64,000 nt of DNA from the NCBI GenBank assembly GCA_964188305.1, contig OZ076890.1; one strand, given 5' to 3'. The position numbers were made by a program, and so were the translations under genes. The notes beneath the pieces are model-generated. The model had not been told where the DNA came from. It ran no database searches and saw only the letters and a program-made list of their open reading frames with translations. Shown here in pieces: positions 1 to 64,000 of this stretch; within the stretch, counting starts at the first letter, position 1; each line of letters begins with the position of its first letter. The DNA comes from Podarcis bocagei (taxonomy: Eukaryota).

Positions 1-638
1 TGTTTTAAGACAGTCTTTGAAATGTTAAATCCCTGTCATGTTTTTTCTTCTTCTCCTGGCTGGCAGAAGGGGAATAGACACTGAAAGCAGCCAAGAACAT
101 CAGCTTGTATAGGAGCATTCCTGTTCTTTAAAAAAAAGAAATAAAAAACCCCCAGCCAGATTTGCTTCCTGTATTAAGGGACGGGAGATGGGAACACAGC
201 TGCTCTCACAGTTCAACATGAAATGACTTTTAGTGTGCAAGTTTGATTGAGCACTTGGCCTGCAAACGTATGCGAGCTTACCCAAGACGAAGCATTGAAC
301 TTCATAGTGCAGTACTTACTTCCTAGTAAAACACATAGGACTGCACACAAACCAATTCCTCAAAAGAGGTCTACAGTGGAGCTTTTATGATAGCATTCTC
401 TTGGTCTATATAATTAGACCCCAGTTCTCCTGGGATACTTGTGGATCTGTTATGGTGTTTTTTTATAAATCAGAAGGGAGGATGATTATCTCCAGTTGCC
501 AATTCAAGTTGCCTTAGCAACTTTATTTACTGATTTAAAACTTTTTGATAATTTGTGAACATTTAAAAAGCACTAGTCCCAATAGAGATGCTTGGGGGAA
601 CCCAATTAATGTTTCCTAAGTAAATAGTTTGGCTACGT

Positions 639-1354
639 CAGTGTTTCCCAAACTTTTTTGGGCAACGGCACACCTGTTTACTGAAAAAAAATCTCGCGGC
701 ACACCATCATTAAAGCCCCGCCCCGTGACGTCAGCGCGCAGCGTCACGCCGGGAGGGACGCACGAAAGTGAAAGTTTTTTCCCTCCCCCTTGCCGGGGAA
801 CCTCCAAGCTTTGGGGGTGGGAGGAGGCAGCAGAGCGAGGGACTGAGGGACGGCGGCAACTGAGGCGGCGGCGGCTGTTGTGGTGGTGGCGGCGATAGCG
901 GGCGGAGGAGGGGGCGGCGGCGGGGCTTGAGGAGCCGTCGCCGGGAGTTGCTGCAGCTCCTCGAAAGGCTTCTCTCAGCTGCGCTCAATCCGCCTCGGAG
1001 AGGATTTCCCCTCCGGTCCCATGCGTTCGTTTGGGGCATCGCTCCGGCTGCTCCCTCTCCCGCCGCGCAGGAGCGATGCCTCTCTCTGGCTCTCCCTCCG
1101 CGCAGGCTGAGGGAGGGAGGGAGGTGCGCATGTGACCCGTCTCTGCTGGGAGACCAAACCCAGCGAGGCAGAGTCGCGCGGAGGCGCCCAGGCAGCGCTG
1201 CCGGCTGCGAGGAGGAGCGCCAGGCAGCAGCAGGAGGCGCGGCCTCTCCTCGCCGCCGCCCGACTCGCCCGCCTCCCTCCAGGCATCTCGCGGCACACGA
1301 GGCAACGTCTCACGGCACACTCGTGTGCCGCGGAACACCGGTTGGGAAACACTG
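639..1354. mobile_element. Non-autonomous hAT DNA transposon with GC/CpG-rich cargo (Pack-hAT-like, copy 1)
   Basis: TIR CAGTGTTTCCCAA...TTGGGAAACACTG; perfect 8-bp TSD GGCTACGT (631-638 and 1355-1362); subterminal GGCACAC repeats; arms 639-759 and 1286-1354 match those of 59952-61394; no transposase ORF. Confidence 0.92.
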
Positions 1355-2746
1355 GGCTACGTTTGCAGGGGCTTTCTGCCAGAATTGCAGTTCTTAAGGC
1401 AAGTCAGACACTTGGAGAGAGAAAACTATCAGCGCCGCAGTGTGACTGCATAGAAGCCACAAAAAAGGAAAAGGGGGTTGCTTAATTATAGTGGTTGCTT
1501 TTACAATTGGTCTTCTGTGCAATCACACATCCCACCCCCAATTTTCATAGCAGGATATTGTGGACCAAAACAATAAATAAAACCCTTATGGTGGTCACGA
1601 TAGTCTACATACTGCTGGACTTGCACTTTTGGAAGAATACCCAAGGCAACTCTTGAAAAGTAGAAACCTTTCTAGAAAGGACCACCCAAAGAAACAACAG
1701 CTATACTGGTGAACAACCCTGTTCTGTTTAAGTATGCTTATACAAGCCAATCTCACTTTTGTAACTGGAGTTTAGATTTAGCAAATATTTATTTCTCTTC
1801 GCTGCCACCACCTGTAGCTACCTTTTATTCACATGACTTAAAACGCTGAAGTATCCCCTGCCTGCAGTCTGGTTTGCTGTATATCTATGGTATGTTTTAT
1901 ATGGTCAGATACTCAAATAATTCACCCAGGCCAACCCCTACTTGTTGCATAGGGGTGCTTATATCAGTGGAGCTTGTGAAGCCTGTGTTGCTAAACTTTG
2001 GCTAAGGAACAAAGAATAGTTGCTGTGATAGCATGCCAAACCATTAAATTGCAAGTGTCAACTTGCCGGCAGATATTCCGAGGTACTCTTGTTTCCGCCC
2101 TCACAACACAGTAGGGTGTGGTGTTCCAAACTAGGTCAACGAATACCTAGGAATGTGGAACTGACTGTTTAATTAGGGCTATCTTTTCATTCTTTAGTTC
2201 TTAAATGTTCTGCGGCTCAGCAGTTGTGTTACATAATGGAAGCAAATTCTAACACTGCATGATTGTACAGTTGGCATGCAGTTCTAAGTATCTCAGACAA
2301 TGAGAGGTACCAAATAAAGCACAGCTGAGACTTAACAAAACCAACCTTTGCTGGGGTTTTTTAATCAGCCTACATGGAAACATCTTTATCATGTATGAGC
2401 ACCCATAAGCCTAGAATCAGGATTTGTTTTAAAAATTGTGGTCAGGAGCTTCACTTTGGAAAAATCTCAGAATGGCAAGGAAACAATAGGTTTTTTTCCT
2501 GGTTATTAGACTTGTTTCATGACCTTCTCTCATCTTCGATGGTGTACTTTCCAGACCTGTGAATATTCACATTTCCCAATACCTAATTCCTAGATTAAGT
2601 CATCCTAAACTATTACAACTTTTGCACCATCTTCCCAGCTCTGTTTGGTCCACCTACCCCAGAGGCAACAAAGGGATGTTTTGGCCATGGGACAATCAAA
2701 TGATAGGCATTTTCTGGCCAGCAGACATTTCATCTTCATGATACAG

Positions 2747-3323
2747 TGTGATGTGCCGAACAGTGGAGTTTGGTCTTCTGACCTCTACAGACATCTCCAT
2801 CTCCTTATCCAAGTGCTTCTCTAGCAAACTTAGTTGTTGACAATATAAATGGCCCAGAGAACAGGAAAGGTAAGCAGTGGAATAGGACATGTTGATATCT
2901 GTGACTCAGGATTGGAGCTGGAGCTGTTCTCCCCACAAATGAGGCTTATCTCCTCACCGCCAACCCTTCATTCTGATCACCAGCTACATCATTGTTCACC
3001 CCTGAATATTCTCAAACTTCTTCCTTCTCTTGAGCAAACCCTTTTTCTGTGAGAGACCACTGTTGCTAAAACTTCCTAGCAGACTCTGGGCTTTCCACTG
3101 GTCTGTTGCCTTAATCTTGAAGCTGGTCGAGGGAGGGCTTGACCGTAGAGGTTATTGTAGTGATTGTGGGTGGTGAGTGGCTGGTGAGGTGCCCTTGACA
3201 GTCTTTCTGGATGTCTTAGGACTCTAGCAGGTTCTTCCAGTTGTACTGGGATTCTCTCTGGAGTCCCATGCCTCATCCTCAGAGGAGGTCTCCCAGGGTC
3301 CCTGGACAGATAGTTTCCTAACA
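2747..3323 (-). mobile_element. Probable degraded solo LTR, related to 30208-30924
   Basis: Minus strand begins TGTT and ends ACA; shares a GAGACCTCCTC...GGGAC...GAAGAACC block with the element near 30.9 kb; no TSD seen; boundaries approximate. Confidence 0.35.
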
Positions 3324-4689
3324 ATTGATGGCTAAGTCTACAACACAGCAGTTAGATATTTGGTTGAAGCTAGTTACTGGGAGCATGTCACTTCCCTTTT
3401 GCAACAGCCTTGTTTGCTTCTGGCCTAACTCAAAATATGCTTCAACGCGAAGGTCCTTAAATTTAAACCCCTTGGTGTTTTAAGACTGGGATATCTACCA
3501 AAGAGTGTATTTTCTATGTCCCTTCAACATTTAAGTTTGATTCATTGGGGTACAGGAGGGGACTTTGTGGTTCTGCCTAGGGTGAGGAACTCCCTACCAG
3601 GATAAGTTTGCCTTCCCTTCTCTGAGATGGTTTCCTGCCATCTTGTGAAGACCTTATTTCAAAAGGCATTTGGCCTCTTGAACTGTTTGTCAGTTTTTAT
3701 ATTTCCTGGAATGCTATATTGAGCATTTTACAGAAAGCTGAGATATAAATATTTTAAATCAGTTTTGTGATTTATTTATTTTAAACTTGATATCCCTGTG
3801 TGCTTAATCTTCGGTATATTTTTTGTTGGCTGAAATTTAAATGGAAAAGCAGGGCACGAATGCTTTATAGATACATACAAATATACATACATGCACGCAT
3901 ACTTCATAATAGCCATGACCTGATGAGCTTGTATGGTTAAAATGCACTTTTAATATTCAGGAGCAATAGGATGAACAATGGTGGTTAAGCCAGAAAGTGA
4001 AGATAACGAGAAATAAATCTGGTTCAGAATTGTATAACTATTTATAGACTTTGAGGGGTGCAAGGTTTTACTGTACAGATTTTTAGAATGGGGTTTTAGT
4101 CAAGAAACTCATTTTTATTACAACTCTAATCTGCTCTTTGTTCTTTTAATTTGAATTGAAGAATAATAGTTCAATAATCCCAGGATCTAGGGTCTGGATA
4201 ATTGGGTCTTTCTGAAAAATGCATAATAATGTATAATAATAACAGTTGGGTACTACAGAATATTAATGAAAATGAAGTTGCACAGATCTTTGTATACAAT
4301 GAAGGATGACGCCCCTTCTCTGGTTTAGAACACAATTAGAGTAGATGAATAATTAAACAAAATGTAGGGCCCAACATCAACATTACTTTGCTTGGTGTCT
4401 GTTTCAAATAGTTTCACTATGAAGCATAATTCATTAATGGGCTAGTCAGTGAATTGCTGAATTAGGTGGTGACTTCAAATACAGGTACTTAGCACTTTTT
4501 GTAAATATTGCTCTCTCCTTGCAAAATATGCTCCCCTTTTGGCAATTTTTCATTGGGCCATTTTCTGGCGTATTTCTGATGTAAGTGCGTATCCCAACAT
4601 AAATTTGGGCAGCCCACATGTGGCATTTTGTCTTCCTTGTGAGACTCTTTGCTGTTAATGCCAAGGTTGCATGTTTGATCCTTGTATTG

Positions 4690-4757
4690 GACAGCTGCAT
4701 ATTCCTGAATTGCATGATCCCCAGAGTCCCTTCCAACTCTACAGTACTATGATTCTA
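4690..4757 (+). mobile_element. CR1-type LINE 3' tail
   Basis: GTCCCTTCCAACTCT followed by a CTATGATT tail repeat; same end at 63300-63378. Confidence 0.6.
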
Positions 4758-4760
4758 ATA

Positions 4761-5010
4761 CAGTGGTACCTCGGAAGTCGAACGGAATCTGTTCTGGAAG
4801 TCCGTTCGACTTCCTAAACTTTCGGAAACCAAAGTGTGGTTTCTGATGGGCTGCAGGAATCTCCTGCAGCCAATCGGAAGCCAAGGAAGCAGTGTCAGAC
4901 GTTTGGGTTCCAAAGAATGTTTGCAAATCAGAACACTCACTTCCAGTTTTGCTGCGATCAGGAGCCAAAACGATTGAGTCGCAAGGCGTTTGTCAACCAA
5001 GGTACAACTG
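4761..5010. mobile_element. Tc1/mariner (Tigger/pogo-like) MITE
   Basis: TA|CAGTGGTACCTCGG...CCAAGGTACAACTG|TA; TA target duplication. Confidence 0.85.
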
Positions 5011-7055
5011 TACTATGATTTGGAATCCCTAAAAAGGTCTTTTTTCCATCAAAAACATGTCCGCTGAAGAAGAGAACATCTGATTCTGGGCCTTTATGAC
5101 TGCTTTCACTTCTCTCCTGGGAAGGAGGGACCCTCTTGAATTCCCCTAAAAAGAGGAAGCGCAACTCAAAGGCATAAGTGGAAGCATAAACCACTCTTAC
5201 AGTCAAGGGCTTTGAGGCTTTAAGCAGAAGAGGGTCAAGCGTTGCCTGTGTGCGCTTAGGCTCAGAATGGAATTGGGCAGGTGGGCAAAATACTGGCCCT
5301 TGAGATTGGCAGGAAGTATGAAGCCTTTGGACTGCCCAGGCCTTCTTCCCATGCCTGATCAAAAGAGCAGAATCCTTTGCATTTTTGTCCTTCGGGCTTC
5401 AGTTTCTCAAGCTCAAGAACATATTCTAGGGCAGGGTTGGGTAGCCCTGTAGCCTTCTTCCAACATACATCAGCCCTACTGATCAGGAATTATGGGAATC
5501 ATAGTCCAGCAACTTCTGCTCTAGGCGAGTTTTGGGTATGGTTGTATCCATTGATCTGGCCCAGTCCTGACATCTGTATCCTCTCAGCTGTTTGCATCAA
5601 ACATAAAGCCGTTCTACATATCTGCTTTTCAAAATGTTGTCTTTATAGCACTGATGTTGCTAAGCTTCTGTAAAACTGAGTTAATCATTACTTCCTTTAT
5701 TATGTATTAGGACATCTAAGGATGGAAAATGTTGCATAATTGCTATGTTGACATAACCATTTATTTGTACATCTTTGAGCAAATAGGTTCTCTGCCCTAT
5801 TCAAGCTCATTGCAACAGGCAGATGATTGTGAAGAAAACCCCAGTAGTTTTTATAGACCAACATTACGGGTTTTTGCTTTATATGTGCAATTATGTGTCT
5901 CTAAAATAAAATATAGTTTTAATGTATTATTTAACAGTATTCGTATGTCACCTAATAAAGTTCTCTAGGTAACAACAAAACATTAAAAGTGGTTGCATTG
6001 AAAATGTGTATGTCTGATGACAAAATGGGAGAATGTATGGGAGACAATTTTGGGGCTGGAGTTTCCTGTGGAGGGGAGTTTGCCCACTTAGCTGTTCTGC
6101 TGATAGATACTGTCCATCAGTGGACCTACACCAAATGGATTCCAAGTCAAAACAGTTACAATACTCTTGCAATGCAATCCTATACTCAATTTCAACGGAG
6201 TTCAACGGGACTTACTCCCTGGTAAGCGAGTATAGCATTACAGCCTCATATAAAATATGAAATGCATCTCAAATACAGTTGATTGTGAGTATTTGTTAGG
6301 ATTTTGCTAATACACTTATACATTTGCAAATTATTGGTATTTAAGTAGTCCTGTGAATGTAAACATATTCGTGTTATTATTTTCATGTGTGTAATGCCTG
6401 TTTGCGAGACACAATAAATTGAACTGAACTGAACTGAACCAAAGTAGCAGGTAATGTCACTGGAAAATTGTTTTAAGGAGATTTTAGTCTGCAGTTGGAG
6501 CGTGCTGCAACTAAATTCTTACCCAGCACAGAAACATATCAGCATGAAATGCCTTAGGGCTCTGGCTGGCTCTTCAGATAGTATTTTCAGGACGATCTCC
6601 AGTTAACGTCTATCTAGATTCTTTCACAGCTCACCATACTTTGGTGGGGTGAGGAGGGACATTTTGGTATCCATGTTCATGTTTTCAGAAGGAAGGATGT
6701 GAGGTTAGGAAATACATGCATTAAGCAAACCTTCGCCAACCTGGTGCCCTGCAGATGTTGGTCACTGCTGGCTAGGGATGATGCGAGTTGTAGTTCAAAA
6801 CATTTGGAGGTTATCAGGTTGGGGGAGCCTGCACCCTGAAAGGGGTTATAGGCACTATTCTAGAGGCAAGGTTCTCTGCAGTAAACATTTGTGAAAGAAG
6901 TTGCTTACCGAAATGTTTTCCACTGATGATTATTTTACTTGAATAAAAATTGGTTAAGTTCTTATGACAAGTTTTCCTTCTTCTGAATAGAATTTTTTAT
7001 GTATCTTGTAAGTCTCTTTAGTTGGGTTTTGTTTACAGTAGTGGTCATATTGAAA

Positions 7056-7270
7056 GCCAGTATTGTGTAGTGGTTAGAGTGTTCGATTAGGACTTGGGAG
7101 ACCAGAGTTTAAACCCTCACTCATCCATGAAGTTCACTGCGTGACGCCATTGCCTCTCAACCTAACCTAATTCACAGGGCTGTTTTGAGGATGAAATGAG
7201 GACAGGGGAAACCATGCACACCACCCTGAGCTCTTTGGAGGAAAGGTGGGATGTAAATGTAACAATAAAT
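7056..7270 (+). mobile_element. tRNA-derived SINE (MIR/Squam-like)
   Basis: A-box-like TGTGTAGTGGTTAGAG, B-box-like GAGTTTAAACCC, core CACAGGGCTGTTTTGAGGAT, AATAAATA tail. Confidence 0.75.
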
Positions 7271-7854
7271 AGATATTGAAAGCAGTGTTTGAAATTGTAC
7301 CTGGCTATTGGCCACTTGAACCAAGTGAAGCTGCCAAGATGGCGCCTGGTGTCTCCACCATCTGGAGGTGTAGGCCTGGGGATACTTGGGTCTTGACTTT
7401 TTTCATACACTAAAACAATGAACAGGGTGGTGAAACAATGACTACTGCAATCATAACATAACCATAACATAATCATATGTTATGCAATCATAAGATAAAA
7501 ACACAACATAATATCACCAAAGCAACTATCTGTAAACAAACAATCAACGTCCATAAAAATGGCAAAAGTAGTTGCTTTCCAATATAGTTTTTTTTCTTAA
7601 ATTATTGCAAAAGCAGTAATAAAGAGTCCACTTGTTATATACCAGTGGTTCAGTGCTCGGACGCCATTTTGTCACCAAAGAGCTTCGTCATCGAGCTTTG
7701 TAGTAAATAATGTACAAGAGACGACAGTATGTAAATGACTTGAAGCAGGGTTATATCTGTCTCCATCTGCATGTTCCCATTGGGAGGAGCGTAGAAAGAG
7801 GATGATGTCCTTCAGTTTGTTAAACTTTACATACTGCCTTCTCTAAGCTTAAAG

Positions 7855-8320
7855 CAATAGTTTTCAGCTAGTGTGCCGTGGCACCCTGAGGTGCCTTGAA
7901 TGGTGGCCGTGGGCAACACTGGCTTCTGTGTTTCCTTCACTCCTCTTGTGTTTCTGCCTCCCAAAGGCTTGTGCAGCTGTTTGTTGCAGCAGCTCTGGCT
8001 ACAGGCTCCCCAGACGAATGGTACCTCTGGGGCTGACCAGGAGGTGCTTCCCAGGCCCCTTTGGGGCAATGTGAGGAGGCACTTCTCAGCTCAGAGACTG
8101 GGGTGGCAGCAGTGGCTGCCCGGAGGACTCCCAGGGAGATGGGAGAGCAGAGGAGGTTGAGGGAACATTTCACAAGGGAGAAAGTTTGAAAAGCAGTGAG
8201 GGACTGCCAGCTCTGTAGGCAAGGAGTGAAATAACTGGACTCCTGAGGCCCACAGGGGTGCCGCAGAAAGAATGTAGTTGGTCAAGGGAGCCGGGGGCCC
8301 AAAAAAGTTGAAAACCTCTG
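7855..8320. mobile_element. Older non-autonomous hAT element
   Basis: Imperfect TIR CAATAGTTTTCAGC / GTTGAAAACCTCTG; TSD GCTTAAAG / ACTTAAAG (7 of 8 match); subterminal GTGCCG motifs. Confidence 0.75.
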
Positions 8321-8353
8321 ACTTAAAGTATTCTAAACTCAGTAAACTCAGTA

Positions 8354-8578
8354 CAGTGGTACCCCGGGTTACATACGCTTCAGGTTACAGACTCCACTAA
8401 CCCAGAAATAATACTCAGGTTAAGAACTTTGCTTCAGGATGAGAACAGAAATTGTGATCCGTTGGTGCGGCGGCAGCAGGAGGCCCCATTAGCTAAAGTA
8501 GTGCTTCAGGTTAAGAACAGTTTCAGGTTAAGAACAAACCTCCAGAACGAATTAAGTTCTTAACCCAAGGTAGCACTG
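8354..8578 (+). mobile_element. Tigger/pogo-like MITE, family A copy 1
   Basis: TA|CAGTGGTACC...GTAGCACTG|TA; internal CAGGTTA repeats; close match to copies at 24959, 39778, 43094 and 62408. Confidence 0.9.
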
Positions 8579-10689
8579 TACTTCTGATGAACACGAGGAT
8601 GTGAGGCTCAATAGACTCAACTTGCCCCAACTGAGCTTTTCACTTGCTTTTCTGGGGCTGTTTCCAACTTTTGCAACTGCAGAAGAAGTGAGTTGTAGGT
8701 AGCACAGTGCTTGAAGAGAGGGGATGTCAGTAAAATGCCTAGGAAAGTCCCTGTTTCCTGTGCTATGCTATCCTTTCCCTGCCACCAACACAATGATCTG
8801 GTTTAAATGCCATGGTAAACCATCATTTTAGTATGAAGCTGCAGTGAGTCTCAGGTTCTCCCACCCACCCTTTCTTCATCAAATTGTGGGGAGGAGTTTG
8901 GAAGATTTTGTTTACAGCTTAGGTTACTGCTGTTTGTTATATTGTCTGAATCTGACAAACGAAGTTTGAAATAAACCATCATGGATTACGAGGCAGATTT
9001 ATTTAACCACACCATAGATAACAAACCACAGTTTAGGGTTCTGACGAGATGCTAGACTGTGATTAATGGAAATTGGATATGAAAGCGTTCAATGACCACA
9101 GAAAAAGAGAGGGGAGAAGATTGTGTGGCTTGCTATTAATACACTATGATGCGCAGCATTGTGTTTGAATGGGGCCAATGAGTCACCTTTGCCCATCTTC
9201 AGAGCCCCTGCCATGAAGTATTGATGGAAGCAGTGGGAGCATTACAGACCACGAGTGGGATTGAGAAGCTAGGGCTTATGATTCAGCTCAACACTAGCTT
9301 GTCATAGATGAATTGGCAGGAGCACTCCCCCCGCCCCCCGGTATAAATAGTAGCCATTGTCATCAGAATGAAAGGAAAGCAGCTGTTCAGAGCAAACGTG
9401 GAGAGTAGTTGAAGGATGACATAGCAGGACTACTGAACTGTTGTCCTCTCCAAAATAAAATTGAATCCATGCAGCCACATGGTTCAGCCTCTGCACATGA
9501 ATACTTGATTCATACAGCTCTTTTGTGTTTGGAAAGCACTTGCAGGACAGTGGAATGCACCATGCACCATAGATGTTATTAACTCCAGCAATTCATGCAA
9601 CATGGATGTTATTAATTCCAGCCAATTTTTACCAGGGCACAAACCATCATTTAACTTTTGTATCCTATAATCAAGTTTTCAGTTGTTGAGCATACAGATT
9701 TAATGCAACCAGAATCTGCTTCCCATCCTTGCTAAGTTCAGTATTATGTATTTGCAGCTAGAACTGAGAAATGGTATGCAGTGCTGGAAGCCAAAGTAAA
9801 ATGATTTGCCCAAGCTCTGTATTTGCAGCCAGTGAGTTGGTTTTCACAAAACATTAAACCATAATTTAAAATAAGCTATGGTTTAACGCACACGGGTGCT
9901 TGGCTCTTTCACCATTGGACCCGCTATTGGTCTCATCTGCCCAATCCACCAGAGCCTATCTTCACATGCAGGGAAGGTCCCTACTTCACTGAGGGTTTGA
10001 GACCCATCGGCTACCCTGACCTGGTTTAGCTGGCCAGTTGAAGCTGTTTCCTTTGGTATGGCCACTGTCTCATGCTGACAGTGTCTAGGAGCCACAAGTG
10101 AGAGCTGAGTGCAGGGTGGGAACCAAAGGTGGACAAACTACCCCATAAGGAGTATATAAGTCATATCTGTGCTCAAGGCTTCTTTCAGTTTCTACACTTA
10201 AAAAGGGCACTACTGCTTTGCCCAGGTGTAACTCCAAACCATGGTGCCATGAAAGCACACTGTGGCTTTTTATTCTTCCAACTCCCCTCCCTCCCTTCTT
10301 GCACAGTGATGAGAAACTAGGGGAGACTAAGATTCCACAAACTGAGACCAGAAGATTCCTACCTCTCTGTGCAAGAGGGAAGAAGGGGTATATGACTGCG
10401 TCAGGACTCATACCTGCTCATTCTCATAAAGGTAAGCCATGGTTTGTCATTACATCTGAACACAGCCAACATGATCTGTGCAACTTTCCACCTTGGCAGA
10501 AATAATGGGGAGCAATGTGAAACTCAGAACAACCTCTATGCAAAGAGTAATCTGAGCAGCCTTTTTTGATTGACGGTATCCTTGGATAATATGGTTTTGC
10601 TTCTCTTCATTCAGTTTTTAGAGTATTTTGAGTAGTTCTAATCTTGAGTAGTAGTAATAAATCTGCTTTTGTTTTTATGTTTTGAACAG

Positions 10690-10768
10690 GGTATCAAAAG
10701 AGAGAAAGCTGGCCTGAAGTGAAATTGGGGAAAGCTGGGGATTTGACAGCATCCCCTCCTCCCCCAGA
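10690..10768 (+). other. Candidate 79-nt internal exon of an unidentified host transcript
   Basis: T-rich tract ending TTTGAACAG at 10689; donor AGA|GTAAGT at 10769; one open frame (YQKRESWPEVKLGKAGDLTASPPPP); no homology recognised. Confidence 0.3.
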
Positions 10769-11165
10769 GTAAGTGAATTACTGAAATTATTTTCCTATTG
10801 TATAATTGCAATGGGCATGATCAATTGAAACCAGTGGAGCTTAAAATAGCTTAACTTTTGTTGGAATATGTCCAGTGTGTATTGTACTTGAATATGTAAA
10901 GCAATTAGTCTTATTCATTGGGAATTATAGCGTGAATTCAGGTTTAATGAAATGGAACTTTGTTGCTGTTCTGTCCAATGCACTGGGCAAATGTCCATCT
11001 TCCAAGTTATAGCCTGAATAACTTAACAGTGAGTTGAATTAAATGTAATTGCAAACCATTGTTTGGTGTTATATGGAAGAGCTCCTGGACTCCCCTCACA
11101 AACTGCAAACTATGGTTTTCACAAACCCTCTAAACCAGGATGGCAAACTGCACGGTTTGACATTA

Positions 11166-12428
11166 CAGTGGTGCCTCGCAAGACGAAATTAATTCATTCC
11201 GCAAGTCTCTTCGTCTTGCGGTTTTTTCGTCTTGCGATGCACGGTTTCCCATAGGAATGCATTGAAAATCAATTAATGCGTTCCTAGGGAAACCGCTTGC
11301 CAGGCTGGCGGTGCGGAGAAGGGCTTTTCTCCGCACCGCAAGCCTTCAGGACAGGTACGAGAACAGAGGGGAAGGCGCGCAGCGCTTTCCCTCTGTTCCC
11401 GGGGCTTGCGTGGGAGGAGGGTTTTTCCTCCCCGCCGCCAACATTCAGAACAGCATTCTGAATGTTGGCGGTGGGAAGGAAAACCCTCCTCCCACCCCAA
11501 GTCTTCAGGAAAGCCATCCGATGCCGCGCGGTGGGAGGAGGCGTCCCCCCCCCCGCCCGGCATCGGAGCTTCGTTCCGATGCCGCGCGCCGGGAGGAGGC
11601 GTTCCCCCCCCGCCCGGCACCGGAGTTTCGTTCCGATGCCGCGCGCCGGGAGGAGGCGTTCCCCCCCCGCCCGGCATCGGAGCTTCGTTCCGATGCCGCG
11701 CGGGGGGGGGAGGAGGCGTTCCCCCCCCGCCCGGCATCGGAGCTTCGTTCCGATGCCGCGCGCTGGGAGGAGGCGTTCCCCCCCCGCCCGGCATCGGAGC
11801 TTCGTTCCGATGCCGTGCGGGGGGGGAGGAGGCGTTCCCCCCCCGCCCGGCATCGGAGCTTCGTTCCGATGCCGTGCGGGGGGGGAGGAGGCGTTCCCCC
11901 CCCCGCCCGGCATCGGAGCTTTGTTCCGATGCCGCGCACCGGGAGGAGGCGTTCCCCCCCCGCCCGGCATCGGAGCTTCGTTCCGATGCCGCGCGGGGGG
12001 GGGGGGAGGAGGCTTTCCCCCGCCCGGCATCGGAGCTTCGTTCCGATGCCGCGCGGGGGGGGGGAGGAGGCGTTCCCCCGCCCGGCATCGGAGCTTCGTT
12101 CCGATGCCGCGCGGGGGGGGGGGAGGAGGCGTTCTCCCCGCCCCGCCCGGCATCGGAGCTTCGTTCCGATGCTGCGCGGCGGGAGGAGGCGTCCCTCCCC
12201 GCCCGGCATCGGAGCTTCGTTCCGATGCCGCGCGGCGGGAGGAGGTCCGAGGACAGTGGGGAAGACGCGCTGCGCTTCCCCGCTGTCCCGGAGATTTCCC
12301 TATGGGCTGTCGTCTTGCGAGGCAAGCCCATAGGGAAATTCGTTTTGCGAAGCGCCTCCAAAACGGAAAACCCTTTCGTCTAGCGGGTTTTCCGTCTTGC
12401 GAGGCGTTCGTCTTGCGGGGTACCACTG
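11166..12428. mobile_element. Non-autonomous Tigger/pogo-like element with internal hairpin minisatellite
   Basis: 22-bp TIR CAGTGGTGCCTCGCAAGACGAA / TTCGTCTTGCGGGGTACCACTG (2 mismatches); TA TSD at both ends; repeated subterminal CGTCTTGCG. Confidence 0.92.
11517..12245. repeat. GC-rich tandem array, 12 units of about 56-65 bp, each with a 27-nt palindrome
   Basis: CGGCATCGGA-GCTTCGT-TCCGATGCCG starts at 11558, 11615, 11672, 11732, 11789, 11848, 11908, 11965, 12025, 12083, 12148 and 12204; linkers are G-run/GAGGAGGCGTT/C-run. Confidence 0.95.
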
Positions 12429-15400
12429 TACATGGGACCCAACGCTATTCATGAACATGTCCAATTTACGGCGTTTATGCCACTGATTGCTATACCAACT
12501 ATATTTATTGTGATCAAGATATATCCAGTGTTATTCTGCTGCACCAGTATTTACTGAACCTGAGAAAACTGCAAAAACCGCTATGATTTCATATTATTTA
12601 TGCAGTGAGTGAAGGTTGCATTTCCTATAGTGAAGCTAACTATGTTGCCTCTACTACAGAGATTAACATACAGCACAATTCCACTTTTCTATGAAATGTA
12701 TTATTGTTTATTACCCTGTTGAATTAAAACAACTGGTTGTATTCCTTGAGTAAATGTAGCATTTACTACATTTTTGTAAACAGCTTGGGCTTGGAGGATT
12801 GTTTGGGTGTTTGTTTTTATAACCAAGCTGCCTGTAAGTTTTAAGAAATAAATACATGAGCAGCTAATCCTGGAAATTTACAGTATCTGCGTTGAGGCCT
12901 ACTCTCATGCAACTGTGTATAGACTTACATTCGTTTTGCTTTGTTTCACTTATTTGATTGCAATACGCATTTGCCACTTAAAACAAGCCATAATAAGATG
13001 AGAGAAATTGCAGCAGAGCAATTTTAGTTTTGTTATGTCCAAACTTTGGTTTACCGGCTTTGTTAACCAGTTTGCTGTGGTCTTTTTTGAGTGATAGTTA
13101 GTAAAACAAAACAAAGTGTGCCCTGAATTCTTGGAGCCACCAGTTAAGTGGTTGTCCTCACAGATAATAATTGGCACTAAGCTGATTAACTAGCAGAATT
13201 GTAACTAATGAACAGATGAAAGTTTGCAGCCATGGTTAAATATCTCTCTTCTTTCTTATTAGATTTACTGTATATCTTGCTGAGTGGGGGTAGGGAGGAA
13301 TTCTAGTCCATGTGCTTGGCCTAGCCTAGGTGTTTAAATATATAGACACTGCTGCTTTACAAGGTTGTAAATACGATAATTGATCATGACCGCTGCTGAA
13401 GCATTTAGAAGTAGACGCCTTTCAAAGAAGAATCTGTTGTTTTACAAGCTCGTTTAGAGGTTGAATGTTTTAAGTGATTCCTGGGGACTAGCAGGTTGCT
13501 TTTTATGATGATTCTGTGCCTGTGATAAATAGAATAGGTTTATATTTCTCCGGATTTCGCTTGGCTCCAATCAGAAGCTGTCGACATAATGCTAATTCTC
13601 CTTTTTGCACACAGTGAGTCTTTGTAGTGGAGAGCAGGTGCTGTTTTCTCACCAACCAAAGTAAATTAAAAGAGAGACTGTAGTTAATGAGTTGCTAAAC
13701 TGGTATTCCTTGACTGATAGTTTTGGGGGGGGGGTGAGGGTAGGAAGGGAGGAGGAACTTGCGGTATAAATAGTGGGCATCCTTTTCAGGTGACTTGAAA
13801 ATAAGTTTATTACTGATGGGGCCTGGCCTGACATGTGTGCGCATTTGCTGTTCTCATTTTTGCTGATCCTTTTGAGGAAAACCAGCTCCTGCAGTAATGG
13901 GGGAAACAGAAGCAATTAGTGGTGTGCTCTCAAAGGCGGAATCTGAGGCCCTGCTTTAATTGCAGTGTTTAAATCATCTAAATTGGAAAGTGTTGCTACT
14001 GCCGACGCCCCCCCTCCAGCTCCCCAAAAGAGCTTTCTTCCATAATTGGATGCAAAAGTATTTTGTTGTTGTTGTTTGCTGATAGCTTCTTGGTTTCAGG
14101 CACATAATTAGTAATGCGTATGCATTGGAGTCACTAAAGCTGAAAATCCTAATAATTGGAGGGGGGAAGCGTATGGACGTGCAGGTAGGAAACAGAGAGC
14201 TGGAGGAGTGAAATAGTGTTCTGTTGATAGTACCTAAGTAGAGCTGTGTGCGTCAATAAAACAAGTGTCCTACTGTGCTGGAATACAAATGGGCTGTCTG
14301 TAGCAGGGTACAGCAAAGACATTTGGCAAAGAGGGATAGGAGAGCTTCTGGCGTAATGTAATTGAATTGACCATTTCTCTAAAGATACAGCAAATTGTTT
14401 GTTACAGCATTCATCATCATAAGGGAGGCCAGACAGCTTGCCAAACATATTATATTTCTAATAAAAATGGGAGAAAATAAAAGCCTACAGCTCTTGCGCT
14501 AACATGCAAATTACTCTTACTATGTTTGTGGCGTTTAATTGATACTATTTTTATTACTAATACTGTTGGACATTGACCTTGCAAGAGCTGTATAGTTTTT
14601 CATTTTGAGGAAGAGAGGCTGTGTTGACCCATAAGGAAAATGCCAAAATCCTTGATTGGCTGAACTGAGCGTTTAAATATTAGCCAACATTATGGCTTGC
14701 GCGAGAGTTCGTAAAATACCTTGCATATTTTTTGCCAGCCACAGTGCTTCTGTGTTATTCTATTTCCTTGGAGAAACTGATATGTTCATGTAACACGAAG
14801 CTGTGATGGAGCACAACCCAGAAGTTTCTGAGGTTGGTTATGTGATGTAGAAGACCAATAAACATGGGCCTAAATGACAGCTGGCTGGCTACATTCACAA
14901 TGGGTCTTTCCTCAGTGAAATTAACCTCTGCCCAGTTGCTATTTTTTGCTGTGTGTTTACTGCTCCGGAGTTTCACAAAATTGGTCCCAGCAAGAGGGCT
15001 TTTTCAAGGTTGGTTTTGTGACTTTTTAAAGTATATTGAAATAAAAGGTGTCTGATACCTTTCTTTTTTAAAAAATAAATAAATAAATGGAGGAACTTGC
15101 TTAAGTCTCTCCTAGAACACTGCTCCTTGTTTGAATTTGCTGTGGTTTGACACATGATGCAACAAGAAGCAGCATATCTGAAATGGTATAATATGAAATG
15201 CTCAGCCTCAGTACATGGGGAAAACCCTTTCAAGCCAGCTCTAGAAGACTGAACGTAAATTGTATTCTGACGGGCCCCCTGGGCCATGCAGTGATGGCTC
15301 AGCAAATGAGAAGCAGTTAGCTTTTTAGATTGCCACATATGGAGAAGACAGGCATTTTGATTTCTTGCACCACTGAGCCCCTGATAAGGCTGGAAATTGG

Positions 15401-17174
15401 AATCAAAATAATTAGATTGGCTAAACAGATCCTCACAAACGAGCCAAGTTAATTAAGGGGAGGGGAAATGCCTTTGTATTCCAAAAAAAACAACAACATG
15501 GTATGCTCCCCCCAATTTAGGATGATATTTGTGCTGGGGTAGTCAGTAAGAGAACAAAGCTACTTTATGGGAGGCAAGCTTTTGATCGCTTTTAAGATAC
15601 ATGGAGAAAAAACAGTTGGATAATTGATACATTTTAAAGTAAGTGTTAAAAATAATAATGAGTGGTGTGATATGTAAGAAACCAGTTTGTGTGCTTTTTG
15701 CCTGAATGAAGGTGGGAGGCAACCTTTCTAAAAAAAAAACAACACCAAATACCTCTCCAAGAAAATAAAATATTTTTGTTGCGGCAACTGTTAATCCCAA
15801 TATGGAACGCTCCTGCAAAACACATCGTTGTTGAAAAATGTGTGCACATTTCCCATCTAGCCTCCACATTTCCTTTTCTACTACCTGTGTCCAAAGAAAG
15901 CTAGAGCATTCAAATTCTCAGATATAAATATCTTTGCTCGTTTGCTTGAATGATCTAAAGTAACATTCCTGGTTTATTCTTGTTTTGCTCTGTAGTTTGG
16001 ATTATGATGGATGCTCAATGTTAATTAAGGAGGTGAGTTAGGTATAGATGATGCTCCCTGGGGAAGGCAATGGACTTGATAACTTTATGGTCTATTCCAG
16101 TCTAATGAGCTCTGCATATGCAAATCAGGATTATAATTCCAATTTAAAGTCCTGGTTTGCTGGCAAACCATAGTCTATGCAAATGATAGGTTGTTCAGTA
16201 CAGCTAAAGCAACAGACTATAGTTTGCTCCTAATCAGAAGAAATCAGAGTGTGTAGTGCCTGAAAATCCCAAATGATCTTTATACCCTAAAGCATCTTAA
16301 TAGCATCATCTTGGATTCTTTGTTGATCAAGAGAATGGATTACTATAATGCGTCTTACTCCTTGAATGGAAGGCTGGTTGAAACAATTTTCTCCCTGTAC
16401 TAACTTCCCATGGAACCAGGCACTGGTTAAATTGGATTGCTAATTGTATTTTTGGACTGTTAATCATGATTCTTGGTGTTCTGGGATAATTGTCTTCTTG
16501 TACAACCAATTTGCTGAGTGACTGAGGGTTTATTTGCATCCCTGTGTATACAGGTGTGTTACATGCAAATAAATCCTCAGTTACCCAGAAAATTGGTTGT
16601 ATAGAACTGATGACAGTGTAGAAATTCTTGCATTGTTCAGCAGCTCAACAGCTTTTGTGCCTGAAAAGGTGATTTCCTAGTGTTGGGGCACAACCTGGGA
16701 ACGAGGCCCTTTTCAAGATCTTCGCTCTCTTTAATTAAGCAATTTCGTATGGGAACAATATTCCCAGTACTTATTTTACTGTTAACAGTCCAAAATAAAA
16801 TTTAACCAATTTGCATTTTCAAACGCATACTTCACCATATTATGATGAAGTTGCAGTGACCAGTGGCGTCACATGATTACCTGTCTGAGTGAGTGTAGGC
16901 TTGCAATACCTTGTGGCTTATGAGAAGGTGAGTTCCTGTGAACCTAGTTCCTTGGTGAGGTACCATTCATACATGACCATCACAAATTGCATCCCTGTAG
17001 TGACTAAAAGGGGGAAGGGTTGCCATGCTCACACAAAATTGCACATCTATTGTCTCTAACCATGCAATCCTCTCTACACAACTTCTGATGAATCATAAGC
17101 ATGCTGATTCATGAGCTCCGACAATTGTGCGAAGGTTGCCGATTGACTGAACTGGGCCCATGCCTTAGAAACTA

Positions 17175-17403
17175 CAGTGGTACCTTGTGTTATGGACGGG
17201 ATCCGTTACGGAGTCCCATCCGTAATGTGAAATGCCTGTAACTTGAAGCGCTGCGTCTGTGCAGGCGCACGGTGCAATTTGGCGCTTCTGCGCAGGCGCA
17301 AGCGGCGATACCTGGAAGTAACCCGTTCCGGTACTTCCGAGTTGCCGCGGGACGTAATGGAAAAAGACGCAGCATAAAGCGGACACAACACGAGGTATGA
17401 CTG
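17175..17403. mobile_element. Tigger/pogo-like MITE (distinct subfamily)
   Basis: TA|CAGTGGTACCTTGTGTT...AACACGAGGTATGACTG|TA; CpG-rich interior. Confidence 0.85.
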
Positions 17404-20155
17404 TATATGCAATAGAGATTAAAATTCTAAACAATGTACATAATTAAAACACACTACAATCCTATTTTGAATATGTTCTTAGGAGCAGCTCTTCAGTCTT
17501 CCTTTTAGTTGTTTAGTGAGACATTATAGCACTTTTGTATAAAAGCTATTATAGTAGTTAATGACTGCACATCTACAGCCAATACATTTTTCATACTCTT
17601 GTATAGGACTTTCCAGCAGTTGACATCTGCCAGTGAAATGTTTTGAATTCCACCTCTGTGGAGATCAGATTGGTCCTCTAAAGGAACAGGGCCTTTCCCA
17701 TTGTGGCACCAGTGCTTTGGAATGTCCTCTCCTAAGAGTTTCATGTGGTCTTATTACTGCATCTTTTCAAAGGCTTGTTGGCACCTTTCTTTTCCAATGA
17801 ACTTTTTAAGTGGCTGGCAGATTAGTGCTCCTGTTTCTTGTGCTGACAATTTTTATTTAGTTCGATTTGTCTTACATATTTTACACTTTTTATGTCTGCA
17901 TGTTGCTTTAGATGTTTTTAGGAAGAGTGGTATAAATAACTTTAAAACAAATAAATAGGTTAAATGTTTATTTGTGTGTATGTAGCGGTGCACTTTTCTG
18001 TTTCGTTCTTTTGCAATGCAATTTACCACAACTTGTCGTATCCTTGGGAACCGTTTATGCGGAATTATTTTATGAAATTTATGGCGGGCAGAAAGATGTA
18101 AATTTACATAGTTGGAGAGAGAGAGTGTCTGACTCTCTTGGGCTCTGTTTCAAATTTGTGTTCAGAAATACACTTGACAAGCCCTATTTATAGATCAGTG
18201 TGCTGTCATGAATACTCTTTCCTTGTTTGCATATATACAAGGAAATTTGAAACTAATTCATTTGTTAACTCATTTGTAAAAAGCCAACATTCATTTCCAG
18301 CTCTAAAACACAAATGTACTTAATTCTAAATTTGGTTAATGAATATTGAAGATATTGAAGGTTAGTGAGATGATGATGATGATTTTGCTGATGATGATTT
18401 TGATTTTATTTATTGAATTTATATACCACCCTATACCGAAGGTCACAGGGCGGTTCCCATAATAAAATCAAAATTTAAGACCACAAAATACACAATCAAA
18501 ATAAAAACAACAATTCAATTACTTAAATTCCTGTATTCCAGGAATTGGCACAGTAATAAGAGCCTCCTTTATTTAAAGCATATTTTTGGTTTGGTTGTTT
18601 GAAGCTTTTATTTAAAGTGTGTGTATCATCCCATTCTGTTCACATATATATTTTGGGAAGGGAAGGAAACTGAAATTGTTTATAAAGTGATTAACACTAG
18701 GATGTTGCTGAAACAATGAGGAATCGGTTGTGTGTGTGTGTGCGTTTGTTCACACACCCCCCCCACTTCCCTGCCTGATTTCAGGGATCAAAAGAAACAC
18801 AAATGTTGGGAAGAATGAAATTTGTGTTTAAGTTCAAGCTATCTTGGGAAACGGGTGGGTGTAAAGCTGTGCTACATGTTTAAAGGGGAATCTGTCAATA
18901 TAATGTGGGGAATTTTAACATGGAAATATGCCAGGAAATCTATCCAGATCTGATCCACCATTTGTATAACTACAGGGTGGGTCTTGCAGGTCTACAGCTG
19001 CCTTTCTCAAGCAAGGGAGTATTTGTGTTTCACATCCGACTGCTTGTATGGGTTCCCAATACAAAATGTTACATTTATATACAAAAGCAAATGAGTAAGT
19101 AATACATTTCCAGGTATTATGGGCGGATGGTATTTATCCGTATCTATCATGGATAGCATCACAGTCTTGCTAGTAACCGAATCAAAGGACAGATTTCTCC
19201 CCCTCATTCTGGCTAGCCTCTAGCAAGCCATTTTTATGGGGTTTATTGCAGGCCTGCCAGTCACTACCTAGTTATGGTGCAGCGAAGTCATCTTTGGAGA
19301 AATCAATTCATACATTCTGTCCTCCACCCCACTCGTTGCCCTGACAGCTGCAAGGCCGCCTAGGGTGCAACAAATTCCCTATAGCCTTTATACTTGCTTT
19401 TCAAGCAAATCAACTTGAAGTGAACCATGGGTATATAATGTTAAGGTATAAGATAAAACCACAGAATACTTTACAAGTGCACAGTACTTTAAAAGTGTGG
19501 GCTTATGCTGTTTTTGTCAGCGAGGGCACCCAGTGTTATTTATATTTTGTTATTATTATTAATTACCTGCCTTTCACCCTAAGGTCCCAGGGTGGGTTAC
19601 GGCAATTTAAACTATAGTTTAAAACAGTAGTTTGTCACAGCAAAGCTAAAACAGGATAAGAATCAGAATAACACAAGTGGCACATAGGATAGCTCTGATG
19701 TAGAATAGCTTAACAGTTAAAGACTTGGAGGTCTTGGTTAGTAAGGTGTTAGAGGCATAAATCACTTGCAAGATTTATTGCTTCCAGATTGGCACAGGTA
19801 ATTCTGAACTTCATGTTTTGTTATGCTGGAGATCTAGTAGTCTCCGCAGTTAATTTTTTGTATGGGTAAAAAACTGTTGCCCAAATAACATAGGCAGCAG
19901 TGATCTGTGTGAATGATTTGCATTTCTAATTATAGCAATAATTCAACATCAGGTTTTAAGATCTATATTATGCCTGCATTATGGTACCCCGCCCTCATTT
20001 GTAGGCAGAGATTAGACTCCCATCCAGAGTGTATTGGCTAAGAAAGCAGTAACTACTGGGGTGTCATTATCCTAAAAGATGCTTATTTGAACAAATACCA
20101 TGTGTGAAGCACTAATTCTGGCTTACGGCCTGTCTGCAAAAATGTTAAATACAGT

Positions 20156-20272
20156 TTCCAGATGGATATCCAAGTTAGTCTGCTGCAGCAAAACCAATAA
20201 AGAGTCTTGCGGCACCTTTAAAGGCTAACAAATTATCACACAAGCTTTTGTGAACTAGAGTATATTTCATCT
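20156..20272 (+). mobile_element. Possible Penelope-like element terminal fragment
   Basis: AGAGTCTTGCGGCACCTTTAAAGGCTAAC...AAGCTTTTGTG resembles reptile Penelope termini as I recall them. Confidence 0.4.
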
Positions 20273-20520
20273 TATGAATTCTATTTTTATAGTATTCATT
20301 GTGCCACAAGACTATTGTTTTTAGACACAGTTGAACTCAAGAGTGCTGAATCTTCTTTAGAGATTTCCTGTTGGATTAGAAAAGCGTTATTAAGGTGTGC
20401 CAAGCTTAGGAAAAAACATATATTCAAGAGCGTACATATTTGAGGATTTACGACACAATGCTTTCTGGAACACCCACTATTCATTTAGATGGTAGATATT
20501 CTGGTGCCTTTATTAACCTG

Positions 20521-20689
20521 CAGTGGCGTAGCGTGGGTTGTCAGCACCCGGGGCAAGGCAAGTAATTTGCGCCCCCTAACCCGTGGATTTGCGCCCCCTA
20601 ACCCGTGGATTTGCGCCCCCTAACCCTAACCCCCAGATGTTGCGCCCAGTGCGGCCAGCCCCCCCTGCACGCCCCACGCTACGCCACTG
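20521..20689. mobile_element. hAT (Tip100-like) MITE
   Basis: Perfect 17-bp TIR CAGTGGCGTAGCGTGGG / CCCACGCTACGCCACTG; perfect 8-bp TSD TTAACCTG; internal ~22-bp repeat x3. Confidence 0.92.
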
Positions 20690-23600
20690 TTAACCTGTGT
20701 GTATCTGGTCAGAAAGAGGAGAAAGTTTGTTACACAGTTTAATATCCTTCCTTTCATAGAAAGTTTTTTTAAAAAAAGGGATTTCTTAGTAAGCTGTTGC
20801 AGTTTACAGGCCTTCAAAACGTCGATTTTTGCAGTCTGTTTTGCATAGGTTTTTTTTACTTGTAAGACAGACAGGTTTGTTTGCAGCAGTTGCCCAGAAA
20901 CTTAGTTACAAGTTGATACAAGCAATTGCAACTTCTTTTAGTGGAGACAGTGTGAAATGTTGGAGAGGGCAGTCACTACAGAATATTCTGAGCTCTATGG
21001 ATCTGTGTAAATCAGCTTCCGATGTATGTTGTTAACAAATGTTTACTGCTATGTGTTCAGTTGTCGTTCATGCATGAGTTCCATGCATGATGCAAGTATA
21101 GTTCATACACAGGTGTTCGTTTGTTTTATGTCGATGGTGCGTTGTTTTTGCAATGACATTTGATTTTAAACAAATAACCTAAATTATGTTGCTTCCAAGT
21201 TATCTGCTTCCGGCTAACTTAGTTCTAAACTATGATTTATTCTGACTTTTTCCATCTGTTATTTGGTCCTATAGGATTTCCACCACATTCTCCCCATTAT
21301 GCCAAACCACAGTTTCTTCCCTTAAATATCTGTTTTAGTTATCTTAACAGTCTAGTGTTGGTTGCCCTGATTATATGGATCTTCTGTCACTTTTGTATCA
21401 TTCACTTGATTGAATCAAAACATATTTATAAAAGAATCTTCCTCCTGTATCAAGTCTTGATACATGACTGTTTTGTGCTCTATATGGTCACTGATGGGTA
21501 ATAAGACAGAGCGTATTAACACAAATTATGGGCAATTGATGGGCGATAAGACAATAGGAGCGTATTAACACTGCGCTGTCTGGTTTTGACCTTTAAAGGC
21601 TTATTCCACTTAGGAACCCAATACTCCAAGGCTTGCTCTTCCCATTGGCACTCGTTCAGACTCCCCATTTGTCATCAGAGGTCCTTCTCTTTCTGCCTCC
21701 TCTTAGTAGGGTGGGGAGGGTGGTAATACAAGAAGGCATCTTCTCAGTGGCAGTTCCCCATTTGAGGAATGTGCTTCCTAGGGAAGTATGTCTGGTGCCA
21801 TCATTGTTTGCTTATAGGTAGTAGATTAAGACTAATAATAATAATAATAATTAATAATACCACCACCCAGGTGTGTATTAATTGAGAGGGAAGCAAGTTG
21901 TGTGTGTTGGCTTTTTAGTGCTCATCTTTAAGTGGACTGTGTAGGATTTGTCATTTTATAAATATTTTTGGACGAGCATATTGCTTTCTAATGATCTTAC
22001 TGTACTGAGATTTAATGTCAAGCTGAGAGTCACTTTGAGACATTCTTCAGTGTGTGAAAAACAACAGCAAAACAACAAGACAATTGCCTTTTTTCATTGT
22101 TATACATTTCCACTCCATTGTTACCCATTTCCACGTTGCCTTCCTTACAAAGCTACATGGTGATTGAAGACAGAAAACATCACCATGCTTAGGACTTAAG
22201 GTTTGACCCATTAGTTTCAGGAATGTGGAATAATATGAACCTCTGTAGGTGAGGGATATGAATCTCTAGGCTTTGGATAGGACATAGACTTTATTCAGAT
22301 GTGGGTTTTATTGTGTTAGTTTTCCTGGTTATAATGACACTTCTGTCTGGATTTCTAATGGTCTTTTATACTGTGGTACCCAAGTTGCACTGAAATTCAT
22401 TCACAACCATGGGCGTGATATGACACAACAGCAAATGTGATTGGACCCTTTCTAGGCATTGTGCTTCTGTCCCCCCCCCCCATGATATGCACTGCATAGT
22501 CCAGAATCAAATTACATAAGCAAAATCCCCCAAACATTATGGGTTTCCAGGATTGCAAATGGATTTTTTCGTGGAAGCAACACAGAAATGAGCACTAACT
22601 CACTACTAGATTCCACTCGATTTCCAGAAATGGAAGATCACATAAAGTGTTAAAAATTACAGGTAATGGATTGTTAGGAAGCTGGAATAAACTGCCATCT
22701 GAATGCAGCCAAAGAAGCATCATTAAAGGGAGTATGAACTGGTCACTCCTCTCGGTTTATTAATTGAAACAAAAGATCCAATTTTCATTTGCAGGGACTG
22801 GTCCCCCCCCCATCTTGTCTACTGTAAATATGAAATCACCCACTTTGGCTCAGAAAGTTCTGTGGTTAAAATATCCATATACTAATTGATAAACTGCATC
22901 AAATACATCTGACAAAACCAAAGGATGCTAAAAGGGGTGATGAAATATTTATTTGTGAAAAGGGAAGCAGCGCTTTTCAAATTAGTGCCAGCAAACAGTT
23001 CTTGTAACCAAGAGCCCAATCAAATATGTGGCTGTGATGTGCTGCTGTAATTGGTTTGTACAAATTAGCATAATGGACTTCGATGCAGGGCAGTAACAAT
23101 AATGCACATCTCTTGCTGAACTTTTGCTATAATGGTGAATTCCTAACTCTGTGTAGTACTTTAGTACTTTTTCCCTTATTTTAAGAAGTGAAAAATGATT
23201 AGGCTTAGCTGTCTTGTTTCTCTTTCCCTCCCTCTCTCCCTATCCCTCCACATGCACACAGATGCGCAAACACACGCACAACTAGTTAGGTAAACAACTG
23301 AACTGCTGGAAGAGATAGGGACTTCAGTATTCTGAACAAATAAGATGCATGAAATGCTATGCAGTATTAGGGGTTGTTTTGCTTTTGCCCCTTTAATTCC
23401 TGTCAGCTTGAAGAAGAAAGTTCAGATTTGGGGAGTGAGAGCTACTGAAATTAATTTCATTCTCACCAATATATGGTATGACAGCTTTTGATGAGAGAAT
23501 GTGTAGTTCTATTTCTTTAAAAGACAAACAGGCTAGAGTGGTGGGATGATTGCTTACATGTGGGATGGGCAGTGGTAGATAATGTGACACAATCTCTTTA

Positions 23601-24280
23601 ACCTTGCCTCCTGCTGGGTAGTAAAACTGCAAGACAGCAAGTTCCTCATCTCCCCAGCCTGTCCTGAGACACTCTACCTTCCCTTCCTTAGTTGCCTCCC
23701 CTGTGCCATATTTCTGATTGTGAGCTCTCTGGGGCAGTGACCTGTCGCCTCCATATTTTGCAAAAGCAAAGCAGTTAGGCACATCTCGTAGCACCCTTGG
23801 AGTTGCCCACATTCTTATTATGACTGATATGAAATCTTTTTCGAAAGTGATTTTTCTGGTAAGTCACGCAGTGTACAAAAAGACACATTACTGTCTCACT
23901 GTATCACAAATAACTTTCTATTTGACATTGAGAAAATAGCCCCAGTTTGAAAGGTTTAGAGAATAAATTACAGCTGTGACAACGGGAAGCCTTAAAGTAA
24001 CTTCCACCCCGTGGCTGAGGCATATGCCAAAAACACTGAAACACCGTATAGGAGAAGCAAACCCTGCACATGTTAAAAACATCATATGCTCATCGATGCT
24101 GATATAATGACCACCATTGTTGTTGTGGTTGTTGCTGCTGCTGCTGCTTGGTCGCACATTCTTTCCCTTTCCCTTTCCTCACCCCCCACCTGTATGAATT
24201 GGGCTGAGGAAATATGGGGAAGGATGAAAATTGATGTGGCTGCTACCTGTCTGTGGCTGTTTTGATTGTTTCCCGCCCTC

Positions 24281-24908
24281 TAGGGTTGGGCAATATCAGC
24301 TTTTCAACATGGCAGTGTATCGCCAGTCAAACATTGTGGTTTGGCGATATACTGCAATGTTTGGGGCACGGGAGATGCATTGGCCTCTGCCCGTGAGACA
24401 TCAGGTGAAACTGCCCCAGCTGCCCTTGAGAGCTGAGGCGGTTTCACCTGGGCTCGCAGGTTCTCTCCCCCCCCCCCGCCCCCAGCTGAGACAGCCCTGG
24501 TGCTCTTGCTTCTTGCTGCTCATGCCTGATTGGGCGGCGTCTCGGGCCTCCTTTAACTGCTTGCTGCGGGGAGCTGAGCAGTTTCACGGAGCCCCCACCC
24601 TGCTGCCGGCTTGCGGGAGCCAGCGCTGGGCTGGGGGTTCCTTTAACTGCTTGACTGAGGCAAGCGCAGCTGCACGCTCCTCAGTCGGGTAGTTTAAAGA
24701 TGCACCTCGTCGATACACCTTATTTCTCCCTCTCCATCGTATGAGGGCAGAGTGGGATGGTGGTTTCACTCAGCGATTTATTGCTGGTGAAGCAGCCCCC
24801 GCTCCTGAGTCCCTCTGCGAGCAGCGCCTCCTGGAGGGAGGAAACCGACATTGCAGTCTGCTCCTCATACTGGTCCTGGGTTATACATCGGTATATCGCC
24901 CAGGCCTA
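24281..24908. mobile_element. Non-autonomous hAT (Ac-like) element with GC-rich interior
   Basis: TIR TAGGGTTGGGCAATAT / ATATCGCCCAGGCCTA; TSD CCGCCCTC / CTGCCCTC (one CpG transition). Confidence 0.82.
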
Positions 24909-24958
24909 CTGCCCTCTGATTGCTGCAGGCTTGGAACAGAGCAGTGGCTTATAAAGTA

Positions 24959-25145
24959 CAGTGGTACCTCGGGTTAAGAACTTAATTCGTTCCGGAGGTC
25001 CGTTCTTAACCTGAAACTGTACTTAACCTGAAGCACCGCTGCACGATTTCTGTTCTCATCCTGAAGCAAAGTTCATAGCCCGAGATACTATTTCTGGGTT
25101 AGCAGAGTCTGTAACCTGAAGCGTCTGTAACCTGAGGTACAACTG
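24959..25145 (-). mobile_element. Tigger/pogo-like MITE, family A copy 2 (internally deleted)
   Basis: TA|CAGTGGTACCTC...GAGGTACAACTG|TA; reverse orientation relative to 8354. Confidence 0.9.
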
Positions 25146-26769
25146 TACTTCAGTCTGGTTTGCCGAGCAGAACAGTGCAAGAAGAAATTGTTGTGTTGGT
25201 GGTTTCCCCCACCCCACCTCCACCTTCCTCCCTGGAGCTGACCGTACAAGAGAAAATGAGGAACTTAACATGATAATTTGTTTCCCTGGCCCATTTAGCC
25301 TTTGAGAATACTTCATGAAAGATCTCGCCCCCCCCCCCCGCTTCTTTCAAGGTTGCTCTGTGACTTGGTTTTCTGAGATTTACTAACCAAAACAGGGATT
25401 CTAGCCAAGCTAGTAAAAAAGGATGTTCTGTTTTGAACCAGGAAGTGCCACTAAACATGTCAAAAGTATTATTTTGAGATGTCTGCCCTTGTAATTAAAT
25501 GGTAATACTGATGTTGGTGGTTCTTGCTGTTTTTAAAACACAACTGCTTTACAATACCATGGGGGGGGGGAGATTCCTTTTCTACAAAGTTTGCTACAGT
25601 TTTTTAAAAAAATATTAATGTCATGCATAACGATGTGCCAAATATAGAGAGACAGAACATTATGACTGGTATTATAGGAACAGCTATGTCTGGGGTCACA
25701 AGGTTTTCTGTAATAGTGCATTTAAAATTGCCACATTTGCATAAAGTAAGTTCTTCGGTAAAGCAGGACAGTTTTTCAGAAGCTTGCCAAAAGGGGTGTG
25801 AGAGGAGGAGCTTTCTTTTGATGGTTGCTGAAAGCCAGAAATAGATACATTGGTCATTTTAGTTCTTTTCCTTTGTCGCATCGTTAATTTTTTTTAATGC
25901 TTACAAAGGCATGTTATTAAGCGCTGTTTGATGGCTTTCTTTTACAGCACGACAAAAAAGAAAGCTAGTTGTTTCTTCTGCAACAGCTGTTTGGATCAAT
26001 ATTTATCTATGAATAAGCAACGGAAAAGACAATATTTCATTAGATAAGGCATTATTTTTGTTCCTAACCTTTTAAATACTGCAGCTTGATGGTTTGTGTT
26101 TCCACTCCGTCAAGGTTAGTGTCTTCCGCCTCATTTCTCAAAGAAGCAAGTTGGGCCTCAGTGCAAAATTTAGGCTTCCATAGGGCCCAGTGAGCCCTTT
26201 CTGTGATCAACACACAGCATTTCTTAAAGGCACATTTAAAGCATTCTCTCTCTCTCTCTGTTCGAAATTAGCCAGGTGCCACAAGAATTTTGCACCTGGC
26301 TCTCAACCAACTGGAGGTGCATCCCTAGGGACCATTGGATCTTGACTGTTTTCACACAGTAATACGCCATCCTGTAGAATTCTATCAGTTATATTTTATC
26401 TGCACAACTGGGATGAATTTCAGGAACCAAAATGCTTTTTCTGAGCAGGAATAGTCACCATTAAGAAAAAGAGGTCAGAATAGACCAATATATGTGTGGA
26501 CTGTTTCTGGATCAAGTGACTTTTCTTCTTTAAGTTCTCAAAGTGCTTAACCTAGCTCAGGGTTGCCATCTGAACTAGTCATATGTTTAGCTGATAATGG
26601 GTCACAGTCAGTGCACCACTGACTTCAGAGACATCTTGCCCCAAAATGGCAAGTAGACATTCCATTTTGGCAACTGTAACCTTGGTTTAAGGAGCCATTT
26701 TGGTGCCTACCTTGTATACCTTGAGTTTTTAACACTGCACATGCACAAAAAAACGTGTGAGCACATATT

Positions 26770-26975
26770 AATTTTCTACCTTTCCTTCAAGGAGCTCAAG
26801 GCACTATTGCATGAGCTCCTTGGGTGAAAGGCATTGTACATGGTGCCTTCATCTTTTAATCCTCAAAACAAGGATAGGTTAGATGGGAGATAGGTTAGGC
26901 AGCGACTGACCAAAGGTCAGCCTAGGAGCTTAAAAGAATTGGAACCTTAGTCCCTTCAATCCAAGTCCTGCAATC
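26770..26975 (-). mobile_element. Degraded MIR/Squam-like SINE
   Basis: Reverse-complement similarity to 7056-7270 (CCTTTCCTTCAAGGAGCTCAAGG, ATCCTCAAAACA); boundaries approximate. Confidence 0.55.
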
Positions 26976-26977
26976 TA

Positions 26978-27316
26978 AGTCTACGTCCACACCATATATT
27001 TACAACTCTCTTGCATCACTCTTGTATCACTTTAATAGTCATGGCTTCTCTCAAATAATCCCGGGGACTGTGATTTGTTAAGGTTGCCGAGAGCCGTTAG
27101 GAGACCCTTGTTCCCCTCACAGAGCAACAGTTTTCAAAGTGACTTGACAATCAACCTGTCTTCCTGTGGAACTCTGTGAATTGTAGCTCTGTGAGGGGAG
27201 CAGGGCATATCCTAACAACTCCCAGTTTTTATAACAAAGTAAATTTCCCAGGATTCCTTGGGAGAAGTCTTATGTGTGGCATGGTACTGCTTTAAATGTA
27301 TAGTTTGGATGTGGCT
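26978..27316. mobile_element. Degraded palindromic MITE (possibly Harbinger-type)
   Basis: Long imperfect inverted arms: TCCACACCATATATTTA / TAAATGTATAGTTTGGA and CCCCTCACAGAGC / GCTCTGTGAGGGG. Confidence 0.6.
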
Positions 27317-28448
27317 ATTAACTGTTACGTCACACTGGCTCTCAGGTAAAGCTCACTACTTGGGATCCATTCTCGACGCTCTGGTATCTGCAAACCTTAG
27401 GCAGAATGGTAGGGTTGAGACTTCGCAGTTTTATGCAGGTCGAATCCATGCATTAAAAAATAAGGATCAAGTCGTTAAATCAAATAGAGAGGAAATAGAA
27501 AGTCAACAGTTGCAGTAACAAAACTATTAAAAACAAAATTAAATATCTGACGAACCATTGTCATTTCAGTTGCTTGTTTCAAGATAAATACAGTCTAGAA
27601 GCTGCTCCAGAGGAAAACACCCAGATTTATTTTGAGCATGCCATAAAACATAAACATCACATAGCATTTGATCACGTTACCCGAATGTGCCTGGAATTAG
27701 ATTTCAGGTTGATTTATCACTGTAAACATATGTGACACGATGTTTAGACACAAGAGTAGTCAGCTGAAATGATAGTAAAATACCTCAGAAAACAGCTATT
27801 ATACAAACACAGAATAATAAACACAGAACATGTCTTAGGCCTGGGGAATGATTCAGCCCCTGCTGTCAGTGGAGAAAGGGAAATATCTTGAACCATATGG
27901 GGTTGTTTATTTTGTAGATACTTACAGAACAGTGCCCTGATCTCCATTTATAACAAAATATTAACTAGATTACCTGGGCAAATATGTAGAGGGTCATGTG
28001 TTGAGGCACAAGTTTGGTCAAGGTGTCCTTTTGATCACTTCCCACCCTGGCACTATCTGATTAAAAGCAGTCAGGGTTGGTGATCACACATCACCTTTTC
28101 CTCCATGGACTTCAGAGCTGCATATATAGTTCTTCCCTGCGAGGTAGTCAACGTCAGATTATGAAAGGGTACCATGAAAAGGCAGAAATCAGGTGATAAT
28201 TTTTCTTACTAGTAGTAAAATTTTGTCATGGATGGGTTAGGGCATGTGTGGAAGGCTCACAGAATAGGGTTCCAGTTGGTGAGGGCCAGTTCATGGCAGT
28301 GTCAGAGTAGGCTTTTCTTTCCAAGCACCATGCATCATTTTTCCATGGGAGCACTTGTTGGTACTCTTGGAGTCAAGATAAAGTTCTGTCCTAGTAACGC
28401 AATTCGTTGAAAATTCAACTGCCAAGAGTTAAGCTTGTCAATATAGAC

Positions 28449-28720
28449 CATGGGTTGGCAAAGTAAGGCCTGCAGCCCGGATCAGGCCCAATTGCCCTCT
28501 GGATCTGGCCTGCGGATGGTCCTGGAATCATCACTTGGATCGGTGCAATCATTTGGGCTGTGCCATTATTATTTTTTTGCCATGTTTTCAGGCGCCCTTC
28601 CCCCCCCCTCACACACACCGCGGTGGCGCCTCCTCCCTCCCTTCTCCTGGCTTCTCCCCGCCCTGTGGAGGAAGGGAGCTCGGCTTTGATTGGTGCCAGC
28701 CAATCTACATAGAGGAAGAA
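28449..28720 (+). mobile_element. Truncated hAT-Charlie-like element 5' end with GC-rich interior
   Basis: CATGGGTTGGCAAAGTAAGGCCTGCAGCCCGGATCAGGCCC resembles Charlie-type ends; preceded by ATATAGAC (Charlie-like target); second TIR not found. Confidence 0.55.
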
Positions 28721-29379
28721 AACATGTCCCCAGTCTCCATAGATTCTGGAATAAAATGTCATGTGAACGCAACCATAAATTCCTTCCTGTCCTTTTTTTT
28801 TTTAAAAAAAGGAAATTATACGTCCCCATCTCCCCCCCCCCCCAGTTCTAATCTGCCCTTTACCATGTGATCTCAGGGCACAGATACATCACACCCAGCA
28901 TATTAAAATATAACAACAACGTTATAAAATGCCACATTAATAAATGCACAACATCAGCAGCGCAGTAGGTGGGAAATAAAAAGACACATTGAGTGGCTCA
29001 ATAATAGCCAGAATGCTGATAAAATAAAGCTTTATTTATGAACCAAGTGGAAACTTGGAAGTGACTGGTTGAAACATAATTTACTGTGTGATGCAATACG
29101 GCTGAGCTGCCACCACATCATAAAACATATGAATTTACATACCTTTGCTTCTGAAAAGGAGTATGTTTTACCACATATTCTCAAAGGATATCGTTTTCAA
29201 GACTTGGGGTGGATTTCAGTGTCGTGCTATTATGAAGAGTCAGTCTGCACAAGCATTGCAGCTTGCCAGATGGAATGGGGATCCCCTCTCCTAACCCTGT
29301 GTGCTGTTGTGGGGATTGTATTGATCCCCCGCTACGAGCCTATTTTAAAGCACCTTGTAATTTTCCTCTGAAGAGGATT

Positions 29380-29382
<3 letters not shown>

Positions 29383-29439
<57 letters not shown>

Positions 29440-29587
29440 CTTTTTGCTCCAAACACATATTGTCATAGGGAATAAATAACTCTCTTACACCTTCTCTGCA
29501 CTTCCATTCCCAGCTCAAATTAATAAGAGGCAGCTTGCAGGTGTTTTGTTTTTGTAGATCTCTTTCCTTCCCTCCCTCCCTCCCTCC

Positions 29588-29648
<61 letters not shown>
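29383..29648. repeat. Two compound (CT)n(CA)n microsatellites
   Basis: Seen directly at about 29383-29438 and 29565-29648. Confidence 0.95.
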
Positions 29649-29651
<3 letters not shown>

Positions 29652-30207
29652 TCATGATCCCCCTGCATGGAGCATCCTTGTTAAAATTTCAGCAAGGGTC
29701 ACAACATCTCCTTGGTGGGTTAGAAATTCCATGACTCCGGCAAGTATTTTCAGGGAAATGCTAAACATAAAACATCTGTGAAAGGAATGTTCTTTATTTG
29801 AGAGGATTCTTGCAAGTGCAGTAGGTTAAACCTTGGCCTTGGAATTTCCTCCCCTGCTGATAGTGGTTACATATGGTAAACACAAAATAGGTTGGGTGTA
29901 AAGTCAGCAGGGGTCAGCCCTTGTATGGAAAATGGGAGGGAGCGACAGCATCCGTTTCCAAGGCTGCATTTGAGAACATGGAAACATAATCACATATGCT
30001 TGGCCCCACTGGAAATAAAACCAGAAGCATAGATTTGTAAAATGTTGTGTATGTAGGCATCTCGGATCTTTCTCTTTGTCAGATATCATTCAGTTTTTCC
30101 AGGCTTTTTTGTTTTGTTTTTGTTTCTGTAGGCAGGATGGGTGGGATGAATACTTAGCAACGTGGATATCAAATTGTTTGTGCTTCAAGTGGGCGCACAC
30201 AACTGTC

Positions 30208-30924
30208 TGTGACCAGCAAACTGTATTAGTGCTAGAACTGAGCAAGATTGCTTGAGATGAAGAGACAGCTTGACAGAGAAGCTTGTGGGGGTAGCTGTTA
30301 ACCCTGCAAGAACTCAGGAGAAACAGAGTGGCTTATCTCTTCACAGTTGATCGCCTCCTCCTGGCCATCTACTGGCTCATTGTTCACAACTGAACCGTCT
30401 ATGACAGCCCATGAATACCTTTTTACCGGCCCACGAGCCACCCCTGAACCGAGCCACCCGCTCGGTGAGTCCCCCGTGCGCTACGCTAAATTGGCGCGGT
30501 GCGGGAACTCGCCGAGCGGCACCAGAAATTGCATCTGCTCATGCGCAGATACTGGAAATCACATCTGCGCATGTCCAGACGCTGAAAATCTCCTGAGTAG
30601 ACCCTTCCTTCCAAGGAGCCCCCTGGTGGGAAAGCTTTTTGGTAGCAAATACCAAGGAGCCCCCTGGTGGGAAAGCTTCTTGGTTGCAAATAAGCACTCT
30701 TATCCTGTCTCTTGGGCTTCCCACTGAGTGTCCTGCTGCCTTTGTTATTGAGTGTCCAATGCCCAGATGAAATGCCCATGAGGCTAGGTGCCTTGAGGTG
30801 CCTTAGGTCTGCAGTGGGTTCTTCTACATCCCCAGCTATGTCGGGGTCCTCTATGGGGTCCCACTGCTCTTTTTTGGAGGAGGTCTCCTGGGGGTTCTGG
30901 TTGGGCAGGGTTCTGTCAACAACA
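30208..30924 (-). mobile_element. Probable degraded solo LTR with internal 41-bp tandem duplication
   Basis: Minus strand TGTT...ACA ends; motif block shared with 2747-3323; CCAAGGAGCCCCCTGGTGGGAAAGCTT duplicated at 30611 and 30652. Confidence 0.4.
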
Positions 30925-33900
30925 GTCATCTCAGAGCGGTACTGAATGCACGCATAGCAAGCGCTCGGACAGAATAATGGTGGCAACTGTTGGGTCAAAA
31001 CACCTCTATCGGTTCCTACAATTGGAGCCAACTTGTGCAGGATAGTTTTGCCCGGTACAGCCGAAATGAAAAACTATGGTTTCTCTTTATGCTCATGATA
31101 CTAAGGTCATTGGCTCCCTCCACTAGCACAGCCACAAGGCGGAGATTGAACATTTCTTCTACAGATTTTAGTTAACCACAGTTTAGTGTTGTTCCAAATC
31201 CAAAACTGTGATTATGATTTGCTGAAATAAGCCAGTGTGCTTTGTAAGTTGTGAATTGAAGTTTGCTCGTTTCAGTAAACCATAGTTAAAATTATCCACA
31301 ATGTGATGCCAGATTCCCTAAAATGCCTTGTAACTGTGATTATTCTGAAACAGATTGTTGTGCATTCTTTTGCTAGTGATAACAAAAAAAGTATCCATTC
31401 CTTTTTTTAATTAAATGTCAGGGGTATTTTTTTGTCTGACAGTAGATGGGGAACATCAGTATAAATTTCAGGGGTCCATTTTAAAAAACCCTAATGAGAT
31501 GTGGATTATGGACCAATTTACAATATCAACCCTAGCTATCCTTCAAGTTTGTTACAGCTGATACATAGCAAGTGGTTGTCTAGTGACAAATCGAGATCAG
31601 TTTTTCAGCCTGTGATGATGTGATTTCTTCCACATGTTTAATATCTGGCTGTGAATTGATCTGAGTGTGAAACAAGCCAGAAAGCTGCTTCATTGTGATG
31701 GTCAGCTACAATGGACACTTGTGTGTGTATTTGGGACTGATCTAGAGTTGGGTGACTCCAGTTGATAAAGTTGAAAAAGATGTTGACTTTTAATAGTGTG
31801 GAGGATGGTGGTTCTGTAATAAATTCTATCGCAAACTACAATGTATAATATAGCATGTGAGCACAAAGGTGATGGAGAAGGGACATGAAGTAAGTAACTT
31901 AATATAGCATTAGATCATCAGTTGATGGTATCAGCTAGTTGGCATGAATCACTTGATCACCAAATAGTTTAACCTTGGGTTTAACAACTTATACGTGATC
32001 AGGAATTTCAGGCAGGCAAGCAATTGGGCTAGCATGGAAATAAAGTGAACAGAACGAAGCAGATTGCTCTTCTTGGTATAAGGGAGTTATTCCACTAGCT
32101 TTGTATCAGGCTGGTATTTTTGTGGCCTTATATACAAGGCTGAAGTACTTCCCACTTAGAAATATTGTGTATTCCTATTTTCCTAAGCTGGTCAGTAGGA
32201 CTTCACTCTCGACCCTATTTGAATCAAAGTTGTTTTCCTTTAGTTTGAAAATAGCAAATCATTCAACATTTGAAATTGGGTGGGCATCCAGCTATGTCTG
32301 ATTACGTCATTGACTTTATCTCCTACTGTGAGTTACAGTTTGTTGAAATTTATAAGTGGGTCATTTTCATACTTAACAGCTGTGTCGCATCAACAGGGAT
32401 GCTTCAGTGTAAAAGACTTAACTAATTCTGTGTACAAATGAACTTCATAGATCATCACAAAGTTACGAGGAACAAGGATGAGAATGAAACTAGGGGATTC
32501 CCAGATATTTTTTGAGGTAGGACCATTGTGACCCTTGTGTTCTGAAACAAATATGTTGTGCCAACACACTTTCAGCACTCATGTTGCATGGCTGGACTTA
32601 TTTCATAATTGCAACTCTTGTTCATAAACTTTCCACTGTTTTGTGCTGGAGCAACTAATTCATGTGAGTGTTGCCCCATCACTGGCTTTATTTATTCTCT
32701 TCACACAGCATCCTGTTGTGGAACAGCATCCCTGTTGAGATGTGACAGGCACCCTCTATTTGTACTTTCTGGAAACAATTGAAGACATTTTTCTTTTCAC
32801 AGTCTTTCAGAGCTGGATGAAAAGCAGGGAGAGAAGCAGTCAGGTTTATTTTTAGGTCTTTGCCTTGTGAGTTAACCTGTATTTGGTTGTTTTTTTAATT
32901 GTTTCTAAACCCATTTTTGCTATTTGTATTGCATTGTTGCAAATCACCTTCACATTTACATGAAAGTAAAACACACGAATTCAAATAATATAGAGATGTG
33001 TGTATATATTGGCTATGCTGGTTTTTTAATCTTAAAAGTGGCAAAATTTAAATTCTCTGGTTCAGCTACATCTCACCCGCCACTAATTTATTTGCTGTTC
33101 AACCCCAAGCAAGTTTATCCGTATCAGAATCTGAACTTGAAACTTGTTAAGAACACAAGAATCTGAATAAGCACAAATGTCCTCTTTTTATGTCAAACTG
33201 GCAACCTAGCAAGCATCAGTGCATCTCCAGCACAAGCAGCTCATTATCCAAGACTTGGACATGTGGAATTGCAAGCTATAAATCTACTAGAGGAGGAAGT
33301 AGGATGTCTGCGGCTAATTTGGAAAATGTAAAAGGTCAATTGACTTTCTGAGATTCAAAAAGAAATCCAGCGTGCTCATACTAAAGTGAGGACTTCTTAA
33401 TGTTGTCTTTGGAGTGTAAAATAAAGGTTTGCACTAGCCTACTTTGCCTAGAAAGCTTGAGGGTTGACTGATCTGAGTACTTTGATGCTGAGATATCTCA
33501 GGCGCTGGACGATGTCAAGGAACTAAATTAGAGTGGTCATGTGGCCAAGGTTACAGCGCTTGAAGGTGCCACCTCATTCAAAGGGCTATGAGGTTCAAGT
33601 CCAGGTTAAAGAAGGCAGAACTGTGGTGGAGTTTGAAACTGCCTATCAGCAGTTATCACTTGGGCAGCAGAGTGAGTAGGCAGACAGGCTCACTTGGTCA
33701 CAGTCTTCCCCACTATGGTGAGATGCATTGTATTTCTTTTTAACTTTATAGTAATTATTTTGAATGGTGCATCTAAACACATAAATCAGCATGCACATAT
33801 TTTATACAGCTCCATGCTCTCTTTGGGGGTGTTTGCTTTTCCTCTCCCTCCCCCTTTTGTTTTTGTTTTGTGATGCATCTGTGGCCACACTAAACTACAT

Positions 33901-35394
33901 GTTGGGAGGCAAATAATGGAATGGGGAAATGCCTCTTTAACTGAAGAATGCAAAACAACAGAATTTTAAAAGCCAGAACTGACTCAAACTTGTGGGCATT
34001 CAGTGGGACAGTTTTCTGGCAAGATGTGCTACTTTTCCACATGGAGGGACCTTTTAAATGGGTTTTTTTGGTTAATGACCATCTTAAGTGCTGTCTCCTG
34101 AAGAGCTACAAAAGGAGGTTGACTTTATTCACATGAAGAAATGCAAGGAAAGAGGAACACGTGTCTGAGAAGTCTCCTTGAGCAGGGAAATCAACCAACC
34201 AGTTTTTGCTGTAAGTTTGGGGGGCAGTGAGGCAGGGGAGACAAAGGGGAGCCTGTACATACAATCTAGCAAATAGCAAATTAACAATCCACAACTGAGT
34301 CAACAAGACTTCCAAATAGTTTACCAAATAAGGGCATGGACTTTCAGTAGTTTCTTCAGCCTGCTTACCAGAAGGCCATTGTGGCTTTGTGTGTCAAAGA
34401 TTGGGACCTGACAGGAACAGGGCAGAGCTGCTGTGCTCAGGCAATAATTCATAGAGAATTATCTTTTTGATCTAGAAGGTACCATTACATATACGTATGT
34501 TCATGAGCTCACTGGCACCAAACAATGCGTTCAGATGTGATGTCAGGTCAAAACAGATCAGTCTAACACAGGGATGGGAAACCTGTGCCCTTCAGATGTT
34601 GTTGGACTCCCAACTGGCTATGATACTATGGCTTACGATTTCATGGAACGTGGTTTCTCCTTTCTTACGTATGACCCATATAAATATCTGGAAACATACC
34701 TAAAAAATGAATACTACAGATGGACGGATGTGTATCCCAAATCTGTATTTGAATTGCAGAGTGCAGTTCTAGAGATGAGTCCATCTGTTGCAGTTTGCTG
34801 CTTATTTGGGGAGCCAGGAATTTTTGTGGTGCCACATTACTTCTTTCTGAGCAGGTCAATATATTATGGGACTGGTCCTGGAAGAGGAAAGCTGCATGTT
34901 TTCTGGCTCACAAGAGTAGTTCACTTTTGGATGGTATCCTTAAGCAGAACTGTTTTGTGCTGGACCATGCATTTATGTTACACTGCATCCTGTATTCATG
35001 ATGCCGGAAGAACAGCAGCAAGTCTAAAGTCATTTTTACAAGGATAATCATCCAAAGCCACAGAGCATTTCAGAATTATTGGAGGAGAATGATGAATATC
35101 TGCTTGTCTTGGCCTTAGGCTTTCATATGTTGCAAATGAATGGTAGTGATAGCCTGTGCATTTTACAGATTTTCTTTAAAAAACAAATGTATAAAAATAA
35201 ATCAAGGCAGGCAGTTTGGAAATACTTAAAGATTACAAGGGAGAAAGAGCTCACAGGTGTCTTTCATTGACACTTGCCGTCTGCTATGGTAAAGTAATAA
35301 CAAATTTTATACTGTAAACCTAGAAAATAAAAATACTGAAAAAATAATGAATGCTGAAAAAATTGAATGTGCCAGGCATCCTGTGCCCATGTGT

Positions 35395-35612
35395 TTGGTC
35401 ATGTTGTTTGGTTGCCTGATTGTCATCTTCCAAAGCGACTACTGTATTCCGAACTTAAAAATGGAAAGCGTAATGCTGGTGGTCAACAAAAGAGGTTTAA
35501 AGACTCTCTCAAGGCAAATGTAAATAAAAAATATTATGAACACCGACAACTGGGAAACAGTGGCCTGCGAACGCTCTAGTTGGAGAACAGCCTTTACCAA
35601 AGGTGTCATGGG
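35395..35612 (+). mobile_element. RTE (BovB-like) LINE 3' fragment
   Basis: Translation GHVVWLPDCHLPKRLLYSELKNGKRNAGGQQKRFKDSLKAN matches the RTE-clade C-terminal motif. Confidence 0.85.
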
Positions 35613-35731
35613 CTTGCAATGCTAGTTGCATTGCTAGAGTAGTATCATTGCAGTTTTAGGTTCTATAATGTTGCACTGATATAACCACATCCTAGCAGAT
35701 ATTAATTAATTCAAGGTACTTAATAGCATGC

Positions 35732-36096
35732 AGGATGCGGGTGGTGCTGTGGGTTAAACCACAGAGCCTAGGACTTGCCAATCAGAAGGCTGGCGGTTCG
35801 AATCCCCACGATGGGGTGAGCTCCCGTTGCTCGGTCCCCGCTCCTGCCAACCTAGCAGTTCGAAAGCACATCAAAATAGGTACAAAGCAAGTAGATAAAT
35901 AGGTACCACTCCGGCGGGAAGGTAAACGGCGTTTCCGTGCACTGCTCTGGTTCTCCAGAAGCGGCTTAGTCATGCTGGCCACATGACCTGGAAACTGTAT
36001 GCAGGCCTCCCTCGGCCAATAAAGCGAGATGAGCACCGCAACCCCAGAGTCGGCCACGACTGGACCTCATGGTCAGGGGTCCCTTTACCTTTACCT
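35732..36096 (+). mobile_element. Sauria SINE, full length
   Basis: GGATGCGGGTGGTGCTGTGGGTTAAACC head, GGTTCGAATCC B-box, (ACCTTT)n tail; TSD TACTTAATAG(C/A)AT. Confidence 0.93.
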
Positions 36097-37615
36097 TACT
36101 TAATAGAATAACTTTTGAAATAACCAAAAGCCGAATTAATGATAGATATCTGCAAATGATCCACCAGAGTTCAGATACTGTCCATTATGCAATTAGCTAC
36201 GTATGTCTATGTCTTGTTGGTGACACTTATAGACTGTATCTGCTTTGCTCAGTGAGGCTGCTTTTATTGGCTGCATCTCTTACAAAGGGCTTTTAAGATG
36301 GCAGGAAAGGCTGTTGTTCTGGGCATTACACAATTTTCATCTAGATTAGTTTTGTGTTAACATTTTATTGGTTGCACTAAATCAAAGAAGTATATTTTTC
36401 CAATGACTTCTTGTGGAATACTGGGGCAGAGGACCTTATTACAATTATTTTCTCATCCGGCATGACTCAAAAGCTGTCACAATTGCCCCAGCAGCTATGT
36501 CAGTGGATGGGCGTTGCTTCATAAAACAGTGCCCCTTCCTTTTGAAGCAAATTATGCCGTGTGCAAAATCAAATGGGAGAGTCCTTTCAGGGTCATACTA
36601 CTTCCGTCTGCAAATGGACATTAAAATATGAATATACAGTACAAAAATGAATCTGACTGGCATTCTGAAGTGACTTCCACAACTCTGCCTCATGATTTTG
36701 CTGAAGCTGTGGTTTAGAGATAAATGGCAGACTGACTCACACAGCTTGATTTCTGATAGCGGACATAGCCAAATCTCCAGTTGTAGATTCTCCACATGGG
36801 TTACTGATCTACCTCTGCCCTCACAACCATTCACAACAAAGTTCAGGGGTTAATTTGAAATTGCAGTGGACTTCACAGGCAGATGACAAAATGTGGACAG
36901 GCATAAAACAAACCTGACGTCTGAAACCACTTGAATTATAACTCTCAGAGCTCCTATGATTCCCAAGATGATATCAGTCAAGGCTGGGGAACCTGTGACT
37001 CTCCAGATTTATTGTATTTTATTTTTAAGACCCACCAACTCATAAGAAAATATAGTGACAGGGCATAATAAAAACATTAAAACGTAATGAAGTCATAAAA
37101 TACAGAACAAATGACCAACAAGTGAATCTAATTAATGCTCTGACAATGCTTGGTGAAACAGAAGTGTTTTCAGCAGGTGATGAAACACACACACCTTTTA
37201 GCTATAGAAATATGGCAATGCATATTATTCGACCTTAAGGGGCTTGTCTATTCTATCCCAAAAAATGGTACAATGCCTATGTCCTCACTTGCTGTTTTGT
37301 GTGGTATTGTTTATCTGCTGAATCTCCCCGTAGAAATTAAACAGTTTTTGTTATTTGAGAAAAGAGAGTGAGATACACATTTTTTATTAGACCATGTAAG
37401 CTTCAGTTACATTTCCCTGTACTACCTTTGAAAATACCATGTAAATTTTGTTGATTCTTAAAAGTCACCCAGTTGTCTGTAGCGATGTAATGCAAAAGAG
37501 TTATGAATATCTTCGCTCAAAAATCAGGAAGTTGCTCCAACAGGGGGAAGAATTATAAAAACATAGCACTGTTAGTCTTTATCCAACCCCTCCCCCGAAA
37601 AAAAACAACATTATG

Positions 37616-38014
37616 TTGTTGTTTTTTAATAAAATTTTTATTGGTTTTACAAAGTTTTTATAGACAAAAAACAAATAAACAAAGACACTTACAAACATGT
37701 ATAATTTCATATCCTTTTTTTCTTAAACCTTACTTCGTCGACTTCCCCATACCTCCCCTTTCTACATCCCAATTTCCAAAGTTATTTCAGCAAATCCTAA
37801 CACTTAATTTTATCAAATTTTTCCCTTATTCTTTTCTTTTACTTAATGTTTTTCAGCTGTAAGCCCCTTTTCCCCCCTCAAATCTCGACATTTTAGCACT
37901 CATTAATTTTACAATATTTCTTAAGATAAACTTTAAATTTCTTCCAATCTTCTTCCTCCGTCTCTTTCCCCTGATCTGGTTTCTCTTCAGATCGTATAAA
38001 TCTTTCGCCTTTTA
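37616..38014 (-). mobile_element. 5'-truncated L1 (ORF2 C-terminus plus 3' UTR)
   Basis: Minus-strand ...EEEDWKKFKVYLKKYCKINEC* resembles an L1 ORF2 end; polyA signal (TTTATT on +); TSD AAAAAAACAACATTATG on both sides. Confidence 0.78.
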
Positions 38015-38380
38015 CAAAAAAACAACATTATGCCCCACATAAATAAAGTACAAACAGTACTTCCAATGTTTTTGATGCTCATTTTGAAAGCATTCATGAT
38101 GCTCAGCTCACTTTTATCCAACAGAGGTAGCATATTTTAGCACTCATTAATTTTACAATATTTCTTAAGATAAACTTTAAATTTCTTCCAATCTTCTTCC
38201 TCCGTCTCTTTCCCCTGATCTGGTTTCTCTTCAGATCGTATAAATCTTTCGCCTTTTACAAAAAAAAACAACATTATGCCCCACATAAATAAAGTACAAA
38301 CAGTACTTCCAATGTTTTTGATGCTCATTTTGAAAGCATTCATGATGCTCACTTTTATCCAACAGAGGTAGCATATTTTA
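37890..38380. repeat. Tandem duplication, about 244 bp x2
   Basis: 37890-38133 repeated at 38134-38380; ATTTTA microhomology at the junctions. Confidence 0.95.
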
Positions 38381-39777
38381 TAAATGGAATGTCATTCATT
38401 TGTTGGCAAAAGTCTACAGTATTGGCAAATAGGGGATTGCGAACATTTGGGCAGATATGGGGGTTGCCAGCATGGTGTTGGTGGAATTATTATTTTGATT
38501 TATTAAATCAAATCATTTGCCAGTTGTTTGAAAACAGTGTGCAATGCTAAGATCCAGATCATAAGCTGAACTGAGATGATGTGAGATATATAAACGCTAG
38601 TGGGACCTGCAACAGAATGTTGCCATGTGGATTTCTTGTGTTCAGGGTTCCTTCCAGCTGCACCACACTAGCTGTTTAGCTGTATGTGGTGCCTGTTGCC
38701 CCGATACTACCCTTCTGTGAAAAACCAATTACAGTATGGTTATGTTTAAATTCTGTGAATGAAACTATGCTAAAAGGAATCCGTTTGCTTAATCCACTAT
38801 GAAGTTTTGCTGAGAAATCCGAACCCCTTGTGAATCAAACCTGGTATGTCAGCTGCTATGTGATGATATGAAAATATCATTTCTTCAGTTCTTTACAAAA
38901 TTTAGCGTTTTTCAAAATTTAGCATACAGACTCAGCAGTTGTTAAAACCATTTTTAAAACATTTATTGCACTGCAGTATTGGTTGGAAAAATAAAATGGG
39001 GCGGTGGGGAAAACTAAATCAGAATTTGGTTAGCAGCTTACTATTTACATTTCCCTTTCTTTGCATTCTGAACTTGAAGATCAACTCACCTCTTAACAGG
39101 TAGGGGCTTTCACCATGTGAAATTTTTAGAATGCGTTTGCTTCACCACATTTTTTGAAGTCAACATGGTCTTTCCCTGTTCATGACGACGATGGCGCAGT
39201 GCCCTGTGGGGCCGCTTAGATACTACATGCTCTCCCCATGTGTTGTGGCACCTGCTCCCACATTGTTTGGTCCATGTTGCATTGGTAGCATCTGCAGAGA
39301 AGGAATCACATGGGTCAGGCAGACGACAGGATTCCTTCCCATGGCATTACTGAGCTAGCAACACCATTTGCAGATATTACCAATGCCAGCTGGGAGCAGA
39401 GCACTGCAAAAGTAACATGCGAGTCAGGTCTTATAACTGGCACACTTTTGGAATACTTGTTTTTCATAGTGGCTCACCACATGATAAAAGCAGCTGCAAC
39501 TTCTTTGCCAAATGTCATGTTATTAATATGGCTTGTTACAGGTTGATAGACCCCCATGCGGATGTTGCTATTCCTAGGTTCTGTTTTACAATTAGTTTGT
39601 CAGGGCGAAAAGTTTGCTAATTTATTCTGTATTGAATTCGCTTGCTGGTGGAGGTTTTAATAAACCACACCCATACTTTTGAGCTTGTGCCATTTTTATA
39701 AGCTAAGACAGAAAGGTCAAAATATATAATGGGGCTTTGGACTGCGGTCACTTAATCTGTGTACAGGAATCAACATA

Positions 39778-40019
39778 CAGTGGTACCTCTGGTTACGTAC
39801 TTAATTCGTTCTGGAGGTCCGTTCTTAACCTGAAACAGTTCTTAACCTGAAGCACCACTTTAGCCAATGGGGCTTCCCGCTGCTGCCGCACTGCTGGAGC
39901 ACGATTTCTGTTCTCATCCTGAAGCAAAGTTCTTAACCCGCGGTACTATTTCTGGGCTAGCGAAGTCTGTAACCTGAAGCATCTGTAACCTGAAGCGTAT
40001 GTAACCCGGGGTACCACTG
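39778..40019 (-). mobile_element. Tigger/pogo-like MITE, family A copy 3
   Basis: TA|CAGTGGTACC...GGTACCACTG|TA. Confidence 0.92.
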
Positions 40020-41689
40020 TATACACTTTTCAGAAGAGAGTGCCCCCAGCCTTCTGGAAAACAGGACACCCAGCACCACACAAATCCATAACCTGGAGGC
40101 CTAATTTCCATTGTAATTTTTGGGCAAGTAAGAAACAGCAGAGTCCTTTCTGAACATTGGGCGAGACTCCTTCAGTTTCTGACCTTTTCCATACCTTGCA
40201 GAAATAACAGATGATTCACCCTTACAGAGGATAATGGGGGAAGGGAACTGTGGCCACGCCACACAACAATTGGCTGACTGGCAAGCTGAGCTAACATTTG
40301 TGTACCCCTGTCTGTGAAGAAAATGACTTTCTGTAAGCACACACACACATTATGGATAAGTGGTCCCCCACCCCCCATGAATACATTTATCTAACCTATC
40401 ATGCCCTATTGCACTTTCTTGTTTGGGATAAAGTTCTCTTTCCCCACGTTTTTCTATTCCTACCTCCAAAGACGAAGGCACCCAGCCAGCACGTGACATG
40501 AGTTATATGAAAATTCTTTCTAACCTGTTGGAAAAAGGAATTGAGCCATATCCATGGAACCCATCTGTGTCATTATTTTTAACTATGCTATATTGAACAT
40601 GAATTGAACTCAAGGTTAAACCACAAAGGAAATACTCTTTCAGTCTCTGTTTCTATTAATACAGCGTGGTACACCTATGTAGGTCTTATTTTGCTGCCAC
40701 TCTGGTTTATATTCCATAGGAAACATACTGCCTGCGGTTCAGGTTCAGTTCTGGTCGTTGTCTTAAATCTGTTTGAAACCAGTTTTCTGGTCCATCTGCT
40801 CTTTGAATTAACTTGGGGCTGTTCATGTGAGGCATTTTCCCATCATGCCACCCGTCCTAACAGTTCCTAGGTATGGCTTCAGAAAAGGAAGAGTGCTGCT
40901 TGGACTGAAGCACATGGATATATCAGTAGCTATTTCCATTATTGAGTGAATTCACATGTTGATGGATCACTCCATACTGTTCTCCACATGATCATGTGCA
41001 ATAAATGGAATAAGCGGCTAAGAGAAAAACCCTGTATGGACTGGCCATAACATCATCATGGTTTATGTGTGCCTGAAATTAGAATCTCCTAGAGACCAGG
41101 CCAACCAGAAGTTCTCCTTTAATTCAGGTGATATTTTTCGTTGATGTACAATCGGAAAAGCTACCGTAACAGCACTGAAACTGAGCAATAGCAATTCTTT
41201 TCATTGGGCTTGTGGCTAGAACAAAGCTAGCGATAAGTAATAAAGCTTTTAGTGTAAAATGCATTCCATTTTCTTTCTGCAACTCACCGCTATCAAGGCC
41301 AAATATACGCTGTTGTCTGATAATAGGTGTTACATAACTCCACCTCCCCGCCTGCCACTTGATTCCTTTGTAGAGTTTGCCACAGACCTAGCAGACATAT
41401 CCATGGTGAACAATACATCATTATGTTAACAGTTACATGCTGCCAAGTGCAAGATGGCTTTCTGACCTACATGTAATGGTTCCAGCAAAAGAAGTATACT
41501 CACTATGCCTAGTGGTCAATTTTTCTGCACATAAAAAGTCCTGCATCCACATGGTCTTGTTGTCAACCATGGTATTAAACACACAGGATTTATTTTCTGC
41601 ACTATACTCATAAAATGGATCTGTTTTGTGTAAATCATTAGTTATGGTTAGCTTCAAAAAGTGGTTATACTTCAAAAAGTGAAAATCCT

Positions 41690-41896
41690 GAAAGAAAAGT
41701 TGTTGAGCATTTTTTTTGGCAAAGTTGAGATTTCATTTTGGGCAAAGTTGTTGAGTTGTAATTACATTTTGGGCTGCCATACACATGAATTTCCCCAGAC
41801 ATTTTAACTGATTTTTGACAATTCCGCCCAGACGCTATTATCAGCAGACAAATCCTAGATATGTCCGGGATATTTTCCGGACGTATGGCAGCCATA
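41690..41896. mobile_element. hAT-like element 3' remnant
   Basis: GGCTGCCATAC...GTATGGCAGCC inverted pair with CCGG subterminal motifs; no clear TSD. Confidence 0.45.
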
Positions 41897-43093
41897 CATT
41901 AGTATATATTAAGCAAGAAATTGTTTTCTGGTTTAAATATCCAGAATAGTTCTGTTCCTGACAAGCTATGCTGTCAATGAAAAAAGGTAGGGGTGTGACT
42001 GAGCGTGTATATTCCTTTTCCTTTCTGTTTACCTGCTCTCAATGATGCAGTTGTTTTTAAAAATAATAATAATGGCAAGCTGGCATTTTGACTACAGCAG
42101 TATTAATGGAATAGGGTCCCTGTTACCAATGATTCAGTCATCTGTCAGCCTGATAAATGGATTAGTGTAAGAGGTATTCCAGCGGGGAAATGTAGCCCAT
42201 AGGGCTTCCAGCTAATTATATTTAAGTTGTTTAGTACTGCTGGGAAACAGCATCCAGGCAATTGCTGAAAGCTTTGATGCAACGTGCCCCATTAGAGTTT
42301 GTGTTCAGAAACTCATTATCCTTTCAGGCTTGTGCTGGATGGATTCTAGGAAGCTGACATTAAATGGAGAGCAACAATAAATAGCCAAGAAGACATTTTA
42401 ATTCAGCTTCTGATCCATTTTCCTGATTCAGCAACTATTGGCGTGTATGATTTGTATGCCATGCCTGCATTCGAGGGACAACTATGCTTTTACTTGGTGT
42501 GGTATCTTTACAGATCTTTTTACGCTATCATGCATCCAGATAATAATGTGATTTGATCTTTCCAAATCAGAATTTAGATCAGGAGAGTGCTATGCATTCC
42601 GGGGATCCCAGGTGGCACCAAGAGCACAAAGTGCCTTTCTTAAGGTATCTGTGTCTGATCGCTTGATTGCAATTGTCTCCTAAGTGCCTGACCTTGCAGC
42701 CATTATCTGAGCCTTATGACTTCAGAGTTTCACTAACTCTGGTGTGCTCCTTGTGGGGCTGCCCTTTAAAACCACTCAGAAGTTAACAGCTGTTTCTAGA
42801 TGCAGCTGTCAGTGGTAGCCGCAGAGAGCATATTACACTAGATATCAGATGTCAGTGTTTGCTTTCGGATGCAATTCACTTTATTTACCCCTATCCTCAT
42901 TGTGTGGGCATTGCATCTTGCTGGCTCTCTAACTCTCCGAAAGCCATGCCAGTTTAATCTTATGGGTATGTTTCCTCGCCCCATCCCCCAATGGCTTGCT
43001 TAATCTTGCCTATCCTGGTATGGATACAAGTTATTTTTAATGCGTTCTCGAAACGTGATGGACTGATAGGTGTTTCTAAAAAGATGCTATATA

Positions 43094-43335
43094 CAGTGGT
43101 ACCTCAGGTTACATACACTTCAGGTTACATACGCTTCAGGTTACAGACTCCGCTAACCCAGAAATAGTGCTTCAGGTTAAGAACTTTGCTTCAGGATGAG
43201 AACAGAAATCGTGCTCCTGTGGCGCGGCGGCAGCAGGAGGCCCCATTAGCTAAAGTGGTGCTTCAGGTTAATAACAGATTCAGGTTAAGAACGGATCTCC
43301 AGAATGAATTAAGTACTTAACCCGAGTTACCACTG
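43094..43335 (+). mobile_element. Tigger/pogo-like MITE, family A copy 4
   Basis: TA|CAGTGGTACCTC...GAGTTACCACTG|TA. Confidence 0.92.
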
Positions 43336-43747
43336 TATTGGGCATATGCCAGGCACTCATGACAGTAAGAGGGTCGATAACGGAAAAAACATACCACATA
43401 GTAGGTGTTCCTATTACATTTGACTTATTTCCACACAATGTGGTTGTGAACTTGCTGTTGCCTCAGTTCTCCAGTCAACCTAGTGATTTATCCTTCCCAA
43501 GAACAGGCCATGGGCAGATAGTCAGTCAGAGGAAAGGTCATCTATGAGAAATTGTTTTTCTTGCATTCCATAGGGACATAAGAAGCTGTCTTACACCAGA
43601 TCACTATTATCTATATGACGGGCAGTTTTTCTCCAGGGCTTCAGACAAGGGACATCCCTAGCCTTAGCTGGACATGCCAGGGATCAAACCAGGGGCCATT
43701 GCATGCAAAACAAATGTTCTACCATTTGTGGCCCTTCCTAACTTCTT

Positions 43748-43803
43748 CCTTCCTTCCTTCCTTCCTTCCTTCCTTCCTTCCTTCCTTCCTTCCTTCCTTC
43801 CTT
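43748..43803. repeat. (CCTT)n microsatellite
   Basis: Seen directly. Confidence 0.95.
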
Positions 43804-43847
43804 ATTTATTTTCTGTGCCCTTCCCTCTTTGCTTTTACTGTCTCCAT

Positions 43848-43983
43848 CAGGCATGGGCAAACTCAGCCCTCCAGATGTTTTGGGACTACAACTCCCATCA
43901 TCCCTGACCACTGGTCCTGTTAGCTAGGGATGATGGGAATTGTAGTCCCAAAACATCTGAAGGGCAATGTTTGCCTATGCCTG
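43848..43983. mobile_element. Palindromic 136-bp hAT MITE
   Basis: CAGGCATGGGCAAAC / GTTTGCCTATGCCTG; nearly the whole element is an inverted repeat; TSD GTCTCCAT / GTCTACAT. Confidence 0.88.
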
Positions 43984-44329
43984 GTCTACATTACTAATTC
44001 TTTACTTCCTTTATGAGAAAGTCAGCTTTCTATGTACCATTTATTATGGCTTCCCTGCTTTCCTAGCTTTCCTGTTGTGGCTACTTCTGCTAGTGGGGTA
44101 CCATATTTTGGGGGATTCACTACAGCTAAGCTATGTGCTGTTCCCATAAGAACTTCTGCAATGCCCCTGATGCTCTAGAACTCATACTCTCAATCTCTCA
44201 AGACACACTATAACCCCCTCCCCTCAAATATCCTGCGTTGGTAGTGTATCTGAAACTGGAGCAAAACCTTCCCATTATTTGTACTGATTTGCTTTTGGGT
44301 TGTTTGATTGACATATAGGATGACACACT

Positions 44330-44502
44330 GGGAGCTGCCTTATACCAAGTCATATCCTTGGTCCATCTAGCTGAGCACTGACTGAAAGAGGCTGTCCAGG
44401 GCTTCAGGCAAGAGACATTCCCAGCCCTGGTGATTCTGCAGATAGAATCTGGGGCCTTCTGCATGCAAAGCAGATGCGGTGCAACTGAGCTACAGCCTTT
44501 TC
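44330..44502 (-). mobile_element. tRNA-derived SINE; related degraded copies near 43575-43735 and 49665-49850
   Basis: Minus strand reads GGCTGTAGCTCAGTTG...TGCTTTGCATGCAGAAGGCCCCAGATTC, a tRNA-like head. Confidence 0.65.
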
Positions 44503-44584
44503 CTTTATTGCATTTCTATTGTCCATGTTTAATAGAATATTGTCTTTATTGATTCATTGCGGGCTATGGAAGTTTCTTTACTAG

Positions 44585-44778
44585 TAATAATAATTTTATT
44601 TTTCGTAAACCCACCCACCCCCATCAGACTTGGTTGCCCCAGCCACTCTGGGTAGCTTCCAACAAATATATATAAACACAACATAATAAAACTTCTCTAT
44701 ACAGGGCTGCCTTCAGATGTCTTCTAAAAGTTATATAGTTCCTTATATCCTTGATATCTGATGGGAGGGTGTTCCTGT
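44585..44778 (-). mobile_element. L2-type LINE 3' end
   Basis: Reverse-complement match to 56877-57118 (CAGGGCTGCCTTCAGATGTCTT; GGGAGGGTGTTCC). Confidence 0.65.
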
Positions 44779-45799
44779 GGCAAACTGCTTTATGTCCTTT
44801 AGAGAGAGAGAAAATATTAGCTATAAAAAAGAATGAATAAATATTAAAAATGTGATCCTCTTTCTATCTATATACAGCTGCAGAGCTACCAAAAATACCT
44901 GTGGATTGCTTGGTACACACCATCTCTTAGTTTTACAGACTTTTTCTTTCTTACTTACAGTGTAGTCCTCTGCAGAAATAGGTGCACTTAAGTTCATGGA
45001 AATCAATCGGTCACCAGACTTCTGCCAGCTTGGTTAGCAGATGGGATCGAGTTTCTATAATTACTGTGGATATTGTCTGCATCCATTGAGGAAGAAAAGA
45101 AGACTAGAATAAGAAAGGGCAGAGAATGGCGCATTTATGCAATATTCATGAGCACATTAATTTCCCCCCTTCAATATTGCATGTGCACTGTCTGTGTGAA
45201 TTCTCTACATATTTTCCCAACTGTGAGCTGAGTATCAAGAAACAAACTAGGTTGCATTTGTAGCTGTAAATATATACATTATTTTATTCTGATCTGTACG
45301 GCTCTCTAAAAAGCAAGTGTGAGCAAATCTTGGGCCCAAGCAATCTCTCAATAAAACAGATGCATCCTCTGCTCCAGGCCTGATGTCAGCACTCTGCATT
45401 CTTGTGGTCCATGTGTCCCAGTGGTGATGCCTACGTTGGTTTGCCGACTTGGCATTTTCCTCCAAACATTGCTACCTATATATATACTGCTGGCTTGGGC
45501 CTATGGCAGCAAGGCCACTGGCTTCAAAACAAGGCTTTTTACTGTGTGAGCCTGTACTACCTGATGCCCAGATGACAGTGGGTTTGCTGATAATAGCAAA
45601 TTGTCCAGGGCAAGCGTAAAGTGTGGTATGTTGAGGCAAGAAAAATCCACAGTAAACACTCATGGGGTCTGAACTGGCAGTGACTGCCTAGGTATGAGGG
45701 TTGTAGTGTGTCTACTTGAAGATGATGTTGATCCGTTGAGTTGCTGCTGTGGAAAAAAGGCAAATTCTGTTCTAGGAATCGTTACAAGGGAAGTGCCAA

Positions 45800-46760
45800 T
45801 AGCATAATGTTATTATACAAATCTTGGTGAAGACTGTGTACCATTCTGGTCTCCACACCTCAAAATGTTTGTTGTAGAACTCTGAAATGGTCTGTAAAGG
45901 TCCATCAAAATTATTGAGGGGCTGGAGCTTCTCTGCGAGGAAAGGTTTGGGGGCGCTTTTATTTAGTTTAGAAAAATGGTGAGCAAGGCAGGACTTGATA
46001 GATAAATATAGGAATCTGCATGGTGGCGGGGAAAGTGGATAGAGAGAAACTTTTCTCCTTCTCTAGAACTTGGGGCTTTCAAGTGATGTTTAATGTTGTA
46101 AGCTTCAGGGAAGGCAAAAGAACAGATTTCACACAACGCATAGTTCAACTGTGGAATGTGGTGCCACAATATGTATTGATGCCCACCAACTAAGATGACT
46201 GTAAAAGAGGGTTGGATAGATTAATGGAGGATAAAAAAGTAAAGGTAAAAGACCCCGGACAGTTAAGTCCAGTCAAAGGCAACTGGGGTTGCGGCGCTCA
46301 TCTTGCTTCAGGCCGAGGGAGCCGGCGTTTGTCCACAGACAGCTTTTCAGGTTGTGTGGCTAGCATGACTAAACTTCTTCTGGCACAACGGAACACTGTA
46401 ACGGAGACCAGAGTGCACGGAAATGCCGTTTATCTTCTGGCCGCAGCGGTACCTATTTATCTACTTGCACTGGTGTGCTTTCAAACTGCTAGGTTGGCAG
46501 GAACTGGAACAGAGCAATGGGAGCTCACCTCGTTGTGGGGATTCATAGCTCCGACCTTCTGATTGGCAAACCCAAGAGGCTCGTGGTTTAGACCACAGAG
46601 CCACCTGCATCCCTTTAATGGAGGATGCTAACCATGATGACTACATTTAGTCTAAATATAGTTGGAGAGCACAGCTCTGAATACCAGCTGCTGGAAAGCA
46701 CAGGAGGAGAGTGTGCTGATGCGCTCAGGTCTTTCCTGTAGGCTTCCCACAGGGACCTGT
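45800..46760 (+). mobile_element. Degraded CR1 LINE 3' part, interrupted by a Sauria SINE
   Basis: TGTGTACCATTCTGGTCTCCACACCTCAAA (C-V-x-F-W-S-P-H-L-K motif) and TTCACACAACGCATAG...TGTGGAA; boundaries approximate. Confidence 0.65.
46233..46614 (-). mobile_element. Sauria SINE, full length
   Basis: Reverse-complement match to 35732-36096; 12-bp TSD TTAATGGAGGAT (46221-46232 and 46615-46626). Confidence 0.92.
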
Positions 46761-48144
46761 TGCAAACAGCAACATTATCAGAAACGGAAAAAGAAAAAGT
46801 GATGTTGGGAAAAGACTGAAAAGCAGGAATGTAAACAGAAGCTTTGTGTGCTAACTTTGAGAAAATGGCCCTTCACCCACACAGCAGAGAAAGAAGCAGA
46901 GGTGAGGGTAAGAGAAGGAGAAATATAAAAGAACAGTAGAGTTGTAGCATCTCCATAAAGGTGGCAATGATAAACAGATAACGGGGGCCATAAGAAGAAC
47001 AACAAGGGGAAGGGGGCTTGTTGCTGCTCCGTAAGTAATTCGTATTGAAGTAAGATTCAAAAATGAAATCACTTCAGTGATAAAACTATAACTGAAAAGC
47101 TAAAAAAAGGCATTAAATATAAAGAGCATAAGTATAAAGGCTGTGCCAAAGGCCGAGTCATCTTCTAAGAAGCATGGATAAAACACCTGATGATTTAGCT
47201 ACAAGAATATAATTGAAAATAACAAAGGATTCTCATTTGAATTAAAACAGGAGGCATGGGGGGAAACAGATTGGAAGTGGCCTAGAACAGAACTGGTAGA
47301 AATAAGACATGGAAAAAGAATAAAAAGGTCAATAGCTGCCCCTTCCCCCAAAAAAGAAGAGAGGTGGTAATATTATTTTTTTAAAAAAGAGCACTGACTT
47401 AAAGGGAAAGAACTGGAAGAAAGAGTGTGCAGTACAGAAGGGAGAATCGATGAGCCAATAGATTTTTTTTTTTAAAAAAAAAAAGTGGGAACAAGATCAA
47501 GGGAACAGGTAATTTTGTATCTGGTAAAGTAACTGGAGAAAAAGAAGGCACGTCAGATGGTAGGGTAGCACACATTGGTTTCTGGCCTCCGGCTGGTGTT
47601 TAAGTTATCCAGGCAGGATGGGATAGGCTGCTGCTGGAGCAAAGGTGTCGAAGTCACCAATGCATTTCTTTATGAGGTAATATTTAGCCTGCTAAATTTA
47701 GCAGGAAAATGCAGTGTGAGTGGAAACTGGTACAGATACCATGCAGATTTTATCCTGGTTGGTAATGAGTTTGTAGATGGTTATTGGAAGCAGCCATCAC
47801 AATGCCATGTGTTCTTGGATGGAAAATCACAATGCAGCTGTGTAATGCTTTGCTCACAGATCTCTTTGTGTGCCTGTCTTCTGGCCTCAAAACATCTTTC
47901 TTTCTATTTCTTCTTTTGGAAAACATCGTGGCCTCATTTTTTCCCCCAGCTTCACGGCATGTTTGTGGATGAAAACGCTGCCGTTTGCTACAGACTGTGA
48001 TATTCATGGAAGAATTGGAGGTTATCCTTTGGGGAACGTTTGTGAATATTAAAGCTGTTCATCATTTTGAAAGAATACAAAACATTCGTTTTATGAATTT
48101 TGCAAATTGGCACACCTCTGCCTGTTTTTAGGTTGGAGTGAGAT

Positions 48145-48147
<3 letters not shown>

Positions 48148-48191
<44 letters not shown>
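48148..48191. repeat. (GT)n microsatellite
   Basis: Seen directly. Confidence 0.95.
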
Positions 48192-48193
<2 letters not shown>

Positions 48194-49554
48194 CTCCCAC
48201 TAAACTGAAAATGTCCCAGTTAGCATTAAATCACCTGTGCTGGTGGTTACTGTTCTGAGGGCCCTTCCCTTCCAGGGATGGGCAGTCTGCAGAAAATGCT
48301 CTCTATCCGCCCATCTGATTGCTACCTTATTCCCTAATAACTACTTCTGTGTGCCATGATTCAGCTCCTAGGTTTGTATGATCACAAGACATCTTCATGA
48401 TTTGTTGTATTATCTAGTACTGTACATTTGAAGTCTTTCCAGAATGGTAATTATGGTGTTTTTTCCAGTTGGCAATGGAAGGAAATATAAAAGGTTAATG
48501 ATGTTCTACTTATGTAGAAGGAGTTGTTGCTTTGTTGTTCCCTCCGAGAATGCTCACACTTATGGGACCAAAATGGACAAAAAGGGAGCTCTCAGCAGAT
48601 GGCTGGGAAACACTGAGGTTTGCAGAAGTGTGGAAAGTCTTCGGGGGGGGGGTAAACCAAAAACACTCTAATGATTTCCGCACGTGCTCAGCTGTGCACA
48701 AAACACTGACTTGCTGTTAAAAGAGGAGAAATGGAAAGTCAAGGGGAAGCGGGAAAGGAATATTTAAAAAGGAAGGTGTAGATATAAAAGGGGTAGAAAG
48801 AAATAGCCAATTGCTATAGGTAATTTCCTGGTTCTCTGGCTTTTTGCTTCTTTTTCAACTTCCTCAGCCTCACACATGCGTACCAGGGATACTCTACCAC
48901 ATTTTACTGTAATAATGCACATGCATAGTCTAATGTGGAATGATTATTTATTTATTTTTAAAGCAATTTAAATAAAATAATAAGCTGTTGTGAGCTTTTT
49001 TCAGACAATTAAACATGCAGCCACACAATACCTGGCAGATAACCCAGCTGCATCCAACAATTATATTTATTTCTATTTTTGTTGTTTTTAATAACTTTTA
49101 AAAAAAGATAAAATGCTCTAAAAATAAAAAAGTAATAGAGACTGACTTATTCATAGCATTTACTCTGAGATGTGAACTTATTTTTTATGCCTCAGTGCAC
49201 ACTTGGAACTGAGCCCCTTTAAATTCAGTGGGACTCAACTTTCCTGCAGACAGGCATAGGATTGTACTGCAAGGTTTCTGCACATGTGACTTTAAGACAC
49301 TTTCAGCAAACCCTTACATTAAAATAAAAACATTTCATAATGGTGGCATTGAAACTATTATTCAGTGATCAGTTTAATTTCATAAAATATGACAATAGTT
49401 TGAAGAAGTTGGTTGGTTGCAAGCATCCTTTTTAGCTTCTTTTTATTGGTCCATTTTTGTTGCTATTCTAGTCTAAATTTTAAGATTAGTGTGGGAAAAC
49501 CGATGGAGAGTTATGACTACATTCGTAGCCCACCTTTCTTCCATCATGGAACTC

Positions 49555-49665
49555 AAGGCCGTATACATGGGGTTTGGTGTAGTCTCCCATCCAGACACTG
49601 ATTAGACCCCCGACCTGCTTAGCTTCAGCAAATGGCTGCATTATTTGCTCTCAGACCACACCTGG
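49555..49665 (-). mobile_element. 5S rRNA-derived SINE or 5S pseudogene fragment
   Basis: Minus strand GAAGCTAAGCAGGTCGGGGGTCTAATCAGTGTCTGGATGGGAGAC resembles the 5S internal control region; partial and diverged. Confidence 0.65.
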
Positions 49666-50763
49666 TCTTATACTGAGTCAGATCACCGATCCATCAATTC
49701 CAGAACTTTCCACTCCCAGCAGGACTTGGGTACAGATTATTCCTAAATTTGATACGTTTGTTTCTCTCAACTGGAAAACCTGGGGATTTAATGTAGGGAC
49801 TTTTTGGATAGAAAACATGGACTATAATATTGAGCTGTGGCAGTTTCATCTTAGATATGAGCTATGGAGCGCCTGCAGCATTTTCCTGCACATAATGGGG
49901 TAATAAAAGAAGCCCTGGGCTACATCAGAGGTACCAACACTGTAGTTTCTGTCCACTCTAGTAATGCCCTAGTTTCCTGGAGAAGTAACGCTGGTGTAGT
50001 AGGGAGCTATCCCAGCCAGGACTCAGAAGGAGTAAGCTATACTTCTCAGCTTTACCCAGGTGATGTGGAGCTCAGCTGTTCTCCAACAGCTTCTGCACAC
50101 CTAGTGTGACATAAGAAAGGGACCAGAGTGATCGGGCATGTCTCACAACTTCTCTATGTTCAAGTGTTTGCATACCAGTAGCCATGATGCCTCTTTTTAG
50201 CAGAACATAAGAATGTACTAGGTTATCCCTTAGTTAGGCAATAACATGATGTTGGTGATGGGTAGTAAACAGGAGCAGGGGACATGCATGGTCTTATCTT
50301 TCTATACAAACTTGATCTCATTAACCATGGCATCCTCTCATTCTAGATTTCTCCACTGTCGAATGTAGAGATCTCCATGGTAACTCAAACCCCCAACCTC
50401 TTCTCAGCAGCCTGCAAGAAGCAGTTTTCAACAGCTCAGAGGTCTCACGACCAGGTAATTCAAACAATTAAAGAACTGGATATCTATTGGAAATAAAGTA
50501 ATTTCTACATCTATTCCATAATAAACGAAACATAGCATTTTGATTCCTTATCTAAGTGTTTTACAAATGCTAGATTATAACAATTGCCATTTCTGAGATT
50601 ATTAGAAAAACAGAAGTCACCATAATTGTTTTTAAGTGGTAAGACTAGTGGAGCTGAATAGTTATATTACTGGGATAATCACAAATATTCCACCAATAAA
50701 TGTTATTGTCTTGCATCTCCTGCAGCATGGTTGGTGTTAAATTATTGTCACAGTAACCTTCTT

Positions 50764-50860
50764 ACGATACGATACGATACGATACGATACGATACGATAC
50801 GATGCAATGCAATGCAATGCAATGCAATGCAATGCAATGCAATGCAATGCAATACAATAC
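50764..50860. repeat. Compound pentamer microsatellite (ACGAT)n-(GCAAT)n-(ACAAT)2
   Basis: Seen directly. Confidence 0.95.
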
Positions 50861-50861
50861 T

Positions 50862-51224
50862 AGAATAATTGGGTGCACTCTTCCCACCTTGGATCAAATC
50901 TATGGTTCCAGGTGCAGAGATAGAGCAGGATATTACACACCCCGGAAATGATCTCTCTCAGCTTCTGCCTTCTGGAAGAAGGCACAGGGTTATAAAGACT
51001 AGGACTAGCCGCCTGAGAAACAGTTTCTACCCAAATGCGATTTTGGTTTTAAACATAGTGTAAGGGGTCTCTATGGGAATATATTGTATTTAAAAATGGG
51101 GTATCAGAGTTTTTAGGGGGCTAACCAGGTTGGGATAGCTGGGATAGCAGGCTTGTTGGGTTTTGAATGTTTTATGTAGATTTTTCAATTTCGTTGTTCT
51201 GTATGGGACAATGACAATAAAGAT
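50862..51224 (+). mobile_element. Rex1/Babar LINE 3' fragment
   Basis: HPGNDLSQLLPSGRRHRVIKTRTSRLRNSFYPNAILVLN* matches the Rex1/Babar C-terminus; ends GACAATAAAG; TACAATACT flanks both sides. Confidence 0.85.
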
Positions 51225-52088
51225 TACAATACTCCAGAAAATAAATAGGAAACATGTTTTTCATGGTGCCTAGGAAATATCACAGTTCAGGTGAAGTTAT
51301 GGTTCCTGGTTTACCTATGCATCAACCAGATTTCGATGTTTGTTGTCAAATCTGCCTTTAGACCATAACATTAAGTGGGATTTTCCTGTGTTAACAAGGT
51401 AATTCAACTGAAGCCTAAATTAGCTTACACTTTCTTTTTCTTCAGTTAAATGCCTTGTTAAAAAACAGATTGATTTATATAATATGATAAATACCATGTT
51501 ATGGTACAATAAATGGGGTGGGGTGGGATAATATTCTAAATTGCTTTGATCAGAAGATGCCTAGAGAAATTTATAACATATGACATATGAAAGATTGCTG
51601 TTTACCATGTCACAGAGAGATAATGGAGAGATAATTTGCATTTGTGTTCTCCCAGTTCAAAGTAGGTTATTAAACATTAACAAAAAAAAAACCGTTCTGA
51701 AAGCTATCCAGGTTCATAAAACTTTCTGCTATTTTGCTAGTTTACTGTATGCTACTTTCAGTACTGATCCAGTACTGAGTCACATGGCAAATGATTTTCT
51801 TGAATAACAAGCTAGCATGACATTTATAATAATGAATATGCATGGCCTTCAAGGCAGAGTACCTGAACTCTGCAGCGCTACTGAATCAGTAAGCTCAGAA
51901 TCACTTCAGTGGGTGTAGAGTCAAGTTGCAGGATCCCAAACAGGTGCCATTTGGGGATCTGTACCCTTTAAACAACACTATAGACTTGTACACAGGACAT
52001 CGTTTTCTAAGTTATTGTGTAGCAGGGAATGCTTATTTATTGATTGTATTTTTAACCCTGGTGATATGCTTTTTAGATGAAAATTATG

Positions 52089-53838
52089 GGACTTCCGGGT
52101 TGGCGCCATCGCCGAATGGCGGACTCCCTCCGAGCTCCGGAGGGAGTCTGCTCGGCAGGGGCTGGGTCCTACCGCGCCGGCGATGCGGGGACCCTTAAAA
52201 ACCACGGGCACGGAGCCCGTGGACATGGGTGACTCGGCTGGCACCGTTAGCGCCCTCCCGACTCGTGAAGGAGCCTTTTTAAAGGCTTCGGATCGGGTGC
52301 CGGGGAGTGGCGTGGTGCTGTGAGTCCTCTGCTTTCCCTGCCGAGCGAAGCCGCATGCCATTCGACGGAGAGCGCTGACTTCTTCCATTGAAAATTCGGA
52401 CTATCAACAACAACCCGTGAGTAATTGGGAAATCGGGTTCAAAAGGAGAAAAAAAGAAATTTTTTTCGAATTCGGCACGAGCGGGGGTGATCCAAAAAGG
52501 AAGTCAGTCCCCCCCTTATTGTAAACATGCTAAAACAAGGGCCGTGTAACCAAGGTCGAAAGAGAAGCATATTCTTGATAAAAATTATTAATTCCACGAT
52601 GGGAAATTATAAGAACTGTGCTGGAGGAGAAGAGTGGAGGGTGAGAAGGAAAATGTAACCCCCCCTGGGAACCGGGGCGATATGCAGAGCCTGGTGAAGA
52701 GAGACGGAGACTTTGACAGCTGTCAAAGTAGCTGTCAAAGTTGGAGAATATAAAGAGGACTTGGTTATGAGGACTTTGCTGGTTAATTTTGCTACAATTT
52801 GCTACAATTTGGATATAAACTGTCGAAAATAAGGAACAACAACTTGACTTTTGGATTAGAGGAAACAAAGTTACTACAATCCCCCTAGAGGGGTTTCGGG
52901 ACATTACAAGAACGGTCGTAAGTGGAAAAATACTCTGGGATTCGCACAGGACTTGTTATCTTTCTGGGAAAGCTGCAAAACTGAAACAGTATTTTGTCTA
53001 CAGAGGTGTTTATATTAAAGGAGACAATAGAATTTTCTATTGAAGAAAGGAAGGGACTGGACGTAAGTTTTTGTTCCTGAACAACAACAACCTCTGTGGA
53101 GGCACCAGATTTCTGAATTAGAACGTTTTAGCAGCTGAACAGGATAAGAAACCCGAGAAAGTGAGGAATAAAAAGAACAAAGGACTGACTACGACACGGA
53201 AAGAACAATGGGCGGAGCGGTAAAAATCAAGGGAATTAAAGGCCTTTTTTAGATTGGACGTTTGAAGTTAAATATCATTAAAATAAATAAACTAAAAGAA
53301 AACCGGCAAGGTGGAATCGGGGAGAAATCTGGCCATGGATTTGAGACTTCCAGGCTGACAACATACAGACTGATGGACATGGGGAATTCAAACCGGGGAA
53401 GGGGGGGGGGGAGATTTCGAATCCAAAGGCTGTGTAACTATTTTTTGAATCTTTTTCTTTTTTTATCTTCTATATCTTTATATAACTCTTGTATATCTTT
53501 TTATTTTGATTGGACGTGTTTTAAAAAAGGGAATTCGTGGAAGGAAACTGGGGTGGATCTTGGGGAAAAATCTTTTTTCTTTTTCTTTCTGTTAATGATG
53601 TGGGATGGTGGTAAGATTGTATAATTCAAATTGGATAGTGGGTTAAACAAATTAAGTTTTAAATTGGGAGCGAGAGCTTGTAGAACCAAATTAATGAAAG
53701 GGGAATACAGTTGGGAGGGGGAGGGGGGAGTCCCAGAAAGTTGGTAAGGAAAGTAAGGTTTTAAGTGTACTTTATTTTTTCTTTCTCTTTGTATTTCTAT
53801 ATCTTTTGGAAACTTTAATAAATATGATTATTAAAAAA
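52089..53838 (+). mobile_element. Non-autonomous, non-coding L1-type retroelement (1.75 kb) with its 5' end
   Basis: 15-bp TSD TAGATGAAAATTATG (52074-52088 and 53839-53853); GGACTTCCGG start, YY1-like ATGGCGG, CpG-rich first ~350 bp; AATAAA at 53817 plus short A tail; no ORF1 or ORF2. Confidence 0.82.
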
Positions 53839-56137
53839 TAGATGAAAATTATGTATATTGACCCGTTTTCCGAATTATTATTCTTTGGATGTTTAGTCAC
53901 CTTAAGAACTCTCTATTTTCTTCAAAACAAAAAGCTACCTCAAGTCAAGTTCACTTCTAAAAGTTGTTGGACAAGTAATATTTATTTATTTTAATCGTAC
54001 ATGCTTCCTTTTGACCTATTAAAAAGATTAAACAATCATTCTGAAACAATAAATATAACCAGATGATGATAATACAGAAAAACATCAGCAGCAGACAAAA
54101 AGCAATAAAACGGGTAACATAATAAAAACAATAAACTGACATAATAAAAGCCATAGATTAGCAACAGAAGCAGTAAGATATTAAAAATGGAAAAGAACAG
54201 CAGACCATGAACCAATAATTAGAAGACTTGTAAACCGGATGGCTTTAACTTGGTGCCTGTATATCAATAACTTGAAGTGTCTCTCTTACATGTCTGAAGA
54301 AGGCATTCCATAAATTGAGTTTGATCACTGAAAGTTCTTATCTCCAGTGGCACTTTGCTTAACCACTGAGGGTGACTGACTACACATGAAGAGGGGCCTC
54401 ATTTGGAGATCAAATATCGCACTAACCCTCTCTGTAATGAGAAAACAAGTCCCCATGTCAGTATATTTGTGAAAAACGATTCCGTCTTCCATGAATGAGA
54501 CCCAATGCAATGCCATCACAAGAAGTTTGAGAGTTGATGTTGTGCAATTGGGAGCAGCTGCACTGGGGGATTGTGCAGTGCCTTTCGCATGCATTGGATT
54601 CACTTGCTGCACTGTTCTAAAAATGAGGGCCCCCACTAACAGAATGGCAGTCACTCTCTGTGTTTGCTCTGTTGGAACTACTCAATAAAACAGCAGTAGC
54701 TTCACTATACAAAAATAAAATGTCACAGTGTCGTCGTTTTGTTCCTTTTAACCATCAGATAGTTTCGTTCTCGATTTCAGACTTCTTGTGGTTCACATTT
54801 TTCATAACACTGTTTCAATAGCTGCCCAGCACACCCATGTTCAAGTAGGCACTTGGAATATAAATAATGTTTGCTCACCAGCTATATATTTTTTTTCTAT
54901 ATTGCGTTCCCAGACCAACAAGAGTAACTACAGATGAGTCACTGTGTCTTAATATCTTCATCATATAATACCCCATGATCAAGGCTTAGTTTAATATGCC
55001 AGATGCCAAATTCCAAATGTTAAACTTGTCTGGAAGTTATGGTTTTGGCATTTACCTCAGGGCATGCTGGCTTTACCCTGCAACAGTTGCATCTCCCTCA
55101 TGCTACTTCACATTGCTGTACTGCAATCACCTATAGGTAAATTCTCCTTTATGTACGTGTTTCAAATATCGTTTTGAGGTTGAGACTCTCAGAGAGGAGC
55201 AGAACTACTTCCCACCCCCACCCCCAAAACCCACAGACTTCAATGGAAGCTGAATTGGCTAGAGCTGTAAAACATGTTCCCTGAGGAGAATGTAATTGGC
55301 AGATTAGCTGTGGCAGGCTTTGCTAGATAGAAGGCCCCCACGTCAAATGGTTTAATGCCCATCTAGGGCTGTACAAAGATCTTGCCAGGGTCCTGGAACC
55401 AACAAGTTTGCCATTTAGTTCATTGGAAAGGTCTCAGTGTTCTTTTTCTTTTTCTTTTACAAAGAATTTTCCCTCTAATTTAACTGTAGCATCATAAGAA
55501 GAAGAAGAAAACATTATAGTGAAATCATAGTGATCTCTATTTGATCAGACCTCATATTCATCATACCTGGTGATATCATGCATTTGTTTTGCACTTACTG
55601 ATGGATAACCTGTACAATTGGTCCCTAAGAAGTGCCATTTCAAAAGCCAAACTGGAAATGTTGCAAATATTGAGTTGAATACCTTGTCACCTTGCGATGT
55701 GGCAAATGCATGACAGCGTGCTTGCTTAGTAAATATAAATACTTTGTAAAATACTGTGATACAGGCACAGTTGCTCTTTGCCCCCCCAACCCACCTGTGA
55801 TAGGGATTGTTCTGTCCTAGCTACTAACATTTTCTGTTACTGTGTCATGAAAATGTTTGTCCTGTCTCATTCTTTGTCGCTTCAGTGTTCAGCCACCATT
55901 TCCAAGCTTTTTCTTTATGGAAGCAATTGTTAGTATCTTGTCATATTGTGAGCATCATAAATAGTGAATGTGTATTAATTTATATTTTATAATATAGTTT
56001 GGCTTCAATATAAATATTGAACATTTATTCAAAATTTATTATAAATATTGAATGTAAATATTTACTGTTACTAGTAAAACCATTGTGTGTGGGTGGGTTA
56101 TATCCAAAATTATATACAAAGTAGATCCATTAATAAA

Positions 56138-56273
56138 TAGGCACAGGCAAACTCAGCCCTCCAGATGTTTTGGCACTACAATTCCCATCATCCCTGACTA
56201 CTGGTCCTGTTAGCTAGGGATGATGGGAGTTGTAATCCCAAAACATCTGGAGGGCCGAGTTTGCCTATGCCTG
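56138..56273. mobile_element. Palindromic 136-bp hAT MITE
   Basis: Close match to 43848-43983; TSD not preserved. Confidence 0.85.
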
Positions 56274-56329
56274 CTTTAAGTCACTGGTTTCAGTGGATCT
56301 ACGTTGAGAATGACCAGTTCAAACATTAG

Positions 56330-57078
56330 ATGTCATGACTTATCTCAAGGTTCTGCCTTGTTTCCTATGCTTTTTAATATCTACATGAAACCAATTGGTC
56401 AGGTCACCCAGAAGTTTGGTCTGAGGTGTCAACAGCATGTAGGTGACACACAGCTCTATCTTGTTCCCATTGACTTGTCCTGGGGAGACAGTAGAAGTAA
56501 TAAACTGGAGTCAATTCACATTAGGTGGATAGGCGTTAAGAGGCTGAAACTTACCGTAATTCAGACAAACCAGAGGCCCTGTTAGTCAAGAACACTGGCA
56601 ATTCGGATGTGGTGGTTCAACCTATTCTGGATGGGTTTGCACTTGCCTTGAAGGAATGGGTTCGTTGCTTGGGAATTTTGCATTCCCCGGATGCTCTGGT
56701 GGTGGTGGTGGTGGTTGGTAGGAGTGTTTTATTATTATCATTAGCGTCAGCAAATACACTAGCAGTGCCATTTATTAAAGAGGGCAAATTTGGCTTCAGT
56801 CAGTCATTCTTTGGTTACTTCCAGACTGTATTGTTGCAATGTAGTCTGAGTGGGGCTACTGTTTGAACACAGCTCGGTAGTGGCGCCCACCCTGTGGAAC
56901 ACCCTCCCTTCAGATGTGAAGGAAATAAGCAGTTATCCTATCTTTAAAAGACATCTAAAGGCAGCCTTGTTTAGGGCAGTTTTTAATATTTAATGCTGTA
57001 CTGTTTTTAACACTTGATTGTTAAAACACTTGATTGGGGAGACTCAGCCAGATGGGTGGGGTATAAATAATAATAATA

Positions 57079-57118
<40 letters not shown>

Positions 57119-57400
57119 GCCCAAAAGCTTCAGTTGGTCCAAAATATGGTGACCAGATGTTTGTCTATAGTTGTTGCAGGTCAGAGCTTATTACTTGGGT
57201 CTTTTTTCGGCTCTGCTGGCTTTGATGTGTTGCTTCTAGCCTATAAAGCCCCAAATAGCTTAGGGCCGGGTCATCTTAGGGACCGCTTGCTCCCATATAA
57301 GCCTGCCCAGGAATTGAGATCCTGGTCACCTTGCTGTTGGTGCCATTGTGGAATATCTGACAGGGTCTCTACAGCGGTAGTGTGGCAACTGTGAAATACT
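56330..57400 (+). mobile_element. Degraded L2 LINE (RT region to 3' end) with a younger L2 3' end nested at about 56877-57118
   Basis: SQGSALFPMLFNIYMKPIG...CQQHVGDTQLYL is a decayed PQGS...YADDTQLY RT motif; nested piece ends in an (AAT)n/(TAT)n tail. Confidence 0.8.
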
Positions 57401-59378
57401 CGCCCAATTCAAATTGCCAGGTTCCCTTATTGTGACTCTTTTGCCAGAAATTACCTTATTTTTAAAAAAATGTATCTGCGTGAGAAATTGAGGCAAAAAG
57501 TCTAACACTCAATGGTGTCTGTTTAGGCAAGAGGAACCTGGGTCAATGTTATCTCCTGCACCACTCACCAAGCCTCTGATTAGACTTTTTTTGGGTAGAG
57601 CAAGAGTTGTGCACTGCAGAAGAGAAGGAGTGGAAAATACCTGAGCATGCATTGCATATAAATCTGGATGCAGGAAACCCTGGTTTGGTTGTTTGTTTGT
57701 TTCCCAATCTCCTTCCTCTGCCCACCTGCAATTCTCCTGTATATTTTGCACTCAGTAATGAGAGGCTCAGTTCAGAGATCAATCCATCTGATTATCTAGT
57801 TCTTGATCCCTTTGCCCGGAGCATGTCTGCCACCCGCCGTGCTAATTAACAGGTGACACAGTTAGGTTTAAAGGCAAAGAGGACAGCTGCATCTTTATGC
57901 CCTCCCCTTACTCTGCAGCTGTCATAAAAGACACACAAGATTCCTCAAGGCCGCATGGCAGATTGAGGATATCAAGGGCAGTTGATATTAACTGTGCCAG
58001 TACATATGGGTTAAATGTTTCTAATCGTCCCAAATACTGTATGACATATGGGTTAGCAGAATATTTTTTAAAGCTGTGCTTAAATCGTAACATTATTGGT
58101 AAATTATATTATTGTATGCTGTGCTTTCTTGGCACGAGATGAGATGGTGAAGACTGGAGCAGGCTTTGCAATTTGGTGCGACTTATAATGGTATTCCATT
58201 TATTGCTAACAATGAAAAGATAATAAGAGTTAAGCGCTTGCTTTCTGCCTGACATTTGCTTTGCATTTTGGTTACAGCTGCTTTGCGTTTCCTTATTTTG
58301 AAGGAGACATGATGCTTTAATTTTTAACTGGATCCATTAACAAATGCATTGAAGTCTAATATGAACCTGACAGGCTCTCAGTTCTGAGGAAAACAGATCA
58401 CATGATTGTGGTGATTCCCTTGAGCAGGGTGTATGTGTTCTTTAGTGGGTTTACGTTGGCTGTTTCTGAAGCTGTTGTGATGATAGAACCTGCAGGAGAG
58501 ACGGGACACGAATGATAATGTAGTGAAAGGAAGGGTGGAGGATCGGTGCCCGAAGTGGGGGGCTTTTGGAAGTTGTGAAAAGAAGTGAAATGGTTATACC
58601 AGACACCGTTATGTACACCTGAAATGGAATAATTGCAGATCCAGCCAACATCCCACTGCACTCTGAGCACAATATATGATTGATATGTTTTCCAAAGACA
58701 GTTATCGAGGTGTAGTGCACTCGCAAAGGGAAGGACTTAAAAGGGGTGTGTTTGTGATTTACTTGTTCAATTTTTTAAAGTTTGAAGAGCAGTTTATTAA
58801 GCCTTTCCATATCAAACAAAAATAAGCCAAGAAACAATAAAAACTTGGAGCATAAATACCTACACATTTGCTTACATCAGCAATTAAAGAACAGAAAAAC
58901 TCCCACAAATATTCAATCCACGAATCTCTGCAAGTATACAACCCACAAATATACAATACAAAGTAGAGCAATCAGGGAATCGTCATAGAAGTAATCAACT
59001 AGTCAAGCGTAAAGAGAAAGGGGGAAATTCAGCCAGCCTGTAATATCACACCATAAAGCTGCATGGGTTGATGTAGGAAGGCAATCATACCCCTTCACTG
59101 ACTTAATAGAACAAAATCATTTCTCATAAACATATTTTGTTCTCCTTGGATTATGGTATGTTGACGAGTACATTTTCCCATAAGGGCCATTTTCTTCTCA
59201 ATTCGATATGCACAGGGAACTGTTTCTCCCGTGACTTCTACCTGAACCCATGACAGTTCTCCCTTTCAAGTACTCTATTGGGCTGTTTTTCATTGCCACC
59301 CCACCCCCAAGTTTCAAAACTCAAAAGTAAAGGGGAGATGGCCTAGGGAACATTTGCAGAGAAGTATGGGTGTTAAGC

Positions 59379-59868
59379 GGGACTCGGGTGGCACTGTGGT
59401 CTAAACCAGTGTTCCCCAACCTTGGGCCTCCAGCTGTTTTCGGACTACAATTCCCATCATCCTTGACCACTGGTCTTGCTAGCGAGGGATGATGGGAGTT
59501 GTAGTCCAAAAACAGCTGGAGGCCCAAGGTTGGGGAACACTGGTCTAAACCACTGAGCCTTTGGCTTGCCAATCAAAAGGTCGGCAGTTCGAATCCCTGC
59601 AACGGGGTGAGCTCCTGTTGCTCGGTCCCACCTCCTGTTAACCTAGCAGTTCAAAAGCACGCCTGGCGAGAAGGTAAACGGCGTTTCCGTGCGCTGCTCT
59701 GGTGTCGGTGTTCTGTTGCACTAGAAGCAACTTAGTCATGCTGGCCACATGACCCGGAAAAACTGTCTGTGGACAAACGCCGGCTCCCTCGGCCTGTAAA
59801 GCGAGATGAGCGTAGCAACCCCAGAGTTGTTCGCGACTGGACTTAACTGTCAGGGGTCCCTTTACCCT
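59379..59868 (+). mobile_element. Sauria SINE interrupted by a hAT MITE
   Basis: 14-bp TSD TATGGGTGTTAAGC (59365-59378 and 59869-59882); head GGGACTCGGGTGGCACTGTGG; tail GTCCCTTTACCCT. Confidence 0.92.
59407..59542. mobile_element. Palindromic 136-bp hAT MITE
   Basis: Long perfect TIR CAGTGTTCCCCAACCTTGGGCCTCCAGCTGTTTT; perfect 8-bp TSD GTCTAAAC. Confidence 0.95.
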
Positions 59869-59951
59869 TATGGGTGTTAAGCATGCTACTCACTTGCCAT
59901 AAGTTTGCGCTCCACATTCCTGTTGCTTCAGTATATGGAGGTTTCTTAACA

Positions 59952-61394
59952 CAGTGTTTCCCAACCTTTTTTGGGCAAAGGCACACTTGTTTCATGAAAA
60001 AAATCTCGAGGCACACCACCATTACAGCCCCGTGACGTCAGCGCGCAGCGTCACGCTGGGAGGGACATGAATTGCTAGCAAATTACATAATCACCTCCTT
60101 GAGGGCTGGCTCATCTTCTCCGAAGGCAGAACCCCATTAATTAACAGCACAGACTCACACCATAGCCAAGATGAGGGGGGAAAACCTCAGTCATGCACAG
60201 TCATGCACATGTGGGGGCTAAATGAGGACGAAGACCGGGCAGAGAGCAGGGTTCAAATCACCCCACCTGGCCAGGACAATCCCTGGGTGCTCCCTTGGGC
60301 CACTCGCCTGACCCACCTCGCAGGGCTGTTGTTGCGAGGATAACACGGGGAGAACCACGCGCGCCCCCGGGAGCTCCTTGGAGGAGAAAGCGGGCGATGA
60401 ATGCAATGCACGAAATATATGAGAGGCGACCAGGTTTTGCAGGTGAGGGGCCCCCGCCAGCCTCCGCTTCCAACACCCGGCGCAACGACGCCGAAGTTTC
60501 CCCCCGGGCTCGGCTCGGGGAGCAGCGCTGCTCCCCCCCGGCTCCCCTTCGCCCTCCCGGCTCTCTCTGCCGCCCACTGGGGACCCCCCTCACCTGCCAA
60601 GTCCGGAGCGCCGGTGGAAGTTGCATGCATGCATGCATGCAGGGCGCCGCGTTGCCATTGCATTGCACTGCACTCCATGCAACACCTGCACGCATGCATT
60701 GCCTTGCACACCCGCCAAGGGGTCTCCCCGCGGTCCGATGCGTCCCCTCCGGCGCGGATGCAGCATTGCAAAAATAAACCCCCCCCGACGCAGCCCTACC
60801 TGGGGGGCAGCCTCCGCCTCCGCCGCTCCGCCTCCGCGGGGATCCCCGGGCTCCATCCTGCCGCCCGATCTCCGCGGGGGCGCAGGCAGGCTGCGCGGGG
60901 TCTGCGCGGAAGAGCCCCTGCCCGCCCGGCCGCCGCCGCTGCGATCATTCCATGGCCGGGAGAAGAGCGCTTCAAACAAAACGCCCGGCCCGCCAGGCCA
61001 CGCTGGGAAACGTAGTTAGCGCACCCCGCGCGGGCGCGGAGCCCAAGGGCGAGGGGACTACGGATCCCGGCAGCCCCCGCGCCGGGGACGGAGGGGGAGA
61101 GGCCGGGTGCAGGGATGAGGGGACGGGTGGGCGAGCGAGTGAGTGAGTGGCAGCCGCCAAGCCTTGGCCGACAGCCAGGAAGGGCCTCCCCGGAGGAGGA
61201 GGAGGAGGAGGAGGGAGGCGCAGAGCGGGAGGGAGGGAGGGAGGGAACCCCAGGGGTCATCTAGTGACGGCGCCCCAATCGAAAATTTGACTTAAAAAAA
61301 AAAATCTTTCGAATTTTTTAATTTTTCCCGCGGCACACCAGGCAACATCTCGCGGCACACTAGTGTGCCCCGGAACAGTGGTTGGGAAACACTG
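59952..61394. mobile_element. Non-autonomous hAT DNA transposon with CpG-island cargo (Pack-hAT-like, copy 2)
   Basis: TIR CAGTGTTTCCCAA...TTGGGAAACACTG; perfect 8-bp TSD TCTTAACA (59944-59951 and 61395-61402); arms 59952-60066 and 61326-61394 match copy 1. Confidence 0.92.
60800..60856 (-). pseudogene. Putative captured first coding exon (MEPGDPRGGGAAEAEAAPQ) inside the hAT element
   Basis: Minus strand GGCAGG-ATG-G (A at -3, G at +4), 19 codons, then CAG|GTAGGG donor, embedded in CpG-island sequence; source gene not recognised. Confidence 0.55.
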
Positions 61395-62407
61395 TCTTAA
61401 CACACCTTTTCCAAGGTAACATGGTTGTGAGTTCACCCCTTTTTATGCATAACAATAATAATAATAATAATACCCCAGCCACTCTGGGCGACTTTCAGCG
61501 TATATAAAAACATAATGAAACATTAAAAACAAATTGTGAACTCAAGGGCGCAGTTCATAATACTTAAAAGGGCTTATATCTGCAAGACTATTTACGCTAA
61601 TATCACATTAAGATTGCATGGACTCTCCTTGCTCTACCCTTCACGTGCTGGATGCTATGGTGGCCCTAATCCAGGAAGTCTCTCTTTTTTTTAGCTTTAC
61701 ATTTGTCAGCTTTAGTTGCTTTGTAAACCAGATAATTAAAGAATGTGGGCTCAATTCATAAGTGTATGTGAATAGGTTATTGCATGAATGTAGCTACTGT
61801 AATTTCCACATATCCGTCCACTATAGGAACACTGTCTAAAGCCAGCTTCACAAATAATTGTGTTCTTAGTGCCGCTAATCTTCCTTGTTTATTTTAACTT
61901 GAATCGTTCTAAGTCCTAAAGCTATTTTCATATTTCCTTTTCCCCTTGCTCTTGATTACTTAGGATAATGTGTAAATAATTTTTTTTAAAAAAACTTTTA
62001 AAGCTCAGGGTTTAATTTTTTTAAAGAAAAGAGAAAAGGCTCACTGAAGTTCTTGTGTCTTAGAAAAGTAGGTCACGAAGTAGAATACAACACAATCAAA
62101 CTAATTAAGAGGGCTGTTGTTGTTTTTTCTCAGCAAAGTGCCATGAAGAAAAGATCAATACAGCAAAAACCCTTTTCACTGTGGAGCCAAGGGAATTGGA
62201 AAAGATCCACTTGTGCTTTCAGACCTTAAATGCTGGAGGCTGATGTCATTAAGAAAACCAGCTGAGGACTGAAAAGTAAACCAAGCAAACTAATAGGTTT
62301 TATGTGTAGGAGGGGGAAGGGGGGGAGGTGTATACCAGTAATATCTATGGCAGCGTTTCTCAATTCGCTGACAGCTAAGGCACCCTATTTTTCTTAAGTA
62401 AATTGTA

Positions 62408-62649
62408 CAGTGGTACCTCGGGTTACATACGCTTCAGGTTACATACGCTTCAGGTTACAGTCTCCACTAACCCAGAAATAGTGCTTCAGTTTAAGAACTT
62501 TGCTTCATGATGAGAACAGAAATCGTGCTCCAGCGGCGTGGCAGCAGCAGGAGGCCCCATTAGCTAAAGTGGTGCTTCAGGTTAAGAACAGTTTCAAGTT
62601 AAGTACACGCCTCCGGAACGAATTAAGTACTTAACACGAGGTACCGCTG
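62408..62649 (+). mobile_element. Tigger/pogo-like MITE, family A copy 5
   Basis: TA|CAGTGGTACCTCG...CGAGGTACCGCTG|TA. Confidence 0.92.
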
Positions 62650-63299
62650 TATAGTGCAGTCCTACGCACGCTCAGCACTGCTTAAGTTGGTAGGACTTAC
62701 TTCTGAGTAAACATGCATAGGATTGCCCTTAAGGCACACTCAGCTCTTCTATAAGCAACAAAAAGTTCACTTGAAGAGTGTGTAGATAGATAAACTATTT
62801 AACCTTTGTTGAACCACCCAGTTTGAAGGATATATCTCTTCCTTGTGGTACTTTCCCAATGTTTCTCCTGCCCCTCCCACCCTCTGCTTTTCCATCTGTG
62901 TATTGTATTGTATTTATGGGTCACCAATTCATATCTCCCTTCTACACCTCCACTGGCTACTCAAAGGCTGTCTACTTAGGCAGACGTTGGTCTTAAATGG
63001 CAGAATACAAATCAATCATACCATACTTTGAGCAAACTTACGTCACTTATCTGGGAAACACCTGTGGGTTGCGAAGGGTACTAGGGCAGGGCTAGTCAAA
63101 GCGGTGGTCCACAGACCAGGGCTCATCCGTGAGACATCAGCTGCTGATCCCTGGTGACTCCACCAAAGCCCAGCTTTGGTGGGATGCTTCAGAGGCCAGT
63201 TGCGGCTCTGCCACATCAGGTAGTTCGAGAAGCACTGTTCTAAAGCACAGAGGCGATCTGTGCATTTGTTGCCTTGCACAAGCTGTGGTCACCGTAAGG

Positions 63300-63378
63300 G
63301 ACAGCTGCATATTCCTGCATTGCAGGGGGTTGGTCTAGAATGATCCTCATGGTCCCTTCCAACTCTATGATACTATGA
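63300..63378 (+). mobile_element. CR1-type LINE 3' tail
   Basis: GGGGGTTGGTCTAGAATGATCCTCATGGTCCCTTCCAACTCTATGATACTATGA. Confidence 0.7.
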
Positions 63379-64000
63379 CAAGGGGAAGACTATGACCAGG
63401 TGACCTTTGCACCTGCTCTGGCTGCTGCCCAGGTGCTTGCTGTTAATAGGCAATTTCAAAGCTCCTGCGGTTCTTTATCTTTAAACAAGGATGTTTAAAG
63501 ATAACCTCCTTGTGGTTCTTTATCTTTAAACAAGGATGTGGACCAGAGAGTTCTTCCAACAAACAAAAGGCTCCTTTGGGGTAAGGGGTTGTCTTCTGTA
63601 AAGAAGACACTCTACCCATAACGATGATAGGGAAAAGTAGGCTAAATTGTAGGTCATGCTCCAGGATATTTTATGAAAAATAATTTACCCATACCTATTG
63701 CCCAGTCCTTGTGGGACTTTCTGGAGCAAGGGCCTTCTCTGGAACAGATAGTGTGCTTGTGCTTGAAAAGCAGAGATGTCTGCTTCTGCATATGCTCTCT
63801 CAAGACCCACCAATCCCAGAATTTTTTGTGCCTAGGCAGAAACGGGGGGTGGGGGGTAGACAGCTGGTGAGAGGAACAAATGCTTTATTAAGCTGGGACA
63901 TTGATTCCAGGGACAGTATAGCAGCCCTTACTGTTGGTAGAGTTTACACACACACACACACACGCACAAACACTCTTAATCCACCTAGCTACTGTATTTT

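Follow-up and report, generated by a model that had tools for sequence, protein, structure and literature searches.

Two related non-autonomous hAT-like elements with common ends and different, promoter-like interiors in the lizard Podarcis bocagei

Two elements with common ends

The window analysed here is a 64,000-nucleotide stretch of the Podarcis bocagei genome (assembly GCA_964188305.1, contig OZ076890.1). It contains two elements, E1 and E2, that share their ends but not their interiors (Table 1). The TIRs of each are complementary at 13/13 positions, and both elements are flanked by perfect (8/8) target-site duplications (TSDs) of the 8-bp hAT type; a sequence-only reading of the window had given the same coordinates, 13-bp TIRs and TSDs. 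The TIR (CAGTGTTTCCCAA) has four mismatch-free matches in the window, which are the four ends of E1 and E2, and 10 matches at up to two mismatches, against 2.8 expected by chance. Its terminus, CAGTG, fits the YARNG terminal motif, which we took as a criterion for hAT elements from PMC3014272.

The left arms (121 bp in E1, 115 bp in E2) are identical in 106 of 121 columns and the right arms (69 bp each) in 61 of 69, or about 88% for the arms overall, which bears out the common arms of ~120 bp (left) and 69 bp (right) described earlier. Within the left arm, the CpG-rich 40-bp block at E1 720-759 matches E2 at 39/40 positions, and E1 652-719 matches at 54/68. A subterminal repeat, CGGCACAC, occurs eight times in the window, seven of them inside the arms, where 0.6 would be expected, while TGACGTCA is found at just two sites, both within arms. 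These data support E1 and E2 being non-autonomous hAT elements of the same family that inserted independently; the assignment to hAT is suggested by the 8-bp TSDs, the CAGTG terminus and the subterminal repeats.

A candidate third family copy at 48603-48615 was rejected, as its match is limited to a TIR-like 13-mer. A MITE at 59407-59542 has terminal 17 nt nearly as in E1 and E2, around a different core.

Table 1. Anatomy of E1 and E2, in window positions (o/e, observed/expected).
Feature	Position	Strand	Length	Remarks
E1 TSD, left copy (GGCTACGT)	631-638			Identical to 1355-1362
E1, whole element	639-1354		716 bp	TIRs, TSDs
E1 left arm	639-759	+		TIR 639-651; CGGCACAC at 666 and 697; TGACGTCA palindrome block 720-759
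E1 interior (cargo)	760-1285		526 bp	GC 0.70, CpG o/e 0.81; repeats are short microsatellites only
E1 right arm	1286-1354	+		Three CGGCACAC (two direct, one inverted); TIR 1342-1354
E1 TSD, right copy (GGCTACGT)	1355-1362			Identical to 631-638
E2 TSD, left copy (TCTTAACA)	59944-59951			Identical to 61395-61402
E2, whole element	59952-61394		1443 bp	TIRs, TSDs
E2 left arm	59952-60066	+	115 bp	TIR 59952-59964; TGACGTCA-bearing block 60027-60066
E2 interior, first part	60067-60430			GC 0.555, CpG o/e 0.54; not island-like
E2 interior, CpG island	60431-61260			GC 0.72, CpG o/e 0.77; GC-skew sign change
Divergent ACTAC-N3-TCCC-RGC pair	61002-61071	61002-61016 minus, 61057-61071 plus		At E2 GC-skew switch
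E2 AT-rich inner segment	61261-61325			61312 onward probably shell of E2 sublineage
E2 right arm	61326-61394	+		Two CGGCACAC; TIR 61382-61394
E2 TSD, right copy (TCTTAACA)	61395-61402			Identical to 59944-59951

Promoter-like interiors

The interiors match neither each other, as had been claimed, nor the rest of the 64-kb window (blastn, word size 9, E<0.01). We rejected expanded tandem repeats as an explanation for them, since TRF shows short microsatellites only, and also a nested insertion of another repeat of the window, to which there is no homology. Against a window background of GC 0.416 and CpG o/e 0.35, the E2 interior (60067-61325, 1259 bp) has an overall GC of 0.65 and a CpG o/e of 0.77. 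The earlier description of both interiors as CpG-rich holds, with the refinement that in E2 the island-like part is limited to 60431-61260.

In the E2 island, GC skew is negative up to ~60950 and positive from ~61000. The ACTAC-N3-TCCC-RGC pattern, chosen after seeing the pair, has two matches in the window, namely this pair, against 0.02 expected, and we take it to resemble ZNF143/SBS-type promoter motifs. As the skew switch coincides with the divergent motif pair, the E2 cargo looks like a bidirectional promoter. E2 60240-60425 looks like the 3' portion of a SINE of squamate type; this piece has no further copy in the window, and Rfam and tRNA scans matched neither it nor anything else in the interiors. 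A Pfam scan of 16 ORFs from both interiors found no domain, transposase or other. Composition and motifs are the features that suggest an origin of the cargos in host promoters; a parental locus turned up for neither cargo.

The interiors might instead be native parts of longer hATs, or the ordinary centres of two catalogued hAT-N families. Anolis hAT families routinely have common ends and differing centres, and eight "orphan" families share only TIRs with autonomous elements (PMC3014272). E1 could also have kept a right-hand and E2 a left-hand internal part, since pairwise comparison allows complementary deletions, and the inner block of the shell is itself already CpG-rich and promoter-like. 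We nevertheless find this unlikely: the 16 interior ORFs contain 0 Pfam domains; the composition, GC-skew switch and motif pair of E2 fit a host promoter; a SINE-like fragment lies inside the E2 interior; and in 17 assemblies of a related genome this interior behaves as single-copy, not as a multi-copy family.

E2 in a closely related genome

These assemblies come from Logan, a set of public short-read assemblies built with k=31, in which each 31-mer is unique within one accession. The E2 interior is present in 17 contigs from 17 runs of a closely related genome, at 96.5-98.6% identity, and a protein-level search from E2 likewise returned element copies only. Sixteen of the 17 contigs reach the left end, and all 16 begin at 60037/38, 30 nt (k-1) short of the point where arm gives way to cargo; ten contigs from independent assemblies end at 61341. 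Given unique 31-mers, these breaks demonstrate that the arms are present in repeated copies in the related genome, while the E2 interior has no second context and occurs there solely attached to arms. The ten stops at 61341 further imply that the 30-mer 61312-61341 is common to another copy in that genome, and hence the E2 shell probably extends further inward on the right, to 61312 at least.

A parental copy with at least 85% identity would have at least ~8 31-mers in common with the E2 interior, and no branch marking a TIR-less parental copy was seen in the 17 assemblies; this holds if the runs are genomic DNA, whereas with RNA-seq libraries the lack of a parental copy would carry no meaning. 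The sequence-only reading had predicted TIR-free parental loci and named their lack as evidence against itself, and the single, arm-attached context of E2 goes part of the way in that direction. Of the ~10 fixed substitutions that separate E2 of the window from its Logan counterparts, four are CpG-to-TpG/CpA changes in the window lineage, indicating that the island may be methylated and decaying rather than functioning.

In one contig, L010, the E2 cargo is followed by a right arm and TIR of variant sequence and then by 69 nt of flank (ATCTATCCTAAACTTGCC...) that has no counterpart in the window. As this flank is unlike that of the window, it suggests that shell and cargo travelled together. 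A second genomic site for an E2-type shell with cargo is therefore indicated but not proven: L010 differs from the other contigs by 0.3% over its left 1.1 kb and by about 3-8% over its right ~250 nt, and its de Bruijn path could be chimeric where it crosses a repeated arm. It also displays a single flank, hence no TSD pair, and derives from a different individual from the window.

The TSDs had been read as evidence that each element inserted as a unit with its interior. By themselves they do not prove this, as filling in place is common, although for E2 the claim gains support from L010. In that scenario, a MITE of ~190 bp without cargo would have inserted at each site, producing the TSDs, and a later break inside it would have been repaired with foreign DNA by transposition-independent gap filling, so that the cargos never moved. 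Most single-copy Pack-TIRs of animals formed in this way, with a bare TE at the orthologous site in 94% of primate cases (PMC8277862). Here, the shell is interrupted at one and the same position in E1 and E2, as would be expected if its centre were fragile, and each cargo occurs only once in the window. However, filling in place calls for a template that postdates the insertion and that should still resemble the cargo closely. The 60 kb of the window alongside each element contain no cargo copy, whereas in 57% of such cases the parent lies within 15 kb (PMC8277862); the single context of the E2 interior in the 17 related assemblies argues against recent filling; and L010 places the same cargo beside a different flank. 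We consider filling in place improbable for these elements.

Searches beyond these assemblies

No exact arm pattern turned up in two scans of metagenome contigs, or in the contigs of prokaryote genomes and viruses. An exact look-up of 20 ORFs of the window, both flanks included, which was aimed at orthologous or empty sites, found none in the collection searched. For E1, of which no trace was found beyond the window, neither a protein-level search with ORFs 927-1394(+) and 978-1352(-) nor a full HMMER search with the arm-spanning ORF 629-895(+) gave a true match among the complete ORFs that are indexed; the sole match, P0005, was rejected as a bacterial repeat protein. Since the Logan protein set keeps complete ORFs only, the E1 nulls are uninformative.

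A composite built in another species and acquired by horizontal transfer would have no parental locus in this genome; none was detected for E2, and the Anolis hATs with the closest TIRs (the hAT-HT3 group) are themselves horizontally transferred families. Against it stand the absence of the arm patterns from the viral, metagenome and prokaryote-genome contigs and the SINE-like fragment, which, if truly squamate, indicates a squamate source. We regard such a transfer as very improbable.

Age and proposed origin

Outside the TIRs, the arms of E1 and E2 differ by 14%, yet 26/26 TIR positions are identical (P=0.02). Had both elements been in place since their arms diverged, the probability that both would keep intact TIRs and TSDs is P=0.002. 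Diverged arms with intact TIRs and TSDs imply that the two lineages had already parted, while retaining their mobility, before the present insertions took place. The young age that had been proposed for the family is not supported: E2 is older than a ~0.8% divergence split, and the arms of E1 and E2 differ by 12-14%.

The fullest version of the sequence-only reading envisaged an active, high-copy lizard hAT family that repeatedly and preferentially captures and disperses host promoters and first exons, an animal counterpart of Pack-MULEs. CpG-island-like cargo is indeed present in both copies seen, and from the graph breaks it follows that arm and interior meet at no fewer than three different junctions in the related genome (a left E1-like one, the left one of E2, and on the right a further copy with the 30-mer 61312-61341). 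The MITE at 59407-59542, whose core differs between near-identical termini, also agrees with this model. However, the E2 cargo is low-copy at most, arms diverged by 12-14% argue against a young burst, and multicopy Pack-TIRs are rare in animals (4/370; Tan 2021). We give this model little credence.

On balance we think it probable, though far from certain, that E1 and E2 are Charlie-like non-autonomous hATs from two long-separated sublineages, which share one ~190-bp shell, acquired their own promoter-like filler and transposed as composites. The TIRs (CAGTGTTTCCCAA), the CGGCACAC repeats and the TGACGTCA-bearing CpG-rich block would together form a transposition-competent shell of ~190 bp, with the CGGCACAC subterminal repeats probably serving as transposase-binding sites. 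The filler most likely entered when a double-strand break or gap in an ancestral copy was repaired with template switching. Each composite would then have been moved by cut-and-paste, with the hAT transposase acting in trans, and would have stayed at low copy number. We infer both this route of capture and this supply of transposase.

Perhaps a Charlie-like lizard hAT has even transported entire CpG-island promoters, its sublineages having taken different, possibly bidirectional, host promoters to new sites. We find this doubtful. If true, the relocated promoters may escape methylation and give rise to new transcription start sites, and the 5'-GC bias of Pack-MULEs would have a parallel in animals, perhaps one that arises through a hAT insertion preference for open promoters. 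More generally, mobile CpG-island promoter composites, if real, would be a route for spreading ready-made regulatory DNA through a vertebrate genome.

Comparison with known systems

Plant Pack-MULEs preferentially carry GC-rich gene 5' fragments in a TIR shell. However, they are Mutator elements with 9-11-bp TSDs and long TIRs, whereas the 13-bp TIRs and 8-bp TSDs of E1 and E2 place them outside that class; parents are also documented for Pack-MULEs, and no Pack-MULE is known from animal reference genomes. Maize elements of the Ds1/Ds2 type (Ac/Ds) are likewise hATs, with only the TIRs and subterminal repeats of an autonomous partner around unrelated interiors; abortive gap repair with filler DNA is their proposed origin (PMC3260210). 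They differ in being plant elements with AT-rich interiors and a known autonomous partner.

Among animals, hAT is the commonest Pack-TIR class (Tan 2021, PMC8277862). Pack-TIRs are defined by both termini of one TIR family around 100-5000 bp, together with a parent elsewhere in the genome that is unique, not a TE and >=90% identical, and most were filled in place after TE insertion (PMC8277862). As in Pack-hATs, the shell of E1 and E2, with its TIRs and flanking TSDs, encloses non-TE-like DNA, and the two interiors, which span 526 bp and 1259 bp from one homologous arm to the other, fall within this size range. In the frog, Pack-hAT-N8_XT carries a 291-bp fragment of the CAPSL 5'UTR at three sites (PMC8277862); the cargo here likewise resembles a gene 5' region, and its possible occurrence at more than one site would imply composite transposition. 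In contrast to Pack-TIRs, whose class is defined by an identified parent at >=90%, no parent was found here and for E2 the indirect evidence argues against one if the runs are genomic DNA, and here one very short shell has two different cargos.

The closest parallel in a lizard is provided by the non-autonomous hATs of Anolis carolinensis, which include hobo-N1 to N15, orphan hAT-N families and hAT-HT3_AC / hAT-N3_AC (Novick 2011, PMC3014272). These also have 8-bp TSDs and YARNG termini, and their centres differ because genomic DNA and pieces of TEs have become incorporated (PMC3014272). The Anolis TIRs CAGTGRTTCCCAAA and CAGTGGTTCCCAACCT are one base off that of E1 and E2, and in a comparison that covers TIRs alone, 13/14 and 15/16 positions match hAT-HT3_AC / hAT-N3_AC, a one-base difference. 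Identity is thus not complete, and PMC3014272 reports no CpG-island character for the centres. Anolis hAT families also reach tens to thousands of copies (PMC3014272), whereas the E2 cargo looks single- or low-copy.

The locus exemplifies a known phenomenon rather than a new system, since both lizard hATs whose ends are shared while their centres are foreign (Novick 2011) and Pack-hATs of animals (Tan 2021) were described earlier. It is a well-delimited case of modular hAT evolution, in which common ends are combined with differing centres, and probably also an example of the mobilisation of a promoter-like fragment.

Two composite elements with a common shell

E1 and E2 (table) are real composite non-autonomous hAT elements with clear boundaries, common ends and different interiors. 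Both start with the 13-bp terminal inverted repeat (TIR) CAGTGTTTCCCAA and close with its reverse complement, and each lies between perfect 8-bp target site duplications (TSDs; GGCTACGT for E1 and TCTTAACA for E2). Rereading both intervals reproduced the coordinates, TIRs and TSDs of the sequence-only reading to the base. Exact copies of the 13-mer are confined to these four ends in the whole window. The 8-bp TSD and the CAGTG terminus place both elements in the hAT superfamily, and their TIR is one base off those of two Charlie-like Anolis elements, hAT-HT3_AC (CAGTGRTTCCCAAA) and hAT-N3_AC (CAGTGGTTCCCAACCT).

Alignment of the left arms covers 121 bp in E1 and 115 bp in E2, with 106 of 121 columns identical, and that of the right arms covers 69 bp, with 61/69 identical; homology stops suddenly at equivalent points in each element. 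The octamer CGGCACAC is found five times in the E1 arms and twice in the E2 arms, together seven of its eight occurrences in the window (0.6 expected); this layout is typical of hAT subterminal repeats, with a putative role in transposase binding. In the left arm, the innermost 40 bp are CpG-dense, hold both TGACGTCA palindromes, the only two in the window, and are 39/40 identical between E1 and E2, against 54/68 for the remainder of the left arm (P=0.018).

While 14% of the other arm columns differ, all 26 TIR positions are identical between E1 and E2 (P=0.02). Assuming that both have been immobile since their arms diverged, the probability of intact TIRs and TSDs in both is about 0.002. This points to two long-separated sublineages that were still being mobilised, so the initial description of the family as young holds only in part.

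Features of E1, E2 and other elements in the window
Feature	Position	Details
E1	639-1354	Arms 639-759 and 1286-1354; interior 760-1285
E2	59952-61394	Arms 59952-60066 and 61326-61394; interior 60067-61325
E2 interior, ordinary DNA	60067-60430	GC 0.555, CpG o/e 0.54
E2 interior, CpG island	60431-61260	
E2 interior, AT-rich stretch	61261-61325	
Tc1/mariner-type TIR element	11165-12434	TA-CAGTGGTGCCTCGCAAGACGAA ... TTCGTCTTGCGGGGTACCACTG-TA
Interior of this element	~11270-12300	CpG-rich array of 57-60-bp tandem units
Shorter relatives, same TIR family	~4759, 8335-8587, 17161, 24945-25149, 39764-40034, 43090-43344, 62406-62658	
Palindromic hAT MITE	59407-59542	136 bp; 59399-59550 with TSDs (GTCTAAAC); sits in SINE
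MITEs with the same core	43848-43995, 56139-56285	
Possible degenerate right end of related hAT	7870-7921	GTGTGCCGTGGCACC ... GTGGGCAACACTG
Tandem duplication	37890-38351	~245 bp, 100% identical; 37890-38022 = 38134-38266, 38016-38105 = 38262-38351
SINE-like repeat	35750-36093, 46412-46576, 59541-59870	Three copies, 79-89% identical

Promoter-like interiors

Using blastn (word size 9), we found no similarity between the two interiors, or between them and the other 62 kb of the window. GC content and CpG o/e are 0.70 and 0.81 in the E1 interior and 0.65 and 0.77 in that of E2, compared with 0.416 and 0.35 in the window background, in agreement with the earlier description of unrelated, CpG-island-like interiors in a CpG-poor background. 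No Pfam domain, transposase or other, was found in their 16 ORFs, and neither interior contains Rfam families or tRNAs; tandem repeats are short microsatellites at most. The E1 interior is G-rich, then C-rich, without a clear pattern.

The E2 interior is a composite of three stretches (table). Positions 60240-60425 presumably derive from a squamate SINE (3' portion and A/T-rich tail), with no further copy in the window. GC skew changes sign in the island, from negative as far as ~60950 to positive from ~61000. The switch coincides with a divergent pair of ACTAC-N3-TCCC-RGC motifs, unique in the window for a pattern defined after both sites had been seen; we take them to resemble ZNF143-type promoter motifs. 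On each side, an ATG is followed by a putative GT donor-like site read from the sequence (60856-60800, minus strand; 61115-61138, plus strand). In combination, the island composition, skew switch, motif pair and ATG/GT sites would fit a bidirectional CpG-island promoter.

E2 in public sequencing runs

The longest E2 ORF (60401-61012, plus strand) has matches in four protein clusters, each derived from Logan assemblies of public runs. We compared 17 Logan contigs from 17 ERR runs, all of which match the E2 interior with 96.5-98.6% identity to the window. They are near-identical among themselves but differ from the window by about ten fixed substitutions and several indels. This indicates a single closely related taxon or population as their source, and E2 with its cargo (interior) would predate that split. 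At four of the fixed differences, the window lineage has changed from CpG to TpG/CpA, so the E2 island may be decaying without protection from methylation.

Logan contigs derive from de Bruijn graphs (k=31) in which each 31-mer is unique per accession, making contig ends informative. On the left, 16 of 17 contigs begin at 60037 or 60038, exactly 30 nt before the junction of arm and interior; the right ends fall into four classes: 61341 (n=10), 61293 (n=2), 61190-61211 (n=4) and read-through (n=1). The starts and the ends at 61341 indicate that the final 30 nt of the left arm (identical to E1 730-759) and the 30-mer 61312-61341 are common to other copies in the related genome; the four classes may reflect two haplotypes of the E2-type right end. 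Three contigs (L009 and those of P0007/P0008) begin near 60392, where k-mers may be repeated.

Contig L010 (ERR14032420, 1406 bp) is the only one extending beyond 61341. Its right arm is a variant, with a 9-nt deletion and several bases as in E1, reaching ...GGTTGGGAAACACTG; beyond it are 69 nt of flank, starting ATCTATCC, unrelated to the window's E2 flank or any other window sequence. Its interior has every fixed difference of the other contigs. A different flank is what composite transposition predicts, and L010, whose site is known from one flank only, makes it quite probable that the E2-type shell and cargo also occupy a different genomic site. The right ~250 nt of L010 are 3-8% off the other contigs, compared with 0.3% for the left 1.1 kb, a jump that implies either a swap of arms among family members or a contig path that is chimeric across the repeated arm.

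Origin of the interiors

Most often, animal Pack-TIRs arise by gap filling in place, whereby cargo is copied into an already inserted element (Tan et al. 2021, PMC8277862). This mechanism needs a template that is still similar, and none is present in the 60 kb adjoining either element. A TIR-free parent should give a contig start at 60067 or an internal break, and a copy at least 85% identical should have at least about eight 31-mers in common with the E2 interior; no graph branch occurs within this interior in the 17 contigs. If the runs are genomic DNA rather than RNA, and the insertion fairly recent, this argues against filling in place.

The capture of host promoters, as initially proposed, agrees with the promoter-like, CpG-island composition, but neither cargo could be traced to a parental gene 5' end in the window, nor that of E2 in the 17 related contigs. 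Protein look-ups gave no true match to E1 outside the window, but the Logan protein set contains complete ORFs only and E1's long ORFs extend into the arms, leaving these negatives uninformative. On balance, we favour a common mobile shell in which each lineage carries its own promoter-like filler, probably of host origin. At least the E2 type would have moved as a unit while staying at low copy number. A prolific system for capturing promoters, as claimed initially, is unsupported and rather unlikely.

Other elements in the window

The Tc1/mariner-type element represents a second kind of CpG-rich interior in a TIR shell, here via minisatellite growth. The palindromic MITE and two further MITEs have a core in common (CCTCCAG.TGTTTT..GGACTACAA.TCCCATCATCC). 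In its terminal ~17 nt (CAGTGTTCCCCAACCTT) the palindromic MITE nearly matches E2, whereas the other two start CAGGCATGGGCAAAC; one core thus occurs with two hAT termini. With these elements and E1/E2 in one window, modular exchange of ends and centres seems common in this genome. One SINE-like copy (59541-59870) lies directly left of E2, with the palindromic MITE at its 5' end. We found no matching left end or TSD for the possible degenerate hAT end. The tandem duplication represents either a very young event or an error of assembly.

Relation to known systems

E1 and E2 work like the Anolis hATs of Novick et al. (PMC3014272), who described families with common ends but different centres, through incorporated genomic DNA and TE fragments, and orphan families with only TIRs in common with autonomous elements, and like the 370 animal Pack-TIRs of Tan et al. 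2021 (PMC8277862). Of the latter, 208 are hAT and four are multicopy, including a frog hAT with a 5'UTR fragment at three sites. A parental copy, part of the formal Pack-TIR definition, was found for neither E1 nor E2. They add a case to an already described kind rather than constituting a new system.

Follow-up and report, generated by a model that had tools for sequence, protein, structure and literature searches.

The start of KRBA1 carried by a multicopy, non-autonomous hAT element in the genome of Podarcis bocagei

Introduction

Multicopy TIR transposons that have captured genes are reported to be rare and low-copy in animals. According to the accessible portions of the survey by Tan et al. 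(2021), four multicopy Pack-TIR families were found in 100 animal genomes, with the example, Pack-hAT-N8_XT, a hAT carrying the 5′-UTR of CAPSL, having three copies; the paper also proposes that multicopy Pack-TIRs arise by template switching followed by transposition (PMC8277862). Anolis was the only lizard in that survey, with no Pack-TIRs and no hAT consensus in the library used, and neither Podarcis nor any other lacertid occurs in those of its supplements that were searched (PMC8277862). Elements of the hAT superfamily have an 8-bp TSD and a short TIR of 5-27 bp, and the Buster family of hATs is characterized by the target consensus nnnTAnnn (available part of PMC3517528).

Gene starts are also carried by other kinds of elements. 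In bats, HelibatN3 contains the NUBPL promoter, six codons and a splice donor, and both promoter and exon-trap activity were shown for it; the same text cites 4,690 copies that carry the promoters of 15 genes (available part of PMC4778049). Rice Pack-MULEs copy, by preference, GC-rich, low-methylation gene sequence in open chromatin (available part of PMC5861414). For the hobo-type hATs of Anolis, Novick et al. reported uptake of genomic DNA and recombination between non-autonomous families, and the words "exon" and "gene fragment" are absent from the main text of that paper (PMC3014272).

Here, we describe an element with the start of KRBA1 as cargo, which constitutes a multicopy Pack-TIR: it has non-TE cargo between TIRs, a TIR-free parent, and unlinked copies with different TSDs. 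Compared with the published systems, as far as the accessible texts describe them, it resembles Pack-hAT-N8_XT in its hAT ends, in a TIR-free parent on another chromosome, in distinct TSDs and in a GC-rich 5′ cargo, but differs from the families of Tan et al. in that its cargo yields 776 genome matches and belongs to a lizard family with many cargos. Like HelibatN3, it combines a (here putative) promoter, an ATG, a short coding exon and a donor and was amplified on a large scale; however, HelibatN3 is a rolling-circle element without TIRs, its capture proceeded by end bypass, and the activity demonstrated for it is hypothetical for the KRBA1 element. With the Pack-MULEs, it shares TIRs, GC-rich gene cargo and a diversity of cargos, some of them mosaic, although these plant Mutator elements have long TIRs, whereas in the lizard hAT the TIRs measure 15 bp and a single cargo can reach hundreds of copies. 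The Anolis elements are likewise lizard hATs that acquire genomic DNA and recombine, but their cargo is genomic DNA with older TE fragments. Literature searches on lizard hATs, Pack-TIRs and KRBA1, with most subscription papers and Repbase/Dfam, in which the consensus may be entered as an ordinary hAT, outside their scope, returned no report of the family.

Results

The analyzed window is a 64,000-nt stretch of Podarcis bocagei DNA (contig OZ076890.1 of assembly GCA_964188305.1), in which positions 60201-61300 form a CpG island (GC 0.63-0.77, CpG o/e 0.61-1.04 versus 0.39 for the whole window). A sequence-only reading of this region had proposed the promoter, first exon and intron 1 of a host gene on the minus strand, and its landmarks, namely, a GC-rich leader, an ATG in the context GGCAGG-ATG-G at 60856, and a phase-0 donor CAG/GTAGGG at 60800/60799 that closes the exon-1 frame, were all reproduced. 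The 57 nt from 60856 to 60800 translate to MEPGDPRGGGAAEAEAAPQ, which is identical in 19/19 positions to residues 1-19 of KRBA1 of P. lilfordi (P0007), the outcome of the comparison with lacertid N-termini suggested in that reading. The N-terminus of P. muralis KRBA1 reads MEPGGPRGGGAAEAAPQ-TSTPVD. The protein search retrieved four lacertid records only, three of them named KRBA1.

The parent gene is located on contig C12. An RNA-like contig departs from the element exactly at 60800 onto a KRAB exon, and its next 30 letters have a single genome match, C12:60525053-60525082, which is preceded by AG and encodes the start of the KRAB box (PF01352, E value of 1e-19), i.e., exon 2 of KRBA1. Exon 1 of KRBA1 lies on C12 19 kb upstream of exon 2, and the exons of P0002 map there in order. 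The proposed host-gene exon is thus real, with a genuine donor followed by intron 1. Alignment of the parent segment C12:60543932-60544924 with window positions 60210-61265 gave 946 identities in 1,072 columns, of which 103 were gap columns (946/969 identical in ungapped columns only), and the captured piece contains the entire CpG island of the parent. The second parental segment matches 60072-60200 in 126/129 positions, compared to the element consensus. Both fragments retain the strand and the order that they have in the parent. The donor reads GTAAGG in the parent versus GTAGGG in 37/39 copies; in the assembly's parent allele, residue 15 is K instead of E, and 59 bp are missing from the TGCA-rich intron part. 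The segment 61020-61260, previously read as possible upstream or divergent-gene sequence or a second fragment, is indeed upstream sequence, collinear within the 60210-61265 piece; the true second fragment is the one at 60072-60200, which also derives from KRBA1 intron 1.

The cargo is enclosed by two identical 15-bp TIRs and, on both sides, by the same 8-bp TSD (Table 1). No match to the element ends was detected within 140 kb around the parent KRBA1, and the one loose TIR-like hit in the intron of the parent, at a distance of 1 kb from fragment 1, turned out to be a different sequence. Since upstream DNA and intron 1 are retained, exon 2 is absent, and the parent has no TIR, capture took place at the DNA level and not by retroposition, as had been suggested. 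We consider the identity of both cargo and container, a KRBA1 start inside a hAT element, near certain.

Table 1. Positions of the element, its parts and a related element in the window
Feature	Position	Strand	Remark
TSD, left copy, 8 bp, TCTTAACA	59944..59951		
Complete Pack element (non-autonomous, Buster-type hAT), 1,443 bp	59952..61394		
Transposon end: 15-bp TIR and subterminal sequence	59952..60024		73 bp identical to the end of L278
Captured fragment 1: KRBA1 intron 1, 129 bp	60072..60200	-	Parent C12:60541823-60541951
Filler, 9 bp, repeating the end of fragment 1	60201..60209		~1,980 bp of parent intron absent here
KRBA1 intron 1, captured 5′ portion (590 bp, contains TGCA repeats)	60210..60799	-	
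KRBA1 exon 1, coding part, ATG to phase-0 donor	60800..60856	-	
KRBA1 5′ leader and upstream CpG island	60857..61265	-	Putative promoter
Second transposon end (15-bp TIR, subterminal repeats)	61266..61394		Common to sister subfamilies
TSD, right copy, 8 bp, TCTTAACA	61395..61402		
Second element of the same family, 716 bp, TSD GGCTACGT	639..1354		Different GC-rich interior, parent untraced

The region does look like an ordinary first exon within a CpG island, complete with a good donor, and it could in principle represent the first exon of a real gene in place beside chance transposon ends, a segmental duplication, or a retrocopy. We give this group of readings practically no weight. They are refuted by the matching TSDs on both sides, the end of similarity to the parent inside the element, the hundreds of copies with differing TSDs, the retained intron 1, and the lack of poly(A); the retained upstream DNA and the missing exon 2 also speak against a retrocopy. 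Furthermore, a Pfam scan of 52 of the 109 window ORFs of at least 85 amino acids (aa) gave no family match. Helitrons have TC...CTRR ends and no TIR and insert between A and T without a TSD. A Helitron origin was rejected, as TIRs and an 8-bp TSD are present.

Other repeats were noted in the same window. Both ends and a TSD were found in 12/12 checked loci of the type represented by the second element in Table 1. A GC-rich tandem array of 12 copies of 57-60 bp with internal inverted symmetry, at 11467-12245, also scores as a CpG island. Hairpin MITE-like short repeats with related ends starting with CAG lie at 59390-59559, 43848-43995, and 56139-56285, one of them 400 bp from the element.

The KRBA1 start is present in the genome in hundreds of near-identical copies. 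A search of the genome with 60250-61270, nearly the stretch that the sequence-only reading had recommended for finding the parental gene, gave 886 first-look candidates; each of the 40 that were scored showed 96-100% identity along essentially the whole query. A 24-mer from exon 1 matched the genome 776 times with at most one mismatch (control, 0), a count that excludes the parent with its two mismatches. Both TIRs and a TSD were found in 19/20 fetched loci distributed across many contigs, although these were the best matches and hence a biased sample. Among consecutive listed copies on contig C2, 39/40 possessed both TIRs and a TSD of their own, which was centered on TA in all 39. The mean divergence of these 39 copies from the consensus is 1.26%, and 0.69% at non-CpG sites. 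The ATG is present in 39/39 and the combination of ATG, frame and GT in 34/39, as expected without selection at 1% divergence. A 6-nt deletion at 60810, seen in 4/17 reads, was considered as a marker of the parent allele; however, copies carry similar shortenings (in 8/39 of them, the exon-1 peptide is the same shorter one as with the deletion), and the deletion therefore cannot distinguish the parent from the copies.

The assignment to the hAT superfamily rests on the ends and the target site. The 8-bp TSD and the 15-bp TIR are hAT end features, and the Buster target nnnTAnnn was present in 62/62 family elements on contig C1 as well as in 39/39 KRBA1-type copies on C2. A candidate source of transposase was found on contig C19, where a relative (L278) is identical to the window element over its first 73 bp; this end sits 3′ of an intact open ORF of 603 aa. 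Transposases of the hAT superfamily have a BED finger, a DDE core and a dimerization domain at the C-terminus. The ORF likely encodes a hAT transposase, as judged from Pfam matches that fall below the curated cut-offs, namely, zf-BED (E value of 0.027) and Dimer_Tnp_hAT (E value of 0.014). Its acidic, HC-LH and RW motifs lie at positions that we take to be typical of hAT. A PDB search with the 603-aa sequence found no relative, an exact-sequence look-up did not return it, and the single-sequence fold prediction had a pLDDT of 37, too low to use. The 5′ part of L278 contains an LTR-type insertion, and its other end is out of view. At another locus (L274), a MITE of the family is nested within a transposase-bearing copy of the same family.

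Deamination of methylated C raises the rate of CpG transitions. In the KRBA1-type copies, transitions had occurred at 354/9184 CpG positions (3.85%) versus 82/26141 other G/C sites (0.31%), a 12-fold excess, and the excess was 13-fold in the SIX5 and L050 types, two other cargo types of the family described below. The 12-fold excess indicates that the KRBA1-type copies are likely methylated in the germline, and this mutation pattern suggests that most of the moved islands lose their unmethylated state there.

Four raw RNA runs, whose species label is not necessarily that of the genome, contributed 13, 24, 65, and 103 reads on 60560-61180 (205 in total) from the 6-12% of each run that was sampled. 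At this shallow depth, which is insufficient to reveal single-copy chimeras, neither a joint nor a pile-up of read starts was detected, and no loose end supported by 3 or more reads fell at 60800. Depth was flat across the donor (~13-16 at the donor in two runs and 0-1 in the other two), which fits read-through of copies within introns. That RNA reads cover the cargo, albeit at low depth, implies that some copies are transcribed, at least via read-through. Loose ends of 4 reads each were observed at 61075 and 61107, beside low-complexity sequence. The sequence-only reading had suggested looking for chimeric junction reads leaving 60800; the sole spliced form observed, in the RNA-like contig, joins element exon 1 to KRBA1's own exon 2, and a protein search with the exon-1 frame, a weak test for chimeras, retrieved KRBA1 only. 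A plus-strand GTGAGT near 61140 was considered as a donor for the divergent zinc-finger gene; no such junction was present among the contigs and reads, and other CpG-rich spots lie between its equivalent in the parent and the zinc-finger ORF.

These results bear on the idea of live copies acting as portable promoters and exon traps, many of which would start transcription and splice the KRBA1 donor onto neighboring exons in the manner of HelibatN3. The element contains the complete parent CpG island, ATG, frame and GT are intact in most copies, the donor of the copies agrees with the U1 consensus in 7/9 positions compared with 8/9 for the parent donor, and the HelibatN3 element with its NUBPL piece provides a bat precedent (available part of PMC4778049). 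Against this stand the CpG transitions, the four shallow RNA runs, and a single spliced contig that leads to KRBA1 itself, and we regard such widespread activity as improbable. Of the portable gene start that the sequence-only reading envisaged, the preserved structure held up, while no foreign splice occurred among the 205 reads. As for a regulatory role of the copies, the mutation and read patterns lean toward silence for most of them. Collectively, we conclude with a probability of about 0.88 that the window element is one of ~780 non-autonomous Buster-type hAT copies with a KRBA1 start captured as DNA, likely spread by the transposase of the family itself and likely methylated and mostly silent.

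The KRBA1 type is one member of a larger family. The common 35-bp end of the family matched the genome 5,937 times (control, 0). A sample of 70 ends was drawn from the beginning of C1, i.e., the first 30 listed and 40 more after skipping 8 known KRBA1-type ends; 69 could be parsed and 62 had a TSD, which was centered on TA in 62/62. The 69 elements comprised 15 interior types, many of which are mosaics of shared blocks; the commonest, whose source was not traced, accounted for 34/69. CpG-island-like sequence was found in 61/62 interiors but in only 1/62 flanks, with a single type making up 30 of the 62. Nine types have a private segment of at least 400 bp inside the family ends, and in every one of them the CpG o/e of that segment was 0.68-0.87 versus 0.28 for the element flanks (L112 was omitted from this set, as its long segment appears to be flank).

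Parents were traced for three cargo types; all three are CpG islands and two are annotated gene starts. Besides KRBA1, they include the SIX5 type, which carries the SIX5 upstream region and ATG as well as a portion of the SIX domain, has ends and a TSD in 30/30 fetched loci (221 first-look candidates), and derives from C7:8088453-8089654, a region without TIR. The third is the L110 type, whose parent (L176, also on C7; 1 of 29 loci) is a CpG island without TIR or gene name. The cargo of the L050 type has a CAG/GTAGGG donor as well; among 72 pattern matches, the 30 + 8 loci examined for its parent, with tandem-repeat places left out, were all element copies.

Several features of individual types were noted along the way. 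Three telomere-like TAACCC repeats open the L050 cargo (L050:1501-2401 and related loci), and a 341-bp tandem duplication that takes in the donor is present in many copies of this type. In at least 5/6 L110-type copies (L149, L151, L153, L156, L158, and L159), the same retroelement-like sequence, presumably Penelope-like, is inserted at a TA microsatellite near the element end, with truncations and inversions that differ between copies, and TA repeats were likely targeted repeatedly. A 380-aa "SIX1 SD domain" record of P. muralis (P0017, UniRef A0A670I980) follows the SIX5-type element across its junction and TIR, which suggests that a Pack element was annotated there as a gene. This record also places the SIX5-type element in a P. 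muralis assembly.

Discussion

How the cargos were acquired can be approached from their structure. We infer capture by template switching: a broken or excised family member under repair would have switched template to the open CpG island of KRBA1, and repair synthesis would have copied ~1.05 kb of the KRBA1 start and then, after a jump of ~2 kb within intron 1, another 129 bp, with a templated filler of 9 bp left behind, before the copied piece rejoined the other transposon end. The family transposase would then have amplified the product in one recent burst, to which the low divergence of the copies points. This proposed route agrees with the Pack-TIR template-switch model as given in the available part of PMC8277862. 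At the outer capture junctions, we found no clear microhomology. The same route may repeatedly have taken other CpG islands, such as the SIX5 start and the island on C7, and since CpG islands were picked up repeatedly, the family likely draws on gene starts that are open and GC-rich, as Pack-MULEs do in plants.

An alternative holds that random DNA was captured with no preference for gene starts and that GC-rich founders amplified best or recombined from one another; indeed, the CpG-island bias could stem from amplification rather than capture. Many interior types are mosaics with shared segments, about half of the sampled elements belong to a single type, parents are traced for three types only, several cargos (L052, L079, and L088) include AT-richer flanking DNA, and uptake of genomic DNA together with recombination is on record for Anolis hATs (available part of PMC3014272). 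We nevertheless judge this alternative to be rather unlikely, given the high CpG o/e of the private segments in 9/9 types and the CpG-island nature of every traced parent, two of them annotated gene starts.

Under template-switch capture of open gene starts, inserted copies would likely lose island protection in the germline, and the minority landing in an intron on the right strand may be able to serve as alternative first exons. In its broadest form, the hypothesis is that a recently active cut-and-paste hAT family of wall lizards takes up CpG-island gene starts by preference (those of KRBA1, SIX5 and others), reshuffles them and spreads them by the thousands, with some copies becoming new promoters or first exons in Podarcis. 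We advance this as a speculative proposal, doubtful as a whole. If true, it would provide a vertebrate counterpart of Pack-MULEs rewiring genes, and the effects may differ between Podarcis species and populations.

The amplification of the KRBA1 type is far above that of the animal cases in the one survey compared, according to its accessible portions (PMC8277862). A young lizard family with repeated capture and hundreds of copies per cargo, whose parents and a transposase ORF the genome still contains, opens a vertebrate test of how TIR elements capture DNA, and ~780 near-identical islands in different surroundings allow testing of whether a moved CpG island stays an unmethylated promoter. 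In practical terms, the copies create false CpG islands and disturb read mapping at KRBA1 and SIX5.

Finally, the parent locus itself yielded some observations. In the last KRBA1 exon (L022:3092-4066, minus strand; C12:60478092-60479066), at residues ~1480-1660 of P0002, the C-terminus of lacertid KRBA1 resembles LINE-1 ORF1p with its coiled coil and RRM (best PDB match of 155 residues, E value of 0.022), although Pfam detected no LINE-1 ORF1p-type family there. The same C-terminus occurs in the Zootoca record P0016, and it possibly reflects the fusion of a domesticated ORF1 with a KRAB protein, as far as sequence resemblance can tell. A C2H2 zinc-finger ORF (L030:595-2184, plus strand) lies at a distance of 11 kb from exon 1, in head-to-head orientation to KRBA1, and beyond it are GTPase ORFs (L032-L035) that we take to be GIMAP-like.
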